Shown one piece after another: positions 1 through 64,000 of a stretch of 64,000 bases of DNA (within the stretch, counting starts at the first letter, position 1; the number at the start of each line of letters is the position of its first letter). This stretch comes from an uncultured Candidatus Saccharibacteria bacterium. Lineage in GTDB: Bacteria; Patescibacteriota; Minisyncoccia; Portnoybacterales; UBA2143. Under the pieces are notes generated by a model. It had not been told where the DNA came from. It searched no databases and saw nothing but the letters and a program-made list of their open reading frames with translations. The translations under genes and the position numbers were made by a program. The DNA lies in the NCBI GenBank assembly GCA_964413015.1, contig CAYPQZ010000006.1:7070-71069 (forward strand), written 5' to 3'.

Positions 1-492
1 TATTTAAGATGGTTGTTTACAACCTTATTCTTCCATCCTAGCTCAAGCTGAGTTATAATTGGGCGTTCTTTATTGTTCATCAGTTTTATGCTGGGTGTTC
101 GATTCCAATAAGACAGCCCCCAGCCTGTTCCGGCATAAAGTCGGTTGCGTTCGTTGATTTCTAAAAAATCATATGAGCCAATCAGAGTAATTCCGGTAGC
201 AAATACCGATGAACTTTTACCATTTTTATAGAATCGAAACGCGCCTATCGTTCCTTCCAGGCCAAGTTCGGCGAGATCCCAGGCGAAACCGATATAAGGG
301 TGTAGAACGTCGTGCTTCATATTATAATTATCGGTAGGGACGATTTTTAAATTTTTGGCCCGCCAATTGACTTGTTCACCGTAATAAAATCCTAGGCCGC
401 AGACAAGATCTTTAGCAATAGCGACTCTGGCCATAGGTATTATTTCTATAGCAATGATAAAGCAAAAGAATAAAGCTACTTTTTTAATATTC
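1..492 (-). CDS. secreted hypothetical protein, partial (C-terminus outside the window). It has an N-terminal signal peptide and an alternating hydrophobic, beta-strand-like pattern.
   Basis: Minus-strand ORF running to the window edge. ATG at 490-492 (read as CAT on +). N-terminus MNIKKVALFFCFIIAIEI is signal-like. No recognisable catalytic motif. Confidence 0.45.
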
Positions 493-938
493 ATTTTTCC
501 CTCCCTTTTTAGAACATTTTTGTGATTGTAATTGTAAAAGTGCATTAAAATCTTATTTTTGCATCTTGCTCAATAGAATACCTACTATTGTCTGTTTCGT
601 CAAGTTTTTGCTAAAGAAGAACAAAATAGCGATAGTAATAATTGCCATTATTATCGTTATGTCTATCTGATTTTTAATTAAGGGCGGCAAGGAGCCGGCT
701 GCCTGCAATATGGACGCAAAACTTTGTCTGAATGCAAAAGTCGGCTTTCGCATAGCCGACTTTATATTATAACCCTTGCAGAATATTTGTTATTTAACAT
801 GTTTAGTGAAAGGAGTTAATGGAGATGAGATTTCAAACATTAAGGAATGTTAAGAGAATGTTTTAGAACTAACGAAATCGCCTAGAGGAGTCGATTTTAT
901 ATTGAGATAATAAGATGGTTGTAGTATAATTAAAAAAC

Positions 939-1403
939 ATGAAAATAATACCAATTATAATCTCAATCGCGATTGCCCAATCAGCTGGAGCCATTGGTTC
1001 AGTTTTTACCGTCAGCAGTATCGGGACTTGGTTTGAAATTTTAGTTAAGCCGTCTTGGAATCCGCCGTCTTGGCTGTTTAGTCCGGTTTGGATTACCCTT
1101 TATGCTTTGATGGGCGTTGCCGCTTATTTGGTCTGGCAGCAGAAAGGATCAGCAGGAATTAAAATAGCTCTTGTGGTTTATGGAATCCATCTCGGTTTTA
1201 ACGCTTTATGGTCAATTTTATTTTTCGGCTTAAAAAATCCGGGAATTGCTTTTGCCGAAATAATAGTTTTACTGGCTTTAATTATTACAATCACTATTCT
1301 ATTTTGGCGGATTAATACTTGGGCCGGATTATTGCTTTTGCCGTACCTAATCTGGGTTTCTTTTGCCGCTTTCCTCAATTACGCTATTTGGCAATTAAAT
1401 TAA
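939..1403 (+). CDS. tspO: TspO/MBR family tryptophan-rich sensory protein
   Basis: 154 aa, 5 TM, W-rich motifs (WNPPSWLFSPVWITLYALMGVAAYLVW) typical of TspO. Confidence 0.75.
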   Translation: MKIIPIIISIAIAQSAGAIGSVFTVSSIGTWFEILVKPSWNPPSWLFSPVWITLYALMGVAAYLVWQQKGSAGIKIALVVYGIHLGFNALWSILFFGLKNPGIAFAEIIVLLALIITITILFWRINTWAGLLLLPYLIWVSFAAFLNYAIWQLN

Positions 1404-1478
1404 AACATTATAAGGGTCGATTTAATAATTAAATATAGGATCAATCATATAAAAGCAATAAAAACCATAGCTTTAATC

Positions 1479-1658
1479 TTGGTGATTATTGGCGGCTTGA
1501 ACTGGGGTTTAGTAGGTTTCTTCGGCTATAATTTAGTGGCGGCTCTTTTCGGAGAGATGTCTGCCGTTTCCAAGCTCGTTTACGATTTAGTCGGACTGTC
1601 GGCTTTGGCCCTTATTTTCCTTTCTTTCTCAAAGTCCGAGAACCAGCAAGTTAGTTAA
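1479..1658 (+). CDS. small DUF378-like membrane protein. The start is uncertain (TTG 1479 or GTG 1482; no in-frame ATG).
   Basis: Unlisted short ORF. Translation ...IIGGLNWGLVGFFGYNLVAALFGEMSAVSKLVYDLVGLSALALIF matches the GGLNWGLVG signature of DUF378. Confidence 0.4.
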   Translation: MVIIGGLNWGLVGFFGYNLVAALFGEMSAVSKLVYDLVGLSALALIFLSFSKSENQQVS

Positions 1659-1868
1659 AAATTTTAGCCTTTGGTTTGCCAAATCAGACTTAACCTCTGG
1701 CATTAAGTTAATTTTTTGATATGATTAAAATTTAAGATTCAAGAAATATGTCGAGTCTCTTTGACGTCTACGAAAAATTATTAAAATACTCGTTCCCTTT
1801 TTGGTTTTTGCCATATGTTTTTTATCGTTTGCTAATAAAGGATAGACGGGGCAGAAGCGAGTAATCAA

Positions 1869-2312
1869 ATGAAATTGTTAAAAGACAACAATTCCTTGCT
1901 GAAAGTTACTTTCTGGGCATTAATCGTTGTGTTCCTTTTTATTATCTGCCAGTTTTTTGTTCCGCAAGTCAGGGATAGGTTTATGGGTTCTGAAATATTC
2001 CTGATGCCTTTTGGAATTTTCTTTCTGCTGGGAATTATTTTAATTCTGCTGGCTTTGAAAAAGGGAAAAAGCTTACTTAAGAAGTTTTTGCTGTTGACCG
2101 GTATCTCCGCCAGCGGTTTTTTTATAGGGGTTTTTCTACATAATGCTTTTTACGCTTTGGCTGTCTTAACCAAACAAATAACTGTTTTGAGATATTTAAT
2201 GGAGTTACTGCACGAGTCGTTTTTCCTGCTTGGGACTTTGGCTTGCCCTCTGGGTTTTCTGGTCGGCGCCATCGGCTCAATAGTTTTATTCGTGAAGAAT
2301 AAGGAGGAATAA
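1869..2312 (+). CDS. hypothetical membrane protein
   Basis: 147 aa with 4 predicted TM segments. Sits immediately upstream of ychF. Confidence 0.45.
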   Translation: MKLLKDNNSLLKVTFWALIVVFLFIICQFFVPQVRDRFMGSEIFLMPFGIFFLLGIILILLALKKGKSLLKKFLLLTGISASGFFIGVFLHNAFYALAVLTKQITVLRYLMELLHESFFLLGTLACPLGFLVGAIGSIVLFVKNKEE

Positions 2313-2315
2313 TTT

Positions 2316-3377
2316 ATGTCTCTGTCCGTAGGGATTGTTGGTTTGCCAAATGTGGGCAAATCAACTTTGTTTCAAGCTATTACTAAAAAACAGGTTGACT
2401 GTTCCAATTATCCTTTTTGCACCATCGATCCTAACGTCGGCGTAGTAGCGGTGCCTGACCCGAGAGTTGATCAATTGGCTGAATTGACCAATTCAGCCAA
2501 AAAAATCTATACCACCATAGAGTTTGTGGATATTGCCGGGTTAGTTAAAGGAGCCAGCCAAGGCGAAGGATTAGGTAACAAATTTTTGGCCAATATCCGG
2601 GAAGTTGACCTGCTCGTCTATATCCTGCGTTGTTTTAAGAACGAAAAAATTGTTAACACCGAGTCAGAAATTGACCCTTTAGGCAACAAAGAAATTTTAG
2701 AAACCGAGATGGCCTTAAAGGATTTGGCTACAGTGGATAAGAGGGTTAAGGACTTATCAAAAGAATCCAAAGCCGGCGATAAAAAAGTTCTTAAGGAATT
2801 GGCCGTTTTAACCAGAGCGCGTGATTTTCTGCAAGCAGGGAAAATCTTAGCCGGTGAAAACTGGGAGGAATCGGAAGAAAAAATTTTAAACAATTACCAA
2901 TTATTAACTCTTAAACCAAGATTGTATTTGCTAAACGGGAATGAAGACGAAGTCCCCGCAAGGGTGATTGAGGAATTTAAGAAGCATAATTGGCATTTTT
3001 TAATTCTGGACATTTTGACCGAATTTGACGCGGCCGGGTTAAGCGCTGAAGAGAGGAAAGAATTTGATTTGCCGGATGATTTGAGAATTGATACTTTGAT
3101 AAAAGAGTCCTATAAACTGCTCAATTTGATTACTTTTCTGACTACCGGCTCGGACGAAACGCGCGCTTGGACTCTTGAAAAAGGCAAAAAAGCGCCCCAG
3201 GCTGGGGGCGTTATTCACAGCGATTTTGAAACTCGTTTTATTCGGGCGGAGGTTATTAATTGGCAGGATTTGATTGAAGCGGAAGGATTTGCCAAGGCCC
3301 GAGAAAAAGGATTAATCAGAACCGAAGGCCGGGATTACCTTATCCAAGACGGCGATGTAATTGAGATAAAGATTTAA
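2316..3377 (+). CDS. ychF: ribosome-binding ATPase YchF (Obg-family GTPase)
   Basis: G1 motif [14 protein letters not shown], then NxxD and a TGS-like C-terminus. AAGGAGG RBS upstream. Confidence 0.9.
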
Positions 3378-3384
3378 GACAGTT

Positions 3385-3405
3385 TTGAGACGTTGGACGT
3401 CTCAA
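3385..3405. repeat. REP-like 21-bp perfect palindrome TTGAGACGT-TGG-ACGTCTCAA (copy 1, 5' flank of the transposase gene)
   Basis: Exact palindrome seen directly. Same unit at 3592-3612, 4055-4075 and 21404-21424. Confidence 0.8.
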
Positions 3406-3411
3406 AAAACT

Positions 3412-4080
3412 ATGAGAAAAACACAATTAGTAAATGGGGAATTCTATCATATCTATAATCGTGGAGCAGATAAGCGAGCTATCTTTGGAGACGAATATGA
3501 TATAAAAAGATTTTTCCAGAGCATGGATGAGTTTAATATCCTTAAACCTATTGGCAGCATCTACAGAAATAATCTTTTAATAAATAAAAATTTGAGACGT
3601 CCAACGTCTCAAGTGCCTAAATTGGTTAATTTTATTTGTTTCTGCCTCAATCCCAATCACTATCATTTTATCATGGAACAAATTACAGATAATGGTATAA
3701 GTGAATTTATGAAAAGGTTAGGCGGTGGATATACAAAATATTTTAATGAGAAATACAAACGAAGCGGTGTACTTTTTCAGGGAAGATTTAAATCCGCGCA
3801 TATAAATTCAGATGAGTATTTGTTGCACTTAAGCGCATATGTTAATTTGAATAATCATGTTCATAAACTTAAAGGTTCGAAGGTTCAATTTATAAAATCG
3901 AGCTGGGAAGAATATGTTGGGAGAAGTCAGGAAAATTTTTGTAAAAAAGATATTATTTTAAAACAATTCAACAATTCAAAAGAATATATAGATTTTGCTA
4001 AGAGTTCACTAGAGAATATTATAAAAAGAAAAGAAGCAATGAGCGATTTATTAATTGAGACGTTGGACGTCTCAATTTAG
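3412..4080 (+). CDS. IS200/IS605-like HUH tyrosine transposase (REP-associated RayT-like)
   Basis: N-terminal GEFYHIYNRG, HUH motif NHYHFIME and catalytic-Tyr region GGGYTKYFNEKYKRSG. The listed ORF starts at TTG 3385 inside the palindrome; ATG 3412 is the likely true start. The last 8 codons (IETLDVSI) are encoded by the 3' palindrome. Confidence 0.7.
   Translation: MRKTQLVNGEFYHIYNRGADKRAIFGDEYDIKRFFQSMDEFNILKPIGSIYRNNLLINKNLRRPTSQVPKLVNFICFCLNPNHYHFIMEQITDNGISEFMKRLGGGYTKYFNEKYKRSGVLFQGRFKSAHINSDEYLLHLSAYVNLNNHVHKLKGSKVQFIKSSWEEYVGRSQENFCKKDIILKQFNNSKEYIDFAKSSLENIIKRKEAMSDLLIETLDVSI
3592..3612. repeat. REP-like palindrome copy 2 (CCA-centred), in-frame inside the transposase gene
   Basis: TTGAGACGTCCAACGTCTCAA encodes LRRPTSQ within a segment that looks inserted relative to canonical RayT. 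Confidence 0.75.
4055..4075. repeat. REP-like palindrome copy 3 (3' flank, overlapping the transposase stop and the sufB/D stop)
   Basis: TTGAGACGTTGGACGTCTCAA seen directly. Confidence 0.8.
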
Positions 4081-4974
4081 AAAGCCGTTGATGATAAGGT
4101 TAATGGCCTGCTTTTCGGAAAATCCTCTGGTTCTTAAATAATTTAATTCCTGTTCGGATATTTTCCCGATAGAGGCCTCGTGGGTAAGTAGGGCCTTTTT
4201 GTTTTTAATGATTAGTTCGGGAGAAAGCTTGATTTCAGAATGGTCGTTAACCAATAGCCCTTGGCAGTCTAGATGGCCTTGGCCAGCGGCTTGGGCAACA
4301 ATTTGGCTTTGAGCTTTAATTCGGCTGTTTTTTCTGCCTACCAGACGCAAACGGGTTATCCCATGGCTTCCTTGGCCTTTTAAAATTATAGCATCATTAA
4401 GGTCAACTTTTGAGTTAAGGCAATTAAGCGACATTCTTAAATTGGCTTTTGCCTTTTTAGAAACGTTTACTTTAGTATCCATGGTTAATTCCTTCGGAGC
4501 CGACATGTTTTTATAGATATAGTCCAGTTCTGATTTTTCACTCAGGTCAAATTCGTAGTTTGTTTTAACCGTATTCTTTTCTCCCCACAAATGGTTGTGT
4601 TCGTATTTTAAAATGGCTCCCGGCTTAAGGACGATTTTCCCAGAAGCTTTATGAGAGCCGGAACATTTTTTATCCGTTATATTGCAGGAACCAAAAACCT
4701 TTACCACTAAATTCTTTTCTACAATTAGGAGATTCTGAAGTTTCTGGCTGGTATTTTTATTAGCCAAGCTGATACAGGTGAATAAAGGAGAATTTATTTT
4801 TTCCTTAACCCAGATAAAGTAGCCATATTGGGGCCTTGTTTTAAAATATTTTTTAGTCCAGCTTATTTCTTTCCAGGCCTTGGCGCTGGGAACAATCAAA
4901 GCCCCTTTGATTTGGGAAATATTCTTTATTTTATTATCAACTTGCCAATAATGGGCATTTTTTGCATTTTTCAT
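4072..4974 (-). CDS. sufD: Fe-S cluster assembly protein, SufB/SufD family (short form, 300 aa)
   Basis: C-terminal ...THEASIGKISEQELNYLRTRGFSEKQAINLIINGF is typical of the SufB/D family. Adjacent to and overlapping sufC. Confidence 0.65.
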   Translation of the reverse strand: MKNAKNAHYWQVDNKIKNISQIKGALIVPSAKAWKEISWTKKYFKTRPQYGYFIWVKEKINSPLFTCISLANKNTSQKLQNLLIVEKNLVVKVFGSCNITDKKCSGSHKASGKIVLKPGAILKYEHNHLWGEKNTVKTNYEFDLSEKSELDYIYKNMSAPKELTMDTKVNVSKKAKANLRMSLNCLNSKVDLNDAIILKGQGSHGITRLRLVGRKNSRIKAQSQIVAQAAGQGHLDCQGLLVNDHSEIKLSPELIIKNKKALLTHEASIGKISEQELNYLRTRGFSEKQAINLIINGFLN

Positions 4975-5644
4975 AGCCGTGTTTTTTGATTACTTGAAGG
5001 ACTTTTTGATAATTTCTTTCCCGGCAGATAATTTTTCCGTCAAGCATCACGTTGGTTATCTGCGGCTTTAAGAATTTAAGAATCGTTCCAGAATGGGTGA
5101 TTAGCAGAATGGAGATTTTCTTATCTACCAATTCTCTTTTTATTACCCCGGCGACTTCTTCTATTTTTTTCAAATCCAGCCCGGAATCGATTTCGTCCAG
5201 AATAACCAGTTTGGGATTAAGCGCCAGAATTTGGGATAGCTCGGATATTTTTTTTTCTCCGCCGGAAAAATCAAGATTTACTTCCCGGTCCATTAAATCA
5301 GCCGCTATAAGGTTTTCTTTGTTATCTGTCTGGGAAATTTTATCAATTAAGGAAGAAAGCTTAACCCCTTTTATTGACGGGGGATTTTGCCAGCTTAAGG
5401 CCAGGCCCAGCTTGACTCTTTTTTCAGGCGCCAATTTGGTGATATCTTTTTTATTAAAATAGATTTTTCCCTGTGATATTTGATACTTGGGATTCCCGGA
5501 GATTGTCTGGGCCAGAGTGCTTTTCCCGGAAGCGTTCGGTCCTAAAAAAGCCTGGACTTGCCCTTGTTTTACGGCCAGGTTAACTCCTTTCAAGATTTCC
5601 TTGTTTTCCGCTTTGACTTTTAAATTTTTGACTTCTAAAAGCAT
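4937..5644 (-). CDS. sufC: Fe-S cluster assembly ATPase SufC
   Basis: Walker A GPNASGKSTL, ABC signature FSGGEKK, Walker B ILDEIDSGLD. Confidence 0.85.
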   Translation of the reverse strand: MLLEVKNLKVKAENKEILKGVNLAVKQGQVQAFLGPNASGKSTLAQTISGNPKYQISQGKIYFNKKDITKLAPEKRVKLGLALSWQNPPSIKGVKLSSLIDKISQTDNKENLIAADLMDREVNLDFSGGEKKISELSQILALNPKLVILDEIDSGLDLKKIEEVAGVIKRELVDKKISILLITHSGTILKFLKPQITNVMLDGKIICRERNYQKVLQVIKKHGYEKCKKCPLLAS

Positions 5645-5697
5645 AGCTTAAATCTACCATATCTTATCATTTTTTCAATGTATGGTATAATCTGAAT

Positions 5698-6489
5698 ATG
5701 ACCGAGCAAATAGTTTTGGGAATTATTCAGGGCGTTTTTGAATGGCTGCCAATTAGTTCGGAGGGAATAACTGTTTTAGTCGCCAGTAATTTTTTTGGCC
5801 AATTATCTCTTGAAACAGTTATCAGATATTCCTTGTTTCTTCATTTAGGCACTTTTTTGGCCGCTCTAATCTATTTCCGTAAAGACGTCTGGTCTTTATT
5901 AAAAGCGTTGTTGAATTACCGTTTGGCTGAAAAGAACGTCCAAAATATTTTCAAGTTTTTAGTCATTTCCACTTTAGTAAGCGGTTTTTTAGGTTTTGCA
6001 ATTTTTAAAATTTTCTCCGGATTTGAAGAACGACTGGCTTCATCGGCTAAAATGATTACTTTAATAATCGGTTTGCTTCTTCTGGTTACCGCCGGACTGC
6101 AGATTAAAGCAAAAAAAGACAGCCAAAAAAAAGCGAAGCAGTTAAGTCAAAAAGACGGCTGGTTGCTTGGCCTGATGCAGAGTCTGGCTGTCTTGCCCGG
6201 CTTGTCCCGTTCCGGATTGACTGTTTCGACTTTGCTGTTAAGGAAATTTAATGAAGAATTTGCCTTGAAATTAAGCTTTTTAATGAGCTTGCCGATTGTT
6301 TTAGGAGGGAACATCGCTCTTAACTTTAAAGACGCGGAATTTTCCTTATCAATGGTTTGGGGATTAGTTTTTTCCTTTGTTTTTGGATTGGCAACGATCA
6401 GCTTGCTATTAAAACTGGCCAGAAAAATCAACTTTGGCTGGTTCGTGTTTATCTTTGGGATATTGATTATTGCCTCGCTATTTGTTTGA
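5698..6489 (+). CDS. uppP: undecaprenyl-diphosphatase UppP/BacA
   Basis: IQGVFEWLPISSEG motif, about 8 TM segments. Confidence 0.85.
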   Translation: MTEQIVLGIIQGVFEWLPISSEGITVLVASNFFGQLSLETVIRYSLFLHLGTFLAALIYFRKDVWSLLKALLNYRLAEKNVQNIFKFLVISTLVSGFLGFAIFKIFSGFEERLASSAKMITLIIGLLLLVTAGLQIKAKKDSQKKAKQLSQKDGWLLGLMQSLAVLPGLSRSGLTVSTLLLRKFNEEFALKLSFLMSLPIVLGGNIALNFKDAEFSLSMVWGLVFSFVFGLATISLLLKLARKINFGWFVFIFGILIIASLFV

Positions 6490-6504
6490 TGTTAAAATAT
6501 TTAT

Positions 6505-7002
6505 ATGTCGCAAAAAAGAAAATTAGCTAAAAATTTAGAAAAAGTTTCTAAAAAGTTTTTGGATTTTGATGAAAGGAAAAAACTTTTGGATTCGCTGAAA
6601 GGAGATAGGACAGAATGGTTCAGATGGTCGGCTGAAATCAAGAATATTTTTAAAAATTTGGATAAGACAGAAGCGGTTAAGTTTTCCGCCCTGGTTTTGG
6701 CTTTGGAACAGAAACCGGACAGTCGGTTTTGCCTTAATCAGCTTAAAAAGTTTTTAATAGAGAAAACCGAATTTTACAAGTATTACGATTTCAAACTGGA
6801 AAGGGATTTGAAAAAAATAAAAGGGAAAAGCAAGAATCTCTGGATAAGCAAGATTCTACGGCTTTTTATCAGCCGTTCTTTTCTGGGAATTTTAATTTTA
6901 GCTTTAATTCTCGGCTTTATTATCTGGTTTTACACAGATAGGGAGAGCTGTTTGGAATTCGTTAATGGTGTGGTCGGACCATTTTTAAAAGCTATTAAAT
7001 AG
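6505..7002 (+). CDS. hypothetical protein with a C-terminal TM segment
   Basis: 165-aa ORF with no recognisable motif. Confidence 0.35.
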   Translation: MSQKRKLAKNLEKVSKKFLDFDERKKLLDSLKGDRTEWFRWSAEIKNIFKNLDKTEAVKFSALVLALEQKPDSRFCLNQLKKFLIEKTEFYKYYDFKLERDLKKIKGKSKNLWISKILRLFISRSFLGILILALILGFIIWFYTDRESCLEFVNGVVGPFLKAIK

Positions 7003-7010
7003 TTAAAATT

Positions 7011-7442
7011 ATGGAGAAAAAAATTCACCATCCAATCATTCGGACGGTTTATCTGTACCTTTTCGCTTTGGTAGGTCTAGTTTTATTAATTATCGGCCTG
7101 GTCCGATTTGTGGATATGGGGCTCAAGGCGTATGTTTTTACCAAGGCCGAAGATGAAGAACGACTCTATGATTTAAAACCGCCAACTCCTTATGAACTTA
7201 TGGAGGTTGTGAGAATCAAGGATAATTCGGAATTGTCCAGAGAACAGAAAGATGCTATTGAAAGATGGCTGGGAGATTACGATGAATGGGTTGAAAGAAG
7301 CGAAAATTTTGACGCGGTAACCGCCCGCCGGCACCGAAACGCATCTACCAATTTATCAATGATTTTGATCGGTTTGCCTTTATTCTTCTATCATTGGAGA
7401 ATTATTCAAAGAGAAACTAAGAAGAAAAAAAAGAATTATTAA
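7011..7442 (+). CDS. hypothetical membrane protein (2 TM)
   Basis: 143-aa ORF. Confidence 0.35.
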   Translation: MEKKIHHPIIRTVYLYLFALVGLVLLIIGLVRFVDMGLKAYVFTKAEDEERLYDLKPPTPYELMEVVRIKDNSELSREQKDAIERWLGDYDEWVERSENFDAVTARRHRNASTNLSMILIGLPLFFYHWRIIQRETKKKKKNY

Positions 7443-7456
7443 AAGGATAAATTATT

Positions 7457-8230
7457 ATGGAAATATTAAAAGACAAATTCTTGTTGGGCGTTTTAGTCGT
7501 TTTTTTGGCCGTTTTAACGGTCTCAACGGCGGTTAGCGTTCAGAATAAGATAAAAGAGGGGAAATATATTGGCCAGGAAATTGAGACCAAGAATACAATT
7601 ACGGTTTCAGGCCAAGGAGAGGTCTATACCAAGCCGGATTTAGCTTTAGCTGTCTTTTCGGTTGAAACAGAGGCTAAAACAGTTGTTCAGGCAATGTTGG
7701 AGAATACAGACAAGATGAACAATATCATTAATAAGATGAAAGGCGCGGGGATTAAGGAGAAAGATTTGAAAACCACTGATTTTAATCTTTACCCCCGTTA
7801 TGAGTATAGGAGGGAGAGCAGTATTTACCCAACTGGAGAGCGAGTGTTAGCCGGCTATAACGTTACCCAGTCACTTCAGGTAAAAATCCGTGATTTGGAT
7901 AAGATCGGTGGAGTAATTCAGCAAGCGACTGACGCTGGAGCCAACCAGGTAGGCAGTCTGCAATTTACCGTTGACGATGAAGACGAATTTAAGAATCAGG
8001 CCAGGAAATTGGCAATTCAAGAAGCCAGGGACAGGGCCGAAGCCATCGCCGACCAATTGAGCGTGAACTTAGTCAGGGTTGTTAGTTTTAGCGAGAGCGG
8101 TTATGCGCCAAGCTATGATTACAGTTTAATGGAAAAAGCGCCGGTTAGCGGCGGCGGAGAAACGCCGCAGATAGAAACCGGAGAAAACAAAATCCAAGTT
8201 TCCGTAAGCATCACTTACGAGATAAATTAA
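7457..8230 (+). CDS. SIMPL-domain protein (DUF541, 26-kDa periplasmic immunogenic protein family)
   Basis: Signal/TM followed by ITVSGQGEVYTKPDLALAVFSVETEAKTVVQA..., typical SIMPL. Confidence 0.7.
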   Translation: MEILKDKFLLGVLVVFLAVLTVSTAVSVQNKIKEGKYIGQEIETKNTITVSGQGEVYTKPDLALAVFSVETEAKTVVQAMLENTDKMNNIINKMKGAGIKEKDLKTTDFNLYPRYEYRRESSIYPTGERVLAGYNVTQSLQVKIRDLDKIGGVIQQATDAGANQVGSLQFTVDDEDEFKNQARKLAIQEARDRAEAIADQLSVNLVRVVSFSESGYAPSYDYSLMEKAPVSGGGETPQIETGENKIQVSVSITYEIN

Positions 8231-8261
8231 AAGAGACTTAAAAGGCTGTTTTTTGCGCTTA

Positions 8262-8345
8262 AGGATTGTTATTGAAGAAGGCATAAAGGACAGTCCTTAA
8301 AATAATGTTTCTTAACGATAAGGACAGTTCTTATCAGCTTGTCTT
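8262..8345. repeat. degenerate/chimeric copy of the family-A hairpin repeat
   Basis: aaggacagtccttaaaata ... gataaggacagttcttatc, related to the family-A arms. Confidence 0.4.
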
Positions 8346-8360
8346 ATCGGATTCCCCCCC

Positions 8361-8465
8361 TTGTCAAAATTTAAGGAGTCGTCCTTTTCCTCCAGAGGCG
8401 GACAGGCGGACACGCCCTTTGTCTGCGGCAAAGGGAAGTGATCCTCAATGACAATCCTTAAATTT
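8361..8465 (-). repeat. family-B ~105-nt TIR-bearing intergenic repeat (copy B1, reverse orientation)
   Basis: ttgtcaaaatttaaggagtcgtcc...cctcaatgacaatccttaaattt; shares its termini with the other five copies. Confidence 0.75.
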
Positions 8466-8511
8466 AAATTTCTCTGGACAAAATAAATCTCCCTGTTATA
8501 ATTACCTAATT

Positions 8512-10131
8512 ATGAGTAAAAAGAAAATTATTGTGATTTCCAGCACAGCCGTTATTGTAATAGGCGGTTATTTTTCTTTTCAGGGAATTTTTGGCAAGCC
8601 GGATAATGATTATTCGGTTTTCCCGGTTGCCAAAGGAGAAGTTATCCAAAATGTTTCGGTGACTGGCACGGTTATTCCGGCTAAACAGATTGACTTGCAG
8701 TTTGAGAATCAGGGCAAAATTAGCCGTATTGAAGCGCAGATTGGGGACGAAGTTCAAGCCGGAGATATTTTAGTCAGGTTAAACTTTTCTGAATTAAGCG
8801 CTCAGCTGCAGGCCAATTATGCCGCTTTGGATATTGCACAAGCCAAACTGGACCAGATTTTAGCCGGCAATCGCCCGGAAGATATCCAGGTTTATCGGAC
8901 CGCGGTCACTAATGCGGAAGTTGAAGTGAGTAACAAAGAACAGGCCTTGACTGACGTTCAAACCGACGCGGACAGCGATTTGAAAGAGGCCTATGAAGAC
9001 GCTTTAGATACTGTCAAAAGCGCCTATACCTCGGCCGATAAAGCGCTTTTAATCACTTTTGCCAGAATTAGGAGCGAATATTTCAACGGGAACAACCAGC
9101 TGGCTCTCAATGTTAAAAGCAAAGAAACTGCTGCTAAAAATGATTTGTCAGCAGCCAAAGAGTATTTAAAAGCGGCTGAAGTCGATTCTGTTTACAGCAA
9201 AATTGACCTGGCCTTGGATAAAATGGAGTCGGCCGTTACCAGCATTCGGAGCGCCTTGGCATATATCCGGTCCGCTATGGATGACCCCAGCGTTTCCAAC
9301 AGCGTTTCTTCTTCTGACGAGACCAGCATTGATAACGAAAGGACCAGCATTGACGATGAGTTAGTTAATCTGACTTCGGCCGAACAAACCATCAATTCAA
9401 TTCGGGTAACCAACCAGAACAATATCAATACCGCCCAGTCAAACCTGGATTCAGCTGAAACAGCTTTGGAAAAAGCTAAAAACGAATTAGCTTTGAGAGA
9501 AGCTGGGCCGCGCCAGTCCGATATTGATTTAGCCCAGGCTGAAGTTAATCAGGCCAGAGCCAATATTACCCAAGTTCAGGCGAGAATTAGCAAGACAATT
9601 TTGAGAGCTCCGGTGGCCGGCACGATTACCACGGTGGAGGGCGAGGAAGGTGAAATCGCTTCAGTCAATTCAACCATTGTTTCAATGATTAGCGCCGGTT
9701 CTTTCCAGATTGAAGCCAATGTTTCTGAAACTGAAGTGGCCAAGGTGGAACTGCAGGACCGGGTTGAAATGACTCTGGACGCCTTGGGGCCGGAAGAAAA
9801 ATTCGTCGGACAAATTATTAAAATTGACCCGGCTGAAACGGTTGTTTCCGGAGTTATCTATTACAAAGTGACTTCGGTTTTTGATTCAGAAGATTCCCGG
9901 ATAAAATCGGGCATGACCGTTAATTTGGACATCCAGACGGATAAACGGGAAAACGTTTTGTACTTGCCCTATTATCTAATCAAAGAAAGAAATGGCGACA
10001 AATACGTTTTAGTTCTGGAAAATGGCGAAGTTAAAGAAAGAACAATCGAAACGGGCATTGAGGGAGAAAACAGCGTAGAAATTACCCAAGGACTTTCAGA
10101 AGGAGAGGAAGTTATTATGGAGCAGGAGTAG
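8512..10131 (+). CDS. efflux periplasmic adaptor (HlyD/MacA/YknX-like membrane fusion protein)
   Basis: N-terminal TM, biotin-lipoyl-like motifs (GDEVQAGDILVRL), long coiled-coil, C-terminal beta domains. Upstream of an ABC ATPase and two FtsX permeases. Confidence 0.75.
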   Translation: MSKKKIIVISSTAVIVIGGYFSFQGIFGKPDNDYSVFPVAKGEVIQNVSVTGTVIPAKQIDLQFENQGKISRIEAQIGDEVQAGDILVRLNFSELSAQLQANYAALDIAQAKLDQILAGNRPEDIQVYRTAVTNAEVEVSNKEQALTDVQTDADSDLKEAYEDALDTVKSAYTSADKALLITFARIRSEYFNGNNQLALNVKSKETAAKNDLSAAKEYLKAAEVDSVYSKIDLALDKMESAVTSIRSALAYIRSAMDDPSVSNSVSSSDETSIDNERTSIDDELVNLTSAEQTINSIRVTNQNNINTAQSNLDSAETALEKAKNELALREAGPRQSDIDLAQAEVNQARANITQVQARISKTILRAPVAGTITTVEGEEGEIASVNSTIVSMISAGSFQIEANVSETEVAKVELQDRVEMTLDALGPEEKFVGQIIKIDPAETVVSGVIYYKVTSVFDSEDSRIKSGMTVNLDIQTDKRENVLYLPYYLIKERNGDKYVLVLENGEVKERTIETGIEGENSVEITQGLSEGEEVIMEQE

Positions 10132-10203
10132 TTAGGGGTAAAAGATAAATTTGAAAAATTTAAGAATTATCGTTAAGTCATCAAAGGATAACCGGCTTTC
10201 AAA

Positions 10204-10307
10204 AATTTAAGGATTGTCATTGAGAGTAGCGACCTTCCGCTGAAGGCGAAAAGTCATGCTCGTCTGTCTGTCTCTGGAGGGAAAGGATAATTCTTAAATT
10301 TTGACAA
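10204..10307 (+). repeat. family-B repeat copy B2
   Basis: aatttaaggattgtcattgagagtagcgacc...ggaaaggataattcttaaattttgacaa. Confidence 0.75.
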
Positions 10308-10316
10308 GTTCAAGCA

Positions 10317-10380
10317 GATAAGAACAGTCTTTAAAATAACGCCTTTGTGCTCAAGGGACATCATTTTAAGGACTGTCCTT
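10317..10380 (+). repeat. family-A ~62-nt hairpin repeat copy A1
   Basis: gataagaacagtctttaaaataacgcctttgtgctcaagggacatcattttaaggactgtcctt. Confidence 0.75.
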
Positions 10381-10411
10381 TAACTGCTCTAAAAGTCAGT
10401 ATCCGAAAAAC

Positions 10412-11128
10412 ATGCTTATTGAATTGAAAAATATTACCAAAGATTACGTAGATGAGGAGATAACTACCCGGGCTTTGCGCGGGGTTTCTTTTGGCATCAA
10501 CGAAGGTGAATTTGTGGCCGTTATGGGCTCTTCCGGCTCGGGTAAATCCACCTTGATGCACATTATCGGCTTTTTGGATAAAATGACCCAGGGCGAGTAC
10601 TTTTTTGACGGGGAGAATGCCAGCGATTTTGATGACCACAAACTGGCTGAAATTAGGAACCGGAAAATCGGCTTTGTTTTCCAGTCGTACAACCTTTTAG
10701 CCCGGACTTCGGTCTGGGACAATGTTTTACTGCCAACTCTTTACACACCCAGCTTAAACAAAAAGGAAACCGAAGAAAGAGCTCAGCATCTTTTAAAGAA
10801 ATTGGGCCTGATAGAAAGAACCAATCATCGGCCCAATCAGCTTTCCGGAGGCGAGCAGCAAAGGGTGGCGATTGCCCGGGCTTTAATTAACCAGCCGCGC
10901 TTAATTCTGGCGGATGAGCCGACCGGGAACCTGGACAGCAAATCAGGCCAGGAAGTCATGGAAGTTTTGCAGGATTTGAATGAAGAGGGAAATACCATTT
11001 TAATGGTGACCCACGAGAAATACGTGGCTGAATGCGCCCGCCGGATTTTGAATATGAAAGACGGTCTGATTGTCAGCGATTACCAGGTAGCCCACCAGCA
11101 TTTGGCTAAAAACGGATTGAAGAAGTAA
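10412..11128 (+). CDS. ABC transporter ATP-binding protein (MacB/LolD/YknY-type)
   Basis: Walker A GSSGSGKST, signature LSGGEQQRVAIARAL, Walker B ILADEPTGNLD. Confidence 0.85.
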   Translation: MLIELKNITKDYVDEEITTRALRGVSFGINEGEFVAVMGSSGSGKSTLMHIIGFLDKMTQGEYFFDGENASDFDDHKLAEIRNRKIGFVFQSYNLLARTSVWDNVLLPTLYTPSLNKKETEERAQHLLKKLGLIERTNHRPNQLSGGEQQRVAIARALINQPRLILADEPTGNLDSKSGQEVMEVLQDLNEEGNTILMVTHEKYVAECARRILNMKDGLIVSDYQVAHQHLAKNGLKK

Positions 11129-11195
11129 GGTTATGTGAAGATGAGTTAAAGACAGTTCAAAAATTGTTATTAAAAGCCATTAAAGTCATGGAAAC

Positions 11196-11300
11196 TTGTC
11201 AAAATTTAAGGAGTCGTCCTTTCCCTCCAGAGGCGGGCAGGCGGACACGCCCTTTGCCTTCGGCAAAGGGACGTGATCCTCAATGACAATCCTTAAATTT
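11196..11300 (-). repeat. family-B repeat copy B3 (reverse)
   Basis: ttgtcaaaatttaaggagtcgtcctttccctccagaggcgggcaggcggacacgccctttgccttcggcaaagggacgtgatcctcaatgacaatccttaaattt. Confidence 0.75.
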
Positions 11301-11348
11301 CTTAAAGGCTGTTCTTGTCATTATGACAATCCCCAGATTTTAAAAGAA

Positions 11349-12581
11349 ATGTATTTCTTAAATACCCTTAAATTAACCTTTCAGAATCTAGCTTTGAAGA
11401 AAAGCCGTTCTTTTTTAACCATGCTGGGCATTATTATCGGCGTAGGTGCAGTTATTTCAATTATGGCGATTGGCGCTAGTGCCCAGGCCTTGCTTTTGGC
11501 GCAGGTTAACGCCATGGGGACTAATTTAATCGGCATTTTGCCGGGCGCCTCCGATGAAATGGGCCCGCCCGCAGCCGTATTCGGCATAGAAGTAACCACT
11601 TTGAAATATGAAGACGCCTTAACTTTGGCAAAACTTCCCCATGTCTTAGCGGTCAATCCGTATATCACCGGGCAGGGAACCTTTAGCTATTTTAACCGGG
11701 CGGAAAACTATAACTATTCAGGAGTCGGGGCTGATTATCCTAATGTTGAAGACGCTTCAGTGGAGTTGGGGCGTTTTTTTAGACAGGATGAAGTTGACGG
11801 TTTGGACAGAGTAGTTGTTTTGGGAAGTGAAGTTAATGAGAAGTTTTTTGGAGAAGATAATCCAATAGGCAAGAGGATTAAGATAAATCAGGTGAGTTTT
11901 AAAGTTATCGGGGTAATGGAGCAAAGAGGCGTAGTTACTTTCCAGAATCAGGACGAACAGGTTTTTGTTCCAGTCAAAACCGCCCAGAAAATACTTTTGG
12001 GCGTTGACCATTTGGCTTTTATTCGTGCCAAAGTTGACCAGAGTGAAAACATTCCTGCAGTCATCAGCCGGATTAAAGACACTCTTCGTTTCCGGCATCA
12101 TATTAAAGATCCCAGAAAAGATGATTTTTCTGTCAGGAGTACCGAGCAGGCCTTGGATATTTTAGGCAGTATTACCCAGGCCTTGAAATTGTTTTTAGCC
12201 GCCGTAGCGGCTATTTCTTTGATTGTCGGCGGCATTGGGATTATGAACATTATGTTCGTAGTGGTTAATGAACGGACCCGGGAAATTGGCCTGCGCAAGG
12301 CCATAGGCGCTAAAAGAAAAGACATTTTAACCCAGTTTTTAATTGAAAGCGCCACCATGACTTTAATTGGGGGAATCATCGGAATTATTTTAGGAATTTT
12401 AATCTCTTTAATTGTTTCAATCGGCGTAAACTATTTCGGCTATGATTGGAAATTCATTATTACTCCTTTATCCGTTTTTGTTTCCACTTTAATGGCGGTC
12501 AGTGTTGGTCTGGCTTTTGGTTTATGGCCAGCTAATCGGGCTTCTAAATTGAATTCAATTGAGGCCTTGCGATACGAGTGA
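11349..12581 (+). CDS. ABC transporter permease (FtsX/MacB-type)
   Basis: The listed ORF begins at 11283 inside repeat B3. ATG 11349 (MYFLNTLKLTFQNLALKKSRSFLTMLGIIIG) matches the canonical MacB-permease N-terminus. MacB periplasmic domain plus FtsX C-terminal TMs. Confidence 0.8.
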   Translation: MYFLNTLKLTFQNLALKKSRSFLTMLGIIIGVGAVISIMAIGASAQALLLAQVNAMGTNLIGILPGASDEMGPPAAVFGIEVTTLKYEDALTLAKLPHVLAVNPYITGQGTFSYFNRAENYNYSGVGADYPNVEDASVELGRFFRQDEVDGLDRVVVLGSEVNEKFFGEDNPIGKRIKINQVSFKVIGVMEQRGVVTFQNQDEQVFVPVKTAQKILLGVDHLAFIRAKVDQSENIPAVISRIKDTLRFRHHIKDPRKDDFSVRSTEQALDILGSITQALKLFLAAVAAISLIVGGIGIMNIMFVVVNERTREIGLRKAIGAKRKDILTQFLIESATMTLIGGIIGIILGILISLIVSIGVNYFGYDWKFIITPLSVFVSTLMAVSVGLAFGLWPANRASKLNSIEALRYE

Positions 12582-12588
12582 TGTGTCT

Positions 12589-12660
12589 GTGTCGGCTTTC
12601 GCATAGCCGACTAGTAAGTCGGCTATGCGAAAGCCGACACACTATGCGAAAGCCGACACA
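12589..12660. repeat. family-C palindromic units GTGTCGGCT-TTCGCAT-AGCCGACAC, 2.5 tandem/inverted copies
   Basis: Seen directly between the two permease genes. A single copy also lies at 738-763. Confidence 0.7.
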
Positions 12661-12667
12661 TTAGATT

Positions 12668-13927
12668 ATGAATCCTCTTTCTATAATTAAACAATCTCTG
12701 ATTGCTTTAAAAGCCAATAAATTGCGGAGTTCTTTTTCTATTTTAGGAATTGTTATTGGCGTGGCCGCGGTGGTGATTATTCTTTCAATGGGACAGGGAT
12801 TGAAAGGGCTAGTTACCAATGAAATTGAAGCCTTTGGCCCGAATATTCTAGATATTGCCGTTAAAATTCCCGGTTCTGACCAGATTAGCACGGTTGTTTC
12901 AATGGTCCAAGGAGTTAAAATTACCACTCTGAAAGTCAAAGACGTTAAGGCCTTGCAAGACAAAGACCGCTTTCCGTATATTGAAGCTGTTAGCGGGCAG
13001 GCGATTGCCCAGGAATGGACTACTTACGGCGGAGAAGAAAAACTGTCTTTAATTTACGGATGCAGTCCTGATTATCCTTTAGTTATGAGAATGTCTAAAA
13101 TAGGCCAAGGGCGGTTTTTCACCCTAGGCGAAGATGACGGTTTGTCCAAAGTGGTGGTTTTAGGAAGCGGGATTGCCGAGGATTTCTTTAAAAAAGAAGA
13201 TCCTTTAGGGAAAAAAATAAAGGTCAAAGGTCAGAATTTCAAAGTGGTTGGAGTCTTTGAACCGCAGGGCGGAGCGATCTTTGGCGGGATTGACATTAAC
13301 GACTTTTTATACATTCCCTTACAAACCGCCCTAAAGGAATTTTTAGGGATTGACTATTTATCGGAAATAGTGGTGACGATTGCTGACGAAAAATACTCGG
13401 CGCAGGCGATTGAGGAAATCTCCCGGATGCTCCGAAAACATCACAATATCCAGAATCCGGCCAAAGACGATTTCCAGATTACAACCATGGAAGAGATTCT
13501 GGAACAGGTCAATGAAATCAGCGTTATTCTAAACCTCTTGCTGGGATTTTTAGCCGCCATTTCCTTGTTAGTTGGCGGCATTGGGATTATGAATATTATG
13601 CTGGTTTCAGTGAGCGAGCGGACTCGGGAAGTCGGTTTGCGCAAATCATTGGGAGCGACCCAGCGGGATATTCTTTGGCAATTTTTGATTGAGAGCTTGG
13701 TAATTACCAGCTTAGGCGGCTTTATCGGAATTTTCTTTGGAATCGTTGTTTCCTTAATGGTTGGATTCGGAGTCCAGTATCAGGGGTTAAACTGGCCTTT
13801 GACCATTTCCTGGCTGGCGGTAATTGTTGCTTTTTTGGTATCAATGGCCATCGGGCTGATTTTCGGCATTTACCCGGCCCGCAAGGCCTCCAAACTCAAC
13901 CCAATAGAAGCCATGCGGAAGGAGTAG
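12668..13927 (+). CDS. ABC transporter permease (second FtsX/MacB-type)
   Basis: Paralogous to 11349-12581: ...KLRSSFSILGIVIGVAAVV..., C-terminal FtsX TMs. Confidence 0.8.
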   Translation: MNPLSIIKQSLIALKANKLRSSFSILGIVIGVAAVVIILSMGQGLKGLVTNEIEAFGPNILDIAVKIPGSDQISTVVSMVQGVKITTLKVKDVKALQDKDRFPYIEAVSGQAIAQEWTTYGGEEKLSLIYGCSPDYPLVMRMSKIGQGRFFTLGEDDGLSKVVVLGSGIAEDFFKKEDPLGKKIKVKGQNFKVVGVFEPQGGAIFGGIDINDFLYIPLQTALKEFLGIDYLSEIVVTIADEKYSAQAIEEISRMLRKHHNIQNPAKDDFQITTMEEILEQVNEISVILNLLLGFLAAISLLVGGIGIMNIMLVSVSERTREVGLRKSLGATQRDILWQFLIESLVITSLGGFIGIFFGIVVSLMVGFGVQYQGLNWPLTISWLAVIVAFLVSMAIGLIFGIYPARKASKLNPIEAMRKE

Positions 13928-14033
13928 ACAAAAAGGGGAAGAATGTGTAAAATTTAGATAGGATACATAGAGGGCAGTTAAAAAATTTAAGGATTGTCAT
14001 TTAATGCTTAGCTGTGTCCTTTAAACTAAACAT

Positions 14034-15998
14034 ATGTCAACACAAATATATTTTATTCTATCAGCTTCGGTTATTGCTCTTGTCTTTGCCTCAATCCTGG
14101 CTTGGCGGATTAAAAAGCAAGCGGTTGTTTCTAAAAAAGCCGGTCAGATAAGCCAAGTAATCAGAGAAGGGGCGATGACTTTTTTAAATCGGGAATACCG
14201 GATTCTGTTCGTTTTTGTGGTTGTAATTACCGGACTCCTTTACTATTTTCTTAATCCTAAAACAGCGATTGCTTTTGTTGCCGGAGCTTTTTTAAGCGCT
14301 TTGGCCGGACAGATTGGAATGCGGGTGGCGGTTTTGGCCAATATCCGGACTGCGGAAAAACTGAATCAGGATTTTAAATCCGGACTAAACGTCGCCTTTA
14401 ACAGCGGCAGTGTAATGGCGATGAGCGTGGTTGGCTTGGGTCTTTTAGGAGTTACTGCTCTTTACCTAATTTTTAAAGACCCGGTCATTATTTACGGCTT
14501 TGGGTTTGGCGCTTCTTCAGTAGCGTTGTTTGCCCGGGTAGGCGGCGGCATTTATACCAAAGCGGCTGACGTGGGAGCGGATTTAGTCGGCAAAGTAGAG
14601 CAGGGAATTCCTGAAGATGACCCTCGTAATCCGGCCACCATTGCCGACAATGTCGGCGACAATGTCGGTGATGTAGCCGGCATGGGAGCGGATTTGTTCG
14701 AAAGCTACGTGGATAGCATTATCGCCGCTATGGTAATCGGCTCAATTGTAGCTGTTGGAGAACGAGGGATTTTACTGCCTTTAGTTTTAGCCGGTGCCGG
14801 CATTTTAGTAAGTTTAATCAGCAATCTTTTTGTAAAACTGGGTTCAGTCCAGTCCGGTTCAGGTCATAAAGCTTTAAACCGGGGCATCTGGGCGGCTACC
14901 CTTTTAATGGCAGTCAGCGCCTTTGGGCTGATTAAGTATCTTGGTTTTGGAATTAATATTTTTTACGCCTTTTTATCTGGACTTTTAGCCGGCTTAATTA
15001 TTGGCCTGGCGACCGAATATTTTACTTCCGACAAATATTCTTTGACTCAACGGGTTGCTAAAGCGGCCCAAACCGGAGCCGGAACCAATATCATTGCCGG
15101 ATTTGCTTTGGGGCTTTTAAGCACGGCGATTCCGGTTTTGGCAATTTCAGCGGTCATTTTCTTGGCTTACCAATGGAGCCAGTTGTTCGGAATTGCTATT
15201 GCGGCAGTCGGCATGCTTTCCACCTTGGGAATGACTCTAGCGGCCGATACTTTTGGCCCGGTAGTGGATAATGCGGCCGGAATTGCCGAGATGTCCGAAA
15301 TGGGCGAGAACACCAGGAAAAGAGCCGAGGATTTGGACGCAGTTGGCAACACTACGGCTGCGATTGGCAAGGGCTTTGCTATTGGGGCGGCCGCTTTAAC
15401 GGCTTTAGTTTTAATGGTTAGCTACGGGCAGGCGGTTAATTTGCCTTTTATTGATATTTTGAACTACCGGGTGATTATCGGGCTTTTCTTGGGCGGATTA
15501 ATGCCTTTCCTGTTTTCTTCTTTTGCTTTGCAGGCGGTTGGCCGGGCGGCCATGTCTATGGTTAAAGAAGTCCGCCGCCAGTTCAGGACAATCAAGGGAA
15601 TTATGCAGGGCAAGGCCGAGCCGGATTACAAGAAGTGTGTGGATATAAGTACACGGGCGGCTTTGAAAGAAATGATTTTGCCGAGCGTTTTGTGCATTTT
15701 GGCGCCGGTTTTAGTCGGGTTCCTTTTAGGTCCGGCCGCTTTAGCCGGTTTGTTGGCTGGTTCTATTGTGGCTGGGTTTTTGTTAGCTATTACTATGTCT
15801 AATTCCGGCGGGATTTGGGATAACGCTAAAAAATATATTGAAGCAGGTAATTTGGACGGCAAGGGTTCGGAAACGCATAAAGCGGCTGTAGTCGGGGATA
15901 CGGTCGGCGACCCCTTCAAAGATACCGCCGGTCCTTCATTAAATATTCTGTTGAAATTAATGGCGATAGTCGCTTTGATAATCGCCCCGTTATTATAG
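14034..15998 (+). CDS. hppA: K+-insensitive/H+(Na+)-translocating membrane pyrophosphatase
   Basis: [29 protein letters not shown], about 15 TM segments. Confidence 0.9.
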
Positions 15999-16017
15999 AA
16001 GATTTGTTCATCCCCTC

Positions 16018-16046
16018 TTGACAGCTATTTGTTATGGGTATATACT
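16018..16046 (+). promoter_or_regulatory. sigma70-like promoter candidate (TTGACA, 17-nt spacer, TATACT) upstream of the DUF5320/NifX-like genes
   Basis: Read directly from sequence; it lies about 80 nt upstream of ATG 16129. Confidence 0.4.
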
Positions 16047-16128
16047 CATAAAGAGTATTACTAAAAACAGATGGCTGTTTCCTTTTAAAAGTCGCGGCTG
16101 TCTGGTAAAATAGAAAGGAGAATTAATT

Positions 16129-16401
16129 ATGCCTAATTTTAATGGAACAGGTCCTCGGGGACAAGGTCCAATGACTGGACGGGGAATGGGTAATTGCGCG
16201 CCGAATGGACAAACTCGGACGCCCGGTTACGGCCGCGGTTTTGGCCGTGGTCTTGGCTTTGGACGTGGCTGGGGATGGCCTGGCTATCGGGCACCCAGCG
16301 CCAAGGAAGAAAAGGAAATGTTGAATGAAGACCTCCAGGGGTTGAAGCATGAAATGGAAGGGGTGCAGTCCCGCCTTGAGGAGCTGAAAAATAAAAAGTA
16401 A
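16129..16401 (+). CDS. DUF5320-family small Gly/Arg-rich protein
   Basis: MPNFNGTGPRGQGPMTGRGMGNCAPNG...GYGRGFGRGLGFGRGWG with a C-terminal coiled-coil. This family classically sits beside NifX-like genes. Confidence 0.6.
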   Translation: MPNFNGTGPRGQGPMTGRGMGNCAPNGQTRTPGYGRGFGRGLGFGRGWGWPGYRAPSAKEEKEMLNEDLQGLKHEMEGVQSRLEELKNKK

Positions 16402-16409
16402 ATAACAAT

Positions 16410-16826
16410 ATGAAGATTTGTTTAAGTGTGAGTTCGCCTAGCTTAGATTCTTTAATAGATCCGAGGTTCGGACGAGCGCCCTATTTTCTTATCACTAATG
16501 AAAGAGGGGAAAAGGTGGAGACGATTCAGAATACCGGAGTGGATGCCATGGGAGGAGCCGGCGTTACGGCCGCCCAATTGGTTGTTTCTGCCGGCGCTCA
16601 AGTAGTCATTACTGGAAATCTCGGTCCGCGGGCTTTCGATGTTTTAGAAGCATCTGGGATAAAGATAATTGTTGGCATTTCCGGAATTTCGGCTAAAGAG
16701 ACCTTGGAAAAGTATCAGAAAGGCGATTTAGAAGAAATTGCCCGGCCGAGCGTGTCCGACCACTTTGGCGTAGGCCGGAGATTTGGCGGCGGCGGCCAAG
16801 GCAGAAGACAGGGCCAAGGCAGATAA
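16410..16826 (+). CDS. NifX/NifB-family (dinitrogenase FeMo-cofactor-binding fold) protein
   Basis: DPRFGRAPYFLI...GAQVVITGNLGPRAFDVLEASGIKI; Gly/Arg-rich tail. Confidence 0.75.
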   Translation: MKICLSVSSPSLDSLIDPRFGRAPYFLITNERGEKVETIQNTGVDAMGGAGVTAAQLVVSAGAQVVITGNLGPRAFDVLEASGIKIIVGISGISAKETLEKYQKGDLEEIARPSVSDHFGVGRRFGGGGQGRRQGQGR

Positions 16827-16866
16827 AGGACATTATTGAAAGTATTGAAGAACTGTCTTTAAGGAA

Positions 16867-16970
16867 ATTTAAGGATTGTCATTGAGAGTAGCGACCTTAC
16901 GCCGAAGGCGGAAAGTCGCGCTCGCCTGTCCGCCTCTGGAGGGAAAGGACGATTCCTTAAATTTTGACAA
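16867..16970 (+). repeat. family-B repeat copy B4
   Basis: aatttaaggattgtcattgagagtagcgaccttacgccgaaggcgg...ggaaaggacgattccttaaattttgacaa. Confidence 0.75.
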
Positions 16971-16982
16971 AGGCAACCCGAT

Positions 16983-17044
16983 AAGAACAGTCTTTAAAAT
17001 GACGCCCTTGTGCTCAAGGGACATCATTTTAAGGACTGTCCTTA
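16983..17044 (+). repeat. family-A hairpin copy A2
   Basis: aagaacagtctttaaaatgacgcccttgtgctcaagggacatcattttaaggactgtcctt. Confidence 0.75.
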
Positions 17045-17069
17045 TCGGAGGATTACCCTCTATGTACAT

Positions 17070-18308
17070 ATGAACCAAGTCTTTCAAAAAGGCCGACGAG
17101 CTACCATAATCTCCGCTTTGTTAACTGTCCTCTTGGCGGTAATCAAAGGAATTGTCGGACTTATTTCCGGAAGCGTTGTTTTGTTAGGCGACGCGGTGCA
17201 CAGTGCGGCTGATTCGCTTTCTAGCTTTGCCGCCTGGTTTGGCCTTAAAATTTCACAAAAAAAGCCCACCCAGAAGTTTTCTTACGGGTATTACAAGGCG
17301 GAAAATCTGACCGCTTTTTTGATTTCCGGTCTGATTATTCTGGCCGGCTTGCTGATTGCCAGGGAAAGCGTTGCCAAGTTCACGGTGGTTTCCCAGTTGA
17401 ATATCCCTTTGATTGCCGTGGGAGCGGCTGTGGTTGACGCTTTGGTTATGTTCACCATCGGCTCTTATGAAATGAAAATCGGCCGTAAAATAAATTCGCA
17501 GAGCTTAATTGCCGATGGCCGGGAATCGCGCCTGCATCTGCTTTCTTCGTCGTTGGTTTTAATCGGCTTACTGGCCGGCTGGATGAAAATCCCGTATTTA
17601 GAAGGAATTATGGGTTTGTTGATTTCGCTTTTTATTTTCCAGGCCGGCTTTAGCTCGGCTAAAGATTCGGTTTTTGCTTTAATGGATGTTTCTCCGGAAA
17701 AAGAAAAAGAAGACCGGGTTAAGAAAGTTTTAGGCAATATTCCCGGGGTTAGAAGTTTTGAAGGATTGAAATTAAGAAAATCCGGCCCCCTTATTTTCGG
17801 CGAAGTTAAAGTAAACGTTGGCCGGAGTTTAGACGTTAAAAAAGTCCAGGAAATCTCGGAGAAAATTGAACAGGAGATTAAAAAGAAAGTTAAATCAATC
17901 GATTCTTTCACAGTAATGGCCTCTTCTTTTAAGGCCGAAAAACAGAAAATCTGTCTGCCGATTGAAGAAGATAAAGGGCTGGATTCCTTAATGTTCAGCC
18001 ATTTTGGACGGGCTAAAAAGTTCATCTTTATCAATTTGGAAAAGAGCCAAATTAAGGATTATTACGTCAAAGACAACCCCTACCAAGGAAAAGAAGTTCG
18101 GGCCGGATTGAATACCGCTTTGCTGGTGGTTAAGGAAAAAGTTGATTCAGTAATTACCTGGGAAATTGGGCCAATTTCTCTGCATACTTTGAGAGACGAT
18201 CTAATTGAAGTTTATTCAGCTTCCGGCGGTTCGGTTAAGGAAATAGCTAAAAAATTTGCTCAGCAGAGTTTAAAACCCTTAAAAGAGCCGACTAAAGAAA
18301 AATTATGA
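17070..18308 (+). CDS. cation diffusion facilitator (CDF) transporter with a C-terminal NifX/NifB-like domain
   Basis: The listed ORF starts at 17010 inside repeat A2; ATG 17070 is likely. 6 TM with a CDF signature (HSAADSLSS...). The C-terminal ~110 aa (KICLPIEEDKGLDSLMFSHFGRAKKFIFINL...) resemble 16410-16826. Confidence 0.7.
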   Translation: MNQVFQKGRRATIISALLTVLLAVIKGIVGLISGSVVLLGDAVHSAADSLSSFAAWFGLKISQKKPTQKFSYGYYKAENLTAFLISGLIILAGLLIARESVAKFTVVSQLNIPLIAVGAAVVDALVMFTIGSYEMKIGRKINSQSLIADGRESRLHLLSSSLVLIGLLAGWMKIPYLEGIMGLLISLFIFQAGFSSAKDSVFALMDVSPEKEKEDRVKKVLGNIPGVRSFEGLKLRKSGPLIFGEVKVNVGRSLDVKKVQEISEKIEQEIKKKVKSIDSFTVMASSFKAEKQKICLPIEEDKGLDSLMFSHFGRAKKFIFINLEKSQIKDYYVKDNPYQGKEVRAGLNTALLVVKEKVDSVITWEIGPISLHTLRDDLIEVYSASGGSVKEIAKKFAQQSLKPLKEPTKEKL

Positions 18309-19138
18309 AGACATTAGGCGTAACTGGCGGGAAAGGAGGCACTGGCAAATCTACAGTATCTATTCTTTTAGCCAATAAATATTTCAAACAAGGCCAAAAA
18401 GTTGTTTTGGTTGACTGCGATGTGGAATGTCCCAATGAACATTTGCTTTTAGGCAAGGAGTTAAAAAAGCCTCAAGAAAAAATCTATACCAGTTTTCCCG
18501 AACTGGATAAAAGCAAATGCCAGAAATGCGGCGTTTGCGTAAAATCTTGCCAAAGCAACGCTATTTTTCAGGCGCCGGGCCAATATCCCGTGTTTATCAA
18601 GGATTTATGTTCCGGCTGTAGCGCCTGCTGGCTGGTTTGCCCAAATCAAGCTATTCATCCGGTTAAAGAAGAAACCGGCCAGATTTTTGTTAATCAGCTT
18701 AAAAAGAATTACTGGCTGATTACTGGATTAGCCAAGGCCGGCCTGGAAGAAACCGGCCCTATAGTCAGCCAGACTAAAAAATTCGCCCTGGAATTTGCCA
18801 AAAGCAAAGAAGCTGATATTCTGCTTTTGGATACGGCGGCCGGCACGCATTGCCCGGTGATTTCAGCTCTTTTGGGCGTTGATTCCGCTTACGCGGTGAC
18901 CGAGCCGACTCCGATGGGCGCTTTTGATTTGAATTTAATCCTGGATTTGTGCCGGAAGATCAAGGTTCCCATAGAAATAATTTTAAACCAGTCAGATTTA
19001 GGTAGTCAGGGAAAGATTCAGGAGATTGCCCAAAAGAACCAAGCTCAAATTGTTCAAAAAATACCTTATTCCAAAAAAATTGTTCAGGCCTATTCGCATG
19101 GGAAATTATTAGATTTTAATTATTCATGGGAAAAATGA
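18305..19138 (+). CDS. MinD/Mrp-family P-loop ATPase with two 4Fe-4S ferredoxin motifs
   Basis: GGKGGTGKST, CDVECPN, CQKCGVCVKSCQSNAI, CSGCSACWLVCPNQAI. Confidence 0.75.
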   Translation: MKTLGVTGGKGGTGKSTVSILLANKYFKQGQKVVLVDCDVECPNEHLLLGKELKKPQEKIYTSFPELDKSKCQKCGVCVKSCQSNAIFQAPGQYPVFIKDLCSGCSACWLVCPNQAIHPVKEETGQIFVNQLKKNYWLITGLAKAGLEETGPIVSQTKKFALEFAKSKEADILLLDTAAGTHCPVISALLGVDSAYAVTEPTPMGAFDLNLILDLCRKIKVPIEIILNQSDLGSQGKIQEIAQKNQAQIVQKIPYSKKIVQAYSHGKLLDFNYSWEK

Positions 19139-19947
19139 AAAAAAATATTTCAATTTTATCGCTGGTTTTATTCGGCCTTTTAACTATTTTTAATTTTTCC
19201 ATGTCCTCCGAAGCTGAAGAGGATTGTTTTCACTGCCAGACCCTTAGCCCTGATTTTCTGATGGAAGCCAACCAGCAGTTAACCTTAGTTAAGGTTATCT
19301 CTTTGGCGGCGGTGGATTCGGTTAATCCTTGCACTTTAGCTGTCCTTAGCTTAATGCTGATTGCTATTTTAACCTACAATCCCGAGAAAAAAAGAAACCT
19401 TTTGTTAGCCGGCCTGGCCTTTATTAGCTCGGTTTTTGCGATGTATTTGATTTATGGGTTGGTGATTATTGGATCTTTCGGTTTGCTGAGCTCTTTTAAA
19501 GTATTTCAACTTTGGCTTTACAAGATGGTTGGGCTTGGGGCGGTGGTTCTGGGATGCCTGAAAATTAGGGATTTTTGGAAAAAGCAGGCGGTTTGCCGAG
19601 TGGTTCCCAAGCTTGACCGGATATTGGGGAAAATAACCAGTCCGTCCGGAGCTTTTATGGTGGGTGCTTTTGTAACCATTTTCCTACTGCCTTGCACCAT
19701 CGGGCCCTATATTGTTTGCGGTGGGATTTTATGCGAACTGGGAATTTTGAAATCTCTGCCTTGGCTTTTGTTCTATAACCTGATATTTGTTCTGCCTATG
19801 CTAATTGTGGTTTTAATTATCTACTTTGGATTTGGAAAAGTAAGCGATATTTCCAGTTGGCAGGCCCGGAATATTAAATATCTTGATTTGGCGTCTGGCA
19901 TCATTATTCTGCTTTTAGGATTGGCAATGATTTGCGGAATCCTTTAA
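19126..19947 (+). CDS. CcdA/DsbD-like thiol-disulfide transmembrane protein (tentative)
   Basis: Signal peptide plus 6 TM. Cys pairs in TM context (VNPCTLAVL; LPCTIGPY; CGGILC). Confidence 0.45.
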   Translation: MGKMKKNISILSLVLFGLLTIFNFSMSSEAEEDCFHCQTLSPDFLMEANQQLTLVKVISLAAVDSVNPCTLAVLSLMLIAILTYNPEKKRNLLLAGLAFISSVFAMYLIYGLVIIGSFGLLSSFKVFQLWLYKMVGLGAVVLGCLKIRDFWKKQAVCRVVPKLDRILGKITSPSGAFMVGAFVTIFLLPCTIGPYIVCGGILCELGILKSLPWLLFYNLIFVLPMLIVVLIIYFGFGKVSDISSWQARNIKYLDLASGIIILLLGLAMICGIL

Positions 19948-19951
19948 TTTT

Positions 19952-20551
19952 ATGGATAAATTGGCAACTATTGATAACCAGCTTAAGGAAATAAGGGATG
20001 AAGTTGTTGAATGCCGGAAATGTTCTCTTTGCCAGACCAGAATTTATCCGGTTATCGGACAGGGCAGTCATCAGGCGGAAATTGCGCTGGTAGGCGAGGC
20101 GCCGGGCGCTTCTGAAGACCAAACCGGCTTCCCTTTTTGCGGACAAGCCGGAGGAATCCTTGATGAATTGCTGAATTCAGCTAATTTAAAAAGAGAGACC
20201 GTGTATATTTGCAATATCCTTAAATGCCGGCCGCCGAGCAATCGCGACCCGCAAAAAGAGGAAATAGCTGCCTGTGTTCCTTATTTAGAAAGGCAAATTC
20301 AGATTATCCAACCGGCGATTATCGGTCTTATGGGCAATTACGCAACCGCTTTCCTTTTGGAAAAATTCGGCCTAAAAGACAAAATCCAAGGGATTAGCCG
20401 GATTCACGGGCAGGTTTTTGAAGCCCAAGCGGGCTTTGGGCCGATTAAGCTGATTCCTTTATATCATCCGGCGGTGGCGGTCTATAACGCCAATATGAAA
20501 GAAATCCTTAAAAAAGACTTTAAAACCCTTTATGAAAAACAAAAACTTTAG
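19952..20551 (+). CDS. uracil-DNA glycosylase, family 4
   Basis: ECRKCSLC...GEAPGASEDQTGFPFCGQAG...YICNILKCRPPSNRDP. Confidence 0.8.
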   Translation: MDKLATIDNQLKEIRDEVVECRKCSLCQTRIYPVIGQGSHQAEIALVGEAPGASEDQTGFPFCGQAGGILDELLNSANLKRETVYICNILKCRPPSNRDPQKEEIAACVPYLERQIQIIQPAIIGLMGNYATAFLLEKFGLKDKIQGISRIHGQVFEAQAGFGPIKLIPLYHPAVAVYNANMKEILKKDFKTLYEKQKL

Positions 20552-21407
20552 ATTAGTGATTGCTTCCGGAAAAGGCGGGGTCGGCAAGTCCATGCTAACT
20601 TCGGCTTTGGCGATGCTTTACAGCCAAAAAAAGAAGATAATTGCAGTGGACGCTGATGTAGACGCGCCTAATCTGGCGGTTTGGCTGAACCAATTGGATG
20701 AAAAAAATGTCCAGTTTTCCAAGAAAATCTCTACTTCTTTGAAGGCAATCATTGACGAGAACAAATGCAATGGCTGCGGCCAGTGTGTTGATAAGTGTGT
20801 TTTTAGCGCTTTGAAAATTAAGAATCACAAGGCCAAAGTAAATCCTTTTTTATGCGAAGGATGCGGCGTTTGCCAAATTGTTTGTCCGCAGAAAGCGGTT
20901 GAATTAAGGCCGGTGGATAACGGCCAAATTAAGATGGTGAACACCGATTACGGCTTTCCTTTGTTTTCCGGCCAGCTTTTGCCGGGCGAAACCGGCTCGG
21001 GCAAAGTGGTGGCTGAAATTAAAAAGGCGGCCCGGGAAAAAGGCGATTGCGATTTAATGCTGATTGATTCCTCGCCGGGCACAGGTTGTCCGGTCATCGC
21101 TTCCTTTCAGGATGCTGATTTGGCGGTTTTAATCACTGAACCGACGCCTTCCGGATTAAGCGATTTGAAAAGAGTTCTGAAAGTGGTTGAGCATTTCCAG
21201 ATTCCTTTTAAGGTGGTGGTTAATAAATGGGATATTAATCCTTCAATAACCGGAGAAATAGAGGAAGAGTTTAAAAATGAGTTTTTAGGAAAAATTTCCT
21301 ATGACCAGGGTATTTTCAAGGCAATTGCCAATTTAACGCCTATTTTAAAAACCAAATTAAAGGCCAAACAGGAAATTAAAGCAATTTTCAAGAAATTATA
21401 CAGTTGA
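20532..21407 (+). CDS. MinD/Mrp-family P-loop ATPase with two 4Fe-4S ferredoxin motifs (second paralogue)
   Basis: SGKGGVGKS, CNGCGQCVDKCVFSAL, CEGCGVCQIVCPQKAV. The stop codon lies inside REP copy 4. Confidence 0.75.
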   Translation: MKNKNFRLVIASGKGGVGKSMLTSALAMLYSQKKKIIAVDADVDAPNLAVWLNQLDEKNVQFSKKISTSLKAIIDENKCNGCGQCVDKCVFSALKIKNHKAKVNPFLCEGCGVCQIVCPQKAVELRPVDNGQIKMVNTDYGFPLFSGQLLPGETGSGKVVAEIKKAAREKGDCDLMLIDSSPGTGCPVIASFQDADLAVLITEPTPSGLSDLKRVLKVVEHFQIPFKVVVNKWDINPSITGEIEEEFKNEFLGKISYDQGIFKAIANLTPILKTKLKAKQEIKAIFKKLYS

Positions 21408-21424
21408 GACGTCCAACGTCTCAA
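21404..21424. repeat. REP-like palindrome copy 4 (TTGAGACGTCCAACGTCTCAA)
   Basis: Seen directly, 17 kb from the transposase gene. Confidence 0.8.
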
Positions 21425-21441
21425 CTGCGTCTTAATTGCGT

Positions 21442-21726
21442 ATGACTAGGCCAGTTAAAAAAAGAAACATTGATTTTAACCCCAAAGTGACCTATTTCAA
21501 GCCGCGGGCAGTACCTTTGTCAATTTTAGAAGAGGTGGATTTGGGCGTGGATGAACTGGAATCTTTACGGCTTTGCGAACTAGAGAAAATGGAGCAGTCC
21601 AAGGCGGCCAAGCAAATGAAAATTTCTCAAAGCACTTTGCAGAGAATTTTAAGCTCGGCCCATGAAAAAGTCACCGAAGCCCTGATTCACGGCAAAGCGA
21701 TTAAAATCACCGAACCGGTAAAGTAA
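21442..21726 (+). CDS. DUF134/UPF0251-family putative DNA-binding protein
   Basis: MTRPVKKRNIDFNPKVTYFKPRAVPLSILEEVDLGVDELESLRLCELE...QSTLQRIL matches the DUF134 pattern (predicted sigma-70 region-4-like HTH). Confidence 0.65.
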   Translation: MTRPVKKRNIDFNPKVTYFKPRAVPLSILEEVDLGVDELESLRLCELEKMEQSKAAKQMKISQSTLQRILSSAHEKVTEALIHGKAIKITEPVK

Positions 21727-21773
21727 GGTTGTATAAAATAAGGCCGTGCCTTAAAATGCACAACCTTAAAAGT

Positions 21774-22814
21774 ATGGCTGAAAAGAAGAAAAAAGTTATA
21801 GTTGGTCTTTCGGGCGGCCTTGATTCGGCCGTTGCTTTGTTGTTGCTTAAAAAACAGGGATATCAGCCAATTGGTTTAACCCTCAAATTTAACTCACAGC
21901 AAAGCCGGGAATCTGTTAATCAAGCCAGAAAAAATTGCCAAAAGCTAAAAGTTCCTTTTAAAACCCTGGACTGTCGCCAAGAATTCAAAAAACAGGTGAT
22001 TGACTATTTTTCAAAACTCTTAAAACAGGGTAAAACTCCCAATCCCTGCATTGTTTGCAATCCTTTAGTTAAATTCAAGGCGCTTTTCAATTTTGCCAGC
22101 CAGCAGAATTGCCAATATGTCGCTACCGGCCATTATGCCAGAATTAAGAATGGCCAGCTTTTGAGAGCTAAAGACGAAAACAAAGACCAAAGCTATTTCC
22201 TGTGTTTGATGCGCCAAAATCAGTTAAAAAGAATAATTTTCCCTTTGGGCAATTTAACTAAACAAGAAGTTTATCAAATAGCCAAAAAAGAAAAACTGGG
22301 TTCAGTTATCCAGCAAAAAGAAAGCCAGGATTTATGCTTTAAACTGCCGAAATTAGCGGCCAATCCCGGGACAATAGTCGATTCCCAGAAAAATATCTTA
22401 GGTCGGCACCAAGGCCTTCATGAATATACTGTTGGCCAGCGAAAAGGGATTAAATTGTCCAACGGACCCTGGAAGGTGACCGGTTTTGATTATAAAAAGA
22501 ATCAGTTGATTGTGACTAATAAGAAAAATGACCCGCTTCTTTCTAAAAAGGAAATTGCTTTAACCCGAACCCATTTTATTTCTGGCCGGCCTAAGCAAAA
22601 GTCAATCAAGGTTAAAGCTAAAACCAGATTTAATCAGCCGCTGGCTTCGGCTAAATTGTCTTTGAGCTCGGCCGGGCCAGCCAGCCGGCTAATTTTTGAC
22701 CGACCGCAAAAATCAGTCGCTCCGGGCCAGTGGGCAGTTTTTTATTTACCACGCCGAAGCGGAGCAAAGACGGACGATGGCGAAATTTGTCTGGGCGGGG
22801 GAATGATAAAATGA
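21774..22814 (+). CDS. mnmA: tRNA-specific 2-thiouridylase MnmA
   Basis: PP-loop GLSGGLDSAV, NPCIVCN, ATGHYAR. The listed TTG start at 21729 is probably too early; ATG 21756 or 21774. Confidence 0.85.
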   Translation: MAEKKKKVIVGLSGGLDSAVALLLLKKQGYQPIGLTLKFNSQQSRESVNQARKNCQKLKVPFKTLDCRQEFKKQVIDYFSKLLKQGKTPNPCIVCNPLVKFKALFNFASQQNCQYVATGHYARIKNGQLLRAKDENKDQSYFLCLMRQNQLKRIIFPLGNLTKQEVYQIAKKEKLGSVIQQKESQDLCFKLPKLAANPGTIVDSQKNILGRHQGLHEYTVGQRKGIKLSNGPWKVTGFDYKKNQLIVTNKKNDPLLSKKEIALTRTHFISGRPKQKSIKVKAKTRFNQPLASAKLSLSSAGPASRLIFDRPQKSVAPGQWAVFYLPRRSGAKTDDGEICLGGGMIK

Positions 22815-23624
22815 GGTTTAGGGAATAAAATTTCTGAATTTGCCAGAGTTTATGGCTCCGGCTTTTTTAATGAGACAAAAGCCAAGGATTGTTTATTCAA
22901 GCCAAAATTGATATTGACAAAAAAAAGCGCTATTTGTCTGATAAAAAAAGGGCTTGACAAGCTTTGACGGATTGATAAGATATTGAGGTATTTTTAAATT
23001 TAGGAGGAACGGAGGAAAGAAAGATGGAATTATGAGCAATTTCATCCATGCCTTGAGAGAACCGGAGGGGATAAAAAAGACAGCTTCAGACGAATCTTAT
23101 TTTTCGCCGACTATTTAGTTGCCTTTTTTTTGTTTTCTTTGAAGGTTCGGCAGACGAAATTCCAAAAGGAATTAAACCTGAGCGCCAGACTGATTTTCCT
23201 CCACGGTCTTGTGCTCAGATTTAATCTCTTTTGGCAGAAACTCTTAAAAACACTTGACTAAATTGGCAGAAACTATATACTAAAATTAGTTAAAAGCATT
23301 TATGCCTAGAGGAGTAACTGGGTAATTATTTCATCTAGTGGAGGAACTAGAAGAAGAATGATTTTCAGCTTAAGCATAATAAATGTGAAGGCAAAGCCTT
23401 TGTTCAACAGTTTAAAAGGAAGGGTTTGCTGGTATAAACATTATACTCATCTATTTTTCGCGTCATCATTTAATGGCGCTTTTATTTTTTTGAAATTTGA
23501 AATTTGATTAGTTTAAGTAAATAAAGGTCGATAGCGGTTTTCCTTAGTTCTGTAAAGACAGAGCTTGGAGGGTTAAAGCAAGCCGCTAAATAAAATTAAT
23601 AAATAATTAAACAAATTAAGAAAT

Positions 23625-24728
23625 ATGAAAAAAATTATTTTAAGTTTAAGCGTTATCGTGGCAGTCGCCGCCATTGTCATCGGCGGAACCATTGCCTATT
23701 TCAGCGATACTGAAGTAAGTGAAGGCAATACCTTTACTGCGGGTAATCTGGATGTGACTATTGCAGAAGGAGAAAGTGAAGATTTTTCAGTTTCTTTTAC
23801 TAATATGGCTCCTGGTGAGTGGACCGAAAAGCAAAAGTTAAATTTGATTAACTCCGGAAGCTTGGCTCAAGTTATTGATAGGATTCAAGTCAGCGGTTTA
23901 GAGGAAAATGATAGAACTTACACTCTTGAAGATTCACAAAATATGGAACAACGTTGGATAGGAAGCGATCCTACGCTTTTTGAATTGAGCGATCCTCTGG
24001 AAGTAAAAGTGAATTATGACGGTAGTGATAGAGCAGTTTTTCACGCTTGGGCTCCTGATGATTATGGTTGGCCAGGGGACGATATGATGACTTTTGCTTT
24101 TGATGTAGATAATAATGGCGAAGCTGATTTTCAGATTCAATGGAACACAAATGGAGAACAGAAGTGGAATTACGATGAACCCATTGTTGGCACCTGGAAT
24201 TGGGAAAAAGATTGGGTCGAGGTACCGGGTGACTTTGTAACGGGTAAAGATGGAAAACATTTCTGGGTAAAAATTCCCGTAAGTTATCTTGGTGGTTATG
24301 ATTCTGAATACAAGTTCGGAGTTGATTCTAATGGTCATGGTAGTGGGAAAGGACAAACTTTCTATTCTACCGACCCTTGGAATTTATGGAGCACTCAATC
24401 ACAACCCGGTAATTATACTACTAGTGAAAATTATGTTCCAATGAGCACAAAATCAGCAAAAGATATGAATGCCAATCAAGTTGCTAAAAATATAAATGTA
24501 AAGGTTTATCATAACGGATTGATTCGTCAGGGCACTCTTTGGAACTTTTACAAGAGTGGTGATAATAAGAACATGATTCTAAATGGTAATGAAATTACAT
24601 TGAATCCCGGAGAAGAAGGATGGTATAACTTTGAATTCCAGCTTGATCCTTCAGTAGGTAATGATTATCAAGGTGACGGAATAGAGGCTACGTTTGAAGT
24701 GGAAGCTGTTCAAGAAGGTCAAGAGTAG
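23625..24728 (+). CDS. secreted protein with a SipW-cognate (TasA/camelysin-class) signal peptide
   Basis: N-terminus MKKIILSLSVIVAVAAIVIGGTIAYFSDTEVSEGNTFTAGNLDV carries the AYFSD hallmark. 367 aa. Confidence 0.6.
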   Translation: MKKIILSLSVIVAVAAIVIGGTIAYFSDTEVSEGNTFTAGNLDVTIAEGESEDFSVSFTNMAPGEWTEKQKLNLINSGSLAQVIDRIQVSGLEENDRTYTLEDSQNMEQRWIGSDPTLFELSDPLEVKVNYDGSDRAVFHAWAPDDYGWPGDDMMTFAFDVDNNGEADFQIQWNTNGEQKWNYDEPIVGTWNWEKDWVEVPGDFVTGKDGKHFWVKIPVSYLGGYDSEYKFGVDSNGHGSGKGQTFYSTDPWNLWSTQSQPGNYTTSENYVPMSTKSAKDMNANQVAKNINVKVYHNGLIRQGTLWNFYKSGDNKNMILNGNEITLNPGEEGWYNFEFQLDPSVGNDYQGDGIEATFEVEAVQEGQE

Positions 24729-24786
24729 TAATTGATCTTTTTAAAGCCGTCTCATAAGGGGCGGCTTATAAAGGGATTAATTATTT

Positions 24787-25362
24787 ATGAGTAAACTGAA
24801 AAAGTCCTTGAAAACAATTTATTATGTTATTTTAACCTTTTTAATTATAATTGCTGTGCTATTGATGGGGTCGGTTTTGCCGATTCCGGGCAATTATTCA
24901 GTTAAACTGGTTGAATCCGGTTCTATGGAGCCGGCTATCAAAACGGGTAGTGTGGTGATGACGAAACCTTTTGATGATTATAAAATAGGGGATATTATAT
25001 GTTTTGGAGAAGACAGCAGAATAAAAACACCGACTACACACAGAATTTATGATATGGAAGTTATCGAGGGAAAACCCTATTATGTTACCAAAGGAGACGC
25101 CAATAACGCGCCAGACCAAAAAAAAGTTGAAGCCGGAGAGATTATTGGCAAGGTTTTAATAGATATCCCTTATTTAGGATACGTAGTTTCTGAAGCAAGA
25201 AAGCCATTAGGGTTTATGCTGATTATTATTATCCCAGCCACGGTAATTGTTTACGATGAGCTTAGGAAAATCTGGCAGGAAATTAAAAAATTAAAGGATA
25301 AGAAAAAAGACCAGCAACAAGATAAAAGGATAAAAGAATTAGAGGATAAAATAGAAAAATAA
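24787..25362 (+). CDS. sipW: signal peptidase I, SipW/archaeal-eukaryotic type
   Basis: N-terminal TM, catalytic Ser motif VESGSMEP, TKGDANNAPD box, C-terminal TM. Confidence 0.8.
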   Translation: MSKLKKSLKTIYYVILTFLIIIAVLLMGSVLPIPGNYSVKLVESGSMEPAIKTGSVVMTKPFDDYKIGDIICFGEDSRIKTPTTHRIYDMEVIEGKPYYVTKGDANNAPDQKKVEAGEIIGKVLIDIPYLGYVVSEARKPLGFMLIIIIPATVIVYDELRKIWQEIKKLKDKKKDQQQDKRIKELEDKIEK

Positions 25363-27902
25363 TGAAGAAAATGCCTCTAAAATTTATTGTTTTATTTTTA
25401 CTCATCGGCCTTAACTGGGCCGGACTTTCGGCTATTGGCGAAACAATGGCTTATTTTAGTGATATTGAAAATACTTCAAATAATGTTTTTAAAACAGGAA
25501 TTTTAGATATGACTATCAGGTCAGGCCAGAATAATTTTGTCCCTGATGCGGAAAATATGATGCCCGGAGACCAGGTTAACAGGGATATTTATGTAGGAAA
25601 AACTGCAGGCAGTATGCCTTTGAAACACAGGGTTAGTTATGAATTTATTGACGGCAATCCAGAATTATGCAGCCAATTGGATTTAAAAATTTGGTATGAC
25701 CATTTTACTTGTAAAGGTTCTTATAAAGATTGTAGAGATATGCGCCTGAAATATAATGATTCTTTAGTTTCTTTAAATAATTTAGTGGATTCTAATTTTA
25801 TAATTCCCCATCCAGATGACCAATTTGATACTGATGACAGCGATGGAACAGAGCAATGGTTTTATTACAGCATTATTGTGCCAAATGATTTAAATGATTC
25901 TTTTCAAGGCGAGGTTTGTAAGTTCAAATTTGTTTATGAAGCCTGGCAGGATAATTTTGATAATTATGGAGATGGGGGCTTTACAGATGTTGAAGAAATA
26001 GAAAGCACTATAAAAATAGGTTATAGTAATCCGCCGGTGGTTTTGAATGAATTCTTGCCTAATGCCGGAACTTACCCGGAATTTGTTGAGATTTATAATA
26101 AAACCGGTTCACCAATTGACCTTCAAGGATACCAAATTAGAGCCAATGGCCACCCGATTCCTATAAATCCTGCTACTACTAGTCGTTTTTCAGAAGGCAA
26201 TACAAACATTTCTCCTTATAGCTGGCTGGTTGTCGCTAGTCCTAAACCAAATAATCCTGGTTGGAACAGTTCTATATGGGATAATTTCTTAAATGATAGT
26301 TCAGGCACTATAGAGCTTTACAATAAACATGAAGTTATAATGGATTCTTATACTTATGGAAATCCTGACCACAATGTTAATAACACTCCGGGCTGGACTA
26401 ATGATTTAGTAGGATATTGGCCTTTTGATAAAAATAGTGGTGATACTGCTTATGATAAGAGCGGAAATAATAATGACGGTACTATTCATGGAGCTACTTG
26501 GGCTACCGGCGTGGTTAACTCCGGTTTGACTTTTGGTGGTTTCAGTGACTATGTCGATTGTGGCAATGATAGTACTCTTGACTTTACGAATACAGATAAT
26601 TTCACTTTAAGTCTTTGGGCTAAGAAGGAATCCAATCCCTCAGAGGGTAATGTAATGGGATTGGCTGGTAAAAATATTAAATATGCTATTGATTACTACT
26701 TTAAACAAGATAAAATAAGAGCCGGCATTAGAAACGAAGATGATGGACAATATATGATTACTACCCAACCTTCAAATGAACTTTTAGATTGGAATCATAT
26801 TGTTTTTGTTTATGAGAGTGAACAGTCGGATGGTATGAAGCTTTATGTGAACGGTGGCCTGAAATCCTCTCGAACTACCGAAGGATTGAGCGGCTTCAGT
26901 AACCCAAGCCGACACTTTGAAATAAGTGGTCCTGCTACCGGAGGAAACATTGAAAGATTTAATGGTACTATAGATGAAGTTAAACTTTATAATCGAGCAT
27001 TAAGTGATGATGAGGTATTAGAGAACTATAACAAGGTGGTATCTGCAAGCGGGAATACTGTGCCAGTAGATAAATCTTACGCTCGTATACCTGATGGTAG
27101 CAGTAATTGGGTGGATCCGGTGCCTACTCCTGGCGGGCCTAATTCTATGGACAATGATGCACAATCAATGCCAAACACAGAGCAAAATTTTGAAACAAAC
27201 AGCGATTTGCCGGAAAATGATAATAATTCTCAAACAGATAGTCAGAACAGCGAAGGCGGGAACGAAGAAACAGAAGAGCAGATAATCAATGAAGAAGAAG
27301 ATAAAAACGGAGAGGATCAAGGGTGCGAAGAAGATAATGAAGAAATCGGGATAAAGGAGAATGACGAAGATAATAAGGATGGGGATGACAGCCAGGGCGA
27401 GGGGAGCGAGGAAGAAAACGGGGATGATAATGATGAAAATCAGGGGAATAAAGCAGCTGACGAAGAAGAAGATGATGAATCTAATGAAGAAACAGAAGAA
27501 GGCTTCTCTAATGACGAAGAGGATAATAATAGAGAAGAAGCAAATAATGCTTCTGAAGAAGATGCTGATTTTGAAGAAAACAATTCTTCAAACGAAGAGG
27601 AAGAAAAAGATTCTGATAATCAATCTAAAGAGAAAAACGAATCAGATAATTCCAGCGAAGAATCTAATAACAATCAGGAGCAAGAAGAAAATTCAGATAG
27701 CAACAATACAGACCAAGAAACTGGCACAGACCAAGAAACTGGCGAAGAAACAGGCAATTCTTCAGAGAACAGCAGTTCAGATAATAGCAGCCAAGAAATA
27801 AAAGAGAATAGCGGTGAGGAAAGTAATTCCGGCAATCAAAATCAAGAAGAACCAGATGATAATTCGGGAAGCGAAGATTCAAATCAAGATAACGATGAAT
27901 AA
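25362..27902 (+). CDS. large secreted protein: SipW-cognate signal, lamin-tail-like domain, LamG/ConA-like domain and a ~260-aa polyacidic D/E/N/S-rich tail
   Basis: Signal ...GETMAYFSDIENTSNNVFKTGILD. LTD-like VVLNEFLPNAGTYPEFVEIYNKTGSPIDLQGYQIR. LamG-like LVGYWPFDKNSGDTAYDKSGNNNDGTIHG...DEVKLYNRALSDDEV. Tail residues 590-846 are more than 60% D/E/N/S. Confidence 0.6.
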   Translation: MKKMPLKFIVLFLLIGLNWAGLSAIGETMAYFSDIENTSNNVFKTGILDMTIRSGQNNFVPDAENMMPGDQVNRDIYVGKTAGSMPLKHRVSYEFIDGNPELCSQLDLKIWYDHFTCKGSYKDCRDMRLKYNDSLVSLNNLVDSNFIIPHPDDQFDTDDSDGTEQWFYYSIIVPNDLNDSFQGEVCKFKFVYEAWQDNFDNYGDGGFTDVEEIESTIKIGYSNPPVVLNEFLPNAGTYPEFVEIYNKTGSPIDLQGYQIRANGHPIPINPATTSRFSEGNTNISPYSWLVVASPKPNNPGWNSSIWDNFLNDSSGTIELYNKHEVIMDSYTYGNPDHNVNNTPGWTNDLVGYWPFDKNSGDTAYDKSGNNNDGTIHGATWATGVVNSGLTFGGFSDYVDCGNDSTLDFTNTDNFTLSLWAKKESNPSEGNVMGLAGKNIKYAIDYYFKQDKIRAGIRNEDDGQYMITTQPSNELLDWNHIVFVYESEQSDGMKLYVNGGLKSSRTTEGLSGFSNPSRHFEISGPATGGNIERFNGTIDEVKLYNRALSDDEVLENYNKVVSASGNTVPVDKSYARIPDGSSNWVDPVPTPGGPNSMDNDAQSMPNTEQNFETNSDLPENDNNSQTDSQNSEGGNEETEEQIINEEEDKNGEDQGCEEDNEEIGIKENDEDNKDGDDSQGEGSEEENGDDNDENQGNKAADEEEDDESNEETEEGFSNDEEDNNREEANNASEEDADFEENNSSNEEEEKDSDNQSKEKNESDNSSEESNNNQEQEENSDSNNTDQETGTDQETGEETGNSSENSSSDNSSQEIKENSGEESNSGNQNQEEPDDNSGSEDSNQDNDE

Positions 27903-35998: not shown

Positions 35999-36287
35999 AT
36001 ATCCTTATATGATTATTAGCGTAAGCCGACTTTTTAGTTTTTACTTTCTGGCTTAGCTTACCCGGAATATCGGGATAAAATCGCATAAGGAAAGAGAAAA
36101 CTTATATTGAGTCAAACTCAAAAACTTACGTATGCTCGGATTATAATCTATTGAGATAAATAAGTCAAGGGCGATTGCTTTGTGGATTACTTGTCTTGCC
36201 TTAATGATTCAATTCTGCTAAAATTTCAAACAGGGTTTAAAAACAAAAAGCGTTGGTTGTTGACAGCGCTTTTCTTAAATAAGAGAT

Positions 36288-37016
36288 ATGGAAAAAAATG
36301 ACTTTAAAAATCTTCCTAGGCACGTGGCCATTGTTCCAGACGGCAATCGTCGCTGGGCCAGGGAAAAAGGAATAGCCGAATGGCGCGGCCATTTGGAAGG
36401 AGCTAAAAAAACGAAAGAGCAGGTTCAAGCGGCCCTTGATTTGGGATTGGAGTGCCTTTCATGGTGGGGCGGATCCTGGAGCAATTTGACTGAACGTTCC
36501 AAGACAGAAGTCAGAAATCTTTTTAGTATTTATGAAAAATATTTCCGTCAGCTGATTAAAGCCAAGGGAATTTATCAGCACCAAGTAAGAGTCAGAGTGA
36601 TTGGCCGCTGGCCGGAAATTCTGCCTAAAAAATGTGTTGAGATAATAGAAAAATTAATTAAAGCAACTCAAAGCCACAAAAAACGGATGCTTAATTTTAT
36701 AATTGCTTATGATGGCCGTGATGAAATGCTTAGCGCCATTAACAGTATTTTAAAGCAGGGGCGAAAAGACAAGAAACTGAAAGTAGATTCGGAACTTTTG
36801 GAGAAATTCCTTTGGACGGATGGCTTACCGCCAGTTGATTTGTTAATCAGAACCGGCAGTTCGTCAGATCCTCATAACAGCGCCGGCTTTATGATGTGGC
36901 TGACAGCCAATAGCCAGCTTTATTTTCCCAAAGGATATTATCCTGATTTCGGACGCCGGGAATTCATTAAAGCGATAAAAAATTATCAGCAGAGAGAAAG
37001 AAGATTAGGCAGGTAA
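36288..37016 (+). CDS. uppS: isoprenyl transferase (undecaprenyl-diphosphate synthase family)
   Basis: PRHVAIVPDGNRRWA...; C-terminal RERRLG. Confidence 0.8.
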   Translation: MEKNDFKNLPRHVAIVPDGNRRWAREKGIAEWRGHLEGAKKTKEQVQAALDLGLECLSWWGGSWSNLTERSKTEVRNLFSIYEKYFRQLIKAKGIYQHQVRVRVIGRWPEILPKKCVEIIEKLIKATQSHKKRMLNFIIAYDGRDEMLSAINSILKQGRKDKKLKVDSELLEKFLWTDGLPPVDLLIRTGSSSDPHNSAGFMMWLTANSQLYFPKGYYPDFGRREFIKAIKNYQQRERRLGR

Positions 37017-37027
37017 GATTTAATTTT

Positions 37028-38053
37028 ATGAAGTTAAAATATTTAGAGGTTGTTTTTTTATCATCAATCGTTATTGCTTCCGGCCTCTTTTTTATTTACG
37101 CCTATAGCCAGATTAACACGCCTTTATCTGGCGACCTGACAGAAAAGAATTTCATTATCCAAAAGGGCGAGGGCTTAAAGGAAATCAGTCATAATTTAGA
37201 AGAAGCAGGTTTGATTAATCAGGCTTTCTGGTTTAAGTTTTACGTTTTGACCAAGGGCTGGGCCGCCCGTTTGCAGGCCGGGGAATATTCATTTTCTCCT
37301 TCTATGAATATTCCTGCAATATCCCAGAAAATACTTAGAGGGGAGATTGTTTCTTCAGAAACGACGGTGACAATTCCCGAAGGATTTTCCTTAAGGCAGA
37401 TTGATGCCCGTTTGGCCAAGGCCGGACTGATTGAAGAAAATGAACTACTTAATTTCAATATTCTCAACTCTGAGCTTAATTCTAAATTTCAGGCCCTTCA
37501 CCAAGAAAACGGACAGGCAATTTCCAGCTTGGAAGGATATCTTTTCCCAGATACGTATAGGTTCTATACAGGAATGAGTAAAGAAGGAATTATTGAAAAA
37601 ATGCTTGATAACTTTGACAAAAAACTGACTAATGAATTAAGAGAAGAAATCAGCCGGCAGGGCAAGACACTTGAACAAATTATTATTATGGCGAGCTTGA
37701 TAGAAAAAGAAGTCCGAACTGACGAAGACCGGAGAATCGTTTCAGGAATTTTCTGGAGAAGAATTAATAACAATTATCCTTTGCAGTCGTGCGCCACGAT
37801 TGCCTATATTTTAGGAATAGACAAATGGCGTTATTCGGCAGAAGATACCAAAATCAATTCTTTATACAATACTTATCAGAATATCGGGCTGCCCATCGGG
37901 CCAATTAACAATCCGGGCATTTCAGCTATTCAAGCGGCGATTTATCCGCACCTTACTGATTACAATTTCTTTTTATCAACCCTGGACGGAGAAACGATTT
38001 TTAGCAGGACATTGGAAGAGCATAACCAAAACAGGTCCAAGTATTTAGACTGA
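37028..38053 (+). CDS. mltG: endolytic murein transglycosylase MltG (YceG family)
   Basis: N-terminal TM, YceG-like body, catalytic-region motif. Confidence 0.8.
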   Translation: MKLKYLEVVFLSSIVIASGLFFIYAYSQINTPLSGDLTEKNFIIQKGEGLKEISHNLEEAGLINQAFWFKFYVLTKGWAARLQAGEYSFSPSMNIPAISQKILRGEIVSSETTVTIPEGFSLRQIDARLAKAGLIEENELLNFNILNSELNSKFQALHQENGQAISSLEGYLFPDTYRFYTGMSKEGIIEKMLDNFDKKLTNELREEISRQGKTLEQIIIMASLIEKEVRTDEDRRIVSGIFWRRINNNYPLQSCATIAYILGIDKWRYSAEDTKINSLYNTYQNIGLPIGPINNPGISAIQAAIYPHLTDYNFFLSTLDGETIFSRTLEEHNQNRSKYLD

Positions 38054-38221
38054 AAGCTTGACAAGGATTCAATAAAATATTAAGCTGACTATACAGCTAT
38101 AGACAATAGGCAATTCCGCCAGAGGCGGAGTAAGACCTATCGAGGCGAATATTTCTTGCAGTAAGCTTGTCGAACTGTTTGTCTATGGTTTTCCATAGAT
38201 TTTTTAATTATCTAAACTGAT

Positions 38222-38283
38222 AAGAACAGTCTTTAAAATGACGCCCTTGTGCTCAAGGGACATCATTTTAAGGACTGTCCTTT
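38222..38283 (+). repeat. family-A hairpin copy A3
   Basis: Identical over 62 nt to A2/A4. Confidence 0.75.
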
Positions 38284-38335
38284 AATCGAGTTAACGTCCC
38301 CCTTGAAGACTATTTTTTAATTAAACACAATTGGC

Positions 38336-38857
38336 ATGATTACTAAAGAGCAAAAAAAAGAAATAGTTAAGGATTTGATTGATAAGCTTTCTCGTCAGAA
38401 GGCAGTAGTTCTCTTTGATTATGCCGGATTGAAGGTCAACCAATTTCAGGAAGCCAGGGCTAAATTAAGAGAGCAGGAAATAGACTGCCAGGTTTGCAAA
38501 AAAAGTTTGATTGATTTGGCTTTGGAGAAATCCGGCTTTAAAGATATTTCAGTTAAAAAACTGCCTGGCCAGATTGGCTTGGCGTTTGGATACCATGATG
38601 AAGTTATACCGGCTAGGATATTGTATGATTTTTCGAAGGACAACGAAAATTTAAAGATTGTGAATGGTTTAATCCGGGGAGAATATCTGGAAAAAGAATC
38701 TGTGATTGAGCTAGCCAAGCTTCCTCCAAAACAGGAATTACTGGCCAATTTAGTCGGCAATATCTCATCTCCGATATCCGGTTTAGTAAATGTCTTTAGG
38801 AATAATTTAGAAAAATTAATTTTTACCCTGCGCCTTTTATCTTCTGCTAAAAGATAA
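38336..38857 (+). CDS. rplJ: 50S ribosomal protein L10
   Basis: MITKEQKKEIVKDLIDKLSRQKAVVLFDYAGLKVNQFQEAR... Confidence 0.85.
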   Translation: MITKEQKKEIVKDLIDKLSRQKAVVLFDYAGLKVNQFQEARAKLREQEIDCQVCKKSLIDLALEKSGFKDISVKKLPGQIGLAFGYHDEVIPARILYDFSKDNENLKIVNGLIRGEYLEKESVIELAKLPPKQELLANLVGNISSPISGLVNVFRNNLEKLIFTLRLLSSAKR

Positions 38858-39025
38858 TTTTATAGATTCAGTTTTAACTAAAGCTAAATATTTTTTAAAT
38901 AGAATGAAGGGTGCGGAGTTTATCTTAAAAGATGTAAAATTAGAGGCCTGGAGCTTGAAAAAAGCATTTCAACGTTGTAGAATGGAATAAATTTCAAGTT
39001 TTAAGTTTCAGTTTTATTAAAAAAA

Positions 39026-39475
39026 ATGACGGAAGAAAAAAAAGAAGAAAAAAATCCTCAAGAGGAACAAACCTCCAAATCTAAAAAAGTCCCTGCTAAG
39101 TTTAAGGAATTGGTAAGCCAGATAGAAGGAATGACTGTTTTAGAATTAGCCGAATTAGTTAAGGTCTTAGAGGACAAATTCGGTGTTAGCCCGATGACGA
39201 TTGCGGCTGCTCCAGCCGCCGGAAGCGTCGCTGCGGACGGTTCAGGAGAAGCGGCTGAAGAAAAAAGCGCTTTTGATGTAGAGTTAAAATCGGGCGGCGA
39301 CCAGAAAATTTCAGTGATTAAGGCAGTTAAGGAGATAACCGGCCAGGGTTTGAAAGAAGCCAAAGATTTAGTTGATGGGGCGCCTAAAATAATCAAACAG
39401 GGCGTTAAAAAGGAAGAAGCCGAAGAGATGAAGAAGAAATTGGAAGAAGCCGGAGCGACGGTTGAATTGAAATAA
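39026..39475 (+). CDS. rplL: 50S ribosomal protein L7/L12 with a ~35-aa charged N-terminal extension
   Basis: ...[18 protein letters not shown]...[40 protein letters not shown]. Confidence 0.85.
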
Positions 39476-39489
39476 TCAATAATTTCATT

Positions 39490-40065
39490 ATGTCTAAGGA
39501 AATCTTAGAACAACTTTTTGACTCTCCGGTCAAAGTCAGGCTGCTTAAGTTGTTTTTGCGCAACCCAACCGAATCGTTTAGATTGAAAGATATTTCCACG
39601 AGGACAAAAAGTGATATCCGCTCCTGCAGCCAGCAAGTCAAGAAACTAGAAAATATTAATTTGATTAGCAGCAAGAAAAAAGGCAAGGTTAAAGTTTATT
39701 CCGTTAATTCCGGCTTTGATTTTTACAACGAGCTTAAAACCCTGGTTCTTAAATCCAGCCCAGCTTCCAAAGATAAATTATTGCAACGGTTAAAATCTTT
39801 AGGAAGAATTAAACTGGCTGTTCTGTCCGGGGTTTTTATTAACCTTGATAATTCGCGGGTTGACCTTTTGGTAGTCGGAGACGGGATTAAAAATAAGAAG
39901 CTGTCCGGGTTCTTAAGAGATTTGGAAGCCGAGGTTGGCAAAGAAATTGATTATGTTGTTTTTTCCGTCAGAGATTTTACTTACCGCTATGATATGTTTG
40001 ACAGGTTTATCCGCGATGTTATGGAAAAACCTCATGAAAAGATAATCAATAAGTTGAAGATATAG
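39490..40065 (+). CDS. hypothetical protein (possible wHTH N-terminus)
   Basis: 191-aa ORF with no catalytic motif recognised. Confidence 0.35.
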   Translation: MSKEILEQLFDSPVKVRLLKLFLRNPTESFRLKDISTRTKSDIRSCSQQVKKLENINLISSKKKGKVKVYSVNSGFDFYNELKTLVLKSSPASKDKLLQRLKSLGRIKLAVLSGVFINLDNSRVDLLVVGDGIKNKKLSGFLRDLEAEVGKEIDYVVFSVRDFTYRYDMFDRFIRDVMEKPHEKIINKLKI

Positions 40066-40069
40066 GACG

Positions 40070-40141
40070 GGGCGGTTAGCTCAGCGGCAGAGCATTGCAT
40101 TCACATTGCAAGGGTCATCCGTTCAAATCGGATACCGCCCA
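40070..40141 (+). tRNA. tRNA-Val (CAC)
   Basis: Acceptor gggcggt/accgccc, anticodon stem ttgca/tgcaa, loop ttcacat, T-loop ttcaaat. Confidence 0.7.
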
Positions 40142-40159
40142 CTTCGTGTCCATTTAATT

Positions 40160-40606
40160 ATGGTAATAACTCCCCATATGTTAGTCGGCGCGGCAATCGG
40201 CGTCCAATCTGAAAATATTTGGACCGCTTTTTGTTTTGGACTGATGAGTCATTATCTGCTTGATTTTTTACCTCATTGGGATTATTTAAAAAAAATTGAA
40301 ATTGACAAGCCGTCACACTTTATTAAAATTTTTTTAGATTTTATTTTAGGGGTAAGCATAGTTATTGTTTTAGTTTGGGGCTTTCCGCAAAAGCTGCCAA
40401 TTTTATTTGCTTTGCTTGGAGCATTATTGCCCGATGTCTCGGAATTTTTTTATAGTGAATTCAAGATAAAATTTTTAAGACCTTTCCATAATTTTCATCA
40501 TAAAGTTCACTATTGGAAAAGATTGCCTTTGAGCAAGGGATTGCCACTCACTTTATTTGTGTCTTTAAGCGCTGTTTTTATAATCATTTTATCTAAATGG
40601 GGATAA
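40160..40606 (+). CDS. hypothetical membrane protein
   Basis: The listed ORF start at 40106 overlaps tRNA-Val; ATG 40160 (MVITPHMLVGAAIGV...) is more plausible. 4-5 TM. Confidence 0.4.
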   Translation: MVITPHMLVGAAIGVQSENIWTAFCFGLMSHYLLDFLPHWDYLKKIEIDKPSHFIKIFLDFILGVSIVIVLVWGFPQKLPILFALLGALLPDVSEFFYSEFKIKFLRPFHNFHHKVHYWKRLPLSKGLPLTLFVSLSAVFIIILSKWG

Positions 40607-40781
40607 TTTGTGGATGAAAAAAGGGGAATAGTTGTAAAAAATGGCTTTTTAAAGCCATTTTTTTATTTTAAAAATCCGGAAAATCGTGTGTTTGACAGGT
40701 CTGTTTAAGTGAAATATAATGGGGGTTGAGTAGAGATATGTGGATAAAAGTGGGGATAAGTAGTTAATTTTGTGGATAATT

Positions 40782-41213
40782 ATGCTTATTGGCGAATACA
40801 AATACACCATTGATACAAAAAGAAGATTGGCTATTCCGTCTAAACTAAGGAAAGAATTAGGCAAGGGCGCTGTTCTGACCAGGGGCTTGGATAATTGTTT
40901 AGCGCTTTACTCGTTAAAAGAATGGCAGGGTATGGCCAAAAAGCTTAGCCAGCTGCCGACCGGAAAGATTGACGCCCGGGGCTTCAACAGAATTATTTTA
41001 GCCGGCGCGGCAAATGTGGTTTTTGACCGATTAGGAAGAATTTTGGTACCCGATTATTTAAAAGATTATGCCGGGTTAAAAAAGAATCTTGTGATTGTCG
41101 GAGTTTACAACCGATTGGAAATTTGGGACGAAGCCAAGTGGAAAATTTATAAACAGAAAGTGGAAAAAGAAGTTGGCAATATTGCCCAAAGATTAGGGGA
41201 ATTGGGAATTTAA
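40782..41213 (+). CDS. mraZ: transcriptional regulator MraZ
   Basis: MLIGEYKYTIDTKRRLAIPSKLRKELG...; duplicated SpoVT/AbrB-like halves. Confidence 0.85.
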   Translation: MLIGEYKYTIDTKRRLAIPSKLRKELGKGAVLTRGLDNCLALYSLKEWQGMAKKLSQLPTGKIDARGFNRIILAGAANVVFDRLGRILVPDYLKDYAGLKKNLVIVGVYNRLEIWDEAKWKIYKQKVEKEVGNIAQRLGELGI

Positions 41214-41214
41214 A

Positions 41215-42123
41215 ATGGAGCATCAGCCGGTTCTCTTAAAAGAAGTTTTAAAATATTTAGACCCTCAATCCGGAGAGAATTTCATTGATTGCACCTTTGG
41301 GTTCGGCGGCCATGCCTTAGCTATTTTAAAAAAAGTTAAACCGACCGGAAAAGTTCTGGGAATTGATTCGGATAAAAAAGCTTTAGCTCAAACGAAGACG
41401 AAGAATAAAAATCTTATTCTAACCCAAGGGAATTTCGCTGATTTGAAAAGGATAGTTGAAGAACAGAAATTCCAGCCGGTTAATGGAATCCTTTTTGACT
41501 TAGGAATTTCCAGCTGGCAGATAGATAAAAGCCAGAAAGGATTTTCATTCCAGAAAGACGAACCCTTGGATATGCGGTTTGACCAGGGGAAAAATGATTT
41601 AACAGCTGAGCAGATTGTAAATTATTGGGAGGAAAGCGAACTGGAGAAAATATTTCGTGAATATGGAGAGGAAAGATTTTCCAAAAAGATTGCCAGAAAT
41701 ATCTGCTTAGTCAGACAGAACAGAAACATTAAAACAACCAGTCATCTGGTAGAGGTCATCAAACAAGCCATTCCAGGAAAATTCCAGCACGGAAGAACGC
41801 CCCATAGCAGAACAAGTTCGCTACGGGGCAGGCACTTTGCCACCCGGATATTTCAAGCTTTGCGTATTGCCGTAAATGACGAATTAAATAATCTTGAATT
41901 AGCTTTAAACCAGTCCTTAGGCATTTTGGAAGCCAATGGCCGATTAGCGGTCATTTCCTTCCATTCTTTGGAAGACAGAATAGTGAAGAATTCCTTTAGG
42001 GAGCAGGCCAAGGAAAACAATCTAAAAATTTTAACTAAAAAGCCGGTTCAGCCGACTGAACAGGAAATTGAATACAATAAGAGAAGCCGCAGCGCTAAAT
42101 TGCGCGTCGTTGTAAAAATATGA
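41215..42123 (+). CDS. rsmH: 16S rRNA (cytosine1402-N4)-methyltransferase RsmH
   Basis: HQPVLLKEVLKYL...FIDCTFGFGGHA. Confidence 0.9.
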   Translation: MEHQPVLLKEVLKYLDPQSGENFIDCTFGFGGHALAILKKVKPTGKVLGIDSDKKALAQTKTKNKNLILTQGNFADLKRIVEEQKFQPVNGILFDLGISSWQIDKSQKGFSFQKDEPLDMRFDQGKNDLTAEQIVNYWEESELEKIFREYGEERFSKKIARNICLVRQNRNIKTTSHLVEVIKQAIPGKFQHGRTPHSRTSSLRGRHFATRIFQALRIAVNDELNNLELALNQSLGILEANGRLAVISFHSLEDRIVKNSFREQAKENNLKILTKKPVQPTEQEIEYNKRSRSAKLRVVVKI

Positions 42124-42449
42124 CTGCTTACATTAAATCTAAAGAGTTTCAAAAGAACAGCCATAACCATGGTCTGGCTATTTTGGTTATTTTAATAATC
42201 CTAGCCATTTTCTGTTCAGTTTTATTTTACGCTTTTCAAAGCAGCAGTATAATTTCTTACAGCTATAAAATCAGAGAAAAGAAACAGCAGCTTGAAGAAC
42301 TCCAAGCGGAAAATCATAATCTGAACATGGAAATTGCCCAGTGGCGGTCACTGGCTAATTTGGAAGAATTAGCCCAGTCATTAGATATGGTTGAAGCAGA
42401 ACAGGTTATCTATTTGAGGCCTGGAAAAGAAGTCGCTGTTAAAAAATAG
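42120..42449 (+). CDS. ftsL: FtsL-like cell-division protein (single TM plus coiled-coil)
   Basis: Position between rsmH and ftsI; 109 aa with TM and a heptad region. Confidence 0.5.
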   Translation: MTAYIKSKEFQKNSHNHGLAILVILIILAIFCSVLFYAFQSSSIISYSYKIREKKQQLEELQAENHNLNMEIAQWRSLANLEELAQSLDMVEAEQVIYLRPGKEVAVKK

Positions 42450-42452
42450 CTC

Positions 42453-44174
42453 ATGAAGCAATGGCGCATCTACGCATTAATATTTTTTGTTTTTTTATTA
42501 GGCAGCGGGGTTTTAACTCGTTTGTTTTTTCTCCAGATTTTAAGATATGACGATTACCACGCTTTGGCGCAAAACCAGCACCAATTTTTACAGACGCTTT
42601 TCCCGCAAAGGGGAGAGATACTTATGCAGGACTTATCCAACCATCAGCGGAATGACGAAAATTATTATTCTCCTTTGGCGGTAAACAAGAAATATCAGCA
42701 GATTTACGTTGTTCCCAGGGAGATTGACGTTCAGGAAAAAGACAATTTGGCCAATGAGCTTTCCTGCCTTCTTGATTTGGAGAAAGATGATATTTTAAAC
42801 AAGCTTAACAAGGAAGACGACCCCTACGAACCTTTAAAACATAAAGTTGACCGGGAAGTCTCTGAGGAAATAGATAATTTGAATATTCAGGGAGTGAATT
42901 CTTCTTTGGAAACCTGGAGACATTATCCCAATAACACTTTAGCTTGCCATTTAACTGGCTTTGTCGGCATGGTTGGCGAAACTAAGGTCGGCCAGTACGG
43001 GCTAGAAGGCTATTACCAGGATTTGCTAAAAGGTAAGCAGGGATTTTTTAAAGGTCAGCGGGATACAGCCGGTTATCGAATCCCTTCCCTTAATCAGAAA
43101 CTAGAGCCGGCCGAAGATGGAGCCGTTCTGGTGCTGACTATCGACCAAAACATTCAGTTTAAGGCCGAAAAAGAGTTGAAAGAAGTAATTGAGAGATGGG
43201 ATGCGGAAAGCGGAACGGTAATCATTATGGAGCCGCAGACCGGGGCTATTCGGGCAATGGCCAGTTGGCCCGTTTTTGACCCGAATGAATACAGCCAAGT
43301 GGAAAGCATGGGTGTTTTTCTAAATCCTTCAATTCAGAAAGTTTATGAACCGGGTTCTGTTTTTAAGCCGATTACCATGGCTGCTGGTTTAGACAGCGGG
43401 CATATTTCTCCGGAAACGGTTTATCAAGATAAAGGCCAGTTAAGCTTAGGAGGGGGGATCATTAAAAATGTTGACGGGAAAGTTTACAATCAGCAGACGA
43501 TGACTCAGGTTCTTGAAAAATCGCTTAATACCGGAGCTGTTTTTGTTCAGCAAAAAATCGGCGAAGAAACTTTTAAGGACTATGTTCAGAGATTTAATTT
43601 TAACCTTCCGACCGGGATTGATTTAGCCGGTGAGATTGGCGGGAATATTTCAAATCTATATACCGGCAGGGAAATGAACTTGGCTAACATTTCTTTTGGA
43701 CAGGGCATAACGGTAACTCCTTTAGGCTTGATTACCGCCTTGGCGGCAATTGCCAATCGGGGCGAACTGATGCATCCTTTTATAGTTGAGAAAATAGTTT
43801 ATCCTAATGGGCGCGAGGAAGTAACTTCTCCGAGTTCTGTTAAAGAAGTAATTTCTCAAAAAACGGCCGAGAATTTGGTTAAAATGATGGTAAGTGTGGT
43901 TGACAACGGATTTGGGAAACCGGCTAAGATTGATGGGTACAGTATAGCCGGGAAAACCGGCACTGCCCAAGTTCCGGATTTTGAAGTGGGTGGATATTCC
44001 GATGAGACAATTCATACTTTTGTCGGCTTTGCTCCGGCTTTTGACCCTGAATTTATCATTTTAATCAAATTGGACAAGCCGCACGGAATTCGTTTCGCTT
44101 CAGATTCAGTCAGTCCAGTTTTTAAGGAATTGGCTAAGTATTTGTTCAATTATTTAGAAATACCGCCACAATAA
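42453..44174 (+). CDS. ftsI: peptidoglycan D,D-transpeptidase (class B PBP, FtsI-like)
   Basis: N-terminal TM, dimerisation domain, transpeptidase motifs (SVFKP region; SxN; KTGT). Confidence 0.85.
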   Translation: MKQWRIYALIFFVFLLGSGVLTRLFFLQILRYDDYHALAQNQHQFLQTLFPQRGEILMQDLSNHQRNDENYYSPLAVNKKYQQIYVVPREIDVQEKDNLANELSCLLDLEKDDILNKLNKEDDPYEPLKHKVDREVSEEIDNLNIQGVNSSLETWRHYPNNTLACHLTGFVGMVGETKVGQYGLEGYYQDLLKGKQGFFKGQRDTAGYRIPSLNQKLEPAEDGAVLVLTIDQNIQFKAEKELKEVIERWDAESGTVIIMEPQTGAIRAMASWPVFDPNEYSQVESMGVFLNPSIQKVYEPGSVFKPITMAAGLDSGHISPETVYQDKGQLSLGGGIIKNVDGKVYNQQTMTQVLEKSLNTGAVFVQQKIGEETFKDYVQRFNFNLPTGIDLAGEIGGNISNLYTGREMNLANISFGQGITVTPLGLITALAAIANRGELMHPFIVEKIVYPNGREEVTSPSSVKEVISQKTAENLVKMMVSVVDNGFGKPAKIDGYSIAGKTGTAQVPDFEVGGYSDETIHTFVGFAPAFDPEFIILIKLDKPHGIRFASDSVSPVFKELAKYLFNYLEIPPQ

Positions 44175-44194
44175 AATAAAATTTTTAATTTTTA

Positions 44195-45496
44195 ATGTTT
44201 AAAAATTCTAAAATGCGTAGTATTTTACAATACATTCTTAAAGTTCTAGCTCAAATTATTCTTTGGCGATACAAACCAGAAATTGTTGCGGTAACCGGCA
44301 GCGTAGGCAAGACCGGGGCCAAAGAAGCTATTTATCATGTTCTCAAAGGCAGTTTTAGGACCCGACGGAATATCAAGAACTACAATAATGAAATCGGAGT
44401 TCCTTTGACTATCTTAGGACAGGACATTGCTCCGCAGACAAAAATATCGGCTATCTTTCCCTGGCTGACAATTTTCTTTAAGGCCTGCTTGACCATTATT
44501 TGGCAAAGAAAATATCCTGAAGTTTTAGTTTTAGAAATGGGCATCAGCCATCCCGGAGATATGAAATATCTGGTTAATTTTGCTCCGGCTAAAGTCGGGG
44601 TTATTACGGCAATTGGCGAATTCCCGACACACTTGGAATTTTTTCCGGAAAAGGACCGGCTAATCAAAGAAAAGGCCTTTTTGGTAAAGCATTTAACCAA
44701 GCAGGGGACCGCTGTTTTGAATTACGACGATTTATCAGTTAGGATGATCGGTGATGAATTAGGAGAAAAAACGAACCTTATTCAGTATGGTTTTGGAAAC
44801 GCGGCTGATCTAAAGATACTGAATTATAATTTATTGACTGGTGATTTAGACAAAGGCAATTACGGGATTAGCTTTAAACTGGAATATAATGGAAGCGTGG
44901 TGCCGTTTAGGTTAAACAAGATTTTGGGGAAACAACATGCTTTTGCCGCGGCTGCCGCAGCCAGCGTCGGGCTTGTTTTCGGAATGAATTTGGTTGAGAT
45001 ATCCCATTCTTTATCCGGCTATCATTCTTTGCCTGGCCGAGCTAAATTGCTTAAAGGCGTTAAAAATACCTGGCTGATAGATGATACTTACAACGCTTCA
45101 CCTTTAGCGACCTTGAACAGCTTGGATATTTTGGACAGGCTAGCTGCCGGTCATCCCGGCAGGAAAATAGTTGTTTTAGGCGATATGTTGGAATTGGGAA
45201 TTTATACAGAAGATGGCCATCGACGGGTTGGCCGGGAAATTCCCCAAATCGCTGATTTGCTTTTTACAGTAGGAGCCAAAGCCAACTTTATTGCCGAAGA
45301 AGCGGCTAATCAAGGATTTAACAAAAACAAGATTTTCAAGTTTTACCAGCCGGAAAAAGCCGGCTTGGCTCTTCAGAAAGAATTAGTTCAGGGAGATTTT
45401 GTTTTAATTAAGGGCTCGCGGGGAATCCATATGGAGAAAATAGTTAAGGAAATTATGAGAAGTTCTGAAAAGGCCGATGAATTACTGGTCCATTAG
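44195..45496 (+). CDS. murF: UDP-N-acetylmuramoyl-tripeptide--D-alanyl-D-alanine ligase
   Basis: VTGSVGKTGAKEAI; Mur-ligase middle and C-terminal domains. Confidence 0.85.
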   Translation: MFKNSKMRSILQYILKVLAQIILWRYKPEIVAVTGSVGKTGAKEAIYHVLKGSFRTRRNIKNYNNEIGVPLTILGQDIAPQTKISAIFPWLTIFFKACLTIIWQRKYPEVLVLEMGISHPGDMKYLVNFAPAKVGVITAIGEFPTHLEFFPEKDRLIKEKAFLVKHLTKQGTAVLNYDDLSVRMIGDELGEKTNLIQYGFGNAADLKILNYNLLTGDLDKGNYGISFKLEYNGSVVPFRLNKILGKQHAFAAAAAASVGLVFGMNLVEISHSLSGYHSLPGRAKLLKGVKNTWLIDDTYNASPLATLNSLDILDRLAAGHPGRKIVVLGDMLELGIYTEDGHRRVGREIPQIADLLFTVGAKANFIAEEAANQGFNKNKIFKFYQPEKAGLALQKELVQGDFVLIKGSRGIHMEKIVKEIMRSSEKADELLVH

Positions 45497-45586
45497 AAAG
45501 TTGATTTTTGTCAATTTTTTTGGTAATATTTAAAGATGCTAATTTGTATTTAAAAATTAAAAATTAAAAATTAAAAATTTTGATTT

Positions 45587-45658
45587 GGCCCTATCGTCTA
45601 GTGGCTAGGACGCCAGGTTCTCATCCTGGTAACAGGAGTTCGATTCTCCTTAGGGCTG
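45587..45658 (+). tRNA. tRNA-Glu (CTC)
   Basis: D-arm gtctagtggctaggac, anticodon stem ccagg/cctgg, loop ttctcat, T-loop ttcgatt. An (aaaatt)4 tandem run precedes it. Confidence 0.7.
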
Positions 45659-45678
45659 CGCGAAAGGAGGTGATAAAA

Positions 45679-45939
45679 ATGGCTGAGGAAAAATTAGTCG
45701 GGAAAATAACGCATTACTTTACTAATATCGGAGTAGGGGTTATTGAGATTACTGACAACGAGTTAAAAGTTGGCGATAAAATTCATGTAAAAGGGGCTAC
45801 CAGTGATTTTGAACAGGCGGTTGACTCAATGCAAATAGAGCATGAGAACGTAGAAGTGGCTAATAAAGGCGACGCGGTTGGCTTAAAAGTAGAACAGCAG
45901 GTCAGAGAAGGCGATGAAGTCTTTAAAACAGCAGATTAA
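45679..45939 (+). CDS. small hypothetical protein (beta-barrel-like, 86 aa)
   Basis: The listed ORF start at 45580 overlaps tRNA-Glu. ATG 45679 MAEEKLVGKITHYF... has an AGGAGG RBS upstream. Confidence 0.4.
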   Translation: MAEEKLVGKITHYFTNIGVGVIEITDNELKVGDKIHVKGATSDFEQAVDSMQIEHENVEVANKGDAVGLKVEQQVREGDEVFKTAD

Positions 45940-45951
45940 TTAAGATTAAAA

Positions 45952-46869
45952 ATGGAAGAAGGAAATAAAGGAATCAGGTCCTTGATACTTTTTTCAGGTG
46001 GCTTAGATTCTATTTTATTAGTTAAAATTTTAAGAGAACAAGGCGTAGATATAGCTGGCATAAATTTTGTCAGTTATTTTTTTAATGAAGATTTAGCAGT
46101 CAAAGCGGCTAAAGATTTAAAACTTAAGTTAAAAATATTTGATTTTTCGGAGGAACATTTGGCAGTAGTCAAAAAACCCCGTTACGGCTACGGCAAAGCG
46201 ATAAATCCTTGCATTGATTGCCACCTTTTAATGCTTAAAAAGGCCAAGGGAATAATGGTCAAAGAGAAATTTGACCTGGTGGCTACCGGCGAGGTGCTGG
46301 GGGAAAGGCCGATGTCCCAAAACAGGCAGGCCTTAGAGCTAATTGAAGAAAAATCAGGCCTAAAAGGAGCTTTGCTACGTCCTCTGTCGGCTAAATTATT
46401 AGAACCAACCATAGCTGAGGAGAGGGGATTAATTGATAGAAATCGTCTTCTTGATATCTCCGGCCGGAGCCGAAAAAAACAAATGTCTTTGGCTAAGAAA
46501 TGGGGGATCCAGGAATACCCCAGTCCGGCTGGAGGGTGCTGTTTGACTGATTTGCAATTTGCCAAGCGTTTTAAAAAAATGCTTAAATATTGGCCTGATT
46601 GCCGAGGCAAAGATGTCCAATTGTTAAAACTAGGCCGCCATTTTTGGCAGGATAATAATCTGCTTGTGATCGGCCGCAATCAGCAGGATAATAAGGAAAT
46701 TAAAAAAACTTCTCTTAAGAGTGATGTTTTAATAGAACCAAAGGCCTTTCCCGGCCCGAGTATTTTAATTAGAGGGGAAAAAAGCGTTTCAGAACAGAGC
46801 TTAATTAAAGCTAAAGAGTTAATGTTTAGGTATTCAAAGAAAGGACGTTATTTAAAGGACAGTCTTTAA
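45952..46869 (+). CDS. PP-loop ATPase, ThiI-like tRNA sulfurtransferase family (no THUMP domain seen)
   Basis: LFSGGLDS PP-loop; CIDCHLL; ATGEVLGERPMSQNRQALELIE...LLRPL resembles the ThiI catalytic domain. Confidence 0.45.
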   Translation: MEEGNKGIRSLILFSGGLDSILLVKILREQGVDIAGINFVSYFFNEDLAVKAAKDLKLKLKIFDFSEEHLAVVKKPRYGYGKAINPCIDCHLLMLKKAKGIMVKEKFDLVATGEVLGERPMSQNRQALELIEEKSGLKGALLRPLSAKLLEPTIAEERGLIDRNRLLDISGRSRKKQMSLAKKWGIQEYPSPAGGCCLTDLQFAKRFKKMLKYWPDCRGKDVQLLKLGRHFWQDNNLLVIGRNQQDNKEIKKTSLKSDVLIEPKAFPGPSILIRGEKSVSEQSLIKAKELMFRYSKKGRYLKDSL

Positions 46870-46945
46870 AAATTAAGGGAATTTAAGGATTGTCCTTATC
46901 ATCAGCGTATCCCAAGGGACATCATTTTAAAAACTGTCCTTAAAT
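46854..46945 (+). repeat. degenerate family-A/B composite repeat
   Basis: aaggacagtctttaaaaattaagggaatttaaggattgtcctt...cccaagggacatcattttaaaaactgtcctt. Confidence 0.5.
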
Positions 46946-47720
46946 GGCTTTAATTTGTTCCATTGTGCCATATTTCTCTTTCACTCAAATTCAAATCGGC
47001 GCGTTTACTTTTTATCCCTGGGGATTTTTCCTGGGCCTGGCTTTTTTGATTGGCTCCTGGTTGGTTTTGAAAGAAGCGGTTAGAAAGGGAATTAACCAAA
47101 AAAAGACGTTTTGGTTGATTGTCTCCGTATTTTTAAGCGGATTAATTGGCTCGCGTTTAGCTTATATTCTCCAATTTCCCAGTTATTACCTGAATCATTT
47201 TTTAGAAATTTTTCAAATTTGGACCGGGGGTCTGATGTTCTACGGCGGCTTGTTAGGCGCCCTAATATCCGGCTGGCTGTATATTAAAAAAACCAGACTG
47301 AATTTTTGGCAAATTGCCGATATGCTTGCGCCGGCTTTGGCGATAGGTATTTTTATTGGTCGAATTGGCTGTTCGCTGATTAACGACCATCAGGGAGCGG
47401 CTACTGATTTGCCTTGGGGAATTATTTGGCCGGACGGGATTATTCGTCATCCGGTTGCTGAATATTTGGCTCTGAACGGGCTAATAATGTTTTTAGTTTT
47501 TTGGTTTTTAAAGAATTATCTTAGGAAGCCCGGCCGATTATTTATTATCTTTATTTTTTGGTATTCTTTGTCTCGTTTCCTGCTTGATTTTACCCGGGCT
47601 TCCGGCACTTTGCTATCCGACCCGCATTATTGGAGCTTAACCGTCAGCCAATGGTTTAGCTTGTTTGCCTTAATAGGCTTAAGCATCTTTTTTATAGCGA
47701 AAAGAGCTATTATCAAATAG
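46944..47720 (+). CDS. lgt: prolipoprotein diacylglyceryl transferase
   Basis: GAFTFYPWGFFLGLAFLIGSW; FYGGLLGA; Lgt signature region. Confidence 0.85.
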   Translation: MALICSIVPYFSFTQIQIGAFTFYPWGFFLGLAFLIGSWLVLKEAVRKGINQKKTFWLIVSVFLSGLIGSRLAYILQFPSYYLNHFLEIFQIWTGGLMFYGGLLGALISGWLYIKKTRLNFWQIADMLAPALAIGIFIGRIGCSLINDHQGAATDLPWGIIWPDGIIRHPVAEYLALNGLIMFLVFWFLKNYLRKPGRLFIIFIFWYSLSRFLLDFTRASGTLLSDPHYWSLTVSQWFSLFALIGLSIFFIAKRAIIK

Positions 47721-47744
47721 GCCTTTTTGTTGTATGATAAAAGC

Positions 47745-50378
47745 ATGAGGAAGGCGTGGCATAATTTCTCCATTAAAAAGGCGTTTCAGGAATTAGGTTC
47801 TAGCGATAAAGGATTGACCAGGCAACAGGCCAAGGAAAGATTAAAAAAGTTCGGTTTAAATCAGATTTCTGAAGACGGACAGGACTCTAAATTAAAGATA
47901 TTTCTGGAGCAAATCAAAAGCCCCCTAGTTTATATTCTTCTGATTGCCGGAATAGTGACTTTTTTTCTGTCCGAATACACGGATACTCTGGTTATTTTCG
48001 GGGCAGTTCTTTTAAATACTTTAATCGGCTATTTGCAGGAAAACAAGGCTAGCCAGGCGCTAGTTAAGTTAAAAAAAGTTCTACGGGTTAAATCAGTAGT
48101 TTTAAGAGACGGGAAAAAGGGAGAAGTTATTCAGAAAAATCTGGTCCCGGGCGATGTCATTTTTTTAAAAACCGGCGGCAAAGTTCCGGCTGACGCCCGA
48201 ATAATTGAGAATAACGGTTTAATGATAAATGAATCGGCCCTGACCGGCGAGTGGATGTCATCCAAAAAAAACAGCCGGGTTCTGCCTGAAAAAACCCCTT
48301 TGGCTGACCGTGATAACATGGTTTATATGGGGACAATTGTTGAGAGCGGCTGGGGCAAGGCGGTAGTGGTTAATACCGGTATGTCCGCTGAAATTGGCCG
48401 GGTAGCCCAGATGATCAGAGAATCAAAAGAAAAGAAAACGCCTTACCAGAAAAAACTTCGCCATTTCAGCAAAGTCGTCGGTTTTGTGATTATGATTGTA
48501 TGCGCAGTCATTTTTCTGGAAGGGATGTTCACTCGAGGCAAGTTTATTGAAATGTTTACCACTTCTATAGCGATAGCTGTGGCGGCCATTCCTGAAGGTT
48601 TGCCGGTAGCGATAACCGTTATTTTAGCCTTGGGTATGCAGAGGATTCTTAAAAGAAAAGGGCTGGTCAGAAGATTGGCTTCGGCTGAAACTTTAGGGAG
48701 CACTTCAATTATCCTGACCGATAAAACAGGAACCTTGACTGAAGGGAAAATGGAAGTTTCCGGGATTTTTACCGGTCGGGGACTAGATGCTTCATTCAAT
48801 CGCGAAGCGCTGAAAATTGTTATGTGCTGCAACGAATCCTTTATTGAGAATCTGGACGAGCCAATGGCCAAATGGATTATTCGCGGGCGGCCGACGGAAA
48901 AAGCTCTTTTGCTAGCCGGAATTCAGGCTGGGTTTAACCAGGACGATTTGGATATAAAACAACCTTTAATTGACCAGTTTCTTTTTGACCCGGCCTATAA
49001 ATACGCAGTCAGTTTGCGCGAGTCTGATTCCAAAAATAATATTTTGTACGTGGTCGGCTCTCCGGAAAAATTGCTGGGTTTATCAAGTTATTTAAGCGAT
49101 GAAGGGAAAGAAAAAAAATTGTTAATCACAGATTACAAAAAAGTCAAAGGGAAGATTAACAAATTAGCCGAGCAAGGATTAAGAGTTATAGCGGTTGCCC
49201 GCAAAAAAATTCCTTCAAAAAAATCAAAAGATTACCAGCAACTAACTGATTTAGTTGAAGAAATGGTCTTCGTTGGGCTAATCGCCTTGCACGACCCGAT
49301 TAGAGAAAAAACTGGGAAAGTTATCAATATTTGCCGTCAGGCCGGGATGAGGCCGATTATTGTCACCGGTGACCATAAATTAACTGCCTTGACCGTAGCC
49401 AATAAACTTGGATTTAAGGTAAGCGAGAAAGAAATCTTAGAAGGCCAGGATTTATCTAAAATTTCTGACAAAGATTTCGGGAAAATATTTAGCAAGATTA
49501 AAGTCTATGCCCGGGTTGAACCGGCTCAAAAATTAAGGATTGTTCGAGCTTGGCAGGAAAGAGGAGAAGTTGTAGCTATGACCGGAGACGGAATCAATGA
49601 TGCGCCGGCGCTTAAAAAAGCCGATATCGGCATTGCTCTAGGCTCTGGGAGCGATATCGCCAGAGAGGTTTCCGATTTAGTTCTATTAACTGACAATTTT
49701 AATGTTATTGTGGCGGCTATTGAAGAAGGCCGAGCGATTGTTAATAATATCCGAAAAACGATCACTTATTTGCTTTCAGACAGTTTTTCGGAAGTCATTT
49801 TAGTCGGCGTGAGCCTGCTTTTAGGATGGCCTTTGCCAATTCTGGCCGCCCAGATTTTATGGGTTAACCTGATTGAAGATGGTCCCTTAGGCATTTGTTT
49901 GGCTTTTGAAAAAAAAGAAAAGGGAATTATGAAGCAGAAGCCGAAAAGTTACAGATTTTCCCTTTTGAATAAAGAAATGAAAACTCTTATTTTTATTATC
50001 GGGTTGGTTACAGATGTTCTTTTATTGGGCCTTTTCTTTTTTTTGTTAAAATATTCCGGATATGAAATGCCTCATATTCGGTCAGTAATTTTTGCCGGAT
50101 TAACCATCGATTCTCTTTTCTATATTTTTTCCTGCAAAAGCTTAAAGCGTAATCTATGGCAAATTAATTTATTATCCAACAAATTTCTAATTTTTTCCTG
50201 GCTGTTTGGAATAATTATGCTGTTAATCGCCTTATATATTCCTTTTTTCCAAGGGCTTTTGAAAACTGTCCCTTTGAATCTTGTTGATTGGGGATTAGTT
50301 CTTGTGTTGGGCATTCTGAATATGTTTTTGATTGAATCTACTAAGTACTACTTCATTACTCATCGGCAAGCATGTTAG
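47745..50378 (+). CDS. cation-transporting P-type ATPase (type IIA Ca2+/Mg2+-like)
   Basis: DKTGTLT, TGD, GDGINDAPAL, 10 TM. ATG 47745 preferred over the listed TTG 47727. Confidence 0.85.
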   Translation: MRKAWHNFSIKKAFQELGSSDKGLTRQQAKERLKKFGLNQISEDGQDSKLKIFLEQIKSPLVYILLIAGIVTFFLSEYTDTLVIFGAVLLNTLIGYLQENKASQALVKLKKVLRVKSVVLRDGKKGEVIQKNLVPGDVIFLKTGGKVPADARIIENNGLMINESALTGEWMSSKKNSRVLPEKTPLADRDNMVYMGTIVESGWGKAVVVNTGMSAEIGRVAQMIRESKEKKTPYQKKLRHFSKVVGFVIMIVCAVIFLEGMFTRGKFIEMFTTSIAIAVAAIPEGLPVAITVILALGMQRILKRKGLVRRLASAETLGSTSIILTDKTGTLTEGKMEVSGIFTGRGLDASFNREALKIVMCCNESFIENLDEPMAKWIIRGRPTEKALLLAGIQAGFNQDDLDIKQPLIDQFLFDPAYKYAVSLRESDSKNNILYVVGSPEKLLGLSSYLSDEGKEKKLLITDYKKVKGKINKLAEQGLRVIAVARKKIPSKKSKDYQQLTDLVEEMVFVGLIALHDPIREKTGKVINICRQAGMRPIIVTGDHKLTALTVANKLGFKVSEKEILEGQDLSKISDKDFGKIFSKIKVYARVEPAQKLRIVRAWQERGEVVAMTGDGINDAPALKKADIGIALGSGSDIAREVSDLVLLTDNFNVIVAAIEEGRAIVNNIRKTITYLLSDSFSEVILVGVSLLLGWPLPILAAQILWVNLIEDGPLGICLAFEKKEKGIMKQKPKSYRFSLLNKEMKTLIFIIGLVTDVLLLGLFFFLLKYSGYEMPHIRSVIFAGLTIDSLFYIFSCKSLKRNLWQINLLSNKFLIFSWLFGIIMLLIALYIPFFQGLLKTVPLNLVDWGLVLVLGILNMFLIESTKYYFITHRQAC

Positions 50379-50388
50379 AATAATCATT

Positions 50389-51414
50389 ATGGAATATTTA
50401 ATTATTTTACTTTTAATAATGATTGTCGGGCTGTTGCTTTTTTTGTTGTTTCGTAAAAAAACAGACAAACCGGAAGGCGAATCCTTGATGATGCTTCAAC
50501 AGCAGGTTAACCAATTAAGCCAGGTTCTGGATAACAAGCTGGCCGAGTCGGCTAAGTCGGTTCAGTCACAGTTTAAAGAAAGCAGTAAGATTATCCGGAA
50601 CGTGACTGAGAAATTAACTAATCTGGATAATACCAACAAGCAAGTAATGGGTTTTGCCGAGCAATTGCAGTCATTGGAAAATATTTTAACTAGTCCCAAA
50701 CAGAGAGGAATTTTAGGAGAATACTATTTGGAAACGGTTTTAAAAAATGTTCTGCCGCCCAAGGCATATCAAATGCAGTATGAATTTGACGACGGTGAAA
50801 TAGTTGACGCGGTTATTTTTATAAAGGACAAAATTATCCCGATTGACTCAAAATTCTCTTTAGAGAATTACAACCGGATTGCCCGAGAAGAAAATGGAGA
50901 AAAGCGTCTAAAACTGGAAAGGCAGTTTAAGCTGGATTTAAAAAAACGAATTGACGAAACGGCCAAATACATCAAACCTAATAAAGGGACTATGGATTTT
51001 GCTTTTATGTTTATTCCGGCTGAAGGAGTTTATTATGACCTATTGATTAATCAAGTGGGGACGGTTAAGATAGCCACCCGAGATTTGATAGAATACGCTT
51101 TTAAAGACAAGCATGTGATAATTGTTTCGCCGACTTCTTTTCACGCCTATTTACAGACCGTCTTACAGGGTTTGCGGGCTTTGCAAATTGAAGAATCGGC
51201 TAAGGGAATTCGCAAGGCGGTTGGCAAGCTGGAAAAGCATTTGAGAAGCTATGAAGAGTATTTAAAAAAATTGGGCAATAACCTTGGAACTACGGTGAAT
51301 ATGTATAATTATGCGTATAGGGAGTTTGGCAAAATTGATAAAGACGCGGCTAAAATCACCGGCGAAAAACCGGAAACCGAGGTTAAAAAAATAGAAAAGC
51401 CGGTTATTGATTAA
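50389..51414 (+). CDS. rmuC: DNA recombination protein RmuC
   Basis: N-terminal TM, coiled-coil, RmuC C-terminal domain. ATG 50389 preferred. Confidence 0.75.
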   Translation: MEYLIILLLIMIVGLLLFLLFRKKTDKPEGESLMMLQQQVNQLSQVLDNKLAESAKSVQSQFKESSKIIRNVTEKLTNLDNTNKQVMGFAEQLQSLENILTSPKQRGILGEYYLETVLKNVLPPKAYQMQYEFDDGEIVDAVIFIKDKIIPIDSKFSLENYNRIAREENGEKRLKLERQFKLDLKKRIDETAKYIKPNKGTMDFAFMFIPAEGVYYDLLINQVGTVKIATRDLIEYAFKDKHVIIVSPTSFHAYLQTVLQGLRALQIEESAKGIRKAVGKLEKHLRSYEEYLKKLGNNLGTTVNMYNYAYREFGKIDKDAAKITGEKPETEVKKIEKPVID

Positions 51415-51427
51415 AGGATAAGCTGAT

Positions 51428-51489
51428 AAGAACAGTCTTTAAAATGACGCCCTTGTGCTCAAGGGACATCATTTTAAGGACTGTCTTTT
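51428..51489 (+). repeat. family-A hairpin copy A4
   Basis: aagaacagtctttaaaatgacgcccttgtgctcaagggacatcattttaaggactgtc. Confidence 0.75.
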
Positions 51490-51536
51490 TAAGTCCACTT
51501 GATTTTTGTTTTCGGATGAGTTAGGATAGGGGTATG

Positions 51537-51671
51537 CCCCGTAGAGAAATTTTGACTCATTCGCCTTAGGCGAATAAGTAAATATACGGGGATATATATT
51601 AAGTTAAGTTAATAAAAAAAGTATAATTTAAGAGTTTTGATATCTCAAAATGTCAAAGTTCTTCTACGGGG
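51537..51671 (+). repeat. family-D structured element copy 2, ending 1 nt before the rplU ATG
   Basis: ccccgtagagaaattttgac ... gtcaaagttcttctacgggg; internal ttcgcc-tta-ggcgaa hairpin; flanked by ggggtatg on both sides. Confidence 0.6.
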
Positions 51672-51672
51672 T

Positions 51673-51993
51673 ATGTTTGCGGTAATAAAAACCGGCGGGA
51701 AGCAGTATCTGGTTTCGCCGGGCGATAAAATTAAAATAGAAAAAATAGACGACCAGAAGGGCAAAGAAATAACCTTTGACCAAGTTTTATTAATGGATAA
51801 AAACAAGACCTTAAAAATAGGAGAGCCGTTGGTTAAAAGCGCTAAAGTCAAGGCAAAAGTTATCAAGCAAGATCGGGCTGAGAAAGTGGTTGTTTTCAAA
51901 TACAAGCCTAAGAAACGCTACCAAAAAAAAATGGGCCATCGACAGCCCTATACTGAAGTAGAAATATTAAAAATTTTATCTTCGGCCAAGTAA
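51673..51993 (+). CDS. rplU: 50S ribosomal protein L21
   Basis: MFAVIKTGGKQYLVSPGDKIKIEKI. Confidence 0.85.
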   Translation: MFAVIKTGGKQYLVSPGDKIKIEKIDDQKGKEITFDQVLLMDKNKTLKIGEPLVKSAKVKAKVIKQDRAEKVVVFKYKPKKRYQKKMGHRQPYTEVEILKILSSAK

Positions 51994-52575
51994 AGCGTTA
52001 GTCAAAGTATTTTCATCAGCGTATTCCAGATCGGAACCAGTTGACAAGCCGCGTCCCAAGCGGCTCGTTTTAATTTTCAGCGGTTTGAGCAGATGTTCAA
52101 TATACAAAGCAGTGGTATCTCCTTCAGTAGTCGGGCTTAAAGCAAAAACAATTTCTTTAACTGGCGGCTGATTTTTTTTGACTCTTTCAATCAACTGCTT
52201 GATTCTTAATTTTTCCGGGTCAATGCCGTCGGCCGGAGAAATCAATCCGCCCAGGACATGATAAAGTCCGTGATACTGTTTGGTTTTTTCCAGGGGCAGA
52301 ATATTTAAAATATTTTCTACCAGGCAGATTGTCTGTTGGTCTCTTCTGGGTTGCCGGCAGATAGAACAGAGCTGATTGTCTTTGCTGGCCAGATTAAAAC
52401 ACTGCGGGCAAAGATGAATTTCGGTTTTAGAACTTTTAATCAAATGAGCTAATTCATCCAAGTTTTTCTGGTCCTGGTTTATTAAATAGAAAACCAGCCG
52501 GGTGGCAGCTCGGGGTCCAATGTCAGGCAGTTTGCTTAACTGGTTGATTAAGTTTTGAATTGATTCAGGGAACAT
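51976..52575 (-). CDS. recR: recombination protein RecR
   Basis: HhH (LSKLPDIGPRAATRL), C4 zinc finger (CPQCFNL...CSIC), Toprim. ATG 52575 preferred; the listed 5' extension runs into repeat A5. Confidence 0.85.
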   Translation of the reverse strand: MFPESIQNLINQLSKLPDIGPRAATRLVFYLINQDQKNLDELAHLIKSSKTEIHLCPQCFNLASKDNQLCSICRQPRRDQQTICLVENILNILPLEKTKQYHGLYHVLGGLISPADGIDPEKLRIKQLIERVKKNQPPVKEIVFALSPTTEGDTTALYIEHLLKPLKIKTSRLGRGLSTGSDLEYADENTLTNALLGRR

Positions 52576-52601
52576 ACCAATTTTGACAATGACAAACAGA
52601 T

Positions 52602-52663
52602 AAGAACAGTCTTTAAAATGACACCCTTGTCCCAAGGGACATTATTTTAAGGACTGTCCTTAT
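52602..52663 (+). repeat. family-A hairpin copy A5 (shorter loop variant)
   Basis: taagaacagtctttaaaatgacacccttgtcccaagggacattattttaaggactgtcctt. Confidence 0.7.
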
Positions 52664-52680
52664 AGTCTTATCAAGCGCCT

Positions 52681-54045
52681 TTATTCACCAAAATGCTTTT
52701 CCAGATTCTTGAAGCTGATTTGGCTTTCGTTAAAAAAGAGTTCTATTTTACCAGTTGGTCCGTTCCGGTGCTTAGCGATATGGACTTCAGCAATATTCTT
52801 TTTCTCAGTATTGGGATTGTCTTTGTCTTCTCGGTAAATGAATAGGACGACGTCGCTATCCTGTTCAATGGCTCCTGAATCGCGAAGGTCCGAAAGTTTA
52901 GGAATGGCCGGCGAACGGCTTTCTACCGCCCGGGAAAGCTGAGAAATTGCCAGGATGGGAAGATTTAATTCTCGGCCTAATGACTTTAAACTGCGCGAGA
53001 CTTCGGTCATTTGTTGGACCGGCGGGTCGCTGGGGTTACGCGGCTGAATCATTTGGATATAGTCAATTACCACCAGCCCTAAATTATGCTCGCTTTGCAG
53101 GCGGCGGGCCATAGTTCTTATTTGCATAACGCTCGGCGAAGGGGTGTCATCAATAAAAATAGAGGCAGCCGATAATTCGTCCAAGGCGCGTTGGATGCGC
53201 TGGAAGTCGTTGTCTGGACCTTCTCCGGAAAGCCGTCCAGTGCGCATCCTCCAAGAATCTACTTCTGCTTGGGAGCAGATTAGTCGGTCAACTAGTTGCT
53301 CTTTAGACATTTCCAAACTGAAAATGGCGGTCGGGATTTTCTCTTTAGTTGAGATGTGCCGGACAAAGTCTAGAGCCAGCGAAGTTTTGCCAAGCGACGG
53401 CCGGGCCGCCAAAACAATCAGATCAGATTTTTGCAGGCCGGATAGATGATTGTCTAAGTCAATAAATCCCGTAGGCACTCCCCGAGTAACTTCTTCTCCC
53501 CGGTGAAGTTTGTCAATTCTTTCAAAAGCGTCTTCCAAGGCATCTTTCACAAGAATGAATTTCTGGCTGATTGATTTTTGGGAGATGCTGAAAATTCTCT
53601 GTTCCGCGCTATCTACTAAGCTTTCAACGTCTTCGTCTTCCTGGTGGCTTATTTGTTCAATTTGGTGCGAAGCGTCAATCAGGTCGCGGAGCGTTTTCTT
53701 ATTCCTGATAATTTTCGCGTAATGGGTAATATGAGCGGCTGTAGGGACTGAATTAACCAAGCTGCTTAAATAAGTAGTTCCGCCTATTTCTTTTAATTGA
53801 TTTTTCTCTTTTAAACGATTGGTTAAGCTTAATAAATCAATCGGCTCGTTTTTTTCGTAAAGCTCAAGAACCGCCTGATAAATATTACTATGGATTTCCC
53901 GGTAAAAATCTTCCGCTTTCAGGATATCGGCTATTCTAAAAATGCTCTCCTTATCCAGCATTAAAGAGCCCAGCACCGATTGTTCGGCTTCAATATTTTG
54001 CGGAGGCAAATATTCCTCGGCTAATTTGTTTTTTTTGTCAGGCAT
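52681..54045 (-). CDS. dnaB: replicative DNA helicase DnaB
   Basis: N-terminal DnaB domain (PPQNIEAEQSVLGS); Walker A PSLGKTS; RecA-like C-terminus. Confidence 0.9.
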   Translation of the reverse strand: MPDKKNKLAEEYLPPQNIEAEQSVLGSLMLDKESIFRIADILKAEDFYREIHSNIYQAVLELYEKNEPIDLLSLTNRLKEKNQLKEIGGTTYLSSLVNSVPTAAHITHYAKIIRNKKTLRDLIDASHQIEQISHQEDEDVESLVDSAEQRIFSISQKSISQKFILVKDALEDAFERIDKLHRGEEVTRGVPTGFIDLDNHLSGLQKSDLIVLAARPSLGKTSLALDFVRHISTKEKIPTAIFSLEMSKEQLVDRLICSQAEVDSWRMRTGRLSGEGPDNDFQRIQRALDELSAASIFIDDTPSPSVMQIRTMARRLQSEHNLGLVVIDYIQMIQPRNPSDPPVQQMTEVSRSLKSLGRELNLPILAISQLSRAVESRSPAIPKLSDLRDSGAIEQDSDVVLFIYREDKDNPNTEKKNIAEVHIAKHRNGPTGKIELFFNESQISFKNLEKHFGE

Positions 54046-54053
54046 TTTTTAAG

Positions 54054-54965
54054 TTAAAGCCATTTTTTCTTTCTGAAGTAAATGACCATTACGCCGGTGG
54101 TGGAAATCATAAAAATAAAGATAATAAACCAGGTAAAACGATTTTGGAGTAAAGGAATTTTCCCGAAAACATTCATTCCGAAAAACCCGACAATTACGCT
54201 TAAGGGGAAGGTAATAAAAGAAACTACCGTCAGGAATTTCATAATATCGCTTAATTTGTAGGAAAGCAGGGAATTGTTGGTTTGCTCAATGGAATTGATT
54301 AATTCCCGGTGATTCTCCAGAACGTTCCAGACCCGGATTGAAGAACCGACGACTTCTTGGCTTAATGGCTGGAGTTCCCGTCCAAAAAAATAATGCGACT
54401 TTTTGGCCAAGATTTCTAAAACTGAACGTTGCGGCTTAAGAGCCCTGCGGAAGTCAATCAGATCTTTTTTGGCCATGGCAATTTCGGTAAGCATTTCTTT
54501 TTCTTTGCCTTGGAAAACCTGTCCTTCAATCTCTTCTATTTTCTCGCTAATATTATCAAGCATAGGCAAACAGGAATCAACTAGCCAATCAAGCAGACCC
54601 ATCAGTAAATGGCCGCTGCTTTTAAAATATTGGTCCTGATGATAGTCCTGAAGATTGCAGTCATCAAAAAATGTTTTTAAATTGGGAATTTCCTGTGCGT
54701 GGCTGGTAATTATGGTATCGGAGGTAACAATAAAATCCAATTCGGTTGGTTTTGTCTGACCAGTCTCCGGGTTGAAAACCGGAAAGTGAAGAACGATGAA
54801 AAGCTGTTCCGCATACTCTTCTATTTTTGGCCGGTGAATCGGCGGGAGGAATTGTTGGACAATAAAAGGGTGTAGATTATATTTTTCTTTTAACTCATCA
54901 AGATCTTTTTGGCTTGGCTTTTCTATGTCAATCCAAATTGTTTTATTAGCGCTTATTGTTTTCAT
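54054..54965 (-). CDS. corA: magnesium/cobalt transporter CorA
   Basis: C-terminal 2 TM with GMN-type motif (FFGMNVF). Confidence 0.85.
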   Translation of the reverse strand: MKTISANKTIWIDIEKPSQKDLDELKEKYNLHPFIVQQFLPPIHRPKIEEYAEQLFIVLHFPVFNPETGQTKPTELDFIVTSDTIITSHAQEIPNLKTFFDDCNLQDYHQDQYFKSSGHLLMGLLDWLVDSCLPMLDNISEKIEEIEGQVFQGKEKEMLTEIAMAKKDLIDFRRALKPQRSVLEILAKKSHYFFGRELQPLSQEVVGSSIRVWNVLENHRELINSIEQTNNSLLSYKLSDIMKFLTVVSFITFPLSVIVGFFGMNVFGKIPLLQNRFTWFIIFIFMISTTGVMVIYFRKKKWL

Positions 54966-55143
54966 AGAATCTCTACGAATTACGAATTTTATACGAATAT
55001 ACGAATAATTTATAATTAGTATATCGGCATTCTGTTTGTAATTTGCAGCAATTTTATTATCAAATATATCTTATCATAATCTTTTCGTATTTGACAACTT
55101 TTGGAAAGGTGATAAAATGTCAATAAGTAGTTAATAATAAATA

Positions 55144-55644
55144 ATGGGAAAAGATGAGAATCTTACATATATTTCTGAAGAAACAGAGGGAGTTAAGAAG
55201 GTCAAGCTTGCCAAAAGCAAGGCGATTAAACTTAAATTAAAAGAGTGCCAAGATGAAAAGGAGGAGTATTTAACCCAAGTCCAGCGAGCTCGGGCTGATT
55301 TAATCAATTTCCGTAGGCGTCAGGAACAGGCCATAGAAGAATTGGGTAAATACGGACAGGAGACTTTTATCAGAGAATTGCTGCCTGTGTTAGACAGTTT
55401 GCGAATTGGAGCCAGAAACAACCCGGAATTGAAATCAGTTAAGAAACAATTAGAGGGAATTTTAAAAAACCGCGGCTTGGGAGAGATTGGAACAAAAGGA
55501 GAAAAATTCAATCCCGAATTTCACGAAGCTATTCAGCAGGTTAAGTCGAAAAAAGAATCGGGGATTATTATTGAAGAGGTCCAAAAAGGATATTTATTAA
55601 ACAATAAAGTTTTAAGACCAAGCAAGGTCAAAATAGCTAAATAG
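55144..55644 (+). CDS. grpE: nucleotide exchange factor GrpE
   Basis: Coiled-coil followed by ADLINFRRRQEQ...LLPVLDSL; upstream of dnaK. Confidence 0.75.
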   Translation: MGKDENLTYISEETEGVKKVKLAKSKAIKLKLKECQDEKEEYLTQVQRARADLINFRRRQEQAIEELGKYGQETFIRELLPVLDSLRIGARNNPELKSVKKQLEGILKNRGLGEIGTKGEKFNPEFHEAIQQVKSKKESGIIIEEVQKGYLLNNKVLRPSKVKIAK

Positions 55645-55795
55645 AATTTTTAATTTCTAATTTTTAATTTTTAAACATTAAAAATTAAGATTTATTTACC
55701 CGCCTGTCAAAGCTACCCGTCAGCAACGCTTAGAGCATAGCTCTTGCGGACTGATGCTTTGCATTGCGGGCAGGTAAAATTAAAAATTAAAATTC

Positions 55796-56245
55796 ATGCC
55801 TATAAAATGGAGACCATTTAAAGATTTAGAAGGGGGACAAAATTTTTCCCAATTGCCTGATATTTTTGGCCAAGGGGAAGAATGGGTGCCTTTTGTCCCG
55901 ACTTTTCGGCCGGAAGAGCCAATCGTGGACATCTATCAGGATAAGGACAATCTCTATGTAGATGTTTCTTTAAGCGGGATTAAGCCGGAGAATGTGGAAA
56001 TTTCTATTGAGGATAACATTCTGACTATTCAGGGCAAGGGCGAAGAGAAAAAAGAAGTTGAGGGAAAAGATTATCTGAGACGAGAAATAAGGAGAGGGTC
56101 TTTCAGAAGAACTCTCAAACTGCCGGTGGATGTAAAAGACAACAAAGCAGTTGCTGAGAGCAAGAACGGCATACTTAAGATTACCGTTCCCAAAGTAGCC
56201 AAGAAAATTTCCAATTCAAAAAAAGTCCCTATTAAAATAAAGTAA
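55796..56245 (+). CDS. Hsp20/alpha-crystallin small heat-shock protein
   Basis: Alpha-crystallin domain VDIYQDKDNLYVDVSLSGIKPENVEISIEDNILTIQG...LKITVPK. Confidence 0.85.
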   Translation: MPIKWRPFKDLEGGQNFSQLPDIFGQGEEWVPFVPTFRPEEPIVDIYQDKDNLYVDVSLSGIKPENVEISIEDNILTIQGKGEEKKEVEGKDYLRREIRRGSFRRTLKLPVDVKDNKAVAESKNGILKITVPKVAKKISNSKKVPIKIK

Positions 56246-56275
56246 GTTAAGCAAGATAAGGACTGTCCTTAAGAG

Positions 56276-56380
56276 AATTTAAGGATTGTCATTGAGGATT
56301 ACGTCCCTTTACCGAAGTCAAAGGGCGTATCCGCCTGTCCGCCTCTGGAGGAAAAGGACGACTCCTTAAATTTTGACAAT
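56276..56380 (+). repeat. family-B repeat copy B6, preceded by a partial family-A arm (56259-56275)
   Basis: aatttaaggattgtcattgaggattacgtccctttaccgaagtcaaagggcgtatccgcctgtccgcctctggaggaaaaggacgactccttaaattttgacaa. Confidence 0.75.
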
Positions 56381-56434
56381 CTTTAAATTTTCTTCTTAAA
56401 GATATTCTTTAATTAATAAGATTAACTAAAAACT

Positions 56435-58336
56435 ATGAGTAAAACAATTGGTATAGATTTAGGAACGTCTAATTCAGCCGCGGCAGTGGTTGAGGCGGGC
56501 AAACCGATTATAATCCCTTCAGCTGAGGGAACTGTGGTTGGCGGAGGCAAGGCCTTCCCTTCTTATGTTGCCTTTGACAAAGAAGGCAATCTTTTGGTTG
56601 GCGAGCCGGCCCGGCGTCAGGCAGTCACTAATTCGGAGAATACGGCCTCTGCTTTTAAGCGGAAAATGGGCACTAAAGAAAAGTATTCTTTAGGTGGAAA
56701 GGAATATACGCCTCAACAACTTTCCTCTTTTATCCTGCAAAAAATTAAAAAAGACGCTGAGGCATTTTTAGGCGAACCTGTTCAAAAAGCAGTTATTACA
56801 GTGCCGGCCTATTTTAATGATTCCCAAAGGCAGGCCACCAAAGACGCCGGAGCGATTGCCGGTCTGGAAGTTGAAAGGATTATCAATGAGCCGACAGCTG
56901 CTTCTTTGGCTTATGGTATTGATAAAGCTGATAAGGAAGAAAAGATTTTGGTTTTTGACTTTGGCGGCGGCACCCTAGACGTAACCATTATGGAAATGTT
57001 CTCGGTGGAGAGCGATAACGGAGATAAAGATAGCGGCTTTGAAGTCAAATCAACTTCCGGCGACACTGAATTAGGCGGGACCGATATGGATGAAATTCTG
57101 ACTAACTATATTGCTGAAGAATTTAAAAAGGAGAACGGCGTTGATTTAAAACAGGACAGCATCGCTTTGCAAAGAGTCAAAGAAGCGGCTGAAAGGGCAA
57201 AAATTGAACTGTCTTCGTCTTTGGAAACCGATCTTAACCTGCCTTTTTTGAGCGCTGACTCAGCCGGTCCCAAACATTTATCTATGAAAATTACCCGGGC
57301 CAAGCTGGAAGAAATGATTGAGCCGATTATTGATAAATGCCGTCAGCCAATGGAACAAGCAATAAATGATGCTAAGCTAGCAGTTAATGACATTACTAAA
57401 ATCATTCTGGTCGGCGGACCGACCAGGATGCCGGTTGTTCAAAAGTTTGTCGAAGATTATGTCGGCAAGAAAATTGAACGGGGGGTTGACCCGATGGAGT
57501 GCGTGTCCTTGGGAGCAGCCATTCAGGGAGCCGCTTTGAGCGGCGAAATCAAGGATATCCAGCTTTTAGATGTTACTCCGCTGACTTTAGGGATTGAGAC
57601 CTTGGGTAATGTGATGACGCCTTTAATTGAAAGAAACACCACGGTGCCGACTTCCAAGACGCAGATTTTTTCCACCGCTTCCGACAACCAACCGGCAGTG
57701 GATATCCATATTTTGCAAGGAGAGCGGCCAATAGCGGCTGATAACCGGACTTTAGGCCGGTTTATGCTGGACGGCATTCCGCCGGCTCCTCGAGGAGTGC
57801 CTCAAATTGAAGTCACTTTTGACATTGACGCTAACGGGATTTTAAATGTTGCAGCTAAGGATAAGGCGACTAACAAAGAACAGCATATTACGATTACTGA
57901 TTCCTCGGCTCTTTCTAAAGAAGAAATTGAAAAAATGAAGCAGGAGGCAGAAGCGCATGCTGTTGAAGACCGGCAGAAAAAAGAATTGATTGAAGTTCGC
58001 AATCAGGCCGATACTTTAATTTTCTCCACTGAAAAAGCCCTTAAAGAAGCCGGCGACAAGGTTAAGCCGGAAGACAAAAAGCAGGTGGAGGAAAAATTAG
58101 AGGCCTTGAAGAAAATAAAAGACTCTAATGAGATAGAGCCGCTGAAAAAGACGATTGACGAACTTTCGCAGGAAATCCAAAAAATTGGCGCTCAGTTGTA
58201 TCAAAAAGTTCAGGAAGAAAAGGCCGAGCAGTCTGAACCGGAAATAAAGGGCAAGAAGCCGAGTTCAACCGAGGCGCCAAAAGACGCGACTGAAGGAGAG
58301 TATGAAGAAGTGAAGGAAAATAAAGAAGGGAAGTAA
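56435..58336 (+). CDS. dnaK: molecular chaperone DnaK (Hsp70)
   Basis: [14 protein letters not shown]; DFGGGTLDV; [11 protein letters not shown]; C-terminal lid. Confidence 0.95.
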
Positions 58337-58497
58337 TATTTTTATCTAGGAACAGTCCTTAGCGCTTTGGGGCTGTTCCTACTAAACTGTCCCTGCTAAA
58401 AAAATTGCTGGATTTAGGATAAGGCGTCAATACTCTTGACAAAATATATATAATAGTGTTAATCTATAGAAGCCTGAGATATCAGGCTTTTATATTT

Positions 58498-59196
58498 ATG
58501 AACTATCGAGAAACAATTAAAATCATTTATCGTAAAAAGTGGCTCGTATTTTGGCTGACTGTCTTAGGAGCTGTTTTGGCATTTGATTTAGCGGTAATCC
58601 AGACGCCTGAATACAAATCAGTCTCAAAGGTCTTGATTATTCAGAAACAGACCTCTGGACAGGATATTTACAGCGTTTCCAAGTCAGCCCAGTATCTTTC
58701 CCAGATTATGAAGGAGATAATTTATTCGGACAGCTTTTTTGAAAAGACGATTGAGTCGTCTAATAAGGTGGATTTCGGCGATTTTTCCGAGCAACATAAA
58801 AAAAGACAGAAGCAGTGGGAAAGAACCGTTAAGGTTAATATTGTCCGTGATTTAGGAATGATTGAAATAAATGTTTTCCATCCGGAACAAAAAAAAGCCG
58901 AGCAGATTAACTCGGCTATTGCCGATACCTTAGAGCAGGAACACCGTTTTTATCACGGTGGCGGGCAGAACGTAGAATTAAGAATTTTAGATAAGTCGTT
59001 AGTCAGCCAGAAGCCGGTTACTCTTGATTTGTGGACGATAACAGTCTTAGGCGCTTTGATTGGATTGTTTGTTGGCTCTGGAATTGCTTTGAGAAAAGGG
59101 TTAAAGCATAAAGATACGCTCTATTACAAAGACGAACAGGGCCTATTATTAGCTGATGAAGCTTCCTCTTTGGACAGAAATGATTTCTCTGTCTAA
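58498..59196 (+). CDS. Wzz/CapA-like polysaccharide co-polymerase (chain-length determinant) family protein, small form
   Basis: N-terminal TM, Wzz-like periplasmic motif (IQTPEYKSVSKVLII...), C-terminal TM. ATG 58498 preferred. Confidence 0.5.
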   Translation: MNYRETIKIIYRKKWLVFWLTVLGAVLAFDLAVIQTPEYKSVSKVLIIQKQTSGQDIYSVSKSAQYLSQIMKEIIYSDSFFEKTIESSNKVDFGDFSEQHKKRQKQWERTVKVNIVRDLGMIEINVFHPEQKKAEQINSAIADTLEQEHRFYHGGGQNVELRILDKSLVSQKPVTLDLWTITVLGALIGLFVGSGIALRKGLKHKDTLYYKDEQGLLLADEASSLDRNDFSV

Positions 59197-59252
59197 AAGG
59201 GAGGTTTTAAGTTTCTTTGAAAATTAAATATATAAGATAGGAGGTGGTTAGA

Positions 59253-60275
59253 ATGAAAGCATGGAGATTTCTGTTTGTCTTATTGTTTTTTGTCTTTTTG
59301 TTCGGATGCGCTGGTAGTCCTGATAAATTCCTTTCCAAGCATGCAATGACTAATCCAGTTGAAGCAATTTCTGTTTTGCATCCGGTAGAAATAGAAAAAG
59401 CCGGAGTTGAATCGATAACGGTTTTCTATGGCATTATGGATCCGGGACTTTGGATAGAAGTAGTCAAAGTTGGAGGCGTTTGGCCATTATTGGCTTTGAC
59501 GACAAAAGGCAAAATTATTGACGGTTATGGATATCTGGCAGGGATTAATTATTGGGGCGACTTTATGCTTCAATTTGTTTCCTGTAATAGCCAAGATTTT
59601 AAAGGAGCAAAGATTCTTTATTTTAACCGAGATGCCGGGTTTGCTTATCAAATGAATGGCAAGCAAATTCCCTATAATCCAAAGAAATTTGACGAAGACG
59701 AAACTTTCCGTCAGGAAATTTTTAACAAATTTGGCTTTACTCCGTCGGAATCAAATTTATCCTGGGTTGAATATTTTCGGAATAAAGGATTGGATCCTCC
59801 TGAAAATCTGTCGAGCTTTGCTGAAATTGGAGTTGGTTCTGAGGAATGGCAGTTGTTTAAGGATAGATTGGCTAAGGTCATGAAGCATAATTATAAGATG
59901 GCTAATGGCCAGATTCGAGCCGGATTTCTTCCTTTAGAGCATTTCAGAGTGGAAGCAACTGAGCTTCCTGGATTTAGCGGAGGGCAGAGATTCCTTAAGA
60001 GAGCCAAAGTGCCGTTGATTTTTCTGCCTTTCGCAGGAGTCAGCACCTTAGTTTTGGCTGGATCTAATATTGCCGGTGATGCAGTATTTGCTGGGGTTGA
60101 TGACGATTGGTCTGGCTGTTATGCCAGGGCTAAAACGCTTCGGTACAAAATGGCTCCTTTGTTCAGGCAAATTTGCCAGATGTATAAAGAATTATTGGCT
60201 GAGAGAGATAAAAAGATAAAAGCTCTAGAGATGAAATTAATGTTTAGAGGGATTGAGAAGATTAGAAGGAGGTAA
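59253..60275 (+). CDS. putative lipoprotein
   Basis: Lipobox LFGC at residues 19-22 (MKAWRFLFVLLFFVFLFGCAGS). ATG 59253. Confidence 0.5.
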   Translation: MKAWRFLFVLLFFVFLFGCAGSPDKFLSKHAMTNPVEAISVLHPVEIEKAGVESITVFYGIMDPGLWIEVVKVGGVWPLLALTTKGKIIDGYGYLAGINYWGDFMLQFVSCNSQDFKGAKILYFNRDAGFAYQMNGKQIPYNPKKFDEDETFRQEIFNKFGFTPSESNLSWVEYFRNKGLDPPENLSSFAEIGVGSEEWQLFKDRLAKVMKHNYKMANGQIRAGFLPLEHFRVEATELPGFSGGQRFLKRAKVPLIFLPFAGVSTLVLAGSNIAGDAVFAGVDDDWSGCYARAKTLRYKMAPLFRQICQMYKELLAERDKKIKALEMKLMFRGIEKIRRR

Positions 60276-60278
60276 GAA

Positions 60279-61460
60279 ATGAAAAAAATATTAGTGATGG
60301 CACCAATTCTGCTAATTGCATGCTTGATAGCAGCAAAAGGCAATTCAATCAGCATTGACAATAAAACAGGATTGGTGAGGCAGAAAATTAATCTGGATGT
60401 TGTTTACCCGGAAAAACGTAAAATAACTAAAAAGATAAAAATAGCTAAAACGGCCGTAAGATTGAAGCAAAAATCAGTTGTGAGCGTGAAAGAAAAACAG
60501 GCAGTAGTTGTATTGGAGAGTAAACCAGAGAAAATTCCAGTTAAGGCAACGGCGGCGAAGAAGCCAAAACGCTCAATTACTGTTTCCTTGTTAACAATCC
60601 CTGACCCGGAAAAGCAAGTCGTTAAAAAAGAGAAGAATGAAAAATCAGCTCTTTTAAACCGATTTGACTTTTATCTTGGGGGCGGGGCCTACAAAAATGT
60701 TCATGGCAACAGTGAAGGAAACTATTTCTGGGGCAAAGCCCGATACCGTCCTTGGGAGTTTGGCTTAAACGATAATTCGTACGTTCGCCTAGGGGCTTTT
60801 GCTTTTGGAGCTTTGGGTGAAGGCAATGACATAAATTATGATTACGGATGGCGGAAATGGGCAATTGGCCCAAGCGCTAAAATCATTGGCACCCACTGGG
60901 ATGCTGACGTAGACCTTGGTATCGGCAAGCTTTATAACGAAGGAGAAGAAGGATTATATGAAAGCAAGCAGGTTGATGATATTTTGCTCTTTTCTGCTCA
61001 TGGGAATTTCTATTCCCGGCGAGACGCCGGCAAAAAGTGGTTTCCAAAATCGGAGTTGAATTTTGAACTAACATCTGTATATGACGATAAGCATAAACAT
61101 AGCTGGAATAGTCAAGAGTTAGTTCCGGATCCTTATGATAATAGCAGTTGGGATTTGTTTCTGTATCAATCGATATATGATTTCGAAATACAGAAGCATT
61201 TGCGGTTAACTCCCGGTTTTAATTTTGGCATAGGCCATAATTACGGGTCTGACCAAAATTTTTACCAGTTCGGTCCGTTTGCTAAGTTGTCATGGTATAA
61301 TGAAGATGTAATTTCTCTGTCCGTTCTGAATTATAAAGAAGTTATGGACGGAGAAGATCAGTGGAATTGGATTGCCGGATATGTTGATGTTGGAGGAGTT
61401 TATAAAGCTTTGAAGGCATCTCAGATTAAAAAAGCCACTGAAAAGGACCTTAAATTTTAA
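60279..61460 (+). CDS. secreted hypothetical protein, beta-rich, with Tyr/Trp/Gly-rich beta-strand-like periodicity
   Basis: Signal peptide MKKILVMAPILLIACLIAA; the C-terminal 250 aa show an alternating aromatic pattern. Confidence 0.45.
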   Translation: MKKILVMAPILLIACLIAAKGNSISIDNKTGLVRQKINLDVVYPEKRKITKKIKIAKTAVRLKQKSVVSVKEKQAVVVLESKPEKIPVKATAAKKPKRSITVSLLTIPDPEKQVVKKEKNEKSALLNRFDFYLGGGAYKNVHGNSEGNYFWGKARYRPWEFGLNDNSYVRLGAFAFGALGEGNDINYDYGWRKWAIGPSAKIIGTHWDADVDLGIGKLYNEGEEGLYESKQVDDILLFSAHGNFYSRRDAGKKWFPKSELNFELTSVYDDKHKHSWNSQELVPDPYDNSSWDLFLYQSIYDFEIQKHLRLTPGFNFGIGHNYGSDQNFYQFGPFAKLSWYNEDVISLSVLNYKEVMDGEDQWNWIAGYVDVGGVYKALKASQIKKATEKDLKF

Positions 61461-61478
61461 CTTGAATGGAGGTAAGAA

Positions 61479-62039
61479 ATGGAAAAGATAGTAAAATCAG
61501 CATTAGCAGTATTGGCAATAGCATTCTTTTTGTCTGGATGCTCCTCGCTCGGGACAAAAGGGAAGATTAAAGAGCATAAGCTTATTGAAGCAGAAGAAGT
61601 TGCTGAAGGTAAGGGGATAATAGGGTACATTCTTGGAGATGCGCCTATAGGAGAAGATACCATCTTTATTGAAACAGAAGTTGAAGTAGAAGTTCCTCTC
61701 TTACAGAAAATCGCCGATTCCAATTGGCAATTGTTTGCCAGTTGGGCCTATCGTGATGGGGAAAACCGATGGGTGCTTGTTTCATCGGATGATTACTCTA
61801 TAAAGACCGAAACCAAAGAAGCATCTTTGATCGGCCTCATTACTATCCCGAGCGGAATAAAAGAATATTGGCCCAGAATTTGGGGACAAGAATTAAATTC
61901 TGGTGAATGGCTGTATATTGACGAAGGCAATATGTATGCCAGGGATAGCATCTCGGGTCGTCCAGCTTATGAGTTTTTGGGAGATACCGAGACTAAAGAA
62001 AAAAAAGCGGTCCCTGATAATTATCAGAAAAGACCGTAA
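61479..62039 (+). CDS. putative lipoprotein
   Basis: MEKIVKSALAVLAIAFFLSGCSS lipobox. Confidence 0.5.
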   Translation: MEKIVKSALAVLAIAFFLSGCSSLGTKGKIKEHKLIEAEEVAEGKGIIGYILGDAPIGEDTIFIETEVEVEVPLLQKIADSNWQLFASWAYRDGENRWVLVSSDDYSIKTETKEASLIGLITIPSGIKEYWPRIWGQELNSGEWLYIDEGNMYARDSISGRPAYEFLGDTETKEKKAVPDNYQKRP

Positions 62040-62056
62040 AAGAAGGAGGAGAATAT

Positions 62057-62092
62057 AAACCCCGAGCGTTAAAAACGCCCGGGGTTTTTTAA
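62057..62092. terminator. bidirectional rho-independent terminator
   Basis: aaa-CCCCGAGCG-ttaaaaa-CGCCCGGGG-tttttt, between convergent genes. Confidence 0.7.
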
Positions 62093-63318
62093 TTTCGGTT
62101 AATTTTCAGCCAGGCGGCCAAGAGAATCCATAAGTTCCATTGGAGGGCGGTGGTCCTTAAAATATTGTCAAAAAAGCTGGCTACAAACAAACTTAGACAA
62201 ATCACTAGAATCCCTAGCCCCAGGGTTTTATCCTGATTAATCTTTTCCCTGAAAATTTTAAAGAGTTTGTATAAAAGTGCAATTATCAGCCAGAAGTAAG
62301 CGGTTATTCCTAAGACACCGTTTTCCACAAAGATTTTTAGATAGTCATTATGGGCTTCCAGACTGCCCCATTTAAAGCCGCGATAAAATTCAACCAGCTT
62401 GGGGAAAGAACCCAGCCCGTAGCCGAACCAGGGCTGCCATAAAGAAGCAGGGATAACATCTTGCCAGAGCCGGAACCGCCAGACTACTGAACCGTAGGGG
62501 TCTAAAGTGAGCATTTCCCAAAACCGTTGCTGGAAAACATCGGAAAAGAAATAGGCAGCCAGGAATAAAAACAAGCCGGCTAAGAGAAGTTTTCTGTATT
62601 TCAAGATTCCTATGAAAAGGATAAAAATTAAAAGGCAGGCCAGAGCGCTTCGGCTGTAAGTGGCAAAAAGCAAGGTTAGCGAGAAAACAATCATTAGCCA
62701 GATATGCCATTCGGAATTTTTCCATAAAGGTTCTTCAGCTTCTTTTTTATTCAAAGAGGCGATTAATAATGAAAGAGAAAGACCTAAAACAAAGAAACTG
62801 TAAAAGGCAAAAAGATTAGGATGAGCGAAAGTGCCGTAAATCCGGTTAAAGCTGCCAAAATCATCCGGCAGGCCGAATCTGCCGATTAACTGGATTAAGG
62901 CAAAGAAACCGGGCAAAAGGTAGCTAATTAGAATAATTTTCAGTAAAAGCAACCAGTCCTTTCTATTCTCAACAAACCGGTAAGCCAAAAAGTAGAGAAG
63001 GAAAATGCCGGCCAGCCGGATAAATTCCTTAAGACTGATTAAAGCGTCCAGCGAATAGAAAATACTGATCAAGCCCAATCCTAACAAGAAGAAGACAGGG
63101 TAAAAAAGAGGCGTTGAAATGGATAATTTTATCCTTTTTAAAAAAGGAATCAAACAAATTAAAAAAACCAGCCCGCCAAGGATAATGTTGAAATTCAGAT
63201 AGGGCAGAGCCGGATGAATTAAAAATTCTTTTTTACTGAAGATATCTAAAGATGGTCTTAAAAGCACCAAAGCCAGAATGAAATAAAAGAAATTCTTTTT
63301 GGTCTCAACTATTGACAT
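62089..63318 (-). CDS. O-antigen ligase/polymerase (Wzy_C) family membrane protein
   Basis: About 10 TM with a large periplasmic loop containing ...YSRSALACLLIFILFIG... Confidence 0.55.
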   Translation of the reverse strand: MSIVETKKNFFYFILALVLLRPSLDIFSKKEFLIHPALPYLNFNIILGGLVFLICLIPFLKRIKLSISTPLFYPVFFLLGLGLISIFYSLDALISLKEFIRLAGIFLLYFLAYRFVENRKDWLLLLKIILISYLLPGFFALIQLIGRFGLPDDFGSFNRIYGTFAHPNLFAFYSFFVLGLSLSLLIASLNKKEAEEPLWKNSEWHIWLMIVFSLTLLFATYSRSALACLLIFILFIGILKYRKLLLAGLFLFLAAYFFSDVFQQRFWEMLTLDPYGSVVWRFRLWQDVIPASLWQPWFGYGLGSFPKLVEFYRGFKWGSLEAHNDYLKIFVENGVLGITAYFWLIIALLYKLFKIFREKINQDKTLGLGILVICLSLFVASFFDNILRTTALQWNLWILLAAWLKINRN

Positions 63319-63352
63319 TTTTTTTGTTTTCTAGTAAAATAATAATAATCAA

Positions 63353-64000
63353 ATGGTCAAATTATCCAAGGAAAATCAAATAAAGGATGTCGTTTTAGCA
63401 GTTACTTATCAATGCAATGCCCATTGCCAGTTTTGTCATATCTGGCAAAACCAGGAACGTTTTTCATTGCTGCCCAACGATTACAGAATTTTACCACGAA
63501 ATCTGAAAAACATCAACATAAGCGGCGGTGAGCCATTTTTAAGGAATGACCTGACGGAAATTGTCAGAGCAGTCGTCCGAAGATGCCCCAAAGCCAAAAT
63601 CATTATTTCCACTAATGGTTTTTTGCCCAGCGCCATCAAGAGGCAGATGCAGGATATCGTCAAATTCAAAATGGATATCGGAATAGCTGTATCTTTAGAC
63701 GGATTTGGCAAAGTGCACGAGGACTTAAGAGGCTATCCGGGCGGATTCAGTTTGGTTTTAGAAACCATCCGTCTTTTAAAAAACTTAAATATTAAGGATC
63801 TAAAGCTGGCTTTTACTTTAAATGATAAAAACCTGAATCAGCTGAAAAGAGTTTATAAATTGAGCAAAGAGTTGGGAGTGGAATTCAGTTTAGCTGCCTG
63901 TCATGATTCCAGTCATTATTTTAAAAAGGAAAATAATCAAATTGAAAATACCAGCCAGGCGGGCAATCAGCTTGATTGGCTAATTAAGAAAGAATTAAGC
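63353..64000 (+). CDS. radical SAM protein, partial (continues beyond the window)
   Basis: CNAHCQFC CxxxCxxC cluster motif at residues 21-28, GGEPFL. The ORF is open to the window edge. Confidence 0.7.
   Translation, partial: MVKLSKENQIKDVVLAVTYQCNAHCQFCHIWQNQERFSLLPNDYRILPRNLKNINISGGEPFLRNDLTEIVRAVVRRCPKAKIIISTNGFLPSAIKRQMQDIVKFKMDIGIAVSLDGFGKVHEDLRGYPGGFSLVLETIRLLKNLNIKDLKLAFTLNDKNLNQLKRVYKLSKELGVEFSLAACHDSSHYFKKENNQIENTSQAGNQLDWLIKKELS

Follow-up and report, generated by a model that had tools for sequence, protein, structure and literature searches.

A RayT-like Y1/HUH gene of Candidatus Saccharibacteria bordered by its own perfect hairpin and interrupted by it in frame

RAYT/TnpAREP genes and their cognate REP hairpins constitute the REPtrons, which are known from E. 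coli, Pseudomonas and Stenotrophomonas (Nunvar 2010, PMC2817692; Ton-Hoang/Corneloup, PMC8266576), and the 4ER8 structure contains the E. coli RayT together with a REP hairpin (PMC3479197). The mechanism of REP dissemination is still unknown, and inverse REPs were not acted on by the E. coli and S. maltophilia enzymes tested (PMC8266576). REPs lying in frame within tnpAREP genes have also been reported, as the unique feature of TnpAY1 subclass 2.4 (Bertels group 4), a subclass of Cyanobacteria and Bacteroidetes with the motifs NH[IFV]H, WQ and YIxNNP, in which insertions of variable length are generally located between HuH and Y and the REPs bear a GT[AG]G "double foot" (Quentin, Siguier, Chandler, Fichant 2018, PMC6006769). 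For subclass 2.1, or TIRYT (Bertels group 1), REP-like sequences were reported to be absent nearby, and terminal inverted repeats of the GGGGWSAS type were described (PMC6006769). Additionally, the RPEs of Rickettsia and intragenic REPs in other genes are known (Di Nocera 2013, PMC3733652). CPR bacteria are not mentioned in the TnpAY1 classification (PMC6006769), and we found no paper on REP/RAYT systems in CPR/Patescibacteria, in agreement with a first-pass annotation of the DNA presented here, which had remarked that such systems are, as far as known, not described in CPR-like lineages.

The DNA analysed is a stretch of 64,000 nt, hereafter the window, from an uncultured Candidatus Saccharibacteria bacterium (GCA_964413015.1 CAYPQZ010000006.1:7070-71069). 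It holds one copy of a RayT-like Y1/HUH gene, located at 3412-4080 on the + strand and encoding a 222 aa protein; the ORF most likely starts at ATG 3412 and not at TTG 3385, because the former is aligned with M1 of the homologues. By profile, by its HUH and Tyr motifs and by predicted fold, the protein is a member of the Y1/HUH single-tyrosine superfamily. The gathering threshold of Pfam Y1_Tnp (PF01797) is passed (31 bits vs a cutoff of 23, E = 3e-7) with a match confined to residues 72-145 (profile positions 41-119), the HUH is H83-Y-H85 (3658-3666) and the putative catalytic Tyr143 (3838-3840) lies in the invariant motif Y-V-N-L-N. H83, H85 and Y143 are invariant in an alignment of 106 sequences, and the AlphaFold2 model built from that alignment (pLDDT 83.7, pTM 0.81) places Y143 within a predicted helix (134-145); a C-terminal helical domain of ~70 aa is also present. 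Foldseek returned 4er8_A, the E. coli RayT (TnpAREP) with a REP hairpin, as the best solved structure (E = 1.3e-5, TM-target 0.61), followed by the IS608, ISDra2 and IS200 TnpA proteins. Single-sequence and profile searches of the PDB gave insignificant matches only (CS6 fimbrial subunit, RNase A) and not 4ER8; the link of the protein to RayT comes from the fold search and not from a sequence search of the PDB. The RayT-like HUH transposase proposed at first pass consequently stands as a Y1/HUH protein with a RayT structure as its best fold match, but it does not reach the NCBIfam RayT equivalog NF047646 (26.5 bits vs a cutoff of 80). Nor was the RAYT motif Y-x-x-x-N-P found around Tyr143, as Y143-V-N-L-N147 is followed by N or D and never by P in this clade.

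An identical protein is on record under "Firmicutes bacterium ML8_F2" (Mono Lake, GCA_002030005.1), annotated as hypothetical, and the same gene neighbours are found in five assemblies. There are >4,000 word-indexed homologues, overwhelmingly unnamed, with the named ones mostly from Patescibacteria and a few annotated by JGI as RayT. An exhaustive search led to 15,635 cluster representatives at E <= 1e-3, with 277 at E <= 1e-30.

The exact 21-mer TTGAGACGT-NNN-ACGTCTCAA, given as one search string by TTGAGACGTNNNACGTCTCAA, occurs four times in the window without mismatches and at the positions first listed for it, and a pattern search with <=3 mismatches allowed gave no further match in the 64 kb. 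The chance level is a shuffle mean of 0.01, and none of 100 shuffles reached four copies. Folded as single-stranded DNA, each copy forms a stem of 9-12 bp with a 3-nt loop (-8.5 to -13.2 kcal/mol, z = -5.4 to -8.0). The 5' flank copy is located at 3383-3407 (core 3385-3405, loop TGG, 11-bp perfect stem; like the other palindromes, it is listed without a strand), beginning 5 nt past the ychF stop, and the ATG follows 4 nt beyond its end (6 nt beyond the 21-nt core). The internal copy at 3592-3612, with the loop CCA and therefore inverted relative to the flank copies, occupies what we call conserved site 1; it reads in the frame of the gene as L61-R-R-P-T-S-Q67, a segment that follows the YHIYNRG strand and precedes the HUH motif, just as the first-pass annotation had it. 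In the predicted structure this segment falls within a loop of low confidence that connects helix 50-56 to strand 72-79, and pLDDT falls below 50 both in this region (residues 55-64) and in the tail encoded by the 3' copy (215-222).

A second conserved site is represented in the window by a decayed relic at 3865-3897 (+ strand; residues 152-162, KLKGSKVQFIK), where the palindrome has been lost; the relic aligns without gaps to QLGxxTSKLVK, which is palindrome-encoded in 49/79 relatives, and pLDDT dips to 76 there between blocks above 90. The 3' copy is located at 4053-4077 (core 4055-4075, loop TGG) and is translated into the disordered C-terminal tail I-E-T-L-D-V-S-I. It had been credited with the last 8 codons and the stop: the last 7-8 codons do come from it, but the palindrome stops just short of the TAG (4078-4080). 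A convergent SufBD-like gene (SUFBD_core, 4072-4974) on the minus strand takes its TGA stop (4072-4074) from the same copy. The fourth copy, at 21401-21427 (core 21404-21424, loop CCA, 12-bp stem), is dispersed, 17 kb from the gene. It holds the TGA stop (21405-21407) of the gene at 20532-21407 and sits upstream of a DUF134 gene; the overlap with the stop codon had been recognised, but the gene encodes a CbiA/ParA-type P-loop ATPase with a 4Fe-4S insert and not the "MinD-like" protein that was suggested. In the order 5' flank, site 1, site 2 and 3' end, the occupancy pattern of the window is 1101. The outer stem is TTGAG/CTCAA, a variant of the CTTGG/CCAAG kept in most relatives, and the outermost codon pair is TTG...CAA (Leu/Gln) vs the usual CTT...AAG (Leu/Lys); this change is compensatory, so that the symmetry of the palindrome is kept. 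An Rfam scan of 3000-4500 gave no family at E <= 1.

Perfect hairpins were then sought in 80 homologous metagenome loci (47-63% identity), in the homologous locus of a Patescibacteria genome (L008) and in the window. Nearly every locus has its own perfect palindrome of 21-35 bp, typically aCTTGGnnnn-NNN-nnnnCCAAGt, which occupies as many as four positions conserved relative to the ATG: about -40, +175 (before the HUH), +447 (after the catalytic Tyr) and +655. Counted as occupied sites over contigs covering the site, occupancy is 76/75 for the non-coding 5' flank (a count that includes a few spurious calls), 44/79 for site 1, 49/79 for site 2 and 60/71 for the 3' end. Both internal sites are read in a fixed frame (one frame in 38/44 copies at site 1 and in 47/49 at site 2), and the 3' copies are spread over all three (22, 20 and 18). 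Most relatives have the conserved outer stem, and the inner stem and the loop differ from lineage to lineage. Of the inner 7-mer there are 42 distinct variants, and two copies agree exactly in it in 88% of pairs within a locus vs 4.3% of pairs between loci. One locus (L062) has a single 13-nt expansion common to both flank copies and missing from the in-frame copy, which points to copying and not to independent mutation. L008 has the GAGACGT core of the window too, in its 5' flank and site 2 copies and in one that overlies the stop.

At the protein level, homologues with 57-67% identity align across 3592-3612 and carry L-[GR]-x-x-T-S-K at the same place. In most homologues the same heptapeptide appears again after the catalytic-Tyr helix and in some a third time at the C-terminus, with the copies co-varying within each protein. 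A palindrome-compatible heptapeptide at site 1 or site 2 is found in ~45% of the representatives with recognisable motifs vs a background expectation of ~12%, and more distant representatives have much longer and repetitive inserts at site 1. The first-pass reading that one palindrome brackets the gene, interrupts it in frame and occurs elsewhere too is supported by these data. On the contrary, the internal copy is not an insertion restricted to this gene, and the palindrome has not recently invaded its own transposase gene, as had been supposed; it is an ancestral and maintained feature of a large family, because in the homologues a palindrome of their own encodes a heptapeptide there too, usually with another one past the Tyr. 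The four-site layout recurs in most of the 80 related loci and is therefore an old and conserved arrangement, not something that arose recently by accident. Neither internal site is essential, because either can be lost (patterns 1011, 1101 and 1001 across lineages).

The orientation of the loop is random between positions (5' vs 3': 23 same, 25 inverted); a conserved orientation, inverted as in REPtrons or direct as in IS200, was not found among the scanned loci, and a flip of the loop alters the middle residue of the encoded heptapeptide. No conserved unpaired 5' tetranucleotide corresponding to the GT[AG]G foot was found either, the consensus of 66 5' and 53 3' copies being cCACTTGG...CCAAGTGg; around the window copies the flanks are variable. 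In the mismatch spectrum of the copies G.T mismatches are not in excess over A.C, which gives no sign of selection on a sense-RNA hairpin, and a sense-mRNA hairpin as the conserved entity was accordingly dropped. A.C mismatches are in excess at site 1 (17 vs 1), which is probably due to codon constraints at the stem base.

Compared with the described systems, the family resembles the REPtrons in a Y1/HUH gene that is present once and bordered by a palindrome of its own, in the co-evolution of gene and palindrome, in a separate palindrome family for each paralogue and in the RayT structure as the best fold match. The REPtron arrangement is seen in the 5' copy of most loci, the 3' copy of 60/71 and the distinct palindromes of paralogues, and at the scale of windows and contigs the distribution is single-copy and housekeeping-like, with one homologue, five assemblies and a recurrent linkage to ychF. 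Unlike the REPtrons, however, the CPR family has no 5' GT[AG]G guide, has perfect stems of 9-13 bp with 3-nt loops and, as far as the scanned window and flanks show, a very low copy number, shows YVNLN[ND] for Y---NP and "FQ" for "WQ/WE", possesses an extra C-terminal helical domain and carries two conserved in-frame copies, with the 5' copy built into the promoter in most members. The likeness to subclass 2.4 lies in cognate REPs inside the transposase gene, in a peripheral loop and with the frame intact, besides flanking copies. The motifs of that subclass are not those of the present protein, which has NHYH, FQ and YVNLN[ND]; the hosts are CPR, the GT[AG]G foot is missing and the in-frame sites precede the HuH and follow the Y, with position and frame both fixed. 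The closest published motif pattern is the second motif variant of subclass 2.1 (NH[YF]H, FQ, Y[IV]HLNP), a subclass that is also similar in its length of ~238 aa and its conserved C-terminal domain but differs from the present family, where hairpins occupy up to four sites. RPEs and intragenic REPs are comparable as in-frame palindromic repeats translated into loops of housekeeping proteins, for which the ychF of one relative (L090) is the example here, although their length is greater (20-50 aa) and no cognate gene bearing copies at conserved sites has been demonstrated for them.

Outside the gene the palindromes are sparse. The flanks of the relatives contain 12 exact copies in 563 kb (~1 per 47 kb), and the source genome has one in ~70 kb; the density at the gene is ~170-fold above that elsewhere. 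The outside copies are genuine, because all of them have the ACTT/AAGT extension, and some provide stop codons. In L090 the palindrome lies in frame in the neighbouring ychF, adding NQLGGFTSKLP, an insert absent from three other YchF proteins. The first-pass annotation had named confinement of the palindrome to a few loci as evidence against its reading, an outcome that is only narrowly escaped because the dispersal is so sparse. A scan of 596 Gb of genome contigs, with the source genome not among them, for the 21-mer gave 29 matches, which include L008 and an intergenic Patescibacteria copy (L012); the remainder are chance-level singletons (~9 expected for 18 fixed bases, by our own estimate) and a repeat of Amycolatopsis/Kutzneria, which was set aside as a long unrelated palindromic repeat with the same core. 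A second complete homologue (28-35% identity) is present in four loci, each flanked on both sides by its own different palindrome. An in-frame palindrome was detected in two of these four paralogues, at +161 and +277, and their Y motifs are the canonical YIH[LM]NP (L076, L097, L109) and YIHLNS (L037).

In most relatives the 5' palindrome spans -35 to -14 of a predicted promoter. Its left arm contributes TTGGnn, which resembles a -35 box, with a spacing of 16-17 nt, and the extended -10 (TGnTAnnnT) takes its TG from the right arm (...CCAAGTG) in 53/78 loci. The -10 ends upstream of the ATG, by 6-9 nt in 52 loci (exactly 6 nt in 31), and for these relatives leaderless mRNAs are apparently to be predicted. 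A promoter scan of two loci (L047 and L072) ranked the palindrome promoter best, with 10/12 matches plus the TG. In the window, the scan found no promoter-like site upstream of 3412 and the palindrome abuts the ATG without a -10 box, so that a palindrome promoter cannot be claimed for the window locus. There, the end of ychF is 35 nt upstream of the gene, which is probably read through from it.

We consider it fairly probable that the locus represents a REPtron-like unit and that it belongs to a large family, found mostly in CPR/Patescibacteria, whose RayT-like Y1/HUH enzymes are encoded in single copy and each paired with its own hairpin. The arrangement and covariation of the hairpins, their gene-specificity, the predicted fold and the in-frame insertion are observed, and the activities described next are inferred. 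By analogy with the E. coli TnpAREP, the enzyme would bind its own hairpin on single-stranded DNA and would cut and rejoin beside it. This activity could copy or replace hairpins, mostly near the gene, and would in this way keep the copies homogeneous; the two internal sites may have persisted because the loops there are permissive, and dissemination elsewhere in the genome would be sparse. As the 5' copy spans the promoter in most relatives, binding of the enzyme there (-35 to -14) would result in negative autoregulation. Several features speak against the REPtron-like reading: the very low sequence similarity to characterised RayT, the missing GT[AG]G guide and the Y motif YVNLN[ND], as judged from the sequences, as well as a copy number that in the scanned flanks is far below that of classical REPs (~1 per 47 kb outside the gene), the random loop orientation, the dispensability of either internal site and the window locus without the promoter arrangement. 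If the loop is read by the enzyme, about half of the copies would be on the "wrong" strand, because their orientation is random and an inverse REP is not acted on (PMC8266576).

A possible reading, to which we give less credence, is that the hairpins are mainly cis-regulatory for their own gene and that dissemination is incidental. The 5' copy would be an operator over the promoter, and the internal and 3' copies would be pause, roadblock or stability elements or sites for sensing the enzyme level. It is favoured by the near-consensus promoter to which the 5' palindrome contributes the -35, the spacer and the TG at a fixed distance from the ATG, by the concentration of copies at the gene and by the retention of their positions across 47-63% protein identity. 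Yet either internal site is missing in many lineages, with the window lacking both site 2 and the promoter arrangement, copies occur elsewhere too (including the in-frame one in ychF), the mismatch spectrum carries no sign of sense-RNA pairing and the 13-nt expansion in both flank copies of L062 is unexplained by regulation alone.

It is also conceivable, but in our opinion unlikely, that the four-hairpin layout is a self-targeting design, with the enzyme's own gene as its principal substrate, the promoter hairpin for autoregulation and the hairpins as strand-transfer sites. Modules of the gene (the N-terminal module, the catalytic core and the C-terminal domain) would then be subject to constant rewriting, inversion or excision at these sites, which would lock gene and hairpin together over the long term across the CPR, and the sparse copies elsewhere would be by-products. 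Deletion of modules between hairpins was considered for the short representatives (P0142, P0204, P0193 and others), which look like fragments or unrelated deletions; no clean hairpin-to-hairpin junction was found among them, giving no evidence for programmed excision.

That the hairpin-gene-hairpin unit is an active IS200-like insertion sequence, with the flanking palindromes as its left and right ends, we regard as quite improbable. The Y1/HUH fold and a gene bordered by hairpins, which in IS200/IS605 elements are recognised on single-stranded DNA, are indeed common to both, and the orientation of the cassette relative to ychF varies, being co-directional in the window and in L090 and convergent in L077 and L065. 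However, IS200/IS605 elements are multi-copy and mobile, with a Y---Q motif and distinct imperfect LE/RE hairpins. The present unit has none of these features: each window or contig contains a single copy, the motif is YVNLN, no tnpB is present, and one perfect palindrome recurs at both ends and internally. The context is identical in the five assemblies, contigs up to 320 kb assemble through the unit, and ychF adjoins the gene in five lineages in either orientation, a recurrent linkage that suggests vertical inheritance with local rearrangement.

A functional protein motif (LGxPTSK/LRRPTSQ) with the DNA symmetry as its by-product would account for the recurrence of the heptapeptide at two fixed places in many homologues, but it is hardly credible when the same DNA is found outside the coding sequence on the 5' side as well, and at the 3' end in each of the three frames, when the symmetry is kept across lineages whose peptides differ freely (42 DNA variants) and loop flips change the middle residue, and when the segments are predicted to be disordered. 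Equally implausible are generic host elements unrelated to the enzyme (terminators, restriction sites or binding sites of another protein), which could be suspected from the copies at gene ends and from the GAGACG/CGTCTC of the window variant (CGTCTC being the BsmBI/Esp3I site), as the sequence differs in nearly every lineage and yet always matches between flanks and interior, paralogues in one genome have different palindromes and a T-run is missing at most copies.

In-frame REPs in tnpAREP genes are already known from subclass 2.4 (PMC6006769), and the present case is a different, CPR-wide family with fixed sites. It extends REP/RAYT-type systems to the CPR/Patescibacteria and concerns genes that are now annotated just as "transposase" or "hypothetical", along with hairpin-encoded peptides that are silently translated into proteins. 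It is also a very compact case, with a 222 aa enzyme and a perfect hairpin of 21-25 bp in three or four copies within 0.7 kb, and owing to this layout hairpin recognition, homogenisation of the copies and autoregulation are directly testable with oligonucleotides and reporters. Across many lineages the hairpin copies demonstrably co-evolve, and in most members of the family one of them doubles as the promoter of the gene.

A palindromic element of this kind also entered a housekeeping gene. At L090, one of the metagenome loci with a RayT-like homologue, the palindrome specific to that locus (2524-2550) sits in-frame inside ychF (1865-2971), which encodes a GTPase, and adds the residues NQLGGFTSKLP to a variable region of the protein; this insertion is not present in the YchF of the window, L077 or L098. 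The RayT-like gene adjoins ychF in five lineages, represented by the window (ychF at 2316-3377), L090, L077, L065 and L098. Relative to the RayT-like gene, ychF is upstream and co-directional in two lineages and downstream and convergent in two others (L077 and L065), as if a cassette flanked by hairpins had been inverted. In the window, L077 and L065, the ychF stop codon is located approximately 5-25 nt from a copy of the palindrome.

Gene ends are formed by the palindrome itself in the window. The RayT-like gene overlaps by 9 bp (4072-4080) with a convergent gene encoding the SUFBD_core domain, and the overlap falls inside the 3' palindrome, which supplies the TGA stop of this minus-strand SufBD gene. 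The copy at 21404 likewise supplies a stop on the plus strand, that of a ParA/ferredoxin ATPase.

Palindrome architecture varied among the related loci. L062 carries an identical 13-nt expansion in both flank copies (at -54 and +647 from the ATG at 2728), resulting in a 16 bp stem with a TCGA loop, while its in-frame copy at site 1, one of the two internal positions, is the short form without the expansion. Inverted doublets of the palindrome were found in L036, L033 and L108, the last being 48 nt long and in-frame. As regards the protein family, the cluster representative P0193 (151 aa) has an internal deletion extending from after the HUH helix up to the C-terminal domain, with loss of the catalytic Tyr; the deletion junction falls outside the hairpin sites. 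Additionally, the MAG GCA_002030005.1 is labeled "Firmicutes bacterium ML8_F2", whereas the organism-named homologues of the RayT-like gene belong mostly to Patescibacteria/CPR; the "Firmicutes" label may be wrong.

The window harbors a second palindromic repeat family, GTCGGCT-N7-AGCCGAC, which is unrelated to the 21-mer of the RayT-like gene. Three exact copies (740-760, 12591-12611 and 12618-12638) were detected against 0.03 expected; the two at 12.6 kb constitute an inverted, REPIN-like doublet with a partial tandem repeat after it. No RayT-like gene other than that at 3412-4080 was found within the window. Concerning the genome contigs matching the 21-mer, its core forms the tip of a dispersed palindromic repeat of about 55 nt in Pseudonocardiaceae (Amycolatopsis, Kutzneria), tgtcctgaaggccccctTTGAGACGTTGAACGTCTCAAagggggccttcaggaca, and again the tip of a shorter palindromic repeat in a Chloroflexia MAG (L007/L028). 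These are apparently unrelated families with a common core.

On the minus strand, the internal palindrome of the window (3592-3612) followed by ATTTTTATTT scores as intrinsic-terminator-like for antisense transcription, possibly just as a by-product of the A-rich coding sequence. The 5' copy of the palindrome doubles as the -35, spacer and TG of an extended -10 promoter in 53 of 78 loci (e.g., L047, 8682-8710; L072, 9960-9988). Since this promoter ends 6 nt 5' of the ATG, leaderless transcripts are predicted for the RayT-like gene family in CPR bacteria.

Follow-up and report, generated by a model that had tools for sequence, protein, structure and literature searches.

Foldback elements of modular build, probably mobile, at gene junctions of a Parcubacteria genome

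The stretch of DNA analysed here, a window of 64 kb, has a coding fraction of ~86% and lies on a contig whose close protein relatives are all Parcubacteria/Portnoybacteria. It contains six copies of a dispersed element, B, of 104-105 nt each, one of them internally deleted, and every copy is intergenic. Four full copies and one fragment are clustered within 8.3-17 kb. On the minus strand, 8361-8465 is found between the SIMPL and HlyD genes, its 3' TTGACAA being 8361-8367, and 11196-11300 between the genes for an ABC ATPase and MacB permease 1. On the plus strand, 10204-10307 lies between HlyD and the ABC ATPase gene, 16867-16970 between a Nitro_FeMo-Co gene and a CDF transporter gene, and 56276-56380 between hsp20 and dnaK. 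The short copy, 32570-32645 on the minus strand, separates the divergent prfB and rpsB genes. The core divides into two sub-families, B1 (8361, 11196 and 56276) and B2 (10204, 16867 and the short 32570 copy, in which an internal deletion of ~31 nt has removed the core hairpin H1), and the most degenerate copy is 10204, with numerous C>T changes.

A profile of five copies found its source sequences again at E-values of 1e-31 to 1e-38 (8361, 4.8e-37; 10204, 1.7e-31; 11196, 3.7e-38; 16867, 3.1e-35; 56276 also matched) and the short copy at 4.5e-18. The 15-mer terminus had 29 matches at ≤3 mismatches against 6.1 expected, a number reached by 0 of 100 shuffles, and no additional copies were found in the 10 kb on each side of the window. 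The six copies, their coordinates and strands, the two core sub-families, the intergenic placement in either orientation and the conserved 3' TTGACAA, which the ranges above include, all agree with the initial annotation. It had also regarded the gene start at 11283 as an artefact, and rightly so, since the orthologues are 410 aa long and the true ATG is therefore at 11349. The element is non-coding, and a coding mini-ORF was ruled out because a 1-nt indel shifts the reading frame between B1 and B2.

Each end of B consists of AAATTT and a degenerate copy of a 17-bp palindrome, P (TTAAGGACWGTCCTTAA). The termini, described beforehand as inverted repeats and here measured at 16-17 bp, pair over 17 positions with one bulge and close a three-way fold; in seven copies 12 of these pairs are invariant, five vary on one side and 99% of cells are paired. 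The fold encloses H1, an inner hairpin of 13-15 bp whose sequence differs between B1 and B2 with its pairing kept, and H1 is followed by a short conserved segment (CCGCCTCTGGAGGGAAAGGA). Directly 5' of H1 stands AGTAG in B2, in L006 (a contig of 33% GC that is not syntenic with the window) and in a variant in the related contig L102, and GGATCA in B1. Folding z-scores were -3.4 to -4.6 on either strand, and 94.9% of the cells in the fold alignment are paired; shifting the partners by 1-3 columns lowers this to 40-58%. In the hairpin-forming core proposed earlier, pairing is kept through compensatory changes on both sides of 6 of the 15 H1 pairs. Double changes occur in seven pairs, a number matched by 15 of 500 shuffles, and the covariation score was reached by 0 of 500; these are few independent events, those in H1 tracing to about one divergence of B1 from B2 plus L006, and a hairpin in DNA would produce the same result. 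The closing stem varies only via wobble pairs, and on the strand defined as B(+) G-T mismatches number 18 vs 6 for A-C; this excess and the compensatory changes would also fit selection on RNA. Mismatches at the tip in B1 copies and the C>T-ridden 10204 copy show that copies of B are decaying.

Signals of an independent gene were sought in B as well. In Rfam, searched at gathering and E-value thresholds, B had no match, and the sole results were tRNAs and chance miRNA matches on family A (described below); a GC-rich stem with a T run is absent from B and present, on both strands, in the adjoining family A, and no promoter or terminator consensus belonging to B was found. Reading TTGACAA as a -35 box was rejected, as no copy has a -10 at 16-18 nt and in two copies the motif is directed into the gene upstream, at its 3' end. 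By eye, the B1 core bears some likeness to the 16S rRNA 3' end (GGATCAC...; ~12/16 positions); this is absent from B2 and was taken as chance.

On its 3' side, B continues into TTGACAA and then, usually, into a hairpin of family A that has intact P sites as its bounds, with B most often in the middle of a larger composite. Family A is a terminator-like hairpin of ~66 nt, built as P - AAATGAC - GC stem-loop - GTCATTT - P, whose long and perfect stems extend into unique flanks and whose inner stem, followed by CATCATTTT on both strands, was picked up as terminator-like. Nine nucleotides past the TTGACAA of the 10204 and 16867 copies, such hairpins are found at 10317-10382 (+; profile E 2.9e-24) and 16980-17045 (+; -44 to -48 kcal/mol, z = -12); a variant at 8285-8335 (-; profile E 9.8e-07) lies downstream, on the minus strand, of the 8361 copy, and a truncated left arm (~32550-32562) follows the short copy. 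The degenerate P'...P'' of B and the P...P of A make two inverted palindromic units with a spacer, capable of a long hairpin. Since B normally continues into TTGACAA and a P-bounded A, the unit that spread would be B plus A, of ~180-200 nt. That the termini of B are variants of a palindrome common to family A, and that the two form a composite, had been overlooked in the initial annotation.

The modules also occur apart. Solo A hairpins are found on the plus strand between yceG and rplJ (38219-38284) and after rmuC (51425-51490). Between dnaB and recR, the site 52585-52664 (+) has an A hairpin at 52599-52664 preceded by AATTTTGACAA-N10 (~52579-52598) with no B body, and is the remnant of a B copy or else a site free of B. 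A supposed 5' fragment of B at 13981-14005 does hold a B-type left terminus (AATTTAAGGATTGTCATT), but this pairs with a P-like half site ~25 nt on (TGTCCTTTAAA), forming a mini foldback at ~13984-14030 (+), inserted downstream of the -10 box and upstream of the ATG in front of an H+-PPase gene. At 46853-46943 (+) there is a mosaic of a P site, which is also the TAA stop of the upstream gene, and a hybrid (46880-46943) of a B-type terminus (46880-46899) with the right arm of an A hairpin. P itself, near-perfect and with no usable loop, has 24 matches in the window against 0.22 expected, all of them extragenic or at gene ends, and occurs singly as well as paired: at 56256-56272 (ATAAGGACTGTCCTTAA), just left of the 56276 copy; as a P-like site at 30385-30401, whose TAA is the stop codon of a HAD hydrolase gene; and at 46853. 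A P-like site also lies just left of the 16867 copy (16846-16862). Per 10 kb, the density of P is 3.75 in the window, 3.7 in L094 and 4.8 in L006, and there are zero matches in L093, L096, L098, L100, L101, L102, L106 and L108; the sister-genome contigs L096 and L102 have variants with both halves altered together (AAGGCCGTGCCTT).

The element is not restricted to the window (such a restriction would have spoken against the family) and is found in two other organisms: L006 carries a B+A composite, and L093 has, immediately past dnaK, a P half site and then the beginning of a B2 copy, inside which the contig ends. In L102 a B2-like core is flanked by other termini, and an A-type hairpin comes next (covariance model E 0.018); the organism of L094, L104 and L006 carries A, B and a further family, D. 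Against the loci of the clade, the B covariance model re-finds B, gives weak matches (E 1e-3 to 0.02) to A-type hairpins and the L102 and L096 variants, and does not detect D; homology of B and D is not claimed, its sole basis being a short motif noticed by eye, GCGTGTCCRC. An exact-pattern scan of GTDB-representative genomes with the 21-nt B terminus gave 0 matches, the species of this organism evidently not being represented, and a scan of metagenomes gave two, L005 by chance and L006 as a real relative. No B matches were obtained in plasmids, phages, viral contigs or 80 loci from other phyla, and none of the H+-PPase relatives used as a negative control (many phyla, the best 62% identical) has A or B. 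In the searchable literature, no report was found that describes repeats of MITE or REP type in CPR.

At the hsp20-dnaK, HlyD-ABC and ABC-MacB junctions, where the window has B, syntenic contigs of relatives have spacers of 2-4 nt. The hsp20-dnaK spacer measures 4 nt (L093, L098, L100) or 19 nt (L096), is filled by A in L094 and contains P and B (189 nt) in the window. The window, with B present, has 280 nt between HlyD and ABC and 220 nt between ABC and MacB. The corresponding spacers are 2 nt at HlyD-ABC in L102, L106 and L108 and 2 nt at ABC-MacB in L102 and L106, with a short overlap at the latter in L108. The empty orthologous junctions in L093, L098, L100, L102, L106 and L108 show that B came to the junctions of the window by insertion, and the gene-identity tree, ((L104,L102),L106),window, indicates that the filled state is derived. 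Within the organism's own population no insertion polymorphism was seen, all its contigs in the comparison being at least 99.9% identical. The extra DNA at filled sites exceeds B (P sites, A remnants, unique filler), and insertion of B alone in one step was never observed.

In related genomes, B, A or other families of like build are found at these junctions, and sister genomes 3-4% apart differ both in the junctions that are filled and in the family that fills them. Three operon junctions in L104 are filled by family D and the same three of three are filled by B in the window; given 6 of ~60 junctions filled, we estimate the chance of this overlap at ~6e-4, which hints at targeting or function over neutral parasitism. 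A hairpin of this kind follows dnaK in the window, L094 and L096, the position at which L093 has its P half site and B start.

Target-site duplications were absent from the flanks of all copies and from the filled/empty pairs L094 vs L096 and L104 vs L102, although a duplication of AATT or TA inside the AAATTT ends would stay hidden. No IS with P-type ends was found in 84 kb of the genome (the window and 20 kb of flanks) or in ~190 kb of relatives, nor any element in these 84 kb combining B-type ends with a transposase. The initial description of B as MITE-like is borne out for a dispersed, non-coding, intergenic element with inverted termini that is mobile, as the empty orthologous junctions show, but B is not a textbook MITE. 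A RAYT-like Y1 transposase gene is present at 3412-4080 (Pfam Y1_Tnp, 31 bits vs a cutoff of 23; NCBIfam REP_Tyr_transpos, 26.5, far under the cutoff of 80). It is flanked by, and contains, an unrelated palindrome, C (TTGAGACGTTGGACGTCTCAA), with none of P, A and B beside it; its homologues in L109 and L111, from two further CPR lineages, have the same three-palindrome layout of C type, again with no P, A or B. Gene calls on the 12-22 kb fragments of the organism of L094, L104 and L006 included no RAYT-like gene.

In light of these data, we consider B to be, probably, a non-coding, non-autonomous foldback mobile DNA element within a modular family peculiar to a Parcubacteria (CPR) clade. The best reading is of a new family, comparable to MITEs, REPINs and BIMEs, mobilised in trans by a putative factor. 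A trans-acting protein would recognise P, as a double-stranded palindrome or a single-stranded hairpin, and move or copy the elements. The lack of duplications, together with pairing that runs into unique flanks, suggests a hairpin/single-strand or recombinational route rather than DDE cut-and-paste, and the elements may persist because gene junctions alone tolerate them. Likely side effects would be the breaking of translational coupling in the HlyD-ABC-MacB operon and the addition of 5' leaders, and A would likely act as a bidirectional terminator-like hairpin.

A reading with a real, if minor, chance of being correct is that B, or B plus A, is a co-opted cis-acting RNA or regulatory cassette, in which the closing stem and H1 would be a processing or stability signal, A a terminator or attenuator uncoupling HlyD, ABC and MacB, and mobility a mere means of spread. 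The six double changes in H1, the wobble-only variation of the closing stem, the G-T excess on B(+), the terminator-like inner stem of A on both strands, the recurrent hairpin after dnaK and the three operon junctions filled independently by B and by D are all consistent with it. However, one co-directional operon holds B in both orientations (8361-, 10204+ and 11196-) and stands beside diverse genes elsewhere, H1 is missing from the short copy, copies are decaying, Rfam has no match, the compensatory changes trace to few events, and in the close relatives L102, L106 and L108 the genes of this operon are separated by 2 nt or overlap slightly. A free-standing small RNA gene, as the sRNA-like label first given to B implied, is highly improbable: the stable, conserved three-way fold and the TTGACA hexamer at one end are what such a gene might show, but the hexamer sits at the 3' end of the fold with no -10 partner, there is no promoter or terminator consensus of its own and no Rfam match, orientation to flanking genes is mixed, several copies have decayed and one lacks the core.

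As to the mobilising activity, B might be of REPIN type and moved by the RAYT-like Y1 (HUH) transposase of 3412-4080 acting on single-stranded hairpins, which we regard as improbable. The gene lies within the window, target-site duplications were not found and the hairpin build fits; classical REPs have a GTAG feature, which the AGTAG 5' of H1 in B2 resembles, and C-GAA-G loops, being stable in single-stranded DNA, would suit such a route. Set against this are the C palindromes around the gene and its homologues, the NCBIfam score, the lack of GTAG in B1 and, as a weak point given the fragments, the absence of a called gene in the A-, B- and D-bearing organism. Even less credence is given to P as the binding site of a dimeric regulator or nucleoid protein, with A and B as arrays of sites that are not mobile themselves. 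A near-perfect, loopless and over-represented palindrome, extragenic or at gene ends, single as well as paired and with both halves changed together in AAGGCCGTGCCTT, is what a binding site would look like, but the conserved 60-nt core of B, the long stems of A and the presence/absence pattern are left unexplained and no candidate binding protein was found.

A further reading, which we hold to be rather unlikely, is that of a CPR-specific system in which a putative P-recognising enzyme inserts P-bounded modules (B, A, the family D found in the sister genome, and variants with AAGGCCGTGCCTT) specifically where a stop codon meets the next start codon, leaving no duplications, the cassettes being portable terminator or RNA-processing units that rewire packed operons. 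If this were true, the independent filling of three efflux-operon junctions by different families in two lineages would reflect targeting or selection and not chance. CPR/Patescibacteria genomes are regarded as streamlined, and here foldback elements have turned junctions of 2-4 nt into spacers of 190-280 nt, with breakage of apparent translational coupling and added leaders. Since the filling differs between sister genomes 3-4% apart, the elements would be useful as strain markers; they are also likely to break contigs when CPR genomes are assembled, as in L093, which ends inside a B copy, and offer a way to find a so far unrecognised mechanism of mobilisation in organisms that have hardly any recognisable transposases.

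Among known systems, the Correia elements (CREE/NEMIS) of Neisseria and the ERIC/IRU of enterobacteria are non-coding, ~100-150 nt long, with inverted foldback termini, and are found between genes and within operons in either orientation, with internal-deletion size variants and presence/absence differences between related genomes. B is like them in each of these respects, but differs in that neither TA nor any other target-site duplication was found, nor similarity to their sequences, nor a partner IS in the loci searched, and in its termini, which are palindromes shared with a second hairpin family. The REP/REPIN-RAYT systems and BIMEs of gamma-proteobacteria are extragenic palindromic units that form mosaics, insert without duplications and have lineage-specific variants (PMC3116915, PMC3337134). 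The B system shares the palindromic mosaics, the lack of duplications, the lineage variants and a RAYT-like gene in the same genome; unlike REP/REPIN-RAYT, that gene is flanked by palindrome C, with no single-copy RAYT linked to P, and unlike REPINs, B has a structured core of 60 nt between its palindromic ends. The pneumococcal BOX (boxA-boxB-boxC), RUP and SPRITE repeats are modular composites in a small genome, in which one module is terminator-like and modules stand alone or joined. B and A are likewise modular composites, with family A as the counterpart of SPRITE, although there is no sequence relationship and the host belongs to another phylum, and the order of B then A and the shared P boundaries are specific to the family described here.

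The dispersed repeat B was read as the same sequence in each of the six intervals and orientations proposed by the initial annotation (copies starting at 8361, 10204, 11196, 16867, 32570 and 56276), with the layout AAATTTAAGGATTGTCATTGAG, core, CCTCTGGAGGRAAAGGACGAYTCCTTAAATTT, TGACAA, over 104-105 nt or, in the short copy, 76 nt. A 15-nt portion of the terminus gave 29 matches at up to three mismatches against 6.1 expected, a count reached by no shuffle, and a profile built from five copies recovered these (E values of 1e-31 to 1e-38) as well as the short copy (4.5e-18). The alignment agrees with the two core sub-families that had been suggested, B1 (8361, 11196 and 56276) and B2 (10204, 16867 and 32570), the short 32570 copy being a B2 with an internal deletion. 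The termini were said to be mutually inverted and indeed pair across 17 positions with one bulge. Every copy lies between genes, coding sequence making up ~86% of the window. The ORF start at 11283 is an artefact, as had been suspected, since it falls within B and the permease orthologues of 410 aa place the real ATG at 11349.

B is usually just the central portion of a larger composite. Its usual 3' partner is family A, a near-perfect hairpin of ~66 nt found by repeat search (GATAAGAACAGTCTTTAAAATGACGCCCTTGTGCTCAAGGGACATCATTTTAAGGACTGTCCTT), at 10317-10382, 16980-17045, 38219-38284, 51425-51490 and 52599-52664, with a variant at 8285-8335. Family A has a folding energy of −44 to −48 kcal/mol (z = −12). 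On each strand CATCATTTT follows the inner GC stem, a combination that scores as terminator-like, and with this stem and a T run in both directions A looks like a bidirectional terminator; the stem varies in sequence among organisms with pairing retained, and some relatives have A at an orthologous site where others lack it. Within the arms of A lies a 17-bp palindrome, P (TTAAGGACWGTCCTTAA), of which the ends of B are degenerate forms, TTAAGGATTGTCATTGA and, with one additional base, AAGGACGACTCCTTAA. At up to three mismatches P occurs 24 times against 0.22 expected, every time between genes or at gene ends, and its variants contrast AAGGACAGTCCTT with AAGGCCGTGCCTT. Twice the gene upstream of a P terminates on its final TAA, at 30385-30401 (HAD hydrolase) and 46853-46869 (ThiI-like protein), and insertions have thus apparently remodelled the C-terminal ends of both proteins.

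The order within the composite is fixed, B then A. After the copies at 10204 and 16867, TTGACAA and 9 nt lead into A; the copy at 8361 is followed by the A variant, that at 32570 by a truncated A, and that at 11196 by what appears, judged by eye, to be a decayed A arm. A P-like site stands immediately to the left of B in four copies, and 46880-46943 is a hybrid of B terminus and A arm. At 13981 the initial annotation had placed a 5' fragment of B; a B-type terminus is present, but the site is really a small foldback with a P-like half site. The H+-PPase gene has a promoter-like site, TAGACA-17-TAAAAT (13925-14036); in the more distant relative L106 its -10 box lies 7 nt before the ATG in a leaderless-like arrangement, and the window has at that place a 75-nt insertion containing the mini foldback. 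Other repeats in the window include a 64-nt pair, 88% identical and with an internal hairpin (CATTCGCC...GGCGAAT), upstream of the HAD hydrolase gene (29469-29532) and of rplU (51534-51597), and a long, acidic, Glu/Gly-rich low-complexity repeat of GAAGAAGGCG type (28838-29077) within ORF 27814-29373, in which a purple acid phosphatase N-terminal domain is also encoded.

Syntenic contigs were reached through homologues of DnaK and the ABC ATPase. L093 is the closest relative of the window (dnaK, 86% nucleotide identity); L094 and L104 belong to a single organism of 33% GC, L096 and L102 to its sister at 96-97% nucleotide identity, and L098, L100, L106 and L108 are relatives at greater distance, the gene identities giving the tree ((L104,L102),L106),window. 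The non-syntenic contig L006, from the metagenome of L095, probably comes from the same organism as L094/L104, given the same metagenome and the same 33% GC. Between hsp20 and dnaK there are 4 nt in L093, L098 and L100, 19 nt in L096, one A hairpin in L094, and, in the window, 189 nt made up of P, B and an AT-rich tail. AT-rich runs of AAAATT/TTTTAA type also occur in intergenic spacers at 44180-44212, 45549-45579 and 55645-55693 (for example grpE|hsp20), with a comparable run at 9410-9475 of L094. The HlyD|ABC and ABC|MacB junctions measure 2 nt in L102 and L106, and in L108 the former is 2 nt and the latter overlaps slightly; in the window they are 280 nt (B and A) and 220 nt (B, reversed). 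Downstream of dnaK, the L093 contig runs through a P half site into the start of a B2 and terminates there (11925-11955); L094 has an A, L096 a nested hairpin on the variant palindrome AAGGCCGTGCCTT, and the window a short degenerate hairpin only. The end of L093 inside a B copy suggests that such repeats break short-read CPR assemblies.

These filled and short junctions indicate that insertion brought in B and A, at sites that differ by lineage. L006 carries a shorter B2 directly joined to A, plus two more A copies; with L093 it places B beyond the window and its organism, contrary to the restriction to the window alone by which the initial annotation would have been refuted. Mosaics on the variant palindrome AAGGCCGTGCCTT / TAGGCCACGCCTTGA are found in L102 (8157-8330 and 13215-13440) and L096 (11885-12040), including a B2-like core, GAAAGTAGTGATCTTGCGAAGCAAGGTCACGCT, with other termini and then an A-type hairpin, and the B-then-A order therefore recurs with a different palindrome variant.

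In a seven-copy alignment of B, 94.9% of cells were paired, against 40-58% when partners were slid by 1-3 columns. In the core hairpin H1, 6/15 pairs are altered on both sides with the pair retained, these double changes mostly reflecting the single B1/B2 split and L006, i.e. few independent events; the closing stem shows one-sided changes only and is still paired. On the (+) strand of B, G-T mismatches number 18 versus 6 for A-C, one-third of the G-T coming from one C>T-rich copy. Either strand folds about as well, B occurs in both orientations inside one co-directional operon, no -10 partner was found for the TTGACA of B, and Rfam gave no match to B. The data are those of a conserved hairpin, which may matter as RNA or as single-stranded DNA.

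The cleanest comparison of a filled with an empty site is that of L094, which has an A, with L096; here the element lies between ...TAAGCC and AATTAAAA... and the flank is not repeated. Around the B copies nothing is duplicated outside AAATTT...AAATTT, and a palindromic AATT or TA within the conserved ends would stay hidden. One A hairpin that has no B body before it is preceded, at 52579-52598, by AATTTTGACAA-N10, compatible with either an AATT target or a remnant of B. A further inverted-terminus family, D (~100 nt; GAAAACAAATTTTTTTGAATCGCTTATCCCT, variable hairpin, GCGYGYCCACACCTACAATTCAAAAAAATT), has three copies in L104, at about 8085-8180 (SIMPL|HlyD), 9880-9975 (HlyD|ABC) and 10745-10840 (ABC|MacB), with pairing extending past the conserved part in 3/3 copies. 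At the last two junctions, 2 nt in the sister L102, D is accompanied by 10-40 nt of unique filler per side and no duplication.

D in L104 and B in the window occupy the same three operon junctions, which were empty in the common ancestor, a coincidence that we estimate at ~6e-4 by chance, given ~6/60 junctions filled. Neutral parasitism does not account for it. Insertion may be targeted to stop/start junctions, constraint may be relaxed at these particular junctions, or uncoupling of the efflux-operon genes may be of benefit. The repeated filling of these efflux-operon junctions also speaks for B and A being regulatory cassettes, a reading that we consider unlikely overall.

With regard to a mobilising enzyme, the window encodes at 3412-4080 (+) a 222-aa Y1 (HUH) transposase-like protein, which scores 31 bits against Pfam Y1_Tnp and 26.5 against the NCBIfam REP-associated tyrosine transposase (cutoff 80), and has >4000 homologues, those with an organism name almost all CPR. 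A different palindrome, C (TTGAGACGTTGGACGTCTCAA), surrounds this gene (3385-4080), in the 5' flank, inside the CDS (3592-3612, encoding LRRPTSQ) and at the 3' end; homologues in the Wolfebacteria contig L109 (1223-1929) and another CPR contig, L111 (5964-6680), share the three-palindrome layout with C-type sequences. This RAYT-like gene thus has its own cognate hairpins, and no linkage to P, A or B was found. A solo C lies at 21404-21424. Among the scanned proteins of the window and flanks there were no further transposase or integrase domains.

Two database contigs match the window identically, NCBI LQBG01000056.1 (GCA_002030005.1, 'Firmicutes bacterium ML8_F2') and JGI ML8_10000026. The ML8_F2 bin, from 8 m in Mahoney Lake, was reported as a Firmicutes genome of 3.0 Mb and 46.6% GC (PMC4846661). 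The GC of the window is 40%, and for DnaK, the ABC ATPase and the Y1 transposase-like protein the nearest named homologues are all from Parcubacteria, Portnoybacteria or Patescibacteria. Most likely, then, CPR sequence was placed in a Firmicutes bin, which would also explain why the 21-nt B terminus had no matches in GTDB representative genomes.

Taken together, the best-supported reading is of B as a mobile foldback element that is non-autonomous, forms one module in a mosaic, P-bounded family and would be mobilised in trans by a putative P-recognising factor. B is a genuine and mobile feature; the family is new, but the general kind to which it belongs is a familiar one. It behaves similarly to a MITE, but without the target-site duplication or partner IS that a MITE requires, and similarly to a REPIN, but without a RAYT flanked by the same repeat. 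Closest in spirit to its mosaic, modular build are the BIMEs of E. coli and the pneumococcal BOX/SPRITE repeats.

Follow-up and report, generated by a model that had tools for sequence, protein, structure and literature searches.

Family A, a probable REP/BIME/MITE-type repeat between the genes of a streamlined Parcubacteria-like genome

Five intact copies of a near-palindromic element of ~60–66 nt, family A, lie in the window, the 64-kb stretch of DNA that was analysed (Table 1). Their neighbors include genes for an ABC ATPase and cation efflux, rplJ, rplU, dnaB and recR, and a second palindromic element, family B, adjoins some of them. An earlier note on this sequence had reported five near-identical copies, all on the + strand, and these were confirmed both by an arm search and by BLAST. 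With up to three mismatches allowed, the left arm matches at five sites in the window, all on the + strand (10320, 16983, 38222, 51428 and 52602), and the right arm matches at the same five sites and also at 46916 (+) and 8286 (−), against an expectation of 0.00 in shuffled sequence. The five copies are 94%–100% identical, although their surroundings are unrelated. Relative to the reference copy (16979–17046), BLAST gives 100% for 38219–38282 and 51425–51485, 96.9% for 10317–10380 and 93.9% for 52599–52663. The unit is slightly longer than first stated, with a left extension, yAAnCnGATAAG, common to all five copies. The element had also been described as always intergenic, and this holds for every intact copy; in a window that is 90% coding, the chance of such placement is ~0.098^5, or roughly 1e-5. 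The core GGACWGTCC is likewise intergenic in six of six occurrences.

A covariance model built for family A scores the intact copies at 80–86 bits. It also recovers all three of the degenerate sites listed in the earlier note, but one of them, 56259–56275, is a 13-nt palindrome standing alone at B's far end (recovered as 56255–56296 at 20 bits). Further decayed relatives found by the model lie at 11279–11319, 32622–32662, 58345–58383, 30384–30432 and 16845–16886, so that the 64 kb contain 5 intact copies and no fewer than 8 decayed ones, all of them intergenic. Rfam 15 has no family for A: matches in the window at the gathering score are tRNAs only, and in E-value mode A has only sub-threshold matches, to generic miRNA-precursor hairpins. 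The analysis covered ~81 kb of the host genome and ~100 kb of relatives. The wider scans, of genomes and metagenomes, relied on strict patterns, and their matches are lower bounds. Assemblies from short reads break within both A and B, a usual consequence of multi-copy repeats.

Table 1. Copies of family A, decayed relatives and family B elements in the window
Feature	Position	Strand	Remarks
A copy 1	10317–10383	+	Intact, 96.9% to reference, 79.7 bits; directly 3′ of B copy; ABC-ATPase gene 31 nt downstream
A copy 2 (reference)	16979–17046	+	82.4 bits; after B copy; cation-efflux gene 23 nt downstream
A copy 3, solo	38219–38285	+	85.7 bits; between conserved rplJ leader/attenuator and rplJ start codon
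A copy 4, solo	51425–51491	+	79.7 bits; 10 nt past rmuC stop, upstream of rplU
A copy 5	52598–52665	+	83.1 bits; between dnaB (−) and recR (−), orientation opposite to transcription
Degenerate A	8283–8335	−	29.9 bits; adjoins B(−)
Degenerate composite: 13-mer, B left end, A right arm, internal deletion	46854–46945	+	46882–46944 at 24 bits
Decayed half copy (AAGAACAGTCCTTAAAATTACAT...)	30384–30432	+	Stop codon of upstream gene inside
Decayed A-like hairpin (AGGAACAGTCCTT...GGGGCTGTTCCT)	58345–58383	+	After dnaK
B copy	10203–10307	+	TTGACAA end faces A copy 1
Solitary 13-nt palindrome (16848–16860), then B copy	16848–16970	+	TTGACAA end of B faces A copy 2
13-nt palindrome (56258–70), B copy, short A remnant (TCTTTAAATTTTCTTCTTAAAGA)	56258–56405	+	Between hsp20 and dnaK
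B copy	8360–8465	−	
B copy, flanking 13-mer-like palindrome (11304–11316)	11195–11316	−	
A end remnant (GTTGTTCTTATC), short B copy (−), 13-mer-like palindrome (32647–59)	32550–32659	−	
B tail fragment and spacer (AATTTTGACAATGACAAACA)	52575–52597	+	Brought in together with A copy 5

What is conserved in the element? The outer 18 nt of A, AAGGACAGTCCTTAAAAT, contain a 13-nt palindrome of 6-1-6 form, AAGGACNGTCCTT, and are identical in related Parcubacteria genomes. Between these inverted ends lies a variable, non-coding interior of 20–60 nt. Across genomes, the inner stem and centre vary and the outer 18 nt are invariant, in 16 copies from four to five genomes; among these are six copies in the GTDB Parcubacteria MAG bin.79, and a contig that carries the label Saccharibacteria. 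The pattern suits recognition ends that are conserved, not simply an RNA stem. The 13-mer has 36 matches, against 0.9 expected; it is also present singly and at B's far end, and it overlaps genes at their last codons only. In places, gene 3′ ends extend into an A element. The adjacency of A and B noticed earlier is real and directional, with the two in fixed relative orientation in composites on both strands. Indeed, when their relative orientation was checked, the B end ...AAATTTTGACAA faced an A copy or A remnant in every block, both in the B(+)A(+) blocks (10203–10380, 16865–17046 and 56274–56405) and in the A(−)B(−) blocks (8283–8465, 11146–11301 and 32550–32645). The insert between dnaB and recR carries 11 nt of B tail plus spacer beside A copy 5, which shows that its source was a B–A junction.

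The palindromic form of the 13-mer, its excess over expectation, its occurrence singly and at the end of B, and its conservation in sequence rather than pairing across genomes would also suit a duplex DNA site for a dimeric protein, such as a regulon operator, a nucleoid or segregation site, or a DNA-uptake signal, with the hairpins as pairs of sites. We regard this as highly improbable, however, because the genes that follow the sites do not make up a coherent regulon (ABC transporter, cation efflux, rplJ, rplU, recR, dnaK and dnaJ) and the sites are not conserved at orthologous genes of relatives. The centre-to-centre distance of paired 13-mers varies from 41 to 89 nt without helical phasing. 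Unlike uptake sequences, the GGACWGTCC core is never inside a gene body, and the family occurs in very few of ~185,000 species genomes among the matches listed from a strict-pattern scan.

Comparison with relatives reveals gain and loss of A at orthologous junctions. For example, the dnaB–recR gap is 105 nt with A here versus 1 nt in L027, 0 nt in L028 and 12 nt in L029, relatives with DnaB identities of 96%, 88% and 87%, respectively, in all of which the site is empty. L032 and L033 lack the A copy seen here at the rplJ junction, and in both the T-run of the leader is followed 7 nt later by the start codon. The rplU junction (copy 4) has a half copy in L027 and none in L028 or L029. At the hsp20–dnaK junction, the 13-mer, B and remnant of this genome contrast with a solo A in L028 and an empty site in L027 and L029. 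At the post-dnaK junction (58345–58383 here), the counterparts are an intact A in L028, a variant palindrome in L029 and a 13-mer plus B in L027. The wzy 3′ junction has A in L028 only, and the rpmE/rpsB intergenic block (32550–32659) is present here and absent in L032. The site syntenic to 46854–46945 carries an intact A+B composite in opposite orientation in L002 and L028. Decay products include half copies, degenerate copies and, at L023:5000, a single 13-mer where paralogous contexts hold the whole hairpin. Presence/absence differences between such close relatives indicate a mobile repeat, a property at which the earlier note had only hinted when it spoke of shared insertion preferences. 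No direct repeats flank any of ~20 A copies, and no target-site duplication appears in five filled/empty comparisons, including dnaB–recR, hsp20–dnaK, wzy and rplJ. As a positive control, a different repeat at 29472–29602 and 51537–51671 has 20-nt inverted ends and an ATG/TATG duplication, with the TATG duplication of the 51537–51671 copy visible against the empty L027 site.

Could the hairpins function in RNA? The A hairpin is very stable on both strands: 16979–17046 folds at −37.2 kcal/mol on the + strand (z −10.6) and −42.2 kcal/mol on the − strand (z −12.0), relative to shuffles. The prediction that the hairpin would be better formed from the − strand was thus upheld by structure prediction on both strands, by about 5 kcal/mol. 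The asymmetry between strands stands, but the mismatch count given for it (four A-C/C-A, three becoming G-U) needs correcting: the + strand arms have two A·C mismatches, one U·G wobble and one bulged A, and the − strand arms have two G·U wobbles, one A·C mismatch and one bulge. Minus-strand RNA as the relevant fold is unsupported, as a related genome has the asymmetric subfamily the other way round with respect to genes, and many copies in relatives are perfectly symmetric.

The hairpins could nevertheless have been kept for RNA-level work, as factor-independent terminators, RNase III-type processing sites or 3′-end stabilizers that punctuate polycistronic transcripts. In addition to their stability, A copies are located between the end of one gene and the start of the next, and a lenient terminator scan flags an inner GC stem plus ATTTT on both strands. 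The post-dnaK junction has a family member in four of four genomes compared, just upstream of a conserved wzz promoter; some family member is also present at the junction between an NFACT-domain gene and lgt in every genome examined, so a useful hairpin could have been retained at both, as opposed to having been inserted there repeatedly. These points do not outweigh the evidence on the other side, and retention for such work is unlikely. No U-tract follows the full hairpin on either strand (the next bases are TAACTG, ATCGGA, TAATCG, TTTAAG or ATAGTC), and only the 6-bp inner stem with ATTTT passes the lenient scan. Copies are found within probable operons (MFP–ABC ATPase–permease), between genes that abut in relatives (dnaB/recR and hsp20/dnaK), and between the rplJ leader and start codon. 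Since dnaB and recR abut or lie no more than 12 nt apart in relatives, an efficient terminator there would cut off recR. Orthologous junctions in close relatives manage without A, and the lineage has canonical GC-stem and T-run terminators, such as 62058–62090, which is conserved in relatives; in L028, an A copy stands directly beside this very terminator and is redundant there. Moreover, the 18 nt are invariant where an RNA stem would tolerate covariation, with only 1 of 23 stem pairs covarying, and the worse-pairing strand is in the mRNA for four of the five window copies, an arrangement reversed in L002 and L003. The terminator or processing role that the earlier note proposed is therefore not borne out as the function of A, and any such role is probably secondary.

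How might A move? No A-mobilising enzyme was identified, and a search for an autonomous element with A ends found none in ~180 kb of loci or in viral contigs, plasmids and phages. The one gene within reach that resembles a transposase, at 3412–4080 in the window, encodes a Y1_Tnp/RAYT-like protein (Pfam E 3.3e-7; NCBIfam REP_Tyr_transpos 26 bits, below the cutoff of 80), raising the question of whether A is a REPIN-type element moved by this protein. A does have traits of an HUH/Y1 substrate, namely an imperfect bulged hairpin, a conserved 5′ extension, duplication-free insertion and a single orientation in the five window copies. However, the palindrome on either side of the RAYT-like gene is another one, of 21 nt, TTGAGACGTTGGACGTCTCAA (family C), at 3385–3405 and 4055–4075, and the gene holds an in-frame copy of it. 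Its homologues in two other Parcubacteria (L030 and L031) are flanked by their own lineage-specific C-type palindromes, not by A. There is no GTAG-like conserved tetranucleotide beside A; the window copies have AAnCnGATAAG in common, but on a single side, and copies in other genomes have no conserved flank. The frequent symmetry of copies in relatives also argues against this arrangement, as does the occurrence of the asymmetric subfamily in both orientations relative to syntenic genes. Mobilization by this particular gene is, accordingly, distinctly unlikely.

How does A compare with known systems? First, like the REP/BIME elements of enterobacteria, A is a short, imperfect, extragenic palindrome, often inside operons, that lacks a target-site duplication and varies in presence between related genomes; it also forms mosaic blocks with other short motifs in fixed relative orientation (here 13-mer–B–spacer–A). 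The sequences are unrelated, however, the A stem is ~25–30 bp rather than the 12–15 bp of REP, A has no GTAG-type 5′ tetranucleotide, and its host belongs to the candidate phyla radiation (CPR). Second, A resembles the REPIN–RAYT systems of Pseudomonas and others in being an extragenic doublet of inverted ~25-nt units that forms one long hairpin, in its burst-like amplification of near-identical copies, and in the presence of a RAYT-like gene in the genome, but the defining linkage fails because that gene is flanked by family C. Third, A shares with Correia/NEMIS elements of Neisseria and other bacterial MITEs terminal inverted repeats of ~18–26 nt around a short variable interior, co-transcription with neighboring genes as strong hairpins, presence/absence polymorphism, hot-spot junctions and deletion derivatives. 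Unlike A, which is duplication-free in its five filled/empty comparisons, Correia elements are 100–155 nt long, create a duplication of their TA target, and contain both IHF sites and promoter boxes. Fourth, the symmetric order of A-tract, GC stem and T-tract between genes, and the motif as an inverted pair, recall bidirectional intrinsic terminators and inverted uptake-sequence pairs (Neisseria DUS and Haemophilus USS). In A, by contrast, a T-run of only 4 nt lies within the stem, genes never contain the motif, and copies are dispensable in relatives.

Taken together, we put the probability at roughly 70% that A is a recently amplified, non-coding, non-autonomous repeat of the REP/BIME/MITE type, rather than a conserved regulatory signal or terminator. 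The family is new; the kind of selfish repeat to which it belongs is ordinary. Derived mismatches and the left extension AAnCnGATAAG, common to the five window copies, point to one master copy and a recent burst. New copies would have inserted into the very short gaps that separate one gene's stop codon from the start codon of the next, with no target-site duplication, and A, the related palindromic element B and solitary 13-mers would together build the mosaic blocks. Decay would proceed by internal deletion, probably through slippage between the two 13-mer ends (12/13 identity as direct repeats), leaving half copies or 13-nt scars. The enzyme that moves A would presumably act in trans, with its gene elsewhere. 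One plausible mechanism, if on the unlikely side, is recognition of the hairpin and insertion free of duplication, as by an HUH/Y1-type transposase. Effects on transcripts, in which A would be a co-transcribed hairpin of −37 to −42 kcal/mol, are likely a by-product rather than the reason for the element.

As a more speculative idea, and a long shot, the 18-nt end with its 13-bp palindrome, common to distant Parcubacteria and one Saccharibacteria-labelled contig, may be the site of a putative CPR-specific trans-acting protein that builds and inverts mosaic cassettes (13-mer–B–A). Such a protein could be a duplication-free hairpin transposase or recombinase, or a DNA-binding factor. On this speculative reading, some cassettes might even be switches that invert together with the outward-facing TTGACA box of B, given that two relatives have the block between the NFACT-domain gene and lgt the other way round. 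The family is noteworthy because its host is an uncultivated, Parcubacteria-like organism with a streamlined, CPR-type genome.

What kind of element is family A, the near-palindromic hairpin repeat of ~66 nt with five intact copies in the window? We favor, with a probability of roughly 0.7, a palindromic repeat of the REP/BIME/MITE kind that is non-autonomous and was amplified recently; family A is a new family of this known kind of repeat. Either arm, searched with up to three mismatches, matches all five copies on the + strand only, at exactly the positions reported in an earlier note on this DNA. The right arm alone finds two extra partial sites in the window, and dinucleotide shuffles give zero arm matches at the same tolerance. 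Compared with the reference copy at 16979-17046, the other four copies are 100%, 100%, 96.9% and 93.9% identical. Alignment of the copies with their flanks leaves the reported positions in place but moves the left boundary: the common unit begins ~11 nt earlier, at yAAnCnGATAAG, and its right end is ...GACTGTCCTT. The five copies score 80-86 bits with a covariance model of the family, which also recovers the three degenerate sites that had been listed previously and adds five further decayed relatives in the window. The window is 90% coding, and all intact A copies are intergenic.

Repeats and associated features (window positions unless a locus from a related genome is named)
Feature	Position	Strand	Length	Detail
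Family A, intact copies	10317-10383; 16979-17046; 38219-38285; 51425-51491; 52598-52665	+	~66 nt	
A-type element ends				AAGGACAGTCCTTAAAAT...ATTTTAAGGACTGTCCTT
Right-arm partial site	8286	-		
Right-arm partial site	46916	+		
RAYT-like Y1 transposase gene	3385-4080 incl. flanks		222 aa	HUH motif NHYHF
In-frame copy of RAYT-linked palindrome	3592-3612			flipped loop; encodes LRRPTS
Fourth copy of RAYT-linked palindrome	21404-21424			
Third repeat family, classical MITE	29472-29602; 51537-51671		131-135 nt	20-nt inverted ends CCCCGTAGAGAAATTTTGAC / GTCAAAGTTCTTCTACGGGG
rplU start	51673			MFAVIKTGG
Low-complexity tandem repeat	28836-29074			9-21 nt period; Glu/Gly/Lys codon-rich; within gene 27814-29373
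A- and B-rich segment	8000-17100			GC 0.43-0.45 vs 0.37-0.40 elsewhere
rplJ upstream region	38056-38205			promoter (CTTGACAA...TAAGCT), structured leader, T-run hairpin
Bidirectional terminator	62058-62090			AACCCCGAGCG...CGCCCGGGGTTTTTT
Palindrome upstream of rplJ	L032 11150-11230			AGACGAATTTTTTTGAATCG...CGATTCAAAAAAATTGTCT
Variant subfamilies	L029 6030-6110; L032 3400-3650; L027 6260-6300			13-mer core GGCCGTGCC replaces GGACAGTCC; arms GAGGCCGTGCTTGAAAAC

Syntenic loci were obtained via homologues of DnaB and MltG, and their DnaB identity to the window is 96% for L027, 88% for L028 and L032 (from the organism of locus L002), and 87% for L029 and L033. The gap between dnaB and recR measures 105 nt with A in the window versus 1, 0 and 12 nt in L027, L028 and L029. 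The insert also brings 11 nt of the tail of family B, a second palindromic repeat that often adjoins A, together with the spacer, which indicates a B-A junction as the template of the copy. Upstream of rplJ, a promoter, leader, hairpin and T-run are common to all genomes compared, and A is found in the window only; the rplJ start codon of L033 lies 7 nt past the leader T-run. L032 has a different long palindrome between leader and gene, where the window has A, and the junction seems prone to palindromic insertions. The rplJ leader itself, conserved in L032 and L033, is probably an L10-leader-type attenuator; it gave no Rfam match at gathering score. At the hsp20-dnaK junction, L027 and L029 have no element (gaps of 4 and 20 nt), L028 has a solo A, and the window has a 13-mer (the 13-nt palindrome found in each A end), B and a remnant. 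A canonical terminator at the 3' end of wzy is conserved in all genomes compared, with an additional adjoining A only in L028. A B block lies at rpmE/rpsB in the window and none in L032. Downstream of dnaK, L028 has an intact A, L029 a variant palindrome with GAGGCCGTGCTTGAAAAC arms, the window a decayed hairpin, and L027 a 13-mer with B. Between NFACT and lgt, L002/L028 have an intact A+B composite; that of the window carries a deletion and points the other way.

Neither these filled/empty comparisons nor ~20 A copies show a target-site duplication. As a positive control, the MITE of the third repeat family shows a duplication (ATG/TATG) when compared with the empty L027 site, which is the rplU site. 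Both MITE copies sit exactly at a start codon, one of a HAD hydrolase gene and one of rplU, with this duplication, and the GGGG end of the MITE recreates a ribosome-binding site upon insertion. The true rplU start is at 51673 and not at 51637, where a longer ORF begins with TTG.

How widespread is family A? A strict pattern had no match in ~185,000 species genomes. It had four matches in metagenomes: two chance matches inside genes and two genuine loci, L002 and L003, whose organism is ~79% identical to the window in coding DNA. With a relaxed palindrome pattern, six copies appeared in the Parcubacteria MAG bin.79 and a single copy on a Saccharibacteria-labelled contig, the remaining matches being unrelated hairpins. 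Searches with the A sequence of viral contigs, plasmids, phages and the literature gave no relevant match. The 16 aligned copies share identical outer 18 nt, several variants of the inner stem occur (GACGCCC/GATGTCCC, TACGTCC, GACATCC, GACTTCC), and a compensatory change is seen at only 1/23 pairs. The center is often palindromic itself (GTGCAC, TTGCAA, CTTAAG) and can hold 29-48 nt of unrelated sequence. Hence, conservation lies in the end sequence and not in pairing alone, which is the signature of recognition ends, not of an RNA stem. One bin.79 site retains a single 13-mer where paralogous contexts hold the whole hairpin; it is a deletion scar, as expected from slippage between two nearly identical 13-mers. 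The bin.79 loci L018, L023 and L026 contain tandem paralogues of a ~575-aa cysteine-rich protein with many CxxC motifs, each with an A hairpin or 13-nt scar 10-12 nt upstream of its start codon. A link of A to these genes was rejected, as the tandem paralogues carried the hairpin along in duplication and no homologue lies near a window A. Variant subfamilies with a different 13-mer core occur in L027, L029 and L032, including a ~300-nt mosaic block at the L032 trpS junction.

Family A is one part of a mosaic with the order 13-mer, B, spacer, A. The 13-mer, AAG[G/A]AC[A/T]GTC[C/T]TT, is present in each A arm, also occurs alone, is always found at the far end of B, and has 36 matches in the window versus 0.9 expected. 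The B ends, AAATTTAAGGATTGTC / GACGAYTCCTTAAATTT, are themselves degenerate 13-mers and enclose two alternative GC-rich modules. In all six composites (three + and three -), the TTGACAA end of B faces an A copy or remnant, so that the earlier question, whether A follows B in a fixed relative orientation, is answered in the affirmative. The single orientation of the five intact A copies is real, but as a general rule it is contradicted by an inverted composite in a related genome. Replication-linked, strand-specific insertion was rejected: a single orientation in five of five copies would arise by chance with a probability of 1/16, and in L002/L028 this same asymmetric subfamily lies the other way round relative to syntenic genes. 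Nor are the 13-mers a duplicated palindromic target, since every copy has a central A in the left 13-mer and a central T in the right one, making a true inverted repeat. Native promoters of the clade resemble TTGACA-N18-TAAnnT, and B contains TTGACA. A promoter in B or A was rejected because no -10 box lies at 16-19 nt in either composite layout; the spacers to TAAAAT inside A are 11 or 25 nt. B is directed away from genes equally often, which also counts against this role. Could the 13-mer be an operator or uptake signal? The core GGACWGTCC is intergenic in 6/6 cases, and two 13-mers overlap genes at the last codons only. This reading is unlikely: no coherent regulon emerges from the downstream genes, orthologous genes do not keep the sites, spacing varies, and the motif is never found within genes. 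A and B are concentrated in one GC-richer segment, possibly acquired, with genes for a MacAB-like efflux system, H+-PPase and cation efflux.

What moves family A? Enzymes of the HUH/Y1 type are candidate movers, as a hairpin substrate and the absence of a duplication would both fit them. A RAYT-like protein is encoded in the window, but its gene is flanked by, and contains, a palindrome other than A, and two homologues from other Parcubacteria are likewise flanked by non-A palindromes. In REPIN-RAYT systems the cognate palindrome flanks the RAYT gene; A does not flank this one, so A lacks the linkage that defines such a system. The exact 21-nt palindrome TTGAGACGTTGGACGTCTCAA lies on both sides of the RAYT-like gene, and the homologues, L030 and L031, have their own palindromes in an equal layout, with internal copies at the matching protein position. 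A cognate hairpin within the coding sequence may be autoregulatory. The RAYT-like family has >4000 homologues, mostly in Patescibacteria. It is improbable that a CPR-specific recognition protein or an invertible cassette system stands behind A. Unlike integron attC sites, A has no R''/R' end motifs; its neighbors are housekeeping genes and many A copies are perfectly symmetric, and this candidate was rejected. An ORF bounded by the A-type ends, if found, would reveal an autonomous partner of the mobile repeat.

Both A strands fold ~10 standard deviations better than shuffles. As the earlier note had proposed, the minus-strand hairpin is better, by ~5 kcal/mol; the minus strand does gain two G.U pairs from A.C mismatches, but one U.G becomes A.C, so the original count was slightly off. 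A terminator or processing role, also proposed there, finds no support as the reason for the existence of A: copies have no U-tract, occur within operons as well as between genes that adjoin each other in relatives, and are dispensable in relatives, and the lineage has normal terminators. For example, L028 and L029 share a canonical bidirectional intrinsic terminator that lies between convergent genes of the window. The A hairpin, with a predicted -37 to -42 kcal/mol, may have a secondary effect on mRNA fate. Rfam gathering scans gave only tRNAs, and E-value scans added just meaningless miRNA-precursor look-alikes, so no known RNA family applies. Copies cluster near grpE-hsp20-dnaK-dnaJ. A CIRCE/HrcA operator, considered for this reason, was rejected, as the A sequence differs from the published CIRCE inverted repeat and these copies are missing from relatives. 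The hairpins that precede rplJ and rplU are not to be taken as conserved ribosomal-protein regulators or terminators.

The window sequence lies within contig LQBG01000056.1 (GCA_002030005.1), and assemblies from several other samples are 99.99-100% identical; since the same sequence was assembled from several samples, the A/B repeats are not an artefact of a single assembly. Several short-read contigs begin or end inside A or B, as is expected of multi-copy repeats. NCBI labels GCA_002030005.1 "Firmicutes bacterium ML8_F2." The nearest named homologues of DnaB and MltG are from the Parcubacteria group and Candidatus Portnoybacteria, those of DnaB, MltG and the RAYT together are from Parcubacteria, Portnoybacteria and Patescibacteria, and gene content is CPR-like; on these similarities, the Firmicutes label looks wrong.

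The usual picture of CPR bacteria is one of streamlined genomes with tiny intergenic spacers, and dense, fast-turnover mosaic repeats are not a trait for which such genomes are known. The A ends are conserved across distant lineages without a known partner enzyme. We found no description of REP/RAYT/MITE-type elements in CPR in the literature searched, the coverage of which is incomplete. A/B elements account for most intergenic gaps >150 nt in the window, and with the start-codon-targeting MITE and the RAYT-linked hairpins, a few palindromic families make up these gaps. The repeats differ between relatives with 87-96% identical DnaB. Because they fill the long gaps and differ between relatives, palindromic repeats rank among the main causes of structural variation and of broken assemblies in these genomes. 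They can serve as strain markers and are a likely origin of misannotated "regulatory hairpins."

Follow-up and report, generated by a model that had tools for sequence, protein, structure and literature searches.

What function could be served by a run of eight genes in which two NifX-fold domains, two ATPases with ferredoxin motifs and a metal transporter stand together? This is the question raised by positions 16129-21726 of the window (the whole 64-kb stretch of DNA that was analysed). An earlier note on this DNA had described eight co-oriented ORFs behind a sigma70-like promoter. The ORFs are real and all lie on the + strand, and profile searches place the products above curated cut-offs in the families that had been named for them, i.e. 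DUF5320, NifX-like, CDF-NifX, MinD-ferredoxin, UDG-4 and DUF134. The promoter was likewise recovered. A reduced, non-diazotrophic host genome, as the note had supposed, is plausible because close homologues all come from Patescibacteria.

Layout of the locus

The features of the locus are as follows.

16018..16046, + strand: promoter of the sigma-70 type, TTGACA-17 nt-TATACT, 11 of 12 consensus positions (consensus scan)
16032..16051, no strand: candidate operator, 20-bp palindrome TTATGGGTATATACTCATAA, overlapping the -10 box
16129..16401, + strand: g1, DUF5320 protein, 90 aa (Pfam PF17253 and alignment)
16410..16826, + strand: g2, NifX-fold (Nitro_FeMo-Co) carrier of the ORP/MTH1175 type (Pfam and PDB matches)
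16827..17069, no strand: MITE/REP-like dispersed hairpin repeat, an inserted copy (RNA fold, further copies in the window)
17070..18308, + strand: g3, CDF metal/H+ antiporter with a cytoplasmic NifX-fold domain (Pfam, NCBIfam)
18305..19138, + strand: g4, MinD/NifH-like P-loop ATPase with 2x[4Fe-4S], "first" paralogue (Pfam, motifs)
19126..19947, + strand: g5, CcdA/DsbD-like membrane protein (Pfam SfLAP)
19952..20551, + strand: g6, family-4 uracil-DNA glycosylase (TIGR00758, PDB 4ZBX)
20532..21407, + strand: g7, second MinD/NifH-like ATPase with 2x[4Fe-4S] (Pfam, paralogue comparison)
21401..21427, + strand: hairpin between g7 and g8 (terminator-like scan)
21436..21726, + strand: g8, DUF134 (UPF0251) helix-turn-helix protein (Pfam PF02001, AF2 model)

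Stop and start codons overlap or nearly abut along the cluster, with the 243-nt gap between g2 and g3 as the sole exception, and one strong promoter heads the genes. The start of g4 overlaps the stop of g3, and this translational coupling is found in the window as well as in the CDF-NifX loci examined. The most likely start of g3 is ATG 17070, as in public gene calls, which gives a protein of 412 aa and replaces the GTG at 17010 proposed earlier; for g8, public gene calls start at ATG 21442. The hairpin between g7 and g8 has a perfect 12-bp stem with no T-run downstream. The gene order is common to relatives whose CDF-NifX protein shares 55-78% identity with g3.

The gap between g2 and g3 (16827-17069) has an RNA fold z of -7.8 and no Rfam match; the segment is a dispersed repeat and not a riboswitch. 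At least nine further copies are present in the window and the repeat is missing from this gap in the relatives L212 and L213, and it does not belong to the system. The earlier reading did not include the palindromic operator, the inserted repeat or the cationic tails of IssA type.

The description of g5 as CcdA-like holds in part: its Pfam match is SfLAP (39.8 bits) and not DsbD, while homologous thioredoxin-DsbD_TM proteins, which adjoin DUF5320/DUF134 in other genomes, have in common with it the membrane domain and the two transmembrane "PC" motifs. It also has a signal anchor and an external CFHC motif. The gene is absent from the relatives L004, L005 and L213 and is variable cargo. The assignment of g6 is firm (209 bits against TIGR00758, cut-off 125; closest solved structure 4ZBX, E=8.5e-51), and family-4 UDGs are a [4Fe-4S] enzyme family. 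The gene is kept in several Patescibacteria versions of the cluster and lies near only 3 of 53 DUF5320 loci outside the source lineage, and it is probably a passenger or an Fe-S client. The cluster of eight is not an invariant whole: the CcdA-like and UDG genes are variable or lineage-restricted.

The promoter palindrome and the regulator pair

New here is the palindrome of 20 bp overlapping the -10 box. The copy at 16032-16051 is the sole match to the exact pattern TTATG-N10-CATAA within the window. Related loci totalling 1.0 Mb contain 25 exact matches; 19 of these fall in the 220 nt ahead of DUF5320 and another 2 directly ahead of DUF134, an enrichment of about 40-fold upstream of either gene. 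Among 102 metagenome contigs, the next gene after the exact 20-mer is DUF5320 or DUF134 in 97, with DUF5320 as the first gene past the operator in 91. Comparison of 114 distinct related upstream regions showed that the flanks of the palindrome are unconserved and that most of the regions carry a -35 TTGACA box 8 nt 5' of it. In DPANN archaea and Firmicutes, variants of it stand before these genes as well, and the motif and the presence of DUF134 are correlated (Fisher p=0.007). Against a regulatory model counts the Gudongella locus L012, which has an operator-like site without DUF134 nearby.

DUF134 is the presumed binder of the palindrome, an assignment made purely by association. The g8 product matches PF02001 with 76.4 bits (cut-off 27; E=3e-21) and weakly also Sigma70_r4; its AF2 model has a helix-turn-helix core with pLDDT ~90, and by fold it comes nearest to sigma region 4 and DeoR HTH domains. 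It is unusually conserved (66-91% identity across Patescibacteria) and provides the sole DNA-binding fold of the cluster, so that a putative repressor of the operon may be seen in it: a g8 dimer would cover the palindrome over the -10 box and thereby repress transcription. Its putative sensor or partner would be g1, which scores 79.9 bits against PF17253 (cut-off 27; E=3e-22). The family alignment of g1 shows an invariant N-terminal motif, MPxxxGTGPxGxGPxTGRGxGxC, followed in g1 by GRGF/W repeats and a coiled-coil-like helix at the C-terminus. DUF5320 proteins (11,235 representatives) combine one invariant Cys with a Gly/Arg/aromatic polycationic stretch.

Carriers, transporter and ATPase pair

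The soluble NifX-fold protein g2 matches Nitro_FeMo-Co with 77.2 bits (cut-off 26.3; Pfam E=1e-21), and in the PDB 1EO1 (E=1.7e-20) and the orange protein (ORP) of Desulfovibrio gigas, 2WFB (E=3.7e-20). Pfam PF02579 is shared with the FeMo-cofactor carriers NifX, NafY and NifB-C, but among solved proteins g2 stands nearest to ORP and MTH1175 instead, and nif genes are absent from the cluster and its relatives. The acidic core of g2 (pI 5.1) is followed by a strongly cationic Gly/Arg tail of 25 aa (pI 12), and similar tails are present on DUF5320 and on long forms of DUF134. This recalls IssA of Pyrococcus furiosus, by which thioferrate is stored through a cationic Gly-rich tail (PMC5524996). 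By description, both proteins contain the NifX fold (IPR003731), and in both its core is acidic; the C-terminal tail of IssA is cationic, glycine-rich and disordered, with a reported pI of 10.7, and its Gly/Arg/Trp/Phe repeat character is also seen on DUF5320, which adds one Cys. By contrast, the IssA tail is ~70 aa long and aromatic-rich, whereas that of g2 has ~25 aa and only one aromatic residue, and IssA, unlike g2, is not reported with ATPases or a transporter.

A second NifX-fold domain is carried by g3 (Cation_efflux 144 bits, ZT_dimer 48.5 bits, Nitro_FeMo-Co 49.3 bits), which consists of six TM helices, ZT_dimer and the cytoplasmic NifX-fold domain. CDFs are exporters of metals from the cytoplasm. 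The closest solved structure is FieF/YiiP, with which g3 shares the six-helix Cation_efflux part and the ZT_dimer cytoplasmic domain, while its likeness to MamB/MamM is a sub-threshold NCBIfam similarity. The H/D pair of TM2 is conserved with both, but the H/D pair of TM5 is replaced by E152/H156, the site-B ligands are lost, and neither system has the additional C-terminal NifX-fold domain. In 120 homologues the transport site (H44, D48 / E152, H156) is invariant in all 120 and site B is lost. The fusion was found only in Patescibacteria-labelled records; together with the Gly/Arg cationic tails it is a Patescibacteria addition to an ORP-type core.

Both g4 and g7 have a CbiA/ParA P-loop and two C..C..C...C motifs. 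The g4 product has a deviant Walker A (GKGGTGKS), eight ferredoxin Cys within an inserted 2x[4Fe-4S] domain, and the switch-I/II Cys C38, C42 and C183; the eight ferredoxin Cys are invariant per ATPase subunit, as is the switch-II Cys of g7. The deviant Walker A with signature lysine is that of NifH and the CooC/Mrp SIMIBI ATPases, and at the bridging-cluster positions of NifH the family has an invariant switch II Cys and frequently a switch I Cys. It differs from NifH and CooC/Mrp by the ferredoxin domain inserted after switch I and from Mrp/Nbp35 by the missing CXXC motif, and partner reductase and hydrogenase/CODH genes are absent here. The paralogue pair is ancient, as in 23 of 23 loci from other phyla the copy nearest to g7 is the "second" one. 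The C-terminus of g7 (QEIKAIFKKLY) is amphipathic, with a hydrophobic moment of 0.61.

The earlier note had stated that such genes have no assigned function, but the published work on the Desulfovibrio ORP complex was not taken into account. In that complex, two MinD-type ATPases with 2x[4Fe-4S] co-purify with a NifX-fold protein (Orp3-Orp4-Orp8); MrpORP supplies them with Fe-S clusters, and their production is confined to low redox potential, ~-425 mV (PMC6345978, PMC8359166); in D. alaskensis, orp genes co-vary with feoA and flavodoxin (PMC10533852). The orp operons of D. vulgaris and D. alaskensis share with this cluster a single-domain NifX-fold protein (here g2), two paralogous MinD-type ATPases of ~280-290 aa with two [4Fe-4S] motifs each (the likeness of g4 to Orp3/Orp4 is one of domain architecture only), a C-terminal amphipathic helix as in g7 (PMC6345978) and the restriction to anaerobe lineages. 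The dedicated Fe-S donor MrpORP (Mrp/NBP35-NifX) is absent here, the best score against NF041136 being 57 bits with a cut-off of 450, which counts against ORP membership. Also absent are the sigma-54 promoter and OrpR, in place of which stand a sigma-70-type promoter, a palindromic operator and a DUF134 gene; the CDF-NifX fusion, Gly/Arg tails, UDG and CcdA-like gene are extra.

A possible mechanism and its rivals

On balance, the region is likely to be a self-controlled sigma-70-type operon encoding a membrane-linked version of the ORP system of anaerobes, a view taken with moderate confidence. In such a system, g4 and g7 would form a NifH/MinD-like heterodimeric ATPase with two [4Fe-4S] clusters per subunit, of which the architecture is directly apparent and the chemistry presumed. 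It would act on two NifX-fold carriers, as Orp3/Orp4 do on orange protein: the soluble g2 with its IssA-like cationic tail and the g3 domain joined to the cytoplasmic end of the CDF. At the expense of ATP and electrons, the system could assemble, buffer or dispose of an inorganic anionic metal-sulfide species (probably Fe-S), and this would be coupled to transmembrane metal-ion movement under reduced, sulfidic conditions. The CcdA-like g5, which might pass thiol reducing power outward, and the [4Fe-4S] UDG would be accessory or passenger genes. Four points count against this chemistry: obvious Cys ligands are absent from the NifX domains of g2 and g3, we know of no characterised counterpart to the altered H,D/E,H CDF site, the native cluster of orange protein is Mo/Cu-S, not Fe-S, and ZIP importers as well as CDF exporters are found behind the operator.

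The earlier proposals that these genes co-occur across anaerobes and archaea, and that they serve metal or cluster handling rather than nitrogenase maturation, are both borne out by neighbourhood analysis; the observation itself is confirmed and its interpretation partly supported. In 53 DUF5320 loci from different species, each followed by 4 kb or more of sequence, DUF134, NifX, MinD-ferredoxin or CDF-NifX genes lie within 5 kb in 49, across many anaerobic phyla, and this co-conservation is far above chance. Transporters (CDF, ZIP, ABC-3 and YibE/F) are repeatedly found behind this operator or beside DUF5320/DUF134. A narrower metal-homeostasis regulon would be conceivable, in which DUF134/DUF5320 sense a divalent metal (Zn, Mn, Fe) and the CDF exports the excess, with its NifX domain serving only for metal sensing or regulation in the cytoplasm and the ATPases acting as CooC/HypB-type metallochaperones. 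CDF, ZIP and ABC-3 are indeed the commonest operator cargo in small-genome bacteria and archaea, the minimal form behind the operator is DUF5320-DUF134 alone or with a transporter, and MinD-family relatives include metal-insertion NTPases. The logic of excess metal misfits some cases, however, because a CDF exports and yet ZIP importers stand behind the same operator elsewhere, so that one operator serves both directions. Outside Patescibacteria and DPANN, moreover, the regulator pair mostly precedes NifX and MinD-ferredoxin genes without a transporter, and thiol-redox cargo (thioredoxin, DsbD-like, AhpD-like) is as frequent as transporters. We regard this regulon as rather unlikely.

Handling of Mo/W-sulfide (thiomolybdate or thiotungstate, with Cu), after the Mo-Cu-S cluster of purified orange protein, is improbable. 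Although g2 is as close to the Mo/Cu-binding 2WFB as to any solved protein, and the Gudongella cluster is flanked by genes for a tungsten-type aldehyde:ferredoxin oxidoreductase, MobB, ThiS/MoaD-like and ThiF/MoeB-like proteins, CDF substrates are cations rather than oxyanions and molybdenum-cofactor genes are absent from the Patescibacteria and DPANN neighbourhoods. Judging by the reference list of PMC6345978, the Mo/Cu cluster can be made in vitro with several metals. A MinD-like role in positioning or cell division, first proposed for the Desulfovibrio ORP complex, has slightly less still to recommend it: PMC6345978 and PMC8359166 cite morphological defects of an orpR mutant and polar localisation of MrpORP, and the C-terminus of g7 is MinD-like, but such a helix could equally dock the ATPase at a membrane transporter, and the transporter fusion, NifX carriers, invariant ferredoxin Cys and metal/thiol cargo point to chemistry. 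That gene order was kept by descent alone in a compact genome is very improbable, despite the variable g5 and g6 and the unrelated insertions in some relatives (isocitrate dehydrogenase, glutamate dehydrogenase, ITPase). The core genes already contradict it, since they occur together in at least 12 phyla of both domains and are tracked by a specific palindrome; it could apply only to g5 and g6.

Under the favoured ORP-type reading, the operon would join the poorly understood "orange protein" iron-sulfur ATPase set to a metal transporter in a tiny-genome (Patescibacteria-type) bacterium, and the palindrome offers a testable handle on the large uncharacterised regulator pair DUF134/DUF5320.

Gene content and conservation of the operon

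The cluster consists of eight open reading frames (g1 to g8) on the + strand, and profile searches against Pfam and NCBIfam uphold the family assignments of the earlier note, with matches well above the curated cut-offs.

Promoter-like site and genes of the operon (window positions)
16018-16046, + strand: promoter-like site TTGACA-17-TATACT
16129-21726, + strand: the eight genes, in the order g1 to g8
g1: DUF5320 protein
g2: Nitro_FeMo-Co protein of the NifX fold (PF02579, 77 bits)
g3: CDF transporter (Cation_efflux and ZT_dimer) with a C-terminal second Nitro_FeMo-Co domain (CDF-NifX)
g4 and g7: CbiA/ParA-type P-loop proteins with two C..C..C...C ferredoxin motifs in each (MinD-ferredoxin ATPases)
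g5: membrane protein
g6: family-4 uracil-DNA glycosylase (UDG)
g8: DUF134 protein

Only 8 nt separate g1 from g2 and 4 nt g5 from g6, while g3/g4, g4/g5 and g6/g7 overlap, which argues for a single transcript; the upstream neighbour is an H+-pyrophosphatase gene, and g3 most probably starts at the ATG at 17070. The mnmA gene (tRNA 2-thiouridylase, 21729-22814) begins 2 nt past the stop codon of g8 with no terminator in between, so that the operon transcript may extend into mnmA, and the same DUF134-mnmA junction is present in the related locus L212. A perfect hairpin with a 12-bp stem (CAGTTGAGACGT CCA ACGTCTCAACTG) at 21401-21427 extends over the stop codon of g7 and the spacer before g8; no T-run follows it, and it could tune the expression of the regulator gene g8.

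The 243-nt gap between g2 and g3 folds into a structure much more stable than that of shuffled controls (z=-7.8), as would befit a riboswitch or leader RNA in front of the CDF gene. This explanation is ruled out by the lack of any match in an Rfam search of the gap, by copies scattered through the window and by the absence of such a gap in relatives whose CDF-NifX proteins are 78% and 68% identical to g3. At least nine further copies of the gap sequence stand between genes elsewhere in the window, the one at 10203-10380 being 90% identical. What fills the gap is an insertion of a dispersed, MITE/REP-like repeat that folds as a hairpin (stem about 29 bp, total length up to about 180-240 nt), has at least ten copies in 64 kb and lies outside the system.

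Copies of the hairpin repeat (window positions)
16827-17069 (g2-g3 gap)
10203-10380
8286-8465
11196-11316
56258-56379
52579-52663
38219-38282
51425-51488
32550-32616
46873-46942

DUF5320 is a large family (11,235 representatives at E<=1e-3), and besides Clostridia and DPANN archaea many other groups have homologues. When one genome per species was scanned, the conserved N-terminal motif turned up in at least 536 species, from which 80 loci were kept and annotated with HMMs built from the window proteins, CDF labels coming from domain-level models. The proposal that these genes co-occur in other organisms was borne out: 49 of the 53 DUF5320 loci whose sequence extends 4 kb or more downstream (92%) have a partner gene within 5 kb.

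Genes within 5 kb of DUF5320 (share of the 53 loci)
DUF134: 68%
NifX: 58%
MinD-ferredoxin: 53% (two copies, 34%)
MinD/Mrp without the ferredoxin insert: 28%
DsbD-like: 26%
CDF or ZIP transporter: 21%
UDG: 6%

Where the CDF-NifX protein is 55-78% identical to g3, the gene order is DUF5320, NifX, CDF-NifX, MinD-ferredoxin, a variable stretch, UDG, second MinD-ferredoxin and DUF134. In the window, L004, L005 and L212 the stop codon of CDF-NifX overlaps the start of the gene for the first ATPase; in L006/L007 and L213 the two lie within 4 nt of each other. The CcdA-like gene is often absent or swapped in Patescibacteria relatives, the variable slot holding isocitrate and glutamate dehydrogenases, an ITPase, or a set made up of thioredoxin, thioredoxin reductase, a SLAC1/TehA channel and an ABC-3 metal permease. 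At L213 (8068-13239; CDF-NifX 68% identical to g3) other genes stand in place of the second half of the cluster, namely those for a pyridine-nucleotide disulfide oxidoreductase, ferredoxin, thioredoxin, SLAC1/TehA channel, thioredoxin reductase and ABC-3 metal transporter.

Clostridia, Sphaerochaeta, Cloacimonadota and Thermotogae usually have, in this order, DUF5320, DUF134, NifX, two MinD-ferredoxin genes, an Mrp-like gene and a further NifX gene. The minimal form, just DUF5320 and DUF134, is that of DPANN archaea and many Patescibacteria; the gene that comes next often encodes a thioredoxin-DsbD protein, a ZIP or CDF transporter, an ArsP-type permease or a NifX protein. The cluster of Gudongella sp. 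(L008/L012) reads DUF5320-NifX-ATPase-ATPase-NifX, with an operator-like site but no DUF134 gene nearby; it is flanked by genes for a tungsten-type aldehyde:ferredoxin oxidoreductase, MobB, a ThiS/MoaD-like and a ThiF/MoeB-like protein, a possible link to Mo/W.

A palindromic candidate operator linked to DUF134 and DUF5320

A 20-bp palindrome, which comes in three classes, recurs within the 200 nt in front of DUF5320 genes.

Classes of the palindrome
Patescibacteria: TTATGGGTATATACTCATAA
DPANN: TTATGAATATATATTCATAA
Firmicutes and Spirochaetes: TTATTGACATATGyCCATAA

The window site, at 16032-16051, covers the -10 hexamer and is the sole exact match to TTATG-N10-CATAA in 64 kb. Across 1.0 Mb of related loci, 19 of the 25 exact matches to this pattern fall within the 2% of sequence just upstream of DUF5320, and two more lie just upstream of DUF134 at loci where that gene comes first. 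In the same 1.0 Mb, 22 of 24 hits of the Firmicute core TGACATATGTCA lie upstream of DUF5320 or DUF134, usually as two sites about 37 bp apart; in Firmicutes and Spirochaetes (L012, L021, L040, L041, L043, L048, L054, L055, L064-L066, L069, L071, L072) the two sites stand about 72 and 35 nt upstream of the start codon. A metagenome scan with the exact Patescibacteria 20-mer returned at least 120 contigs, 102 of them with room downstream, and among the matches listed the next gene within 300 nt is DUF5320 (91) or DUF134 (6) in 97 of these 102. The flanks of the operator are unconserved except for a -35 TTGACA box 8 nt upstream, which indicates that the palindrome itself is under selection.

About half of the Patescibacteria 5' leaders (contigs L092-L211) also carry the short motif AAAGGTCG, at a variable distance of 4-20 nt downstream of the palindrome, its counterpart in the window being AAAAGTCG at 16089-16096. 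Several MAGs of the GTDB collection labelled Gammaproteobacteria or Bdellovibrionales have operators and gene sets of DPANN or Patescibacteria type, and their labels look unreliable.

Presence of the motif tracks that of DUF134 (22/53 versus 1/17, p=0.007), which is the sole DNA-binding candidate in the cluster. The g8 product matches PF02001 with 76.4 bits against a cut-off of 27, with weak matches to sigma-70 region 4 profiles, and its AF2 model has a confident three-helix HTH core (pLDDT about 90) whose nearest folds, at weak E-values, are sigma region 4 and the DeoR HTH; a sequence search found no solved structure for g8 or for g5. Across Patescibacteria, DUF134 is 66-91% identical, in step with the near-invariant operator. 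From this association, which is not proof, we infer that DUF134 is a repressor whose partner is DUF5320, the product of the gene that nearly always comes first behind the site. A literature search for the function of DUF5320, DUF134, UPF0251, their COG numbers and the palindrome returned nothing relevant.

Besides genes of the orange-protein (ORP) type, the operator cargo in different genomes includes thioredoxin-DsbD proteins, small thioredoxins and AhpD-like proteins as well as transporters of the ZIP, CDF, ABC-3 and YibE/F families. The common theme of this cargo is thiophilic metals and thiol/sulfide redox chemistry.

The transporter and the orange-protein-type core

With its Cation_efflux membrane domain (PF01545, 144 bits) and ZT_dimer domain (PF16916, 48.5 bits), g3 has both parts of a CDF transporter, and it scores 211 bits against a cut-off of 82 with TIGR01297. 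Its transport site is altered: aligned with E. coli YiiP (D45, D49 / H153, D157), g3 has H44, D48 / E152, H156 (codons within 17199-17213 and 17523-17537), a quartet that departs from both canonical forms of CDF site A, DD-HD and HD-HD. The H,D/E,H quartet is invariant in all 120 homologues listed, and the ligands of site B have been lost. The classical H,D/H,D site persists, together with site B, in more distant CDF-NifX fusions and in the unfused DPANN CDFs adjoining DUF5320/DUF134, HD-HD being found in relatives in L019, L030, L047, L056 and the DPANN loci. Judged by its residues, the ligand set of two His, one Asp and one Glu would suit Fe2+, Mn2+ or Zn2+; we know of no characterised CDF with this quartet. 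The fusion was found in Patescibacteria-labelled records only. A protein identical to g3, present also in JGI metagenomes, is publicly filed as 'Firmicutes bacterium ML8_F2', a label that is probably wrong because all named close homologues of g3 and g8 are Patescibacteria (Wolfebacteria, Portnoybacteria, Nealsonbacteria).

The orange protein has been known since 2000 and its complex since 2011, although to our knowledge the system has no accepted function, and the Desulfovibrio protein carries a Mo/Cu-S species. The best solved match of g2 is MTH1175 (E=1.7e-20), closely followed by the Desulfovibrio gigas ORP 2WFB (E=3.7e-20, residues 2-113). In Desulfovibrio, Orp3 and Orp4, a pair of like proteins that each carry two [4Fe-4S] motifs and end in a MinD-like amphipathic stretch, co-purify with the orange protein, Orp8; they get their clusters from MrpORP, are made only at very low redox potential under the control of sigma-54 and OrpR, and have been assigned a role that is 'putatively cell division' (PMC6345978, PMC8359166). 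In a D. alaskensis data set the orp genes shift in step with feoA and flavodoxin (PMC10533852), which hints weakly at iron. Of this complex, the operon has the single-domain Nitro_FeMo-Co protein like Orp8 as g2 and the two MinD-type ATPases with 2x[4Fe-4S] as g4 and g7, the likeness of the latter to Orp3/Orp4 being one of domain architecture only, and by this analogy g2, g4 and g7 would reproduce the Desulfovibrio ORP core. MrpORP, an Mrp/NBP35 P-loop protein joined to NifX, was not found in the operon, which has no gene of the Mrp type; the highest NF041136 score, 57 bits, compares with a cut-off of 450. A MinD/Mrp gene without the ferredoxin insert is present at 15 of the 53 DUF5320 loci, often in clusters outside the Patescibacteria. 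Regulation differs as well, as the Desulfovibrio system has a sigma-54 promoter and OrpR whereas here a sigma-70-type promoter is combined with the palindrome, and a Pfam search of the cluster found no AAA+ enhancer-binding protein.

In 23 of 23 comparisons the nearest counterpart of g7 in other phyla is the second ATPase of the pair, which points to a heterodimer of ancient origin. The deviant Walker A lysine and all eight ferredoxin cysteines are kept in both paralogues; a switch-II cysteine is invariant (46/46) and a switch-I cysteine occurs in 37 of 46, an arrangement that recalls the bridging site of NifH and may be comparable to it. Maturation of nitrogenase (FeMo-cofactor) is rejected for want of a nif context in the operon or the neighbourhoods examined: no nif gene or radical-SAM NifB domain was seen in the operon or in about a dozen Pfam-annotated loci (L004-L011, L212, L213), L012-L091 having been screened only with our own HMMs for the families of the cluster and no locus among L004-L091, L212 and L213 for nif genes specifically.

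The NifX domains of g2 and g3 are without obvious Cys ligands. The same fold (IPR003731) is joined to a cationic glycine-rich tail in IssA, the thioferrate store of Pyrococcus, for which MTH1175 served as structural model and whose published description allows shortened tails (PMC5524996). The NifX-fold domain is common to IssA and g2, which has an acidic core (pI 5.1) and a tail of 25 residues with a pI of 12, made up of 56% Gly and Arg; the IssA tail, known here from its published description, is long, cationic and rich in Gly and aromatic residues, whereas that of g2 is short with one aromatic residue only. Such Gly/Arg tails are typical of NifX proteins in Patescibacteria clusters. DUF5320 combines an invariant MPxxxGTGPxGxGPxTGRGxGxC motif with a helix and GRGF/W repeats. 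In some members of the family the N-terminal GTGPxGxGPxTGRGxGxC motif is present twice, and long DUF134 forms (L033, L040, L065, L089) have C-terminal Gly/Arg tails with Cys pairs, for example GCGRGCRMGRGRH (proteins P0361, P0362, P0364 and P0431 for these two kinds).

The earlier note had called g5 CcdA/DsbD-like; its own Pfam match is SfLAP, not DsbD, but its signal anchor is followed by an external N-terminal CFHC motif, two PC motifs (68-69 and 189-190) lie in the membrane, and there is strong homology to thioredoxin-DsbD_TM proteins beside DUF5320/DUF134 elsewhere, one of which reaches PF02683 (27.6 versus 27.1 bits), so that the description seems fair. By its sequence g6 is a normal family-4 enzyme (TIGR00758, 209 bits versus 125; nearest solved structure 4ZBX, E=8.5e-51) with candidate [4Fe-4S] ligands among cysteines 21, 24, 27, 87, 92 and 108. 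It is kept in several Patescibacteria versions, but a UDG lies near only 3 of the 53 DUF5320 loci and, in L212, beside the nucleotide-hygiene gene ITPase; we therefore reject it as a conserved functional member and regard it as a passenger or a possible Fe-S client.

Reading of the operon and its meaning

The operon is best read as a self-regulated, transporter-linked variant of the ORP system, in which DUF134 would act as the repressor and DUF5320 as the sensor, while g4 and g7 would pair as an ATPase heterodimer that works on the NifX domains in g2 and g3, the species handled presumably being Fe-S or another metal-sulfide. Several points count against a simple story, namely that importers and exporters stand under the same operator, that the window operon lacks MrpORP, that the Desulfovibrio orange protein has a Mo/Cu-S cargo, that the NifX domains are without Cys ligands, and that such a story gives no reason for the UDG in the Patescibacteria versions.

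A more far-reaching proposal, which we regard as a long shot, would make DUF5320 and DUF134 an undescribed sensor-repressor pair of Bacteria and Archaea, with DUF5320, as a free-standing analogue of the IssA tail (polycationic, Gly/Arg/aromatic, with one invariant cysteine), binding thioferrate-like or polysulfide species and thereby gating DUF134 on the palindrome. The switch would in Patescibacteria drive a membrane Fe-S machine of CDF-NifX, soluble NifX carrier and NifH-like 4Fe-4S ATPases that builds, stores or expels Fe-S mineral species.

In the transporter-linked ORP variant that we favour, the ORP-type core is of a known, functionally open kind; new are the CDF-NifX fusion with its H,D/E,H site and the DUF134/DUF5320 module with its operator, common to bacteria and archaea. 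A version of the ORP system fused to a metal transporter argues that the business of ORP is metal-sulfide chemistry at the membrane. For the large families DUF5320 and DUF134, an operator sequence, controlled genes and a partner are now predicted. As the same module occurs in the ultra-small Patescibacteria and in the ultra-small DPANN archaea, it would count among the few cases in which a regulatory circuit of such organisms is directly legible in the genome, and it may bear on iron, sulfide and thiol redox balance in both groups.
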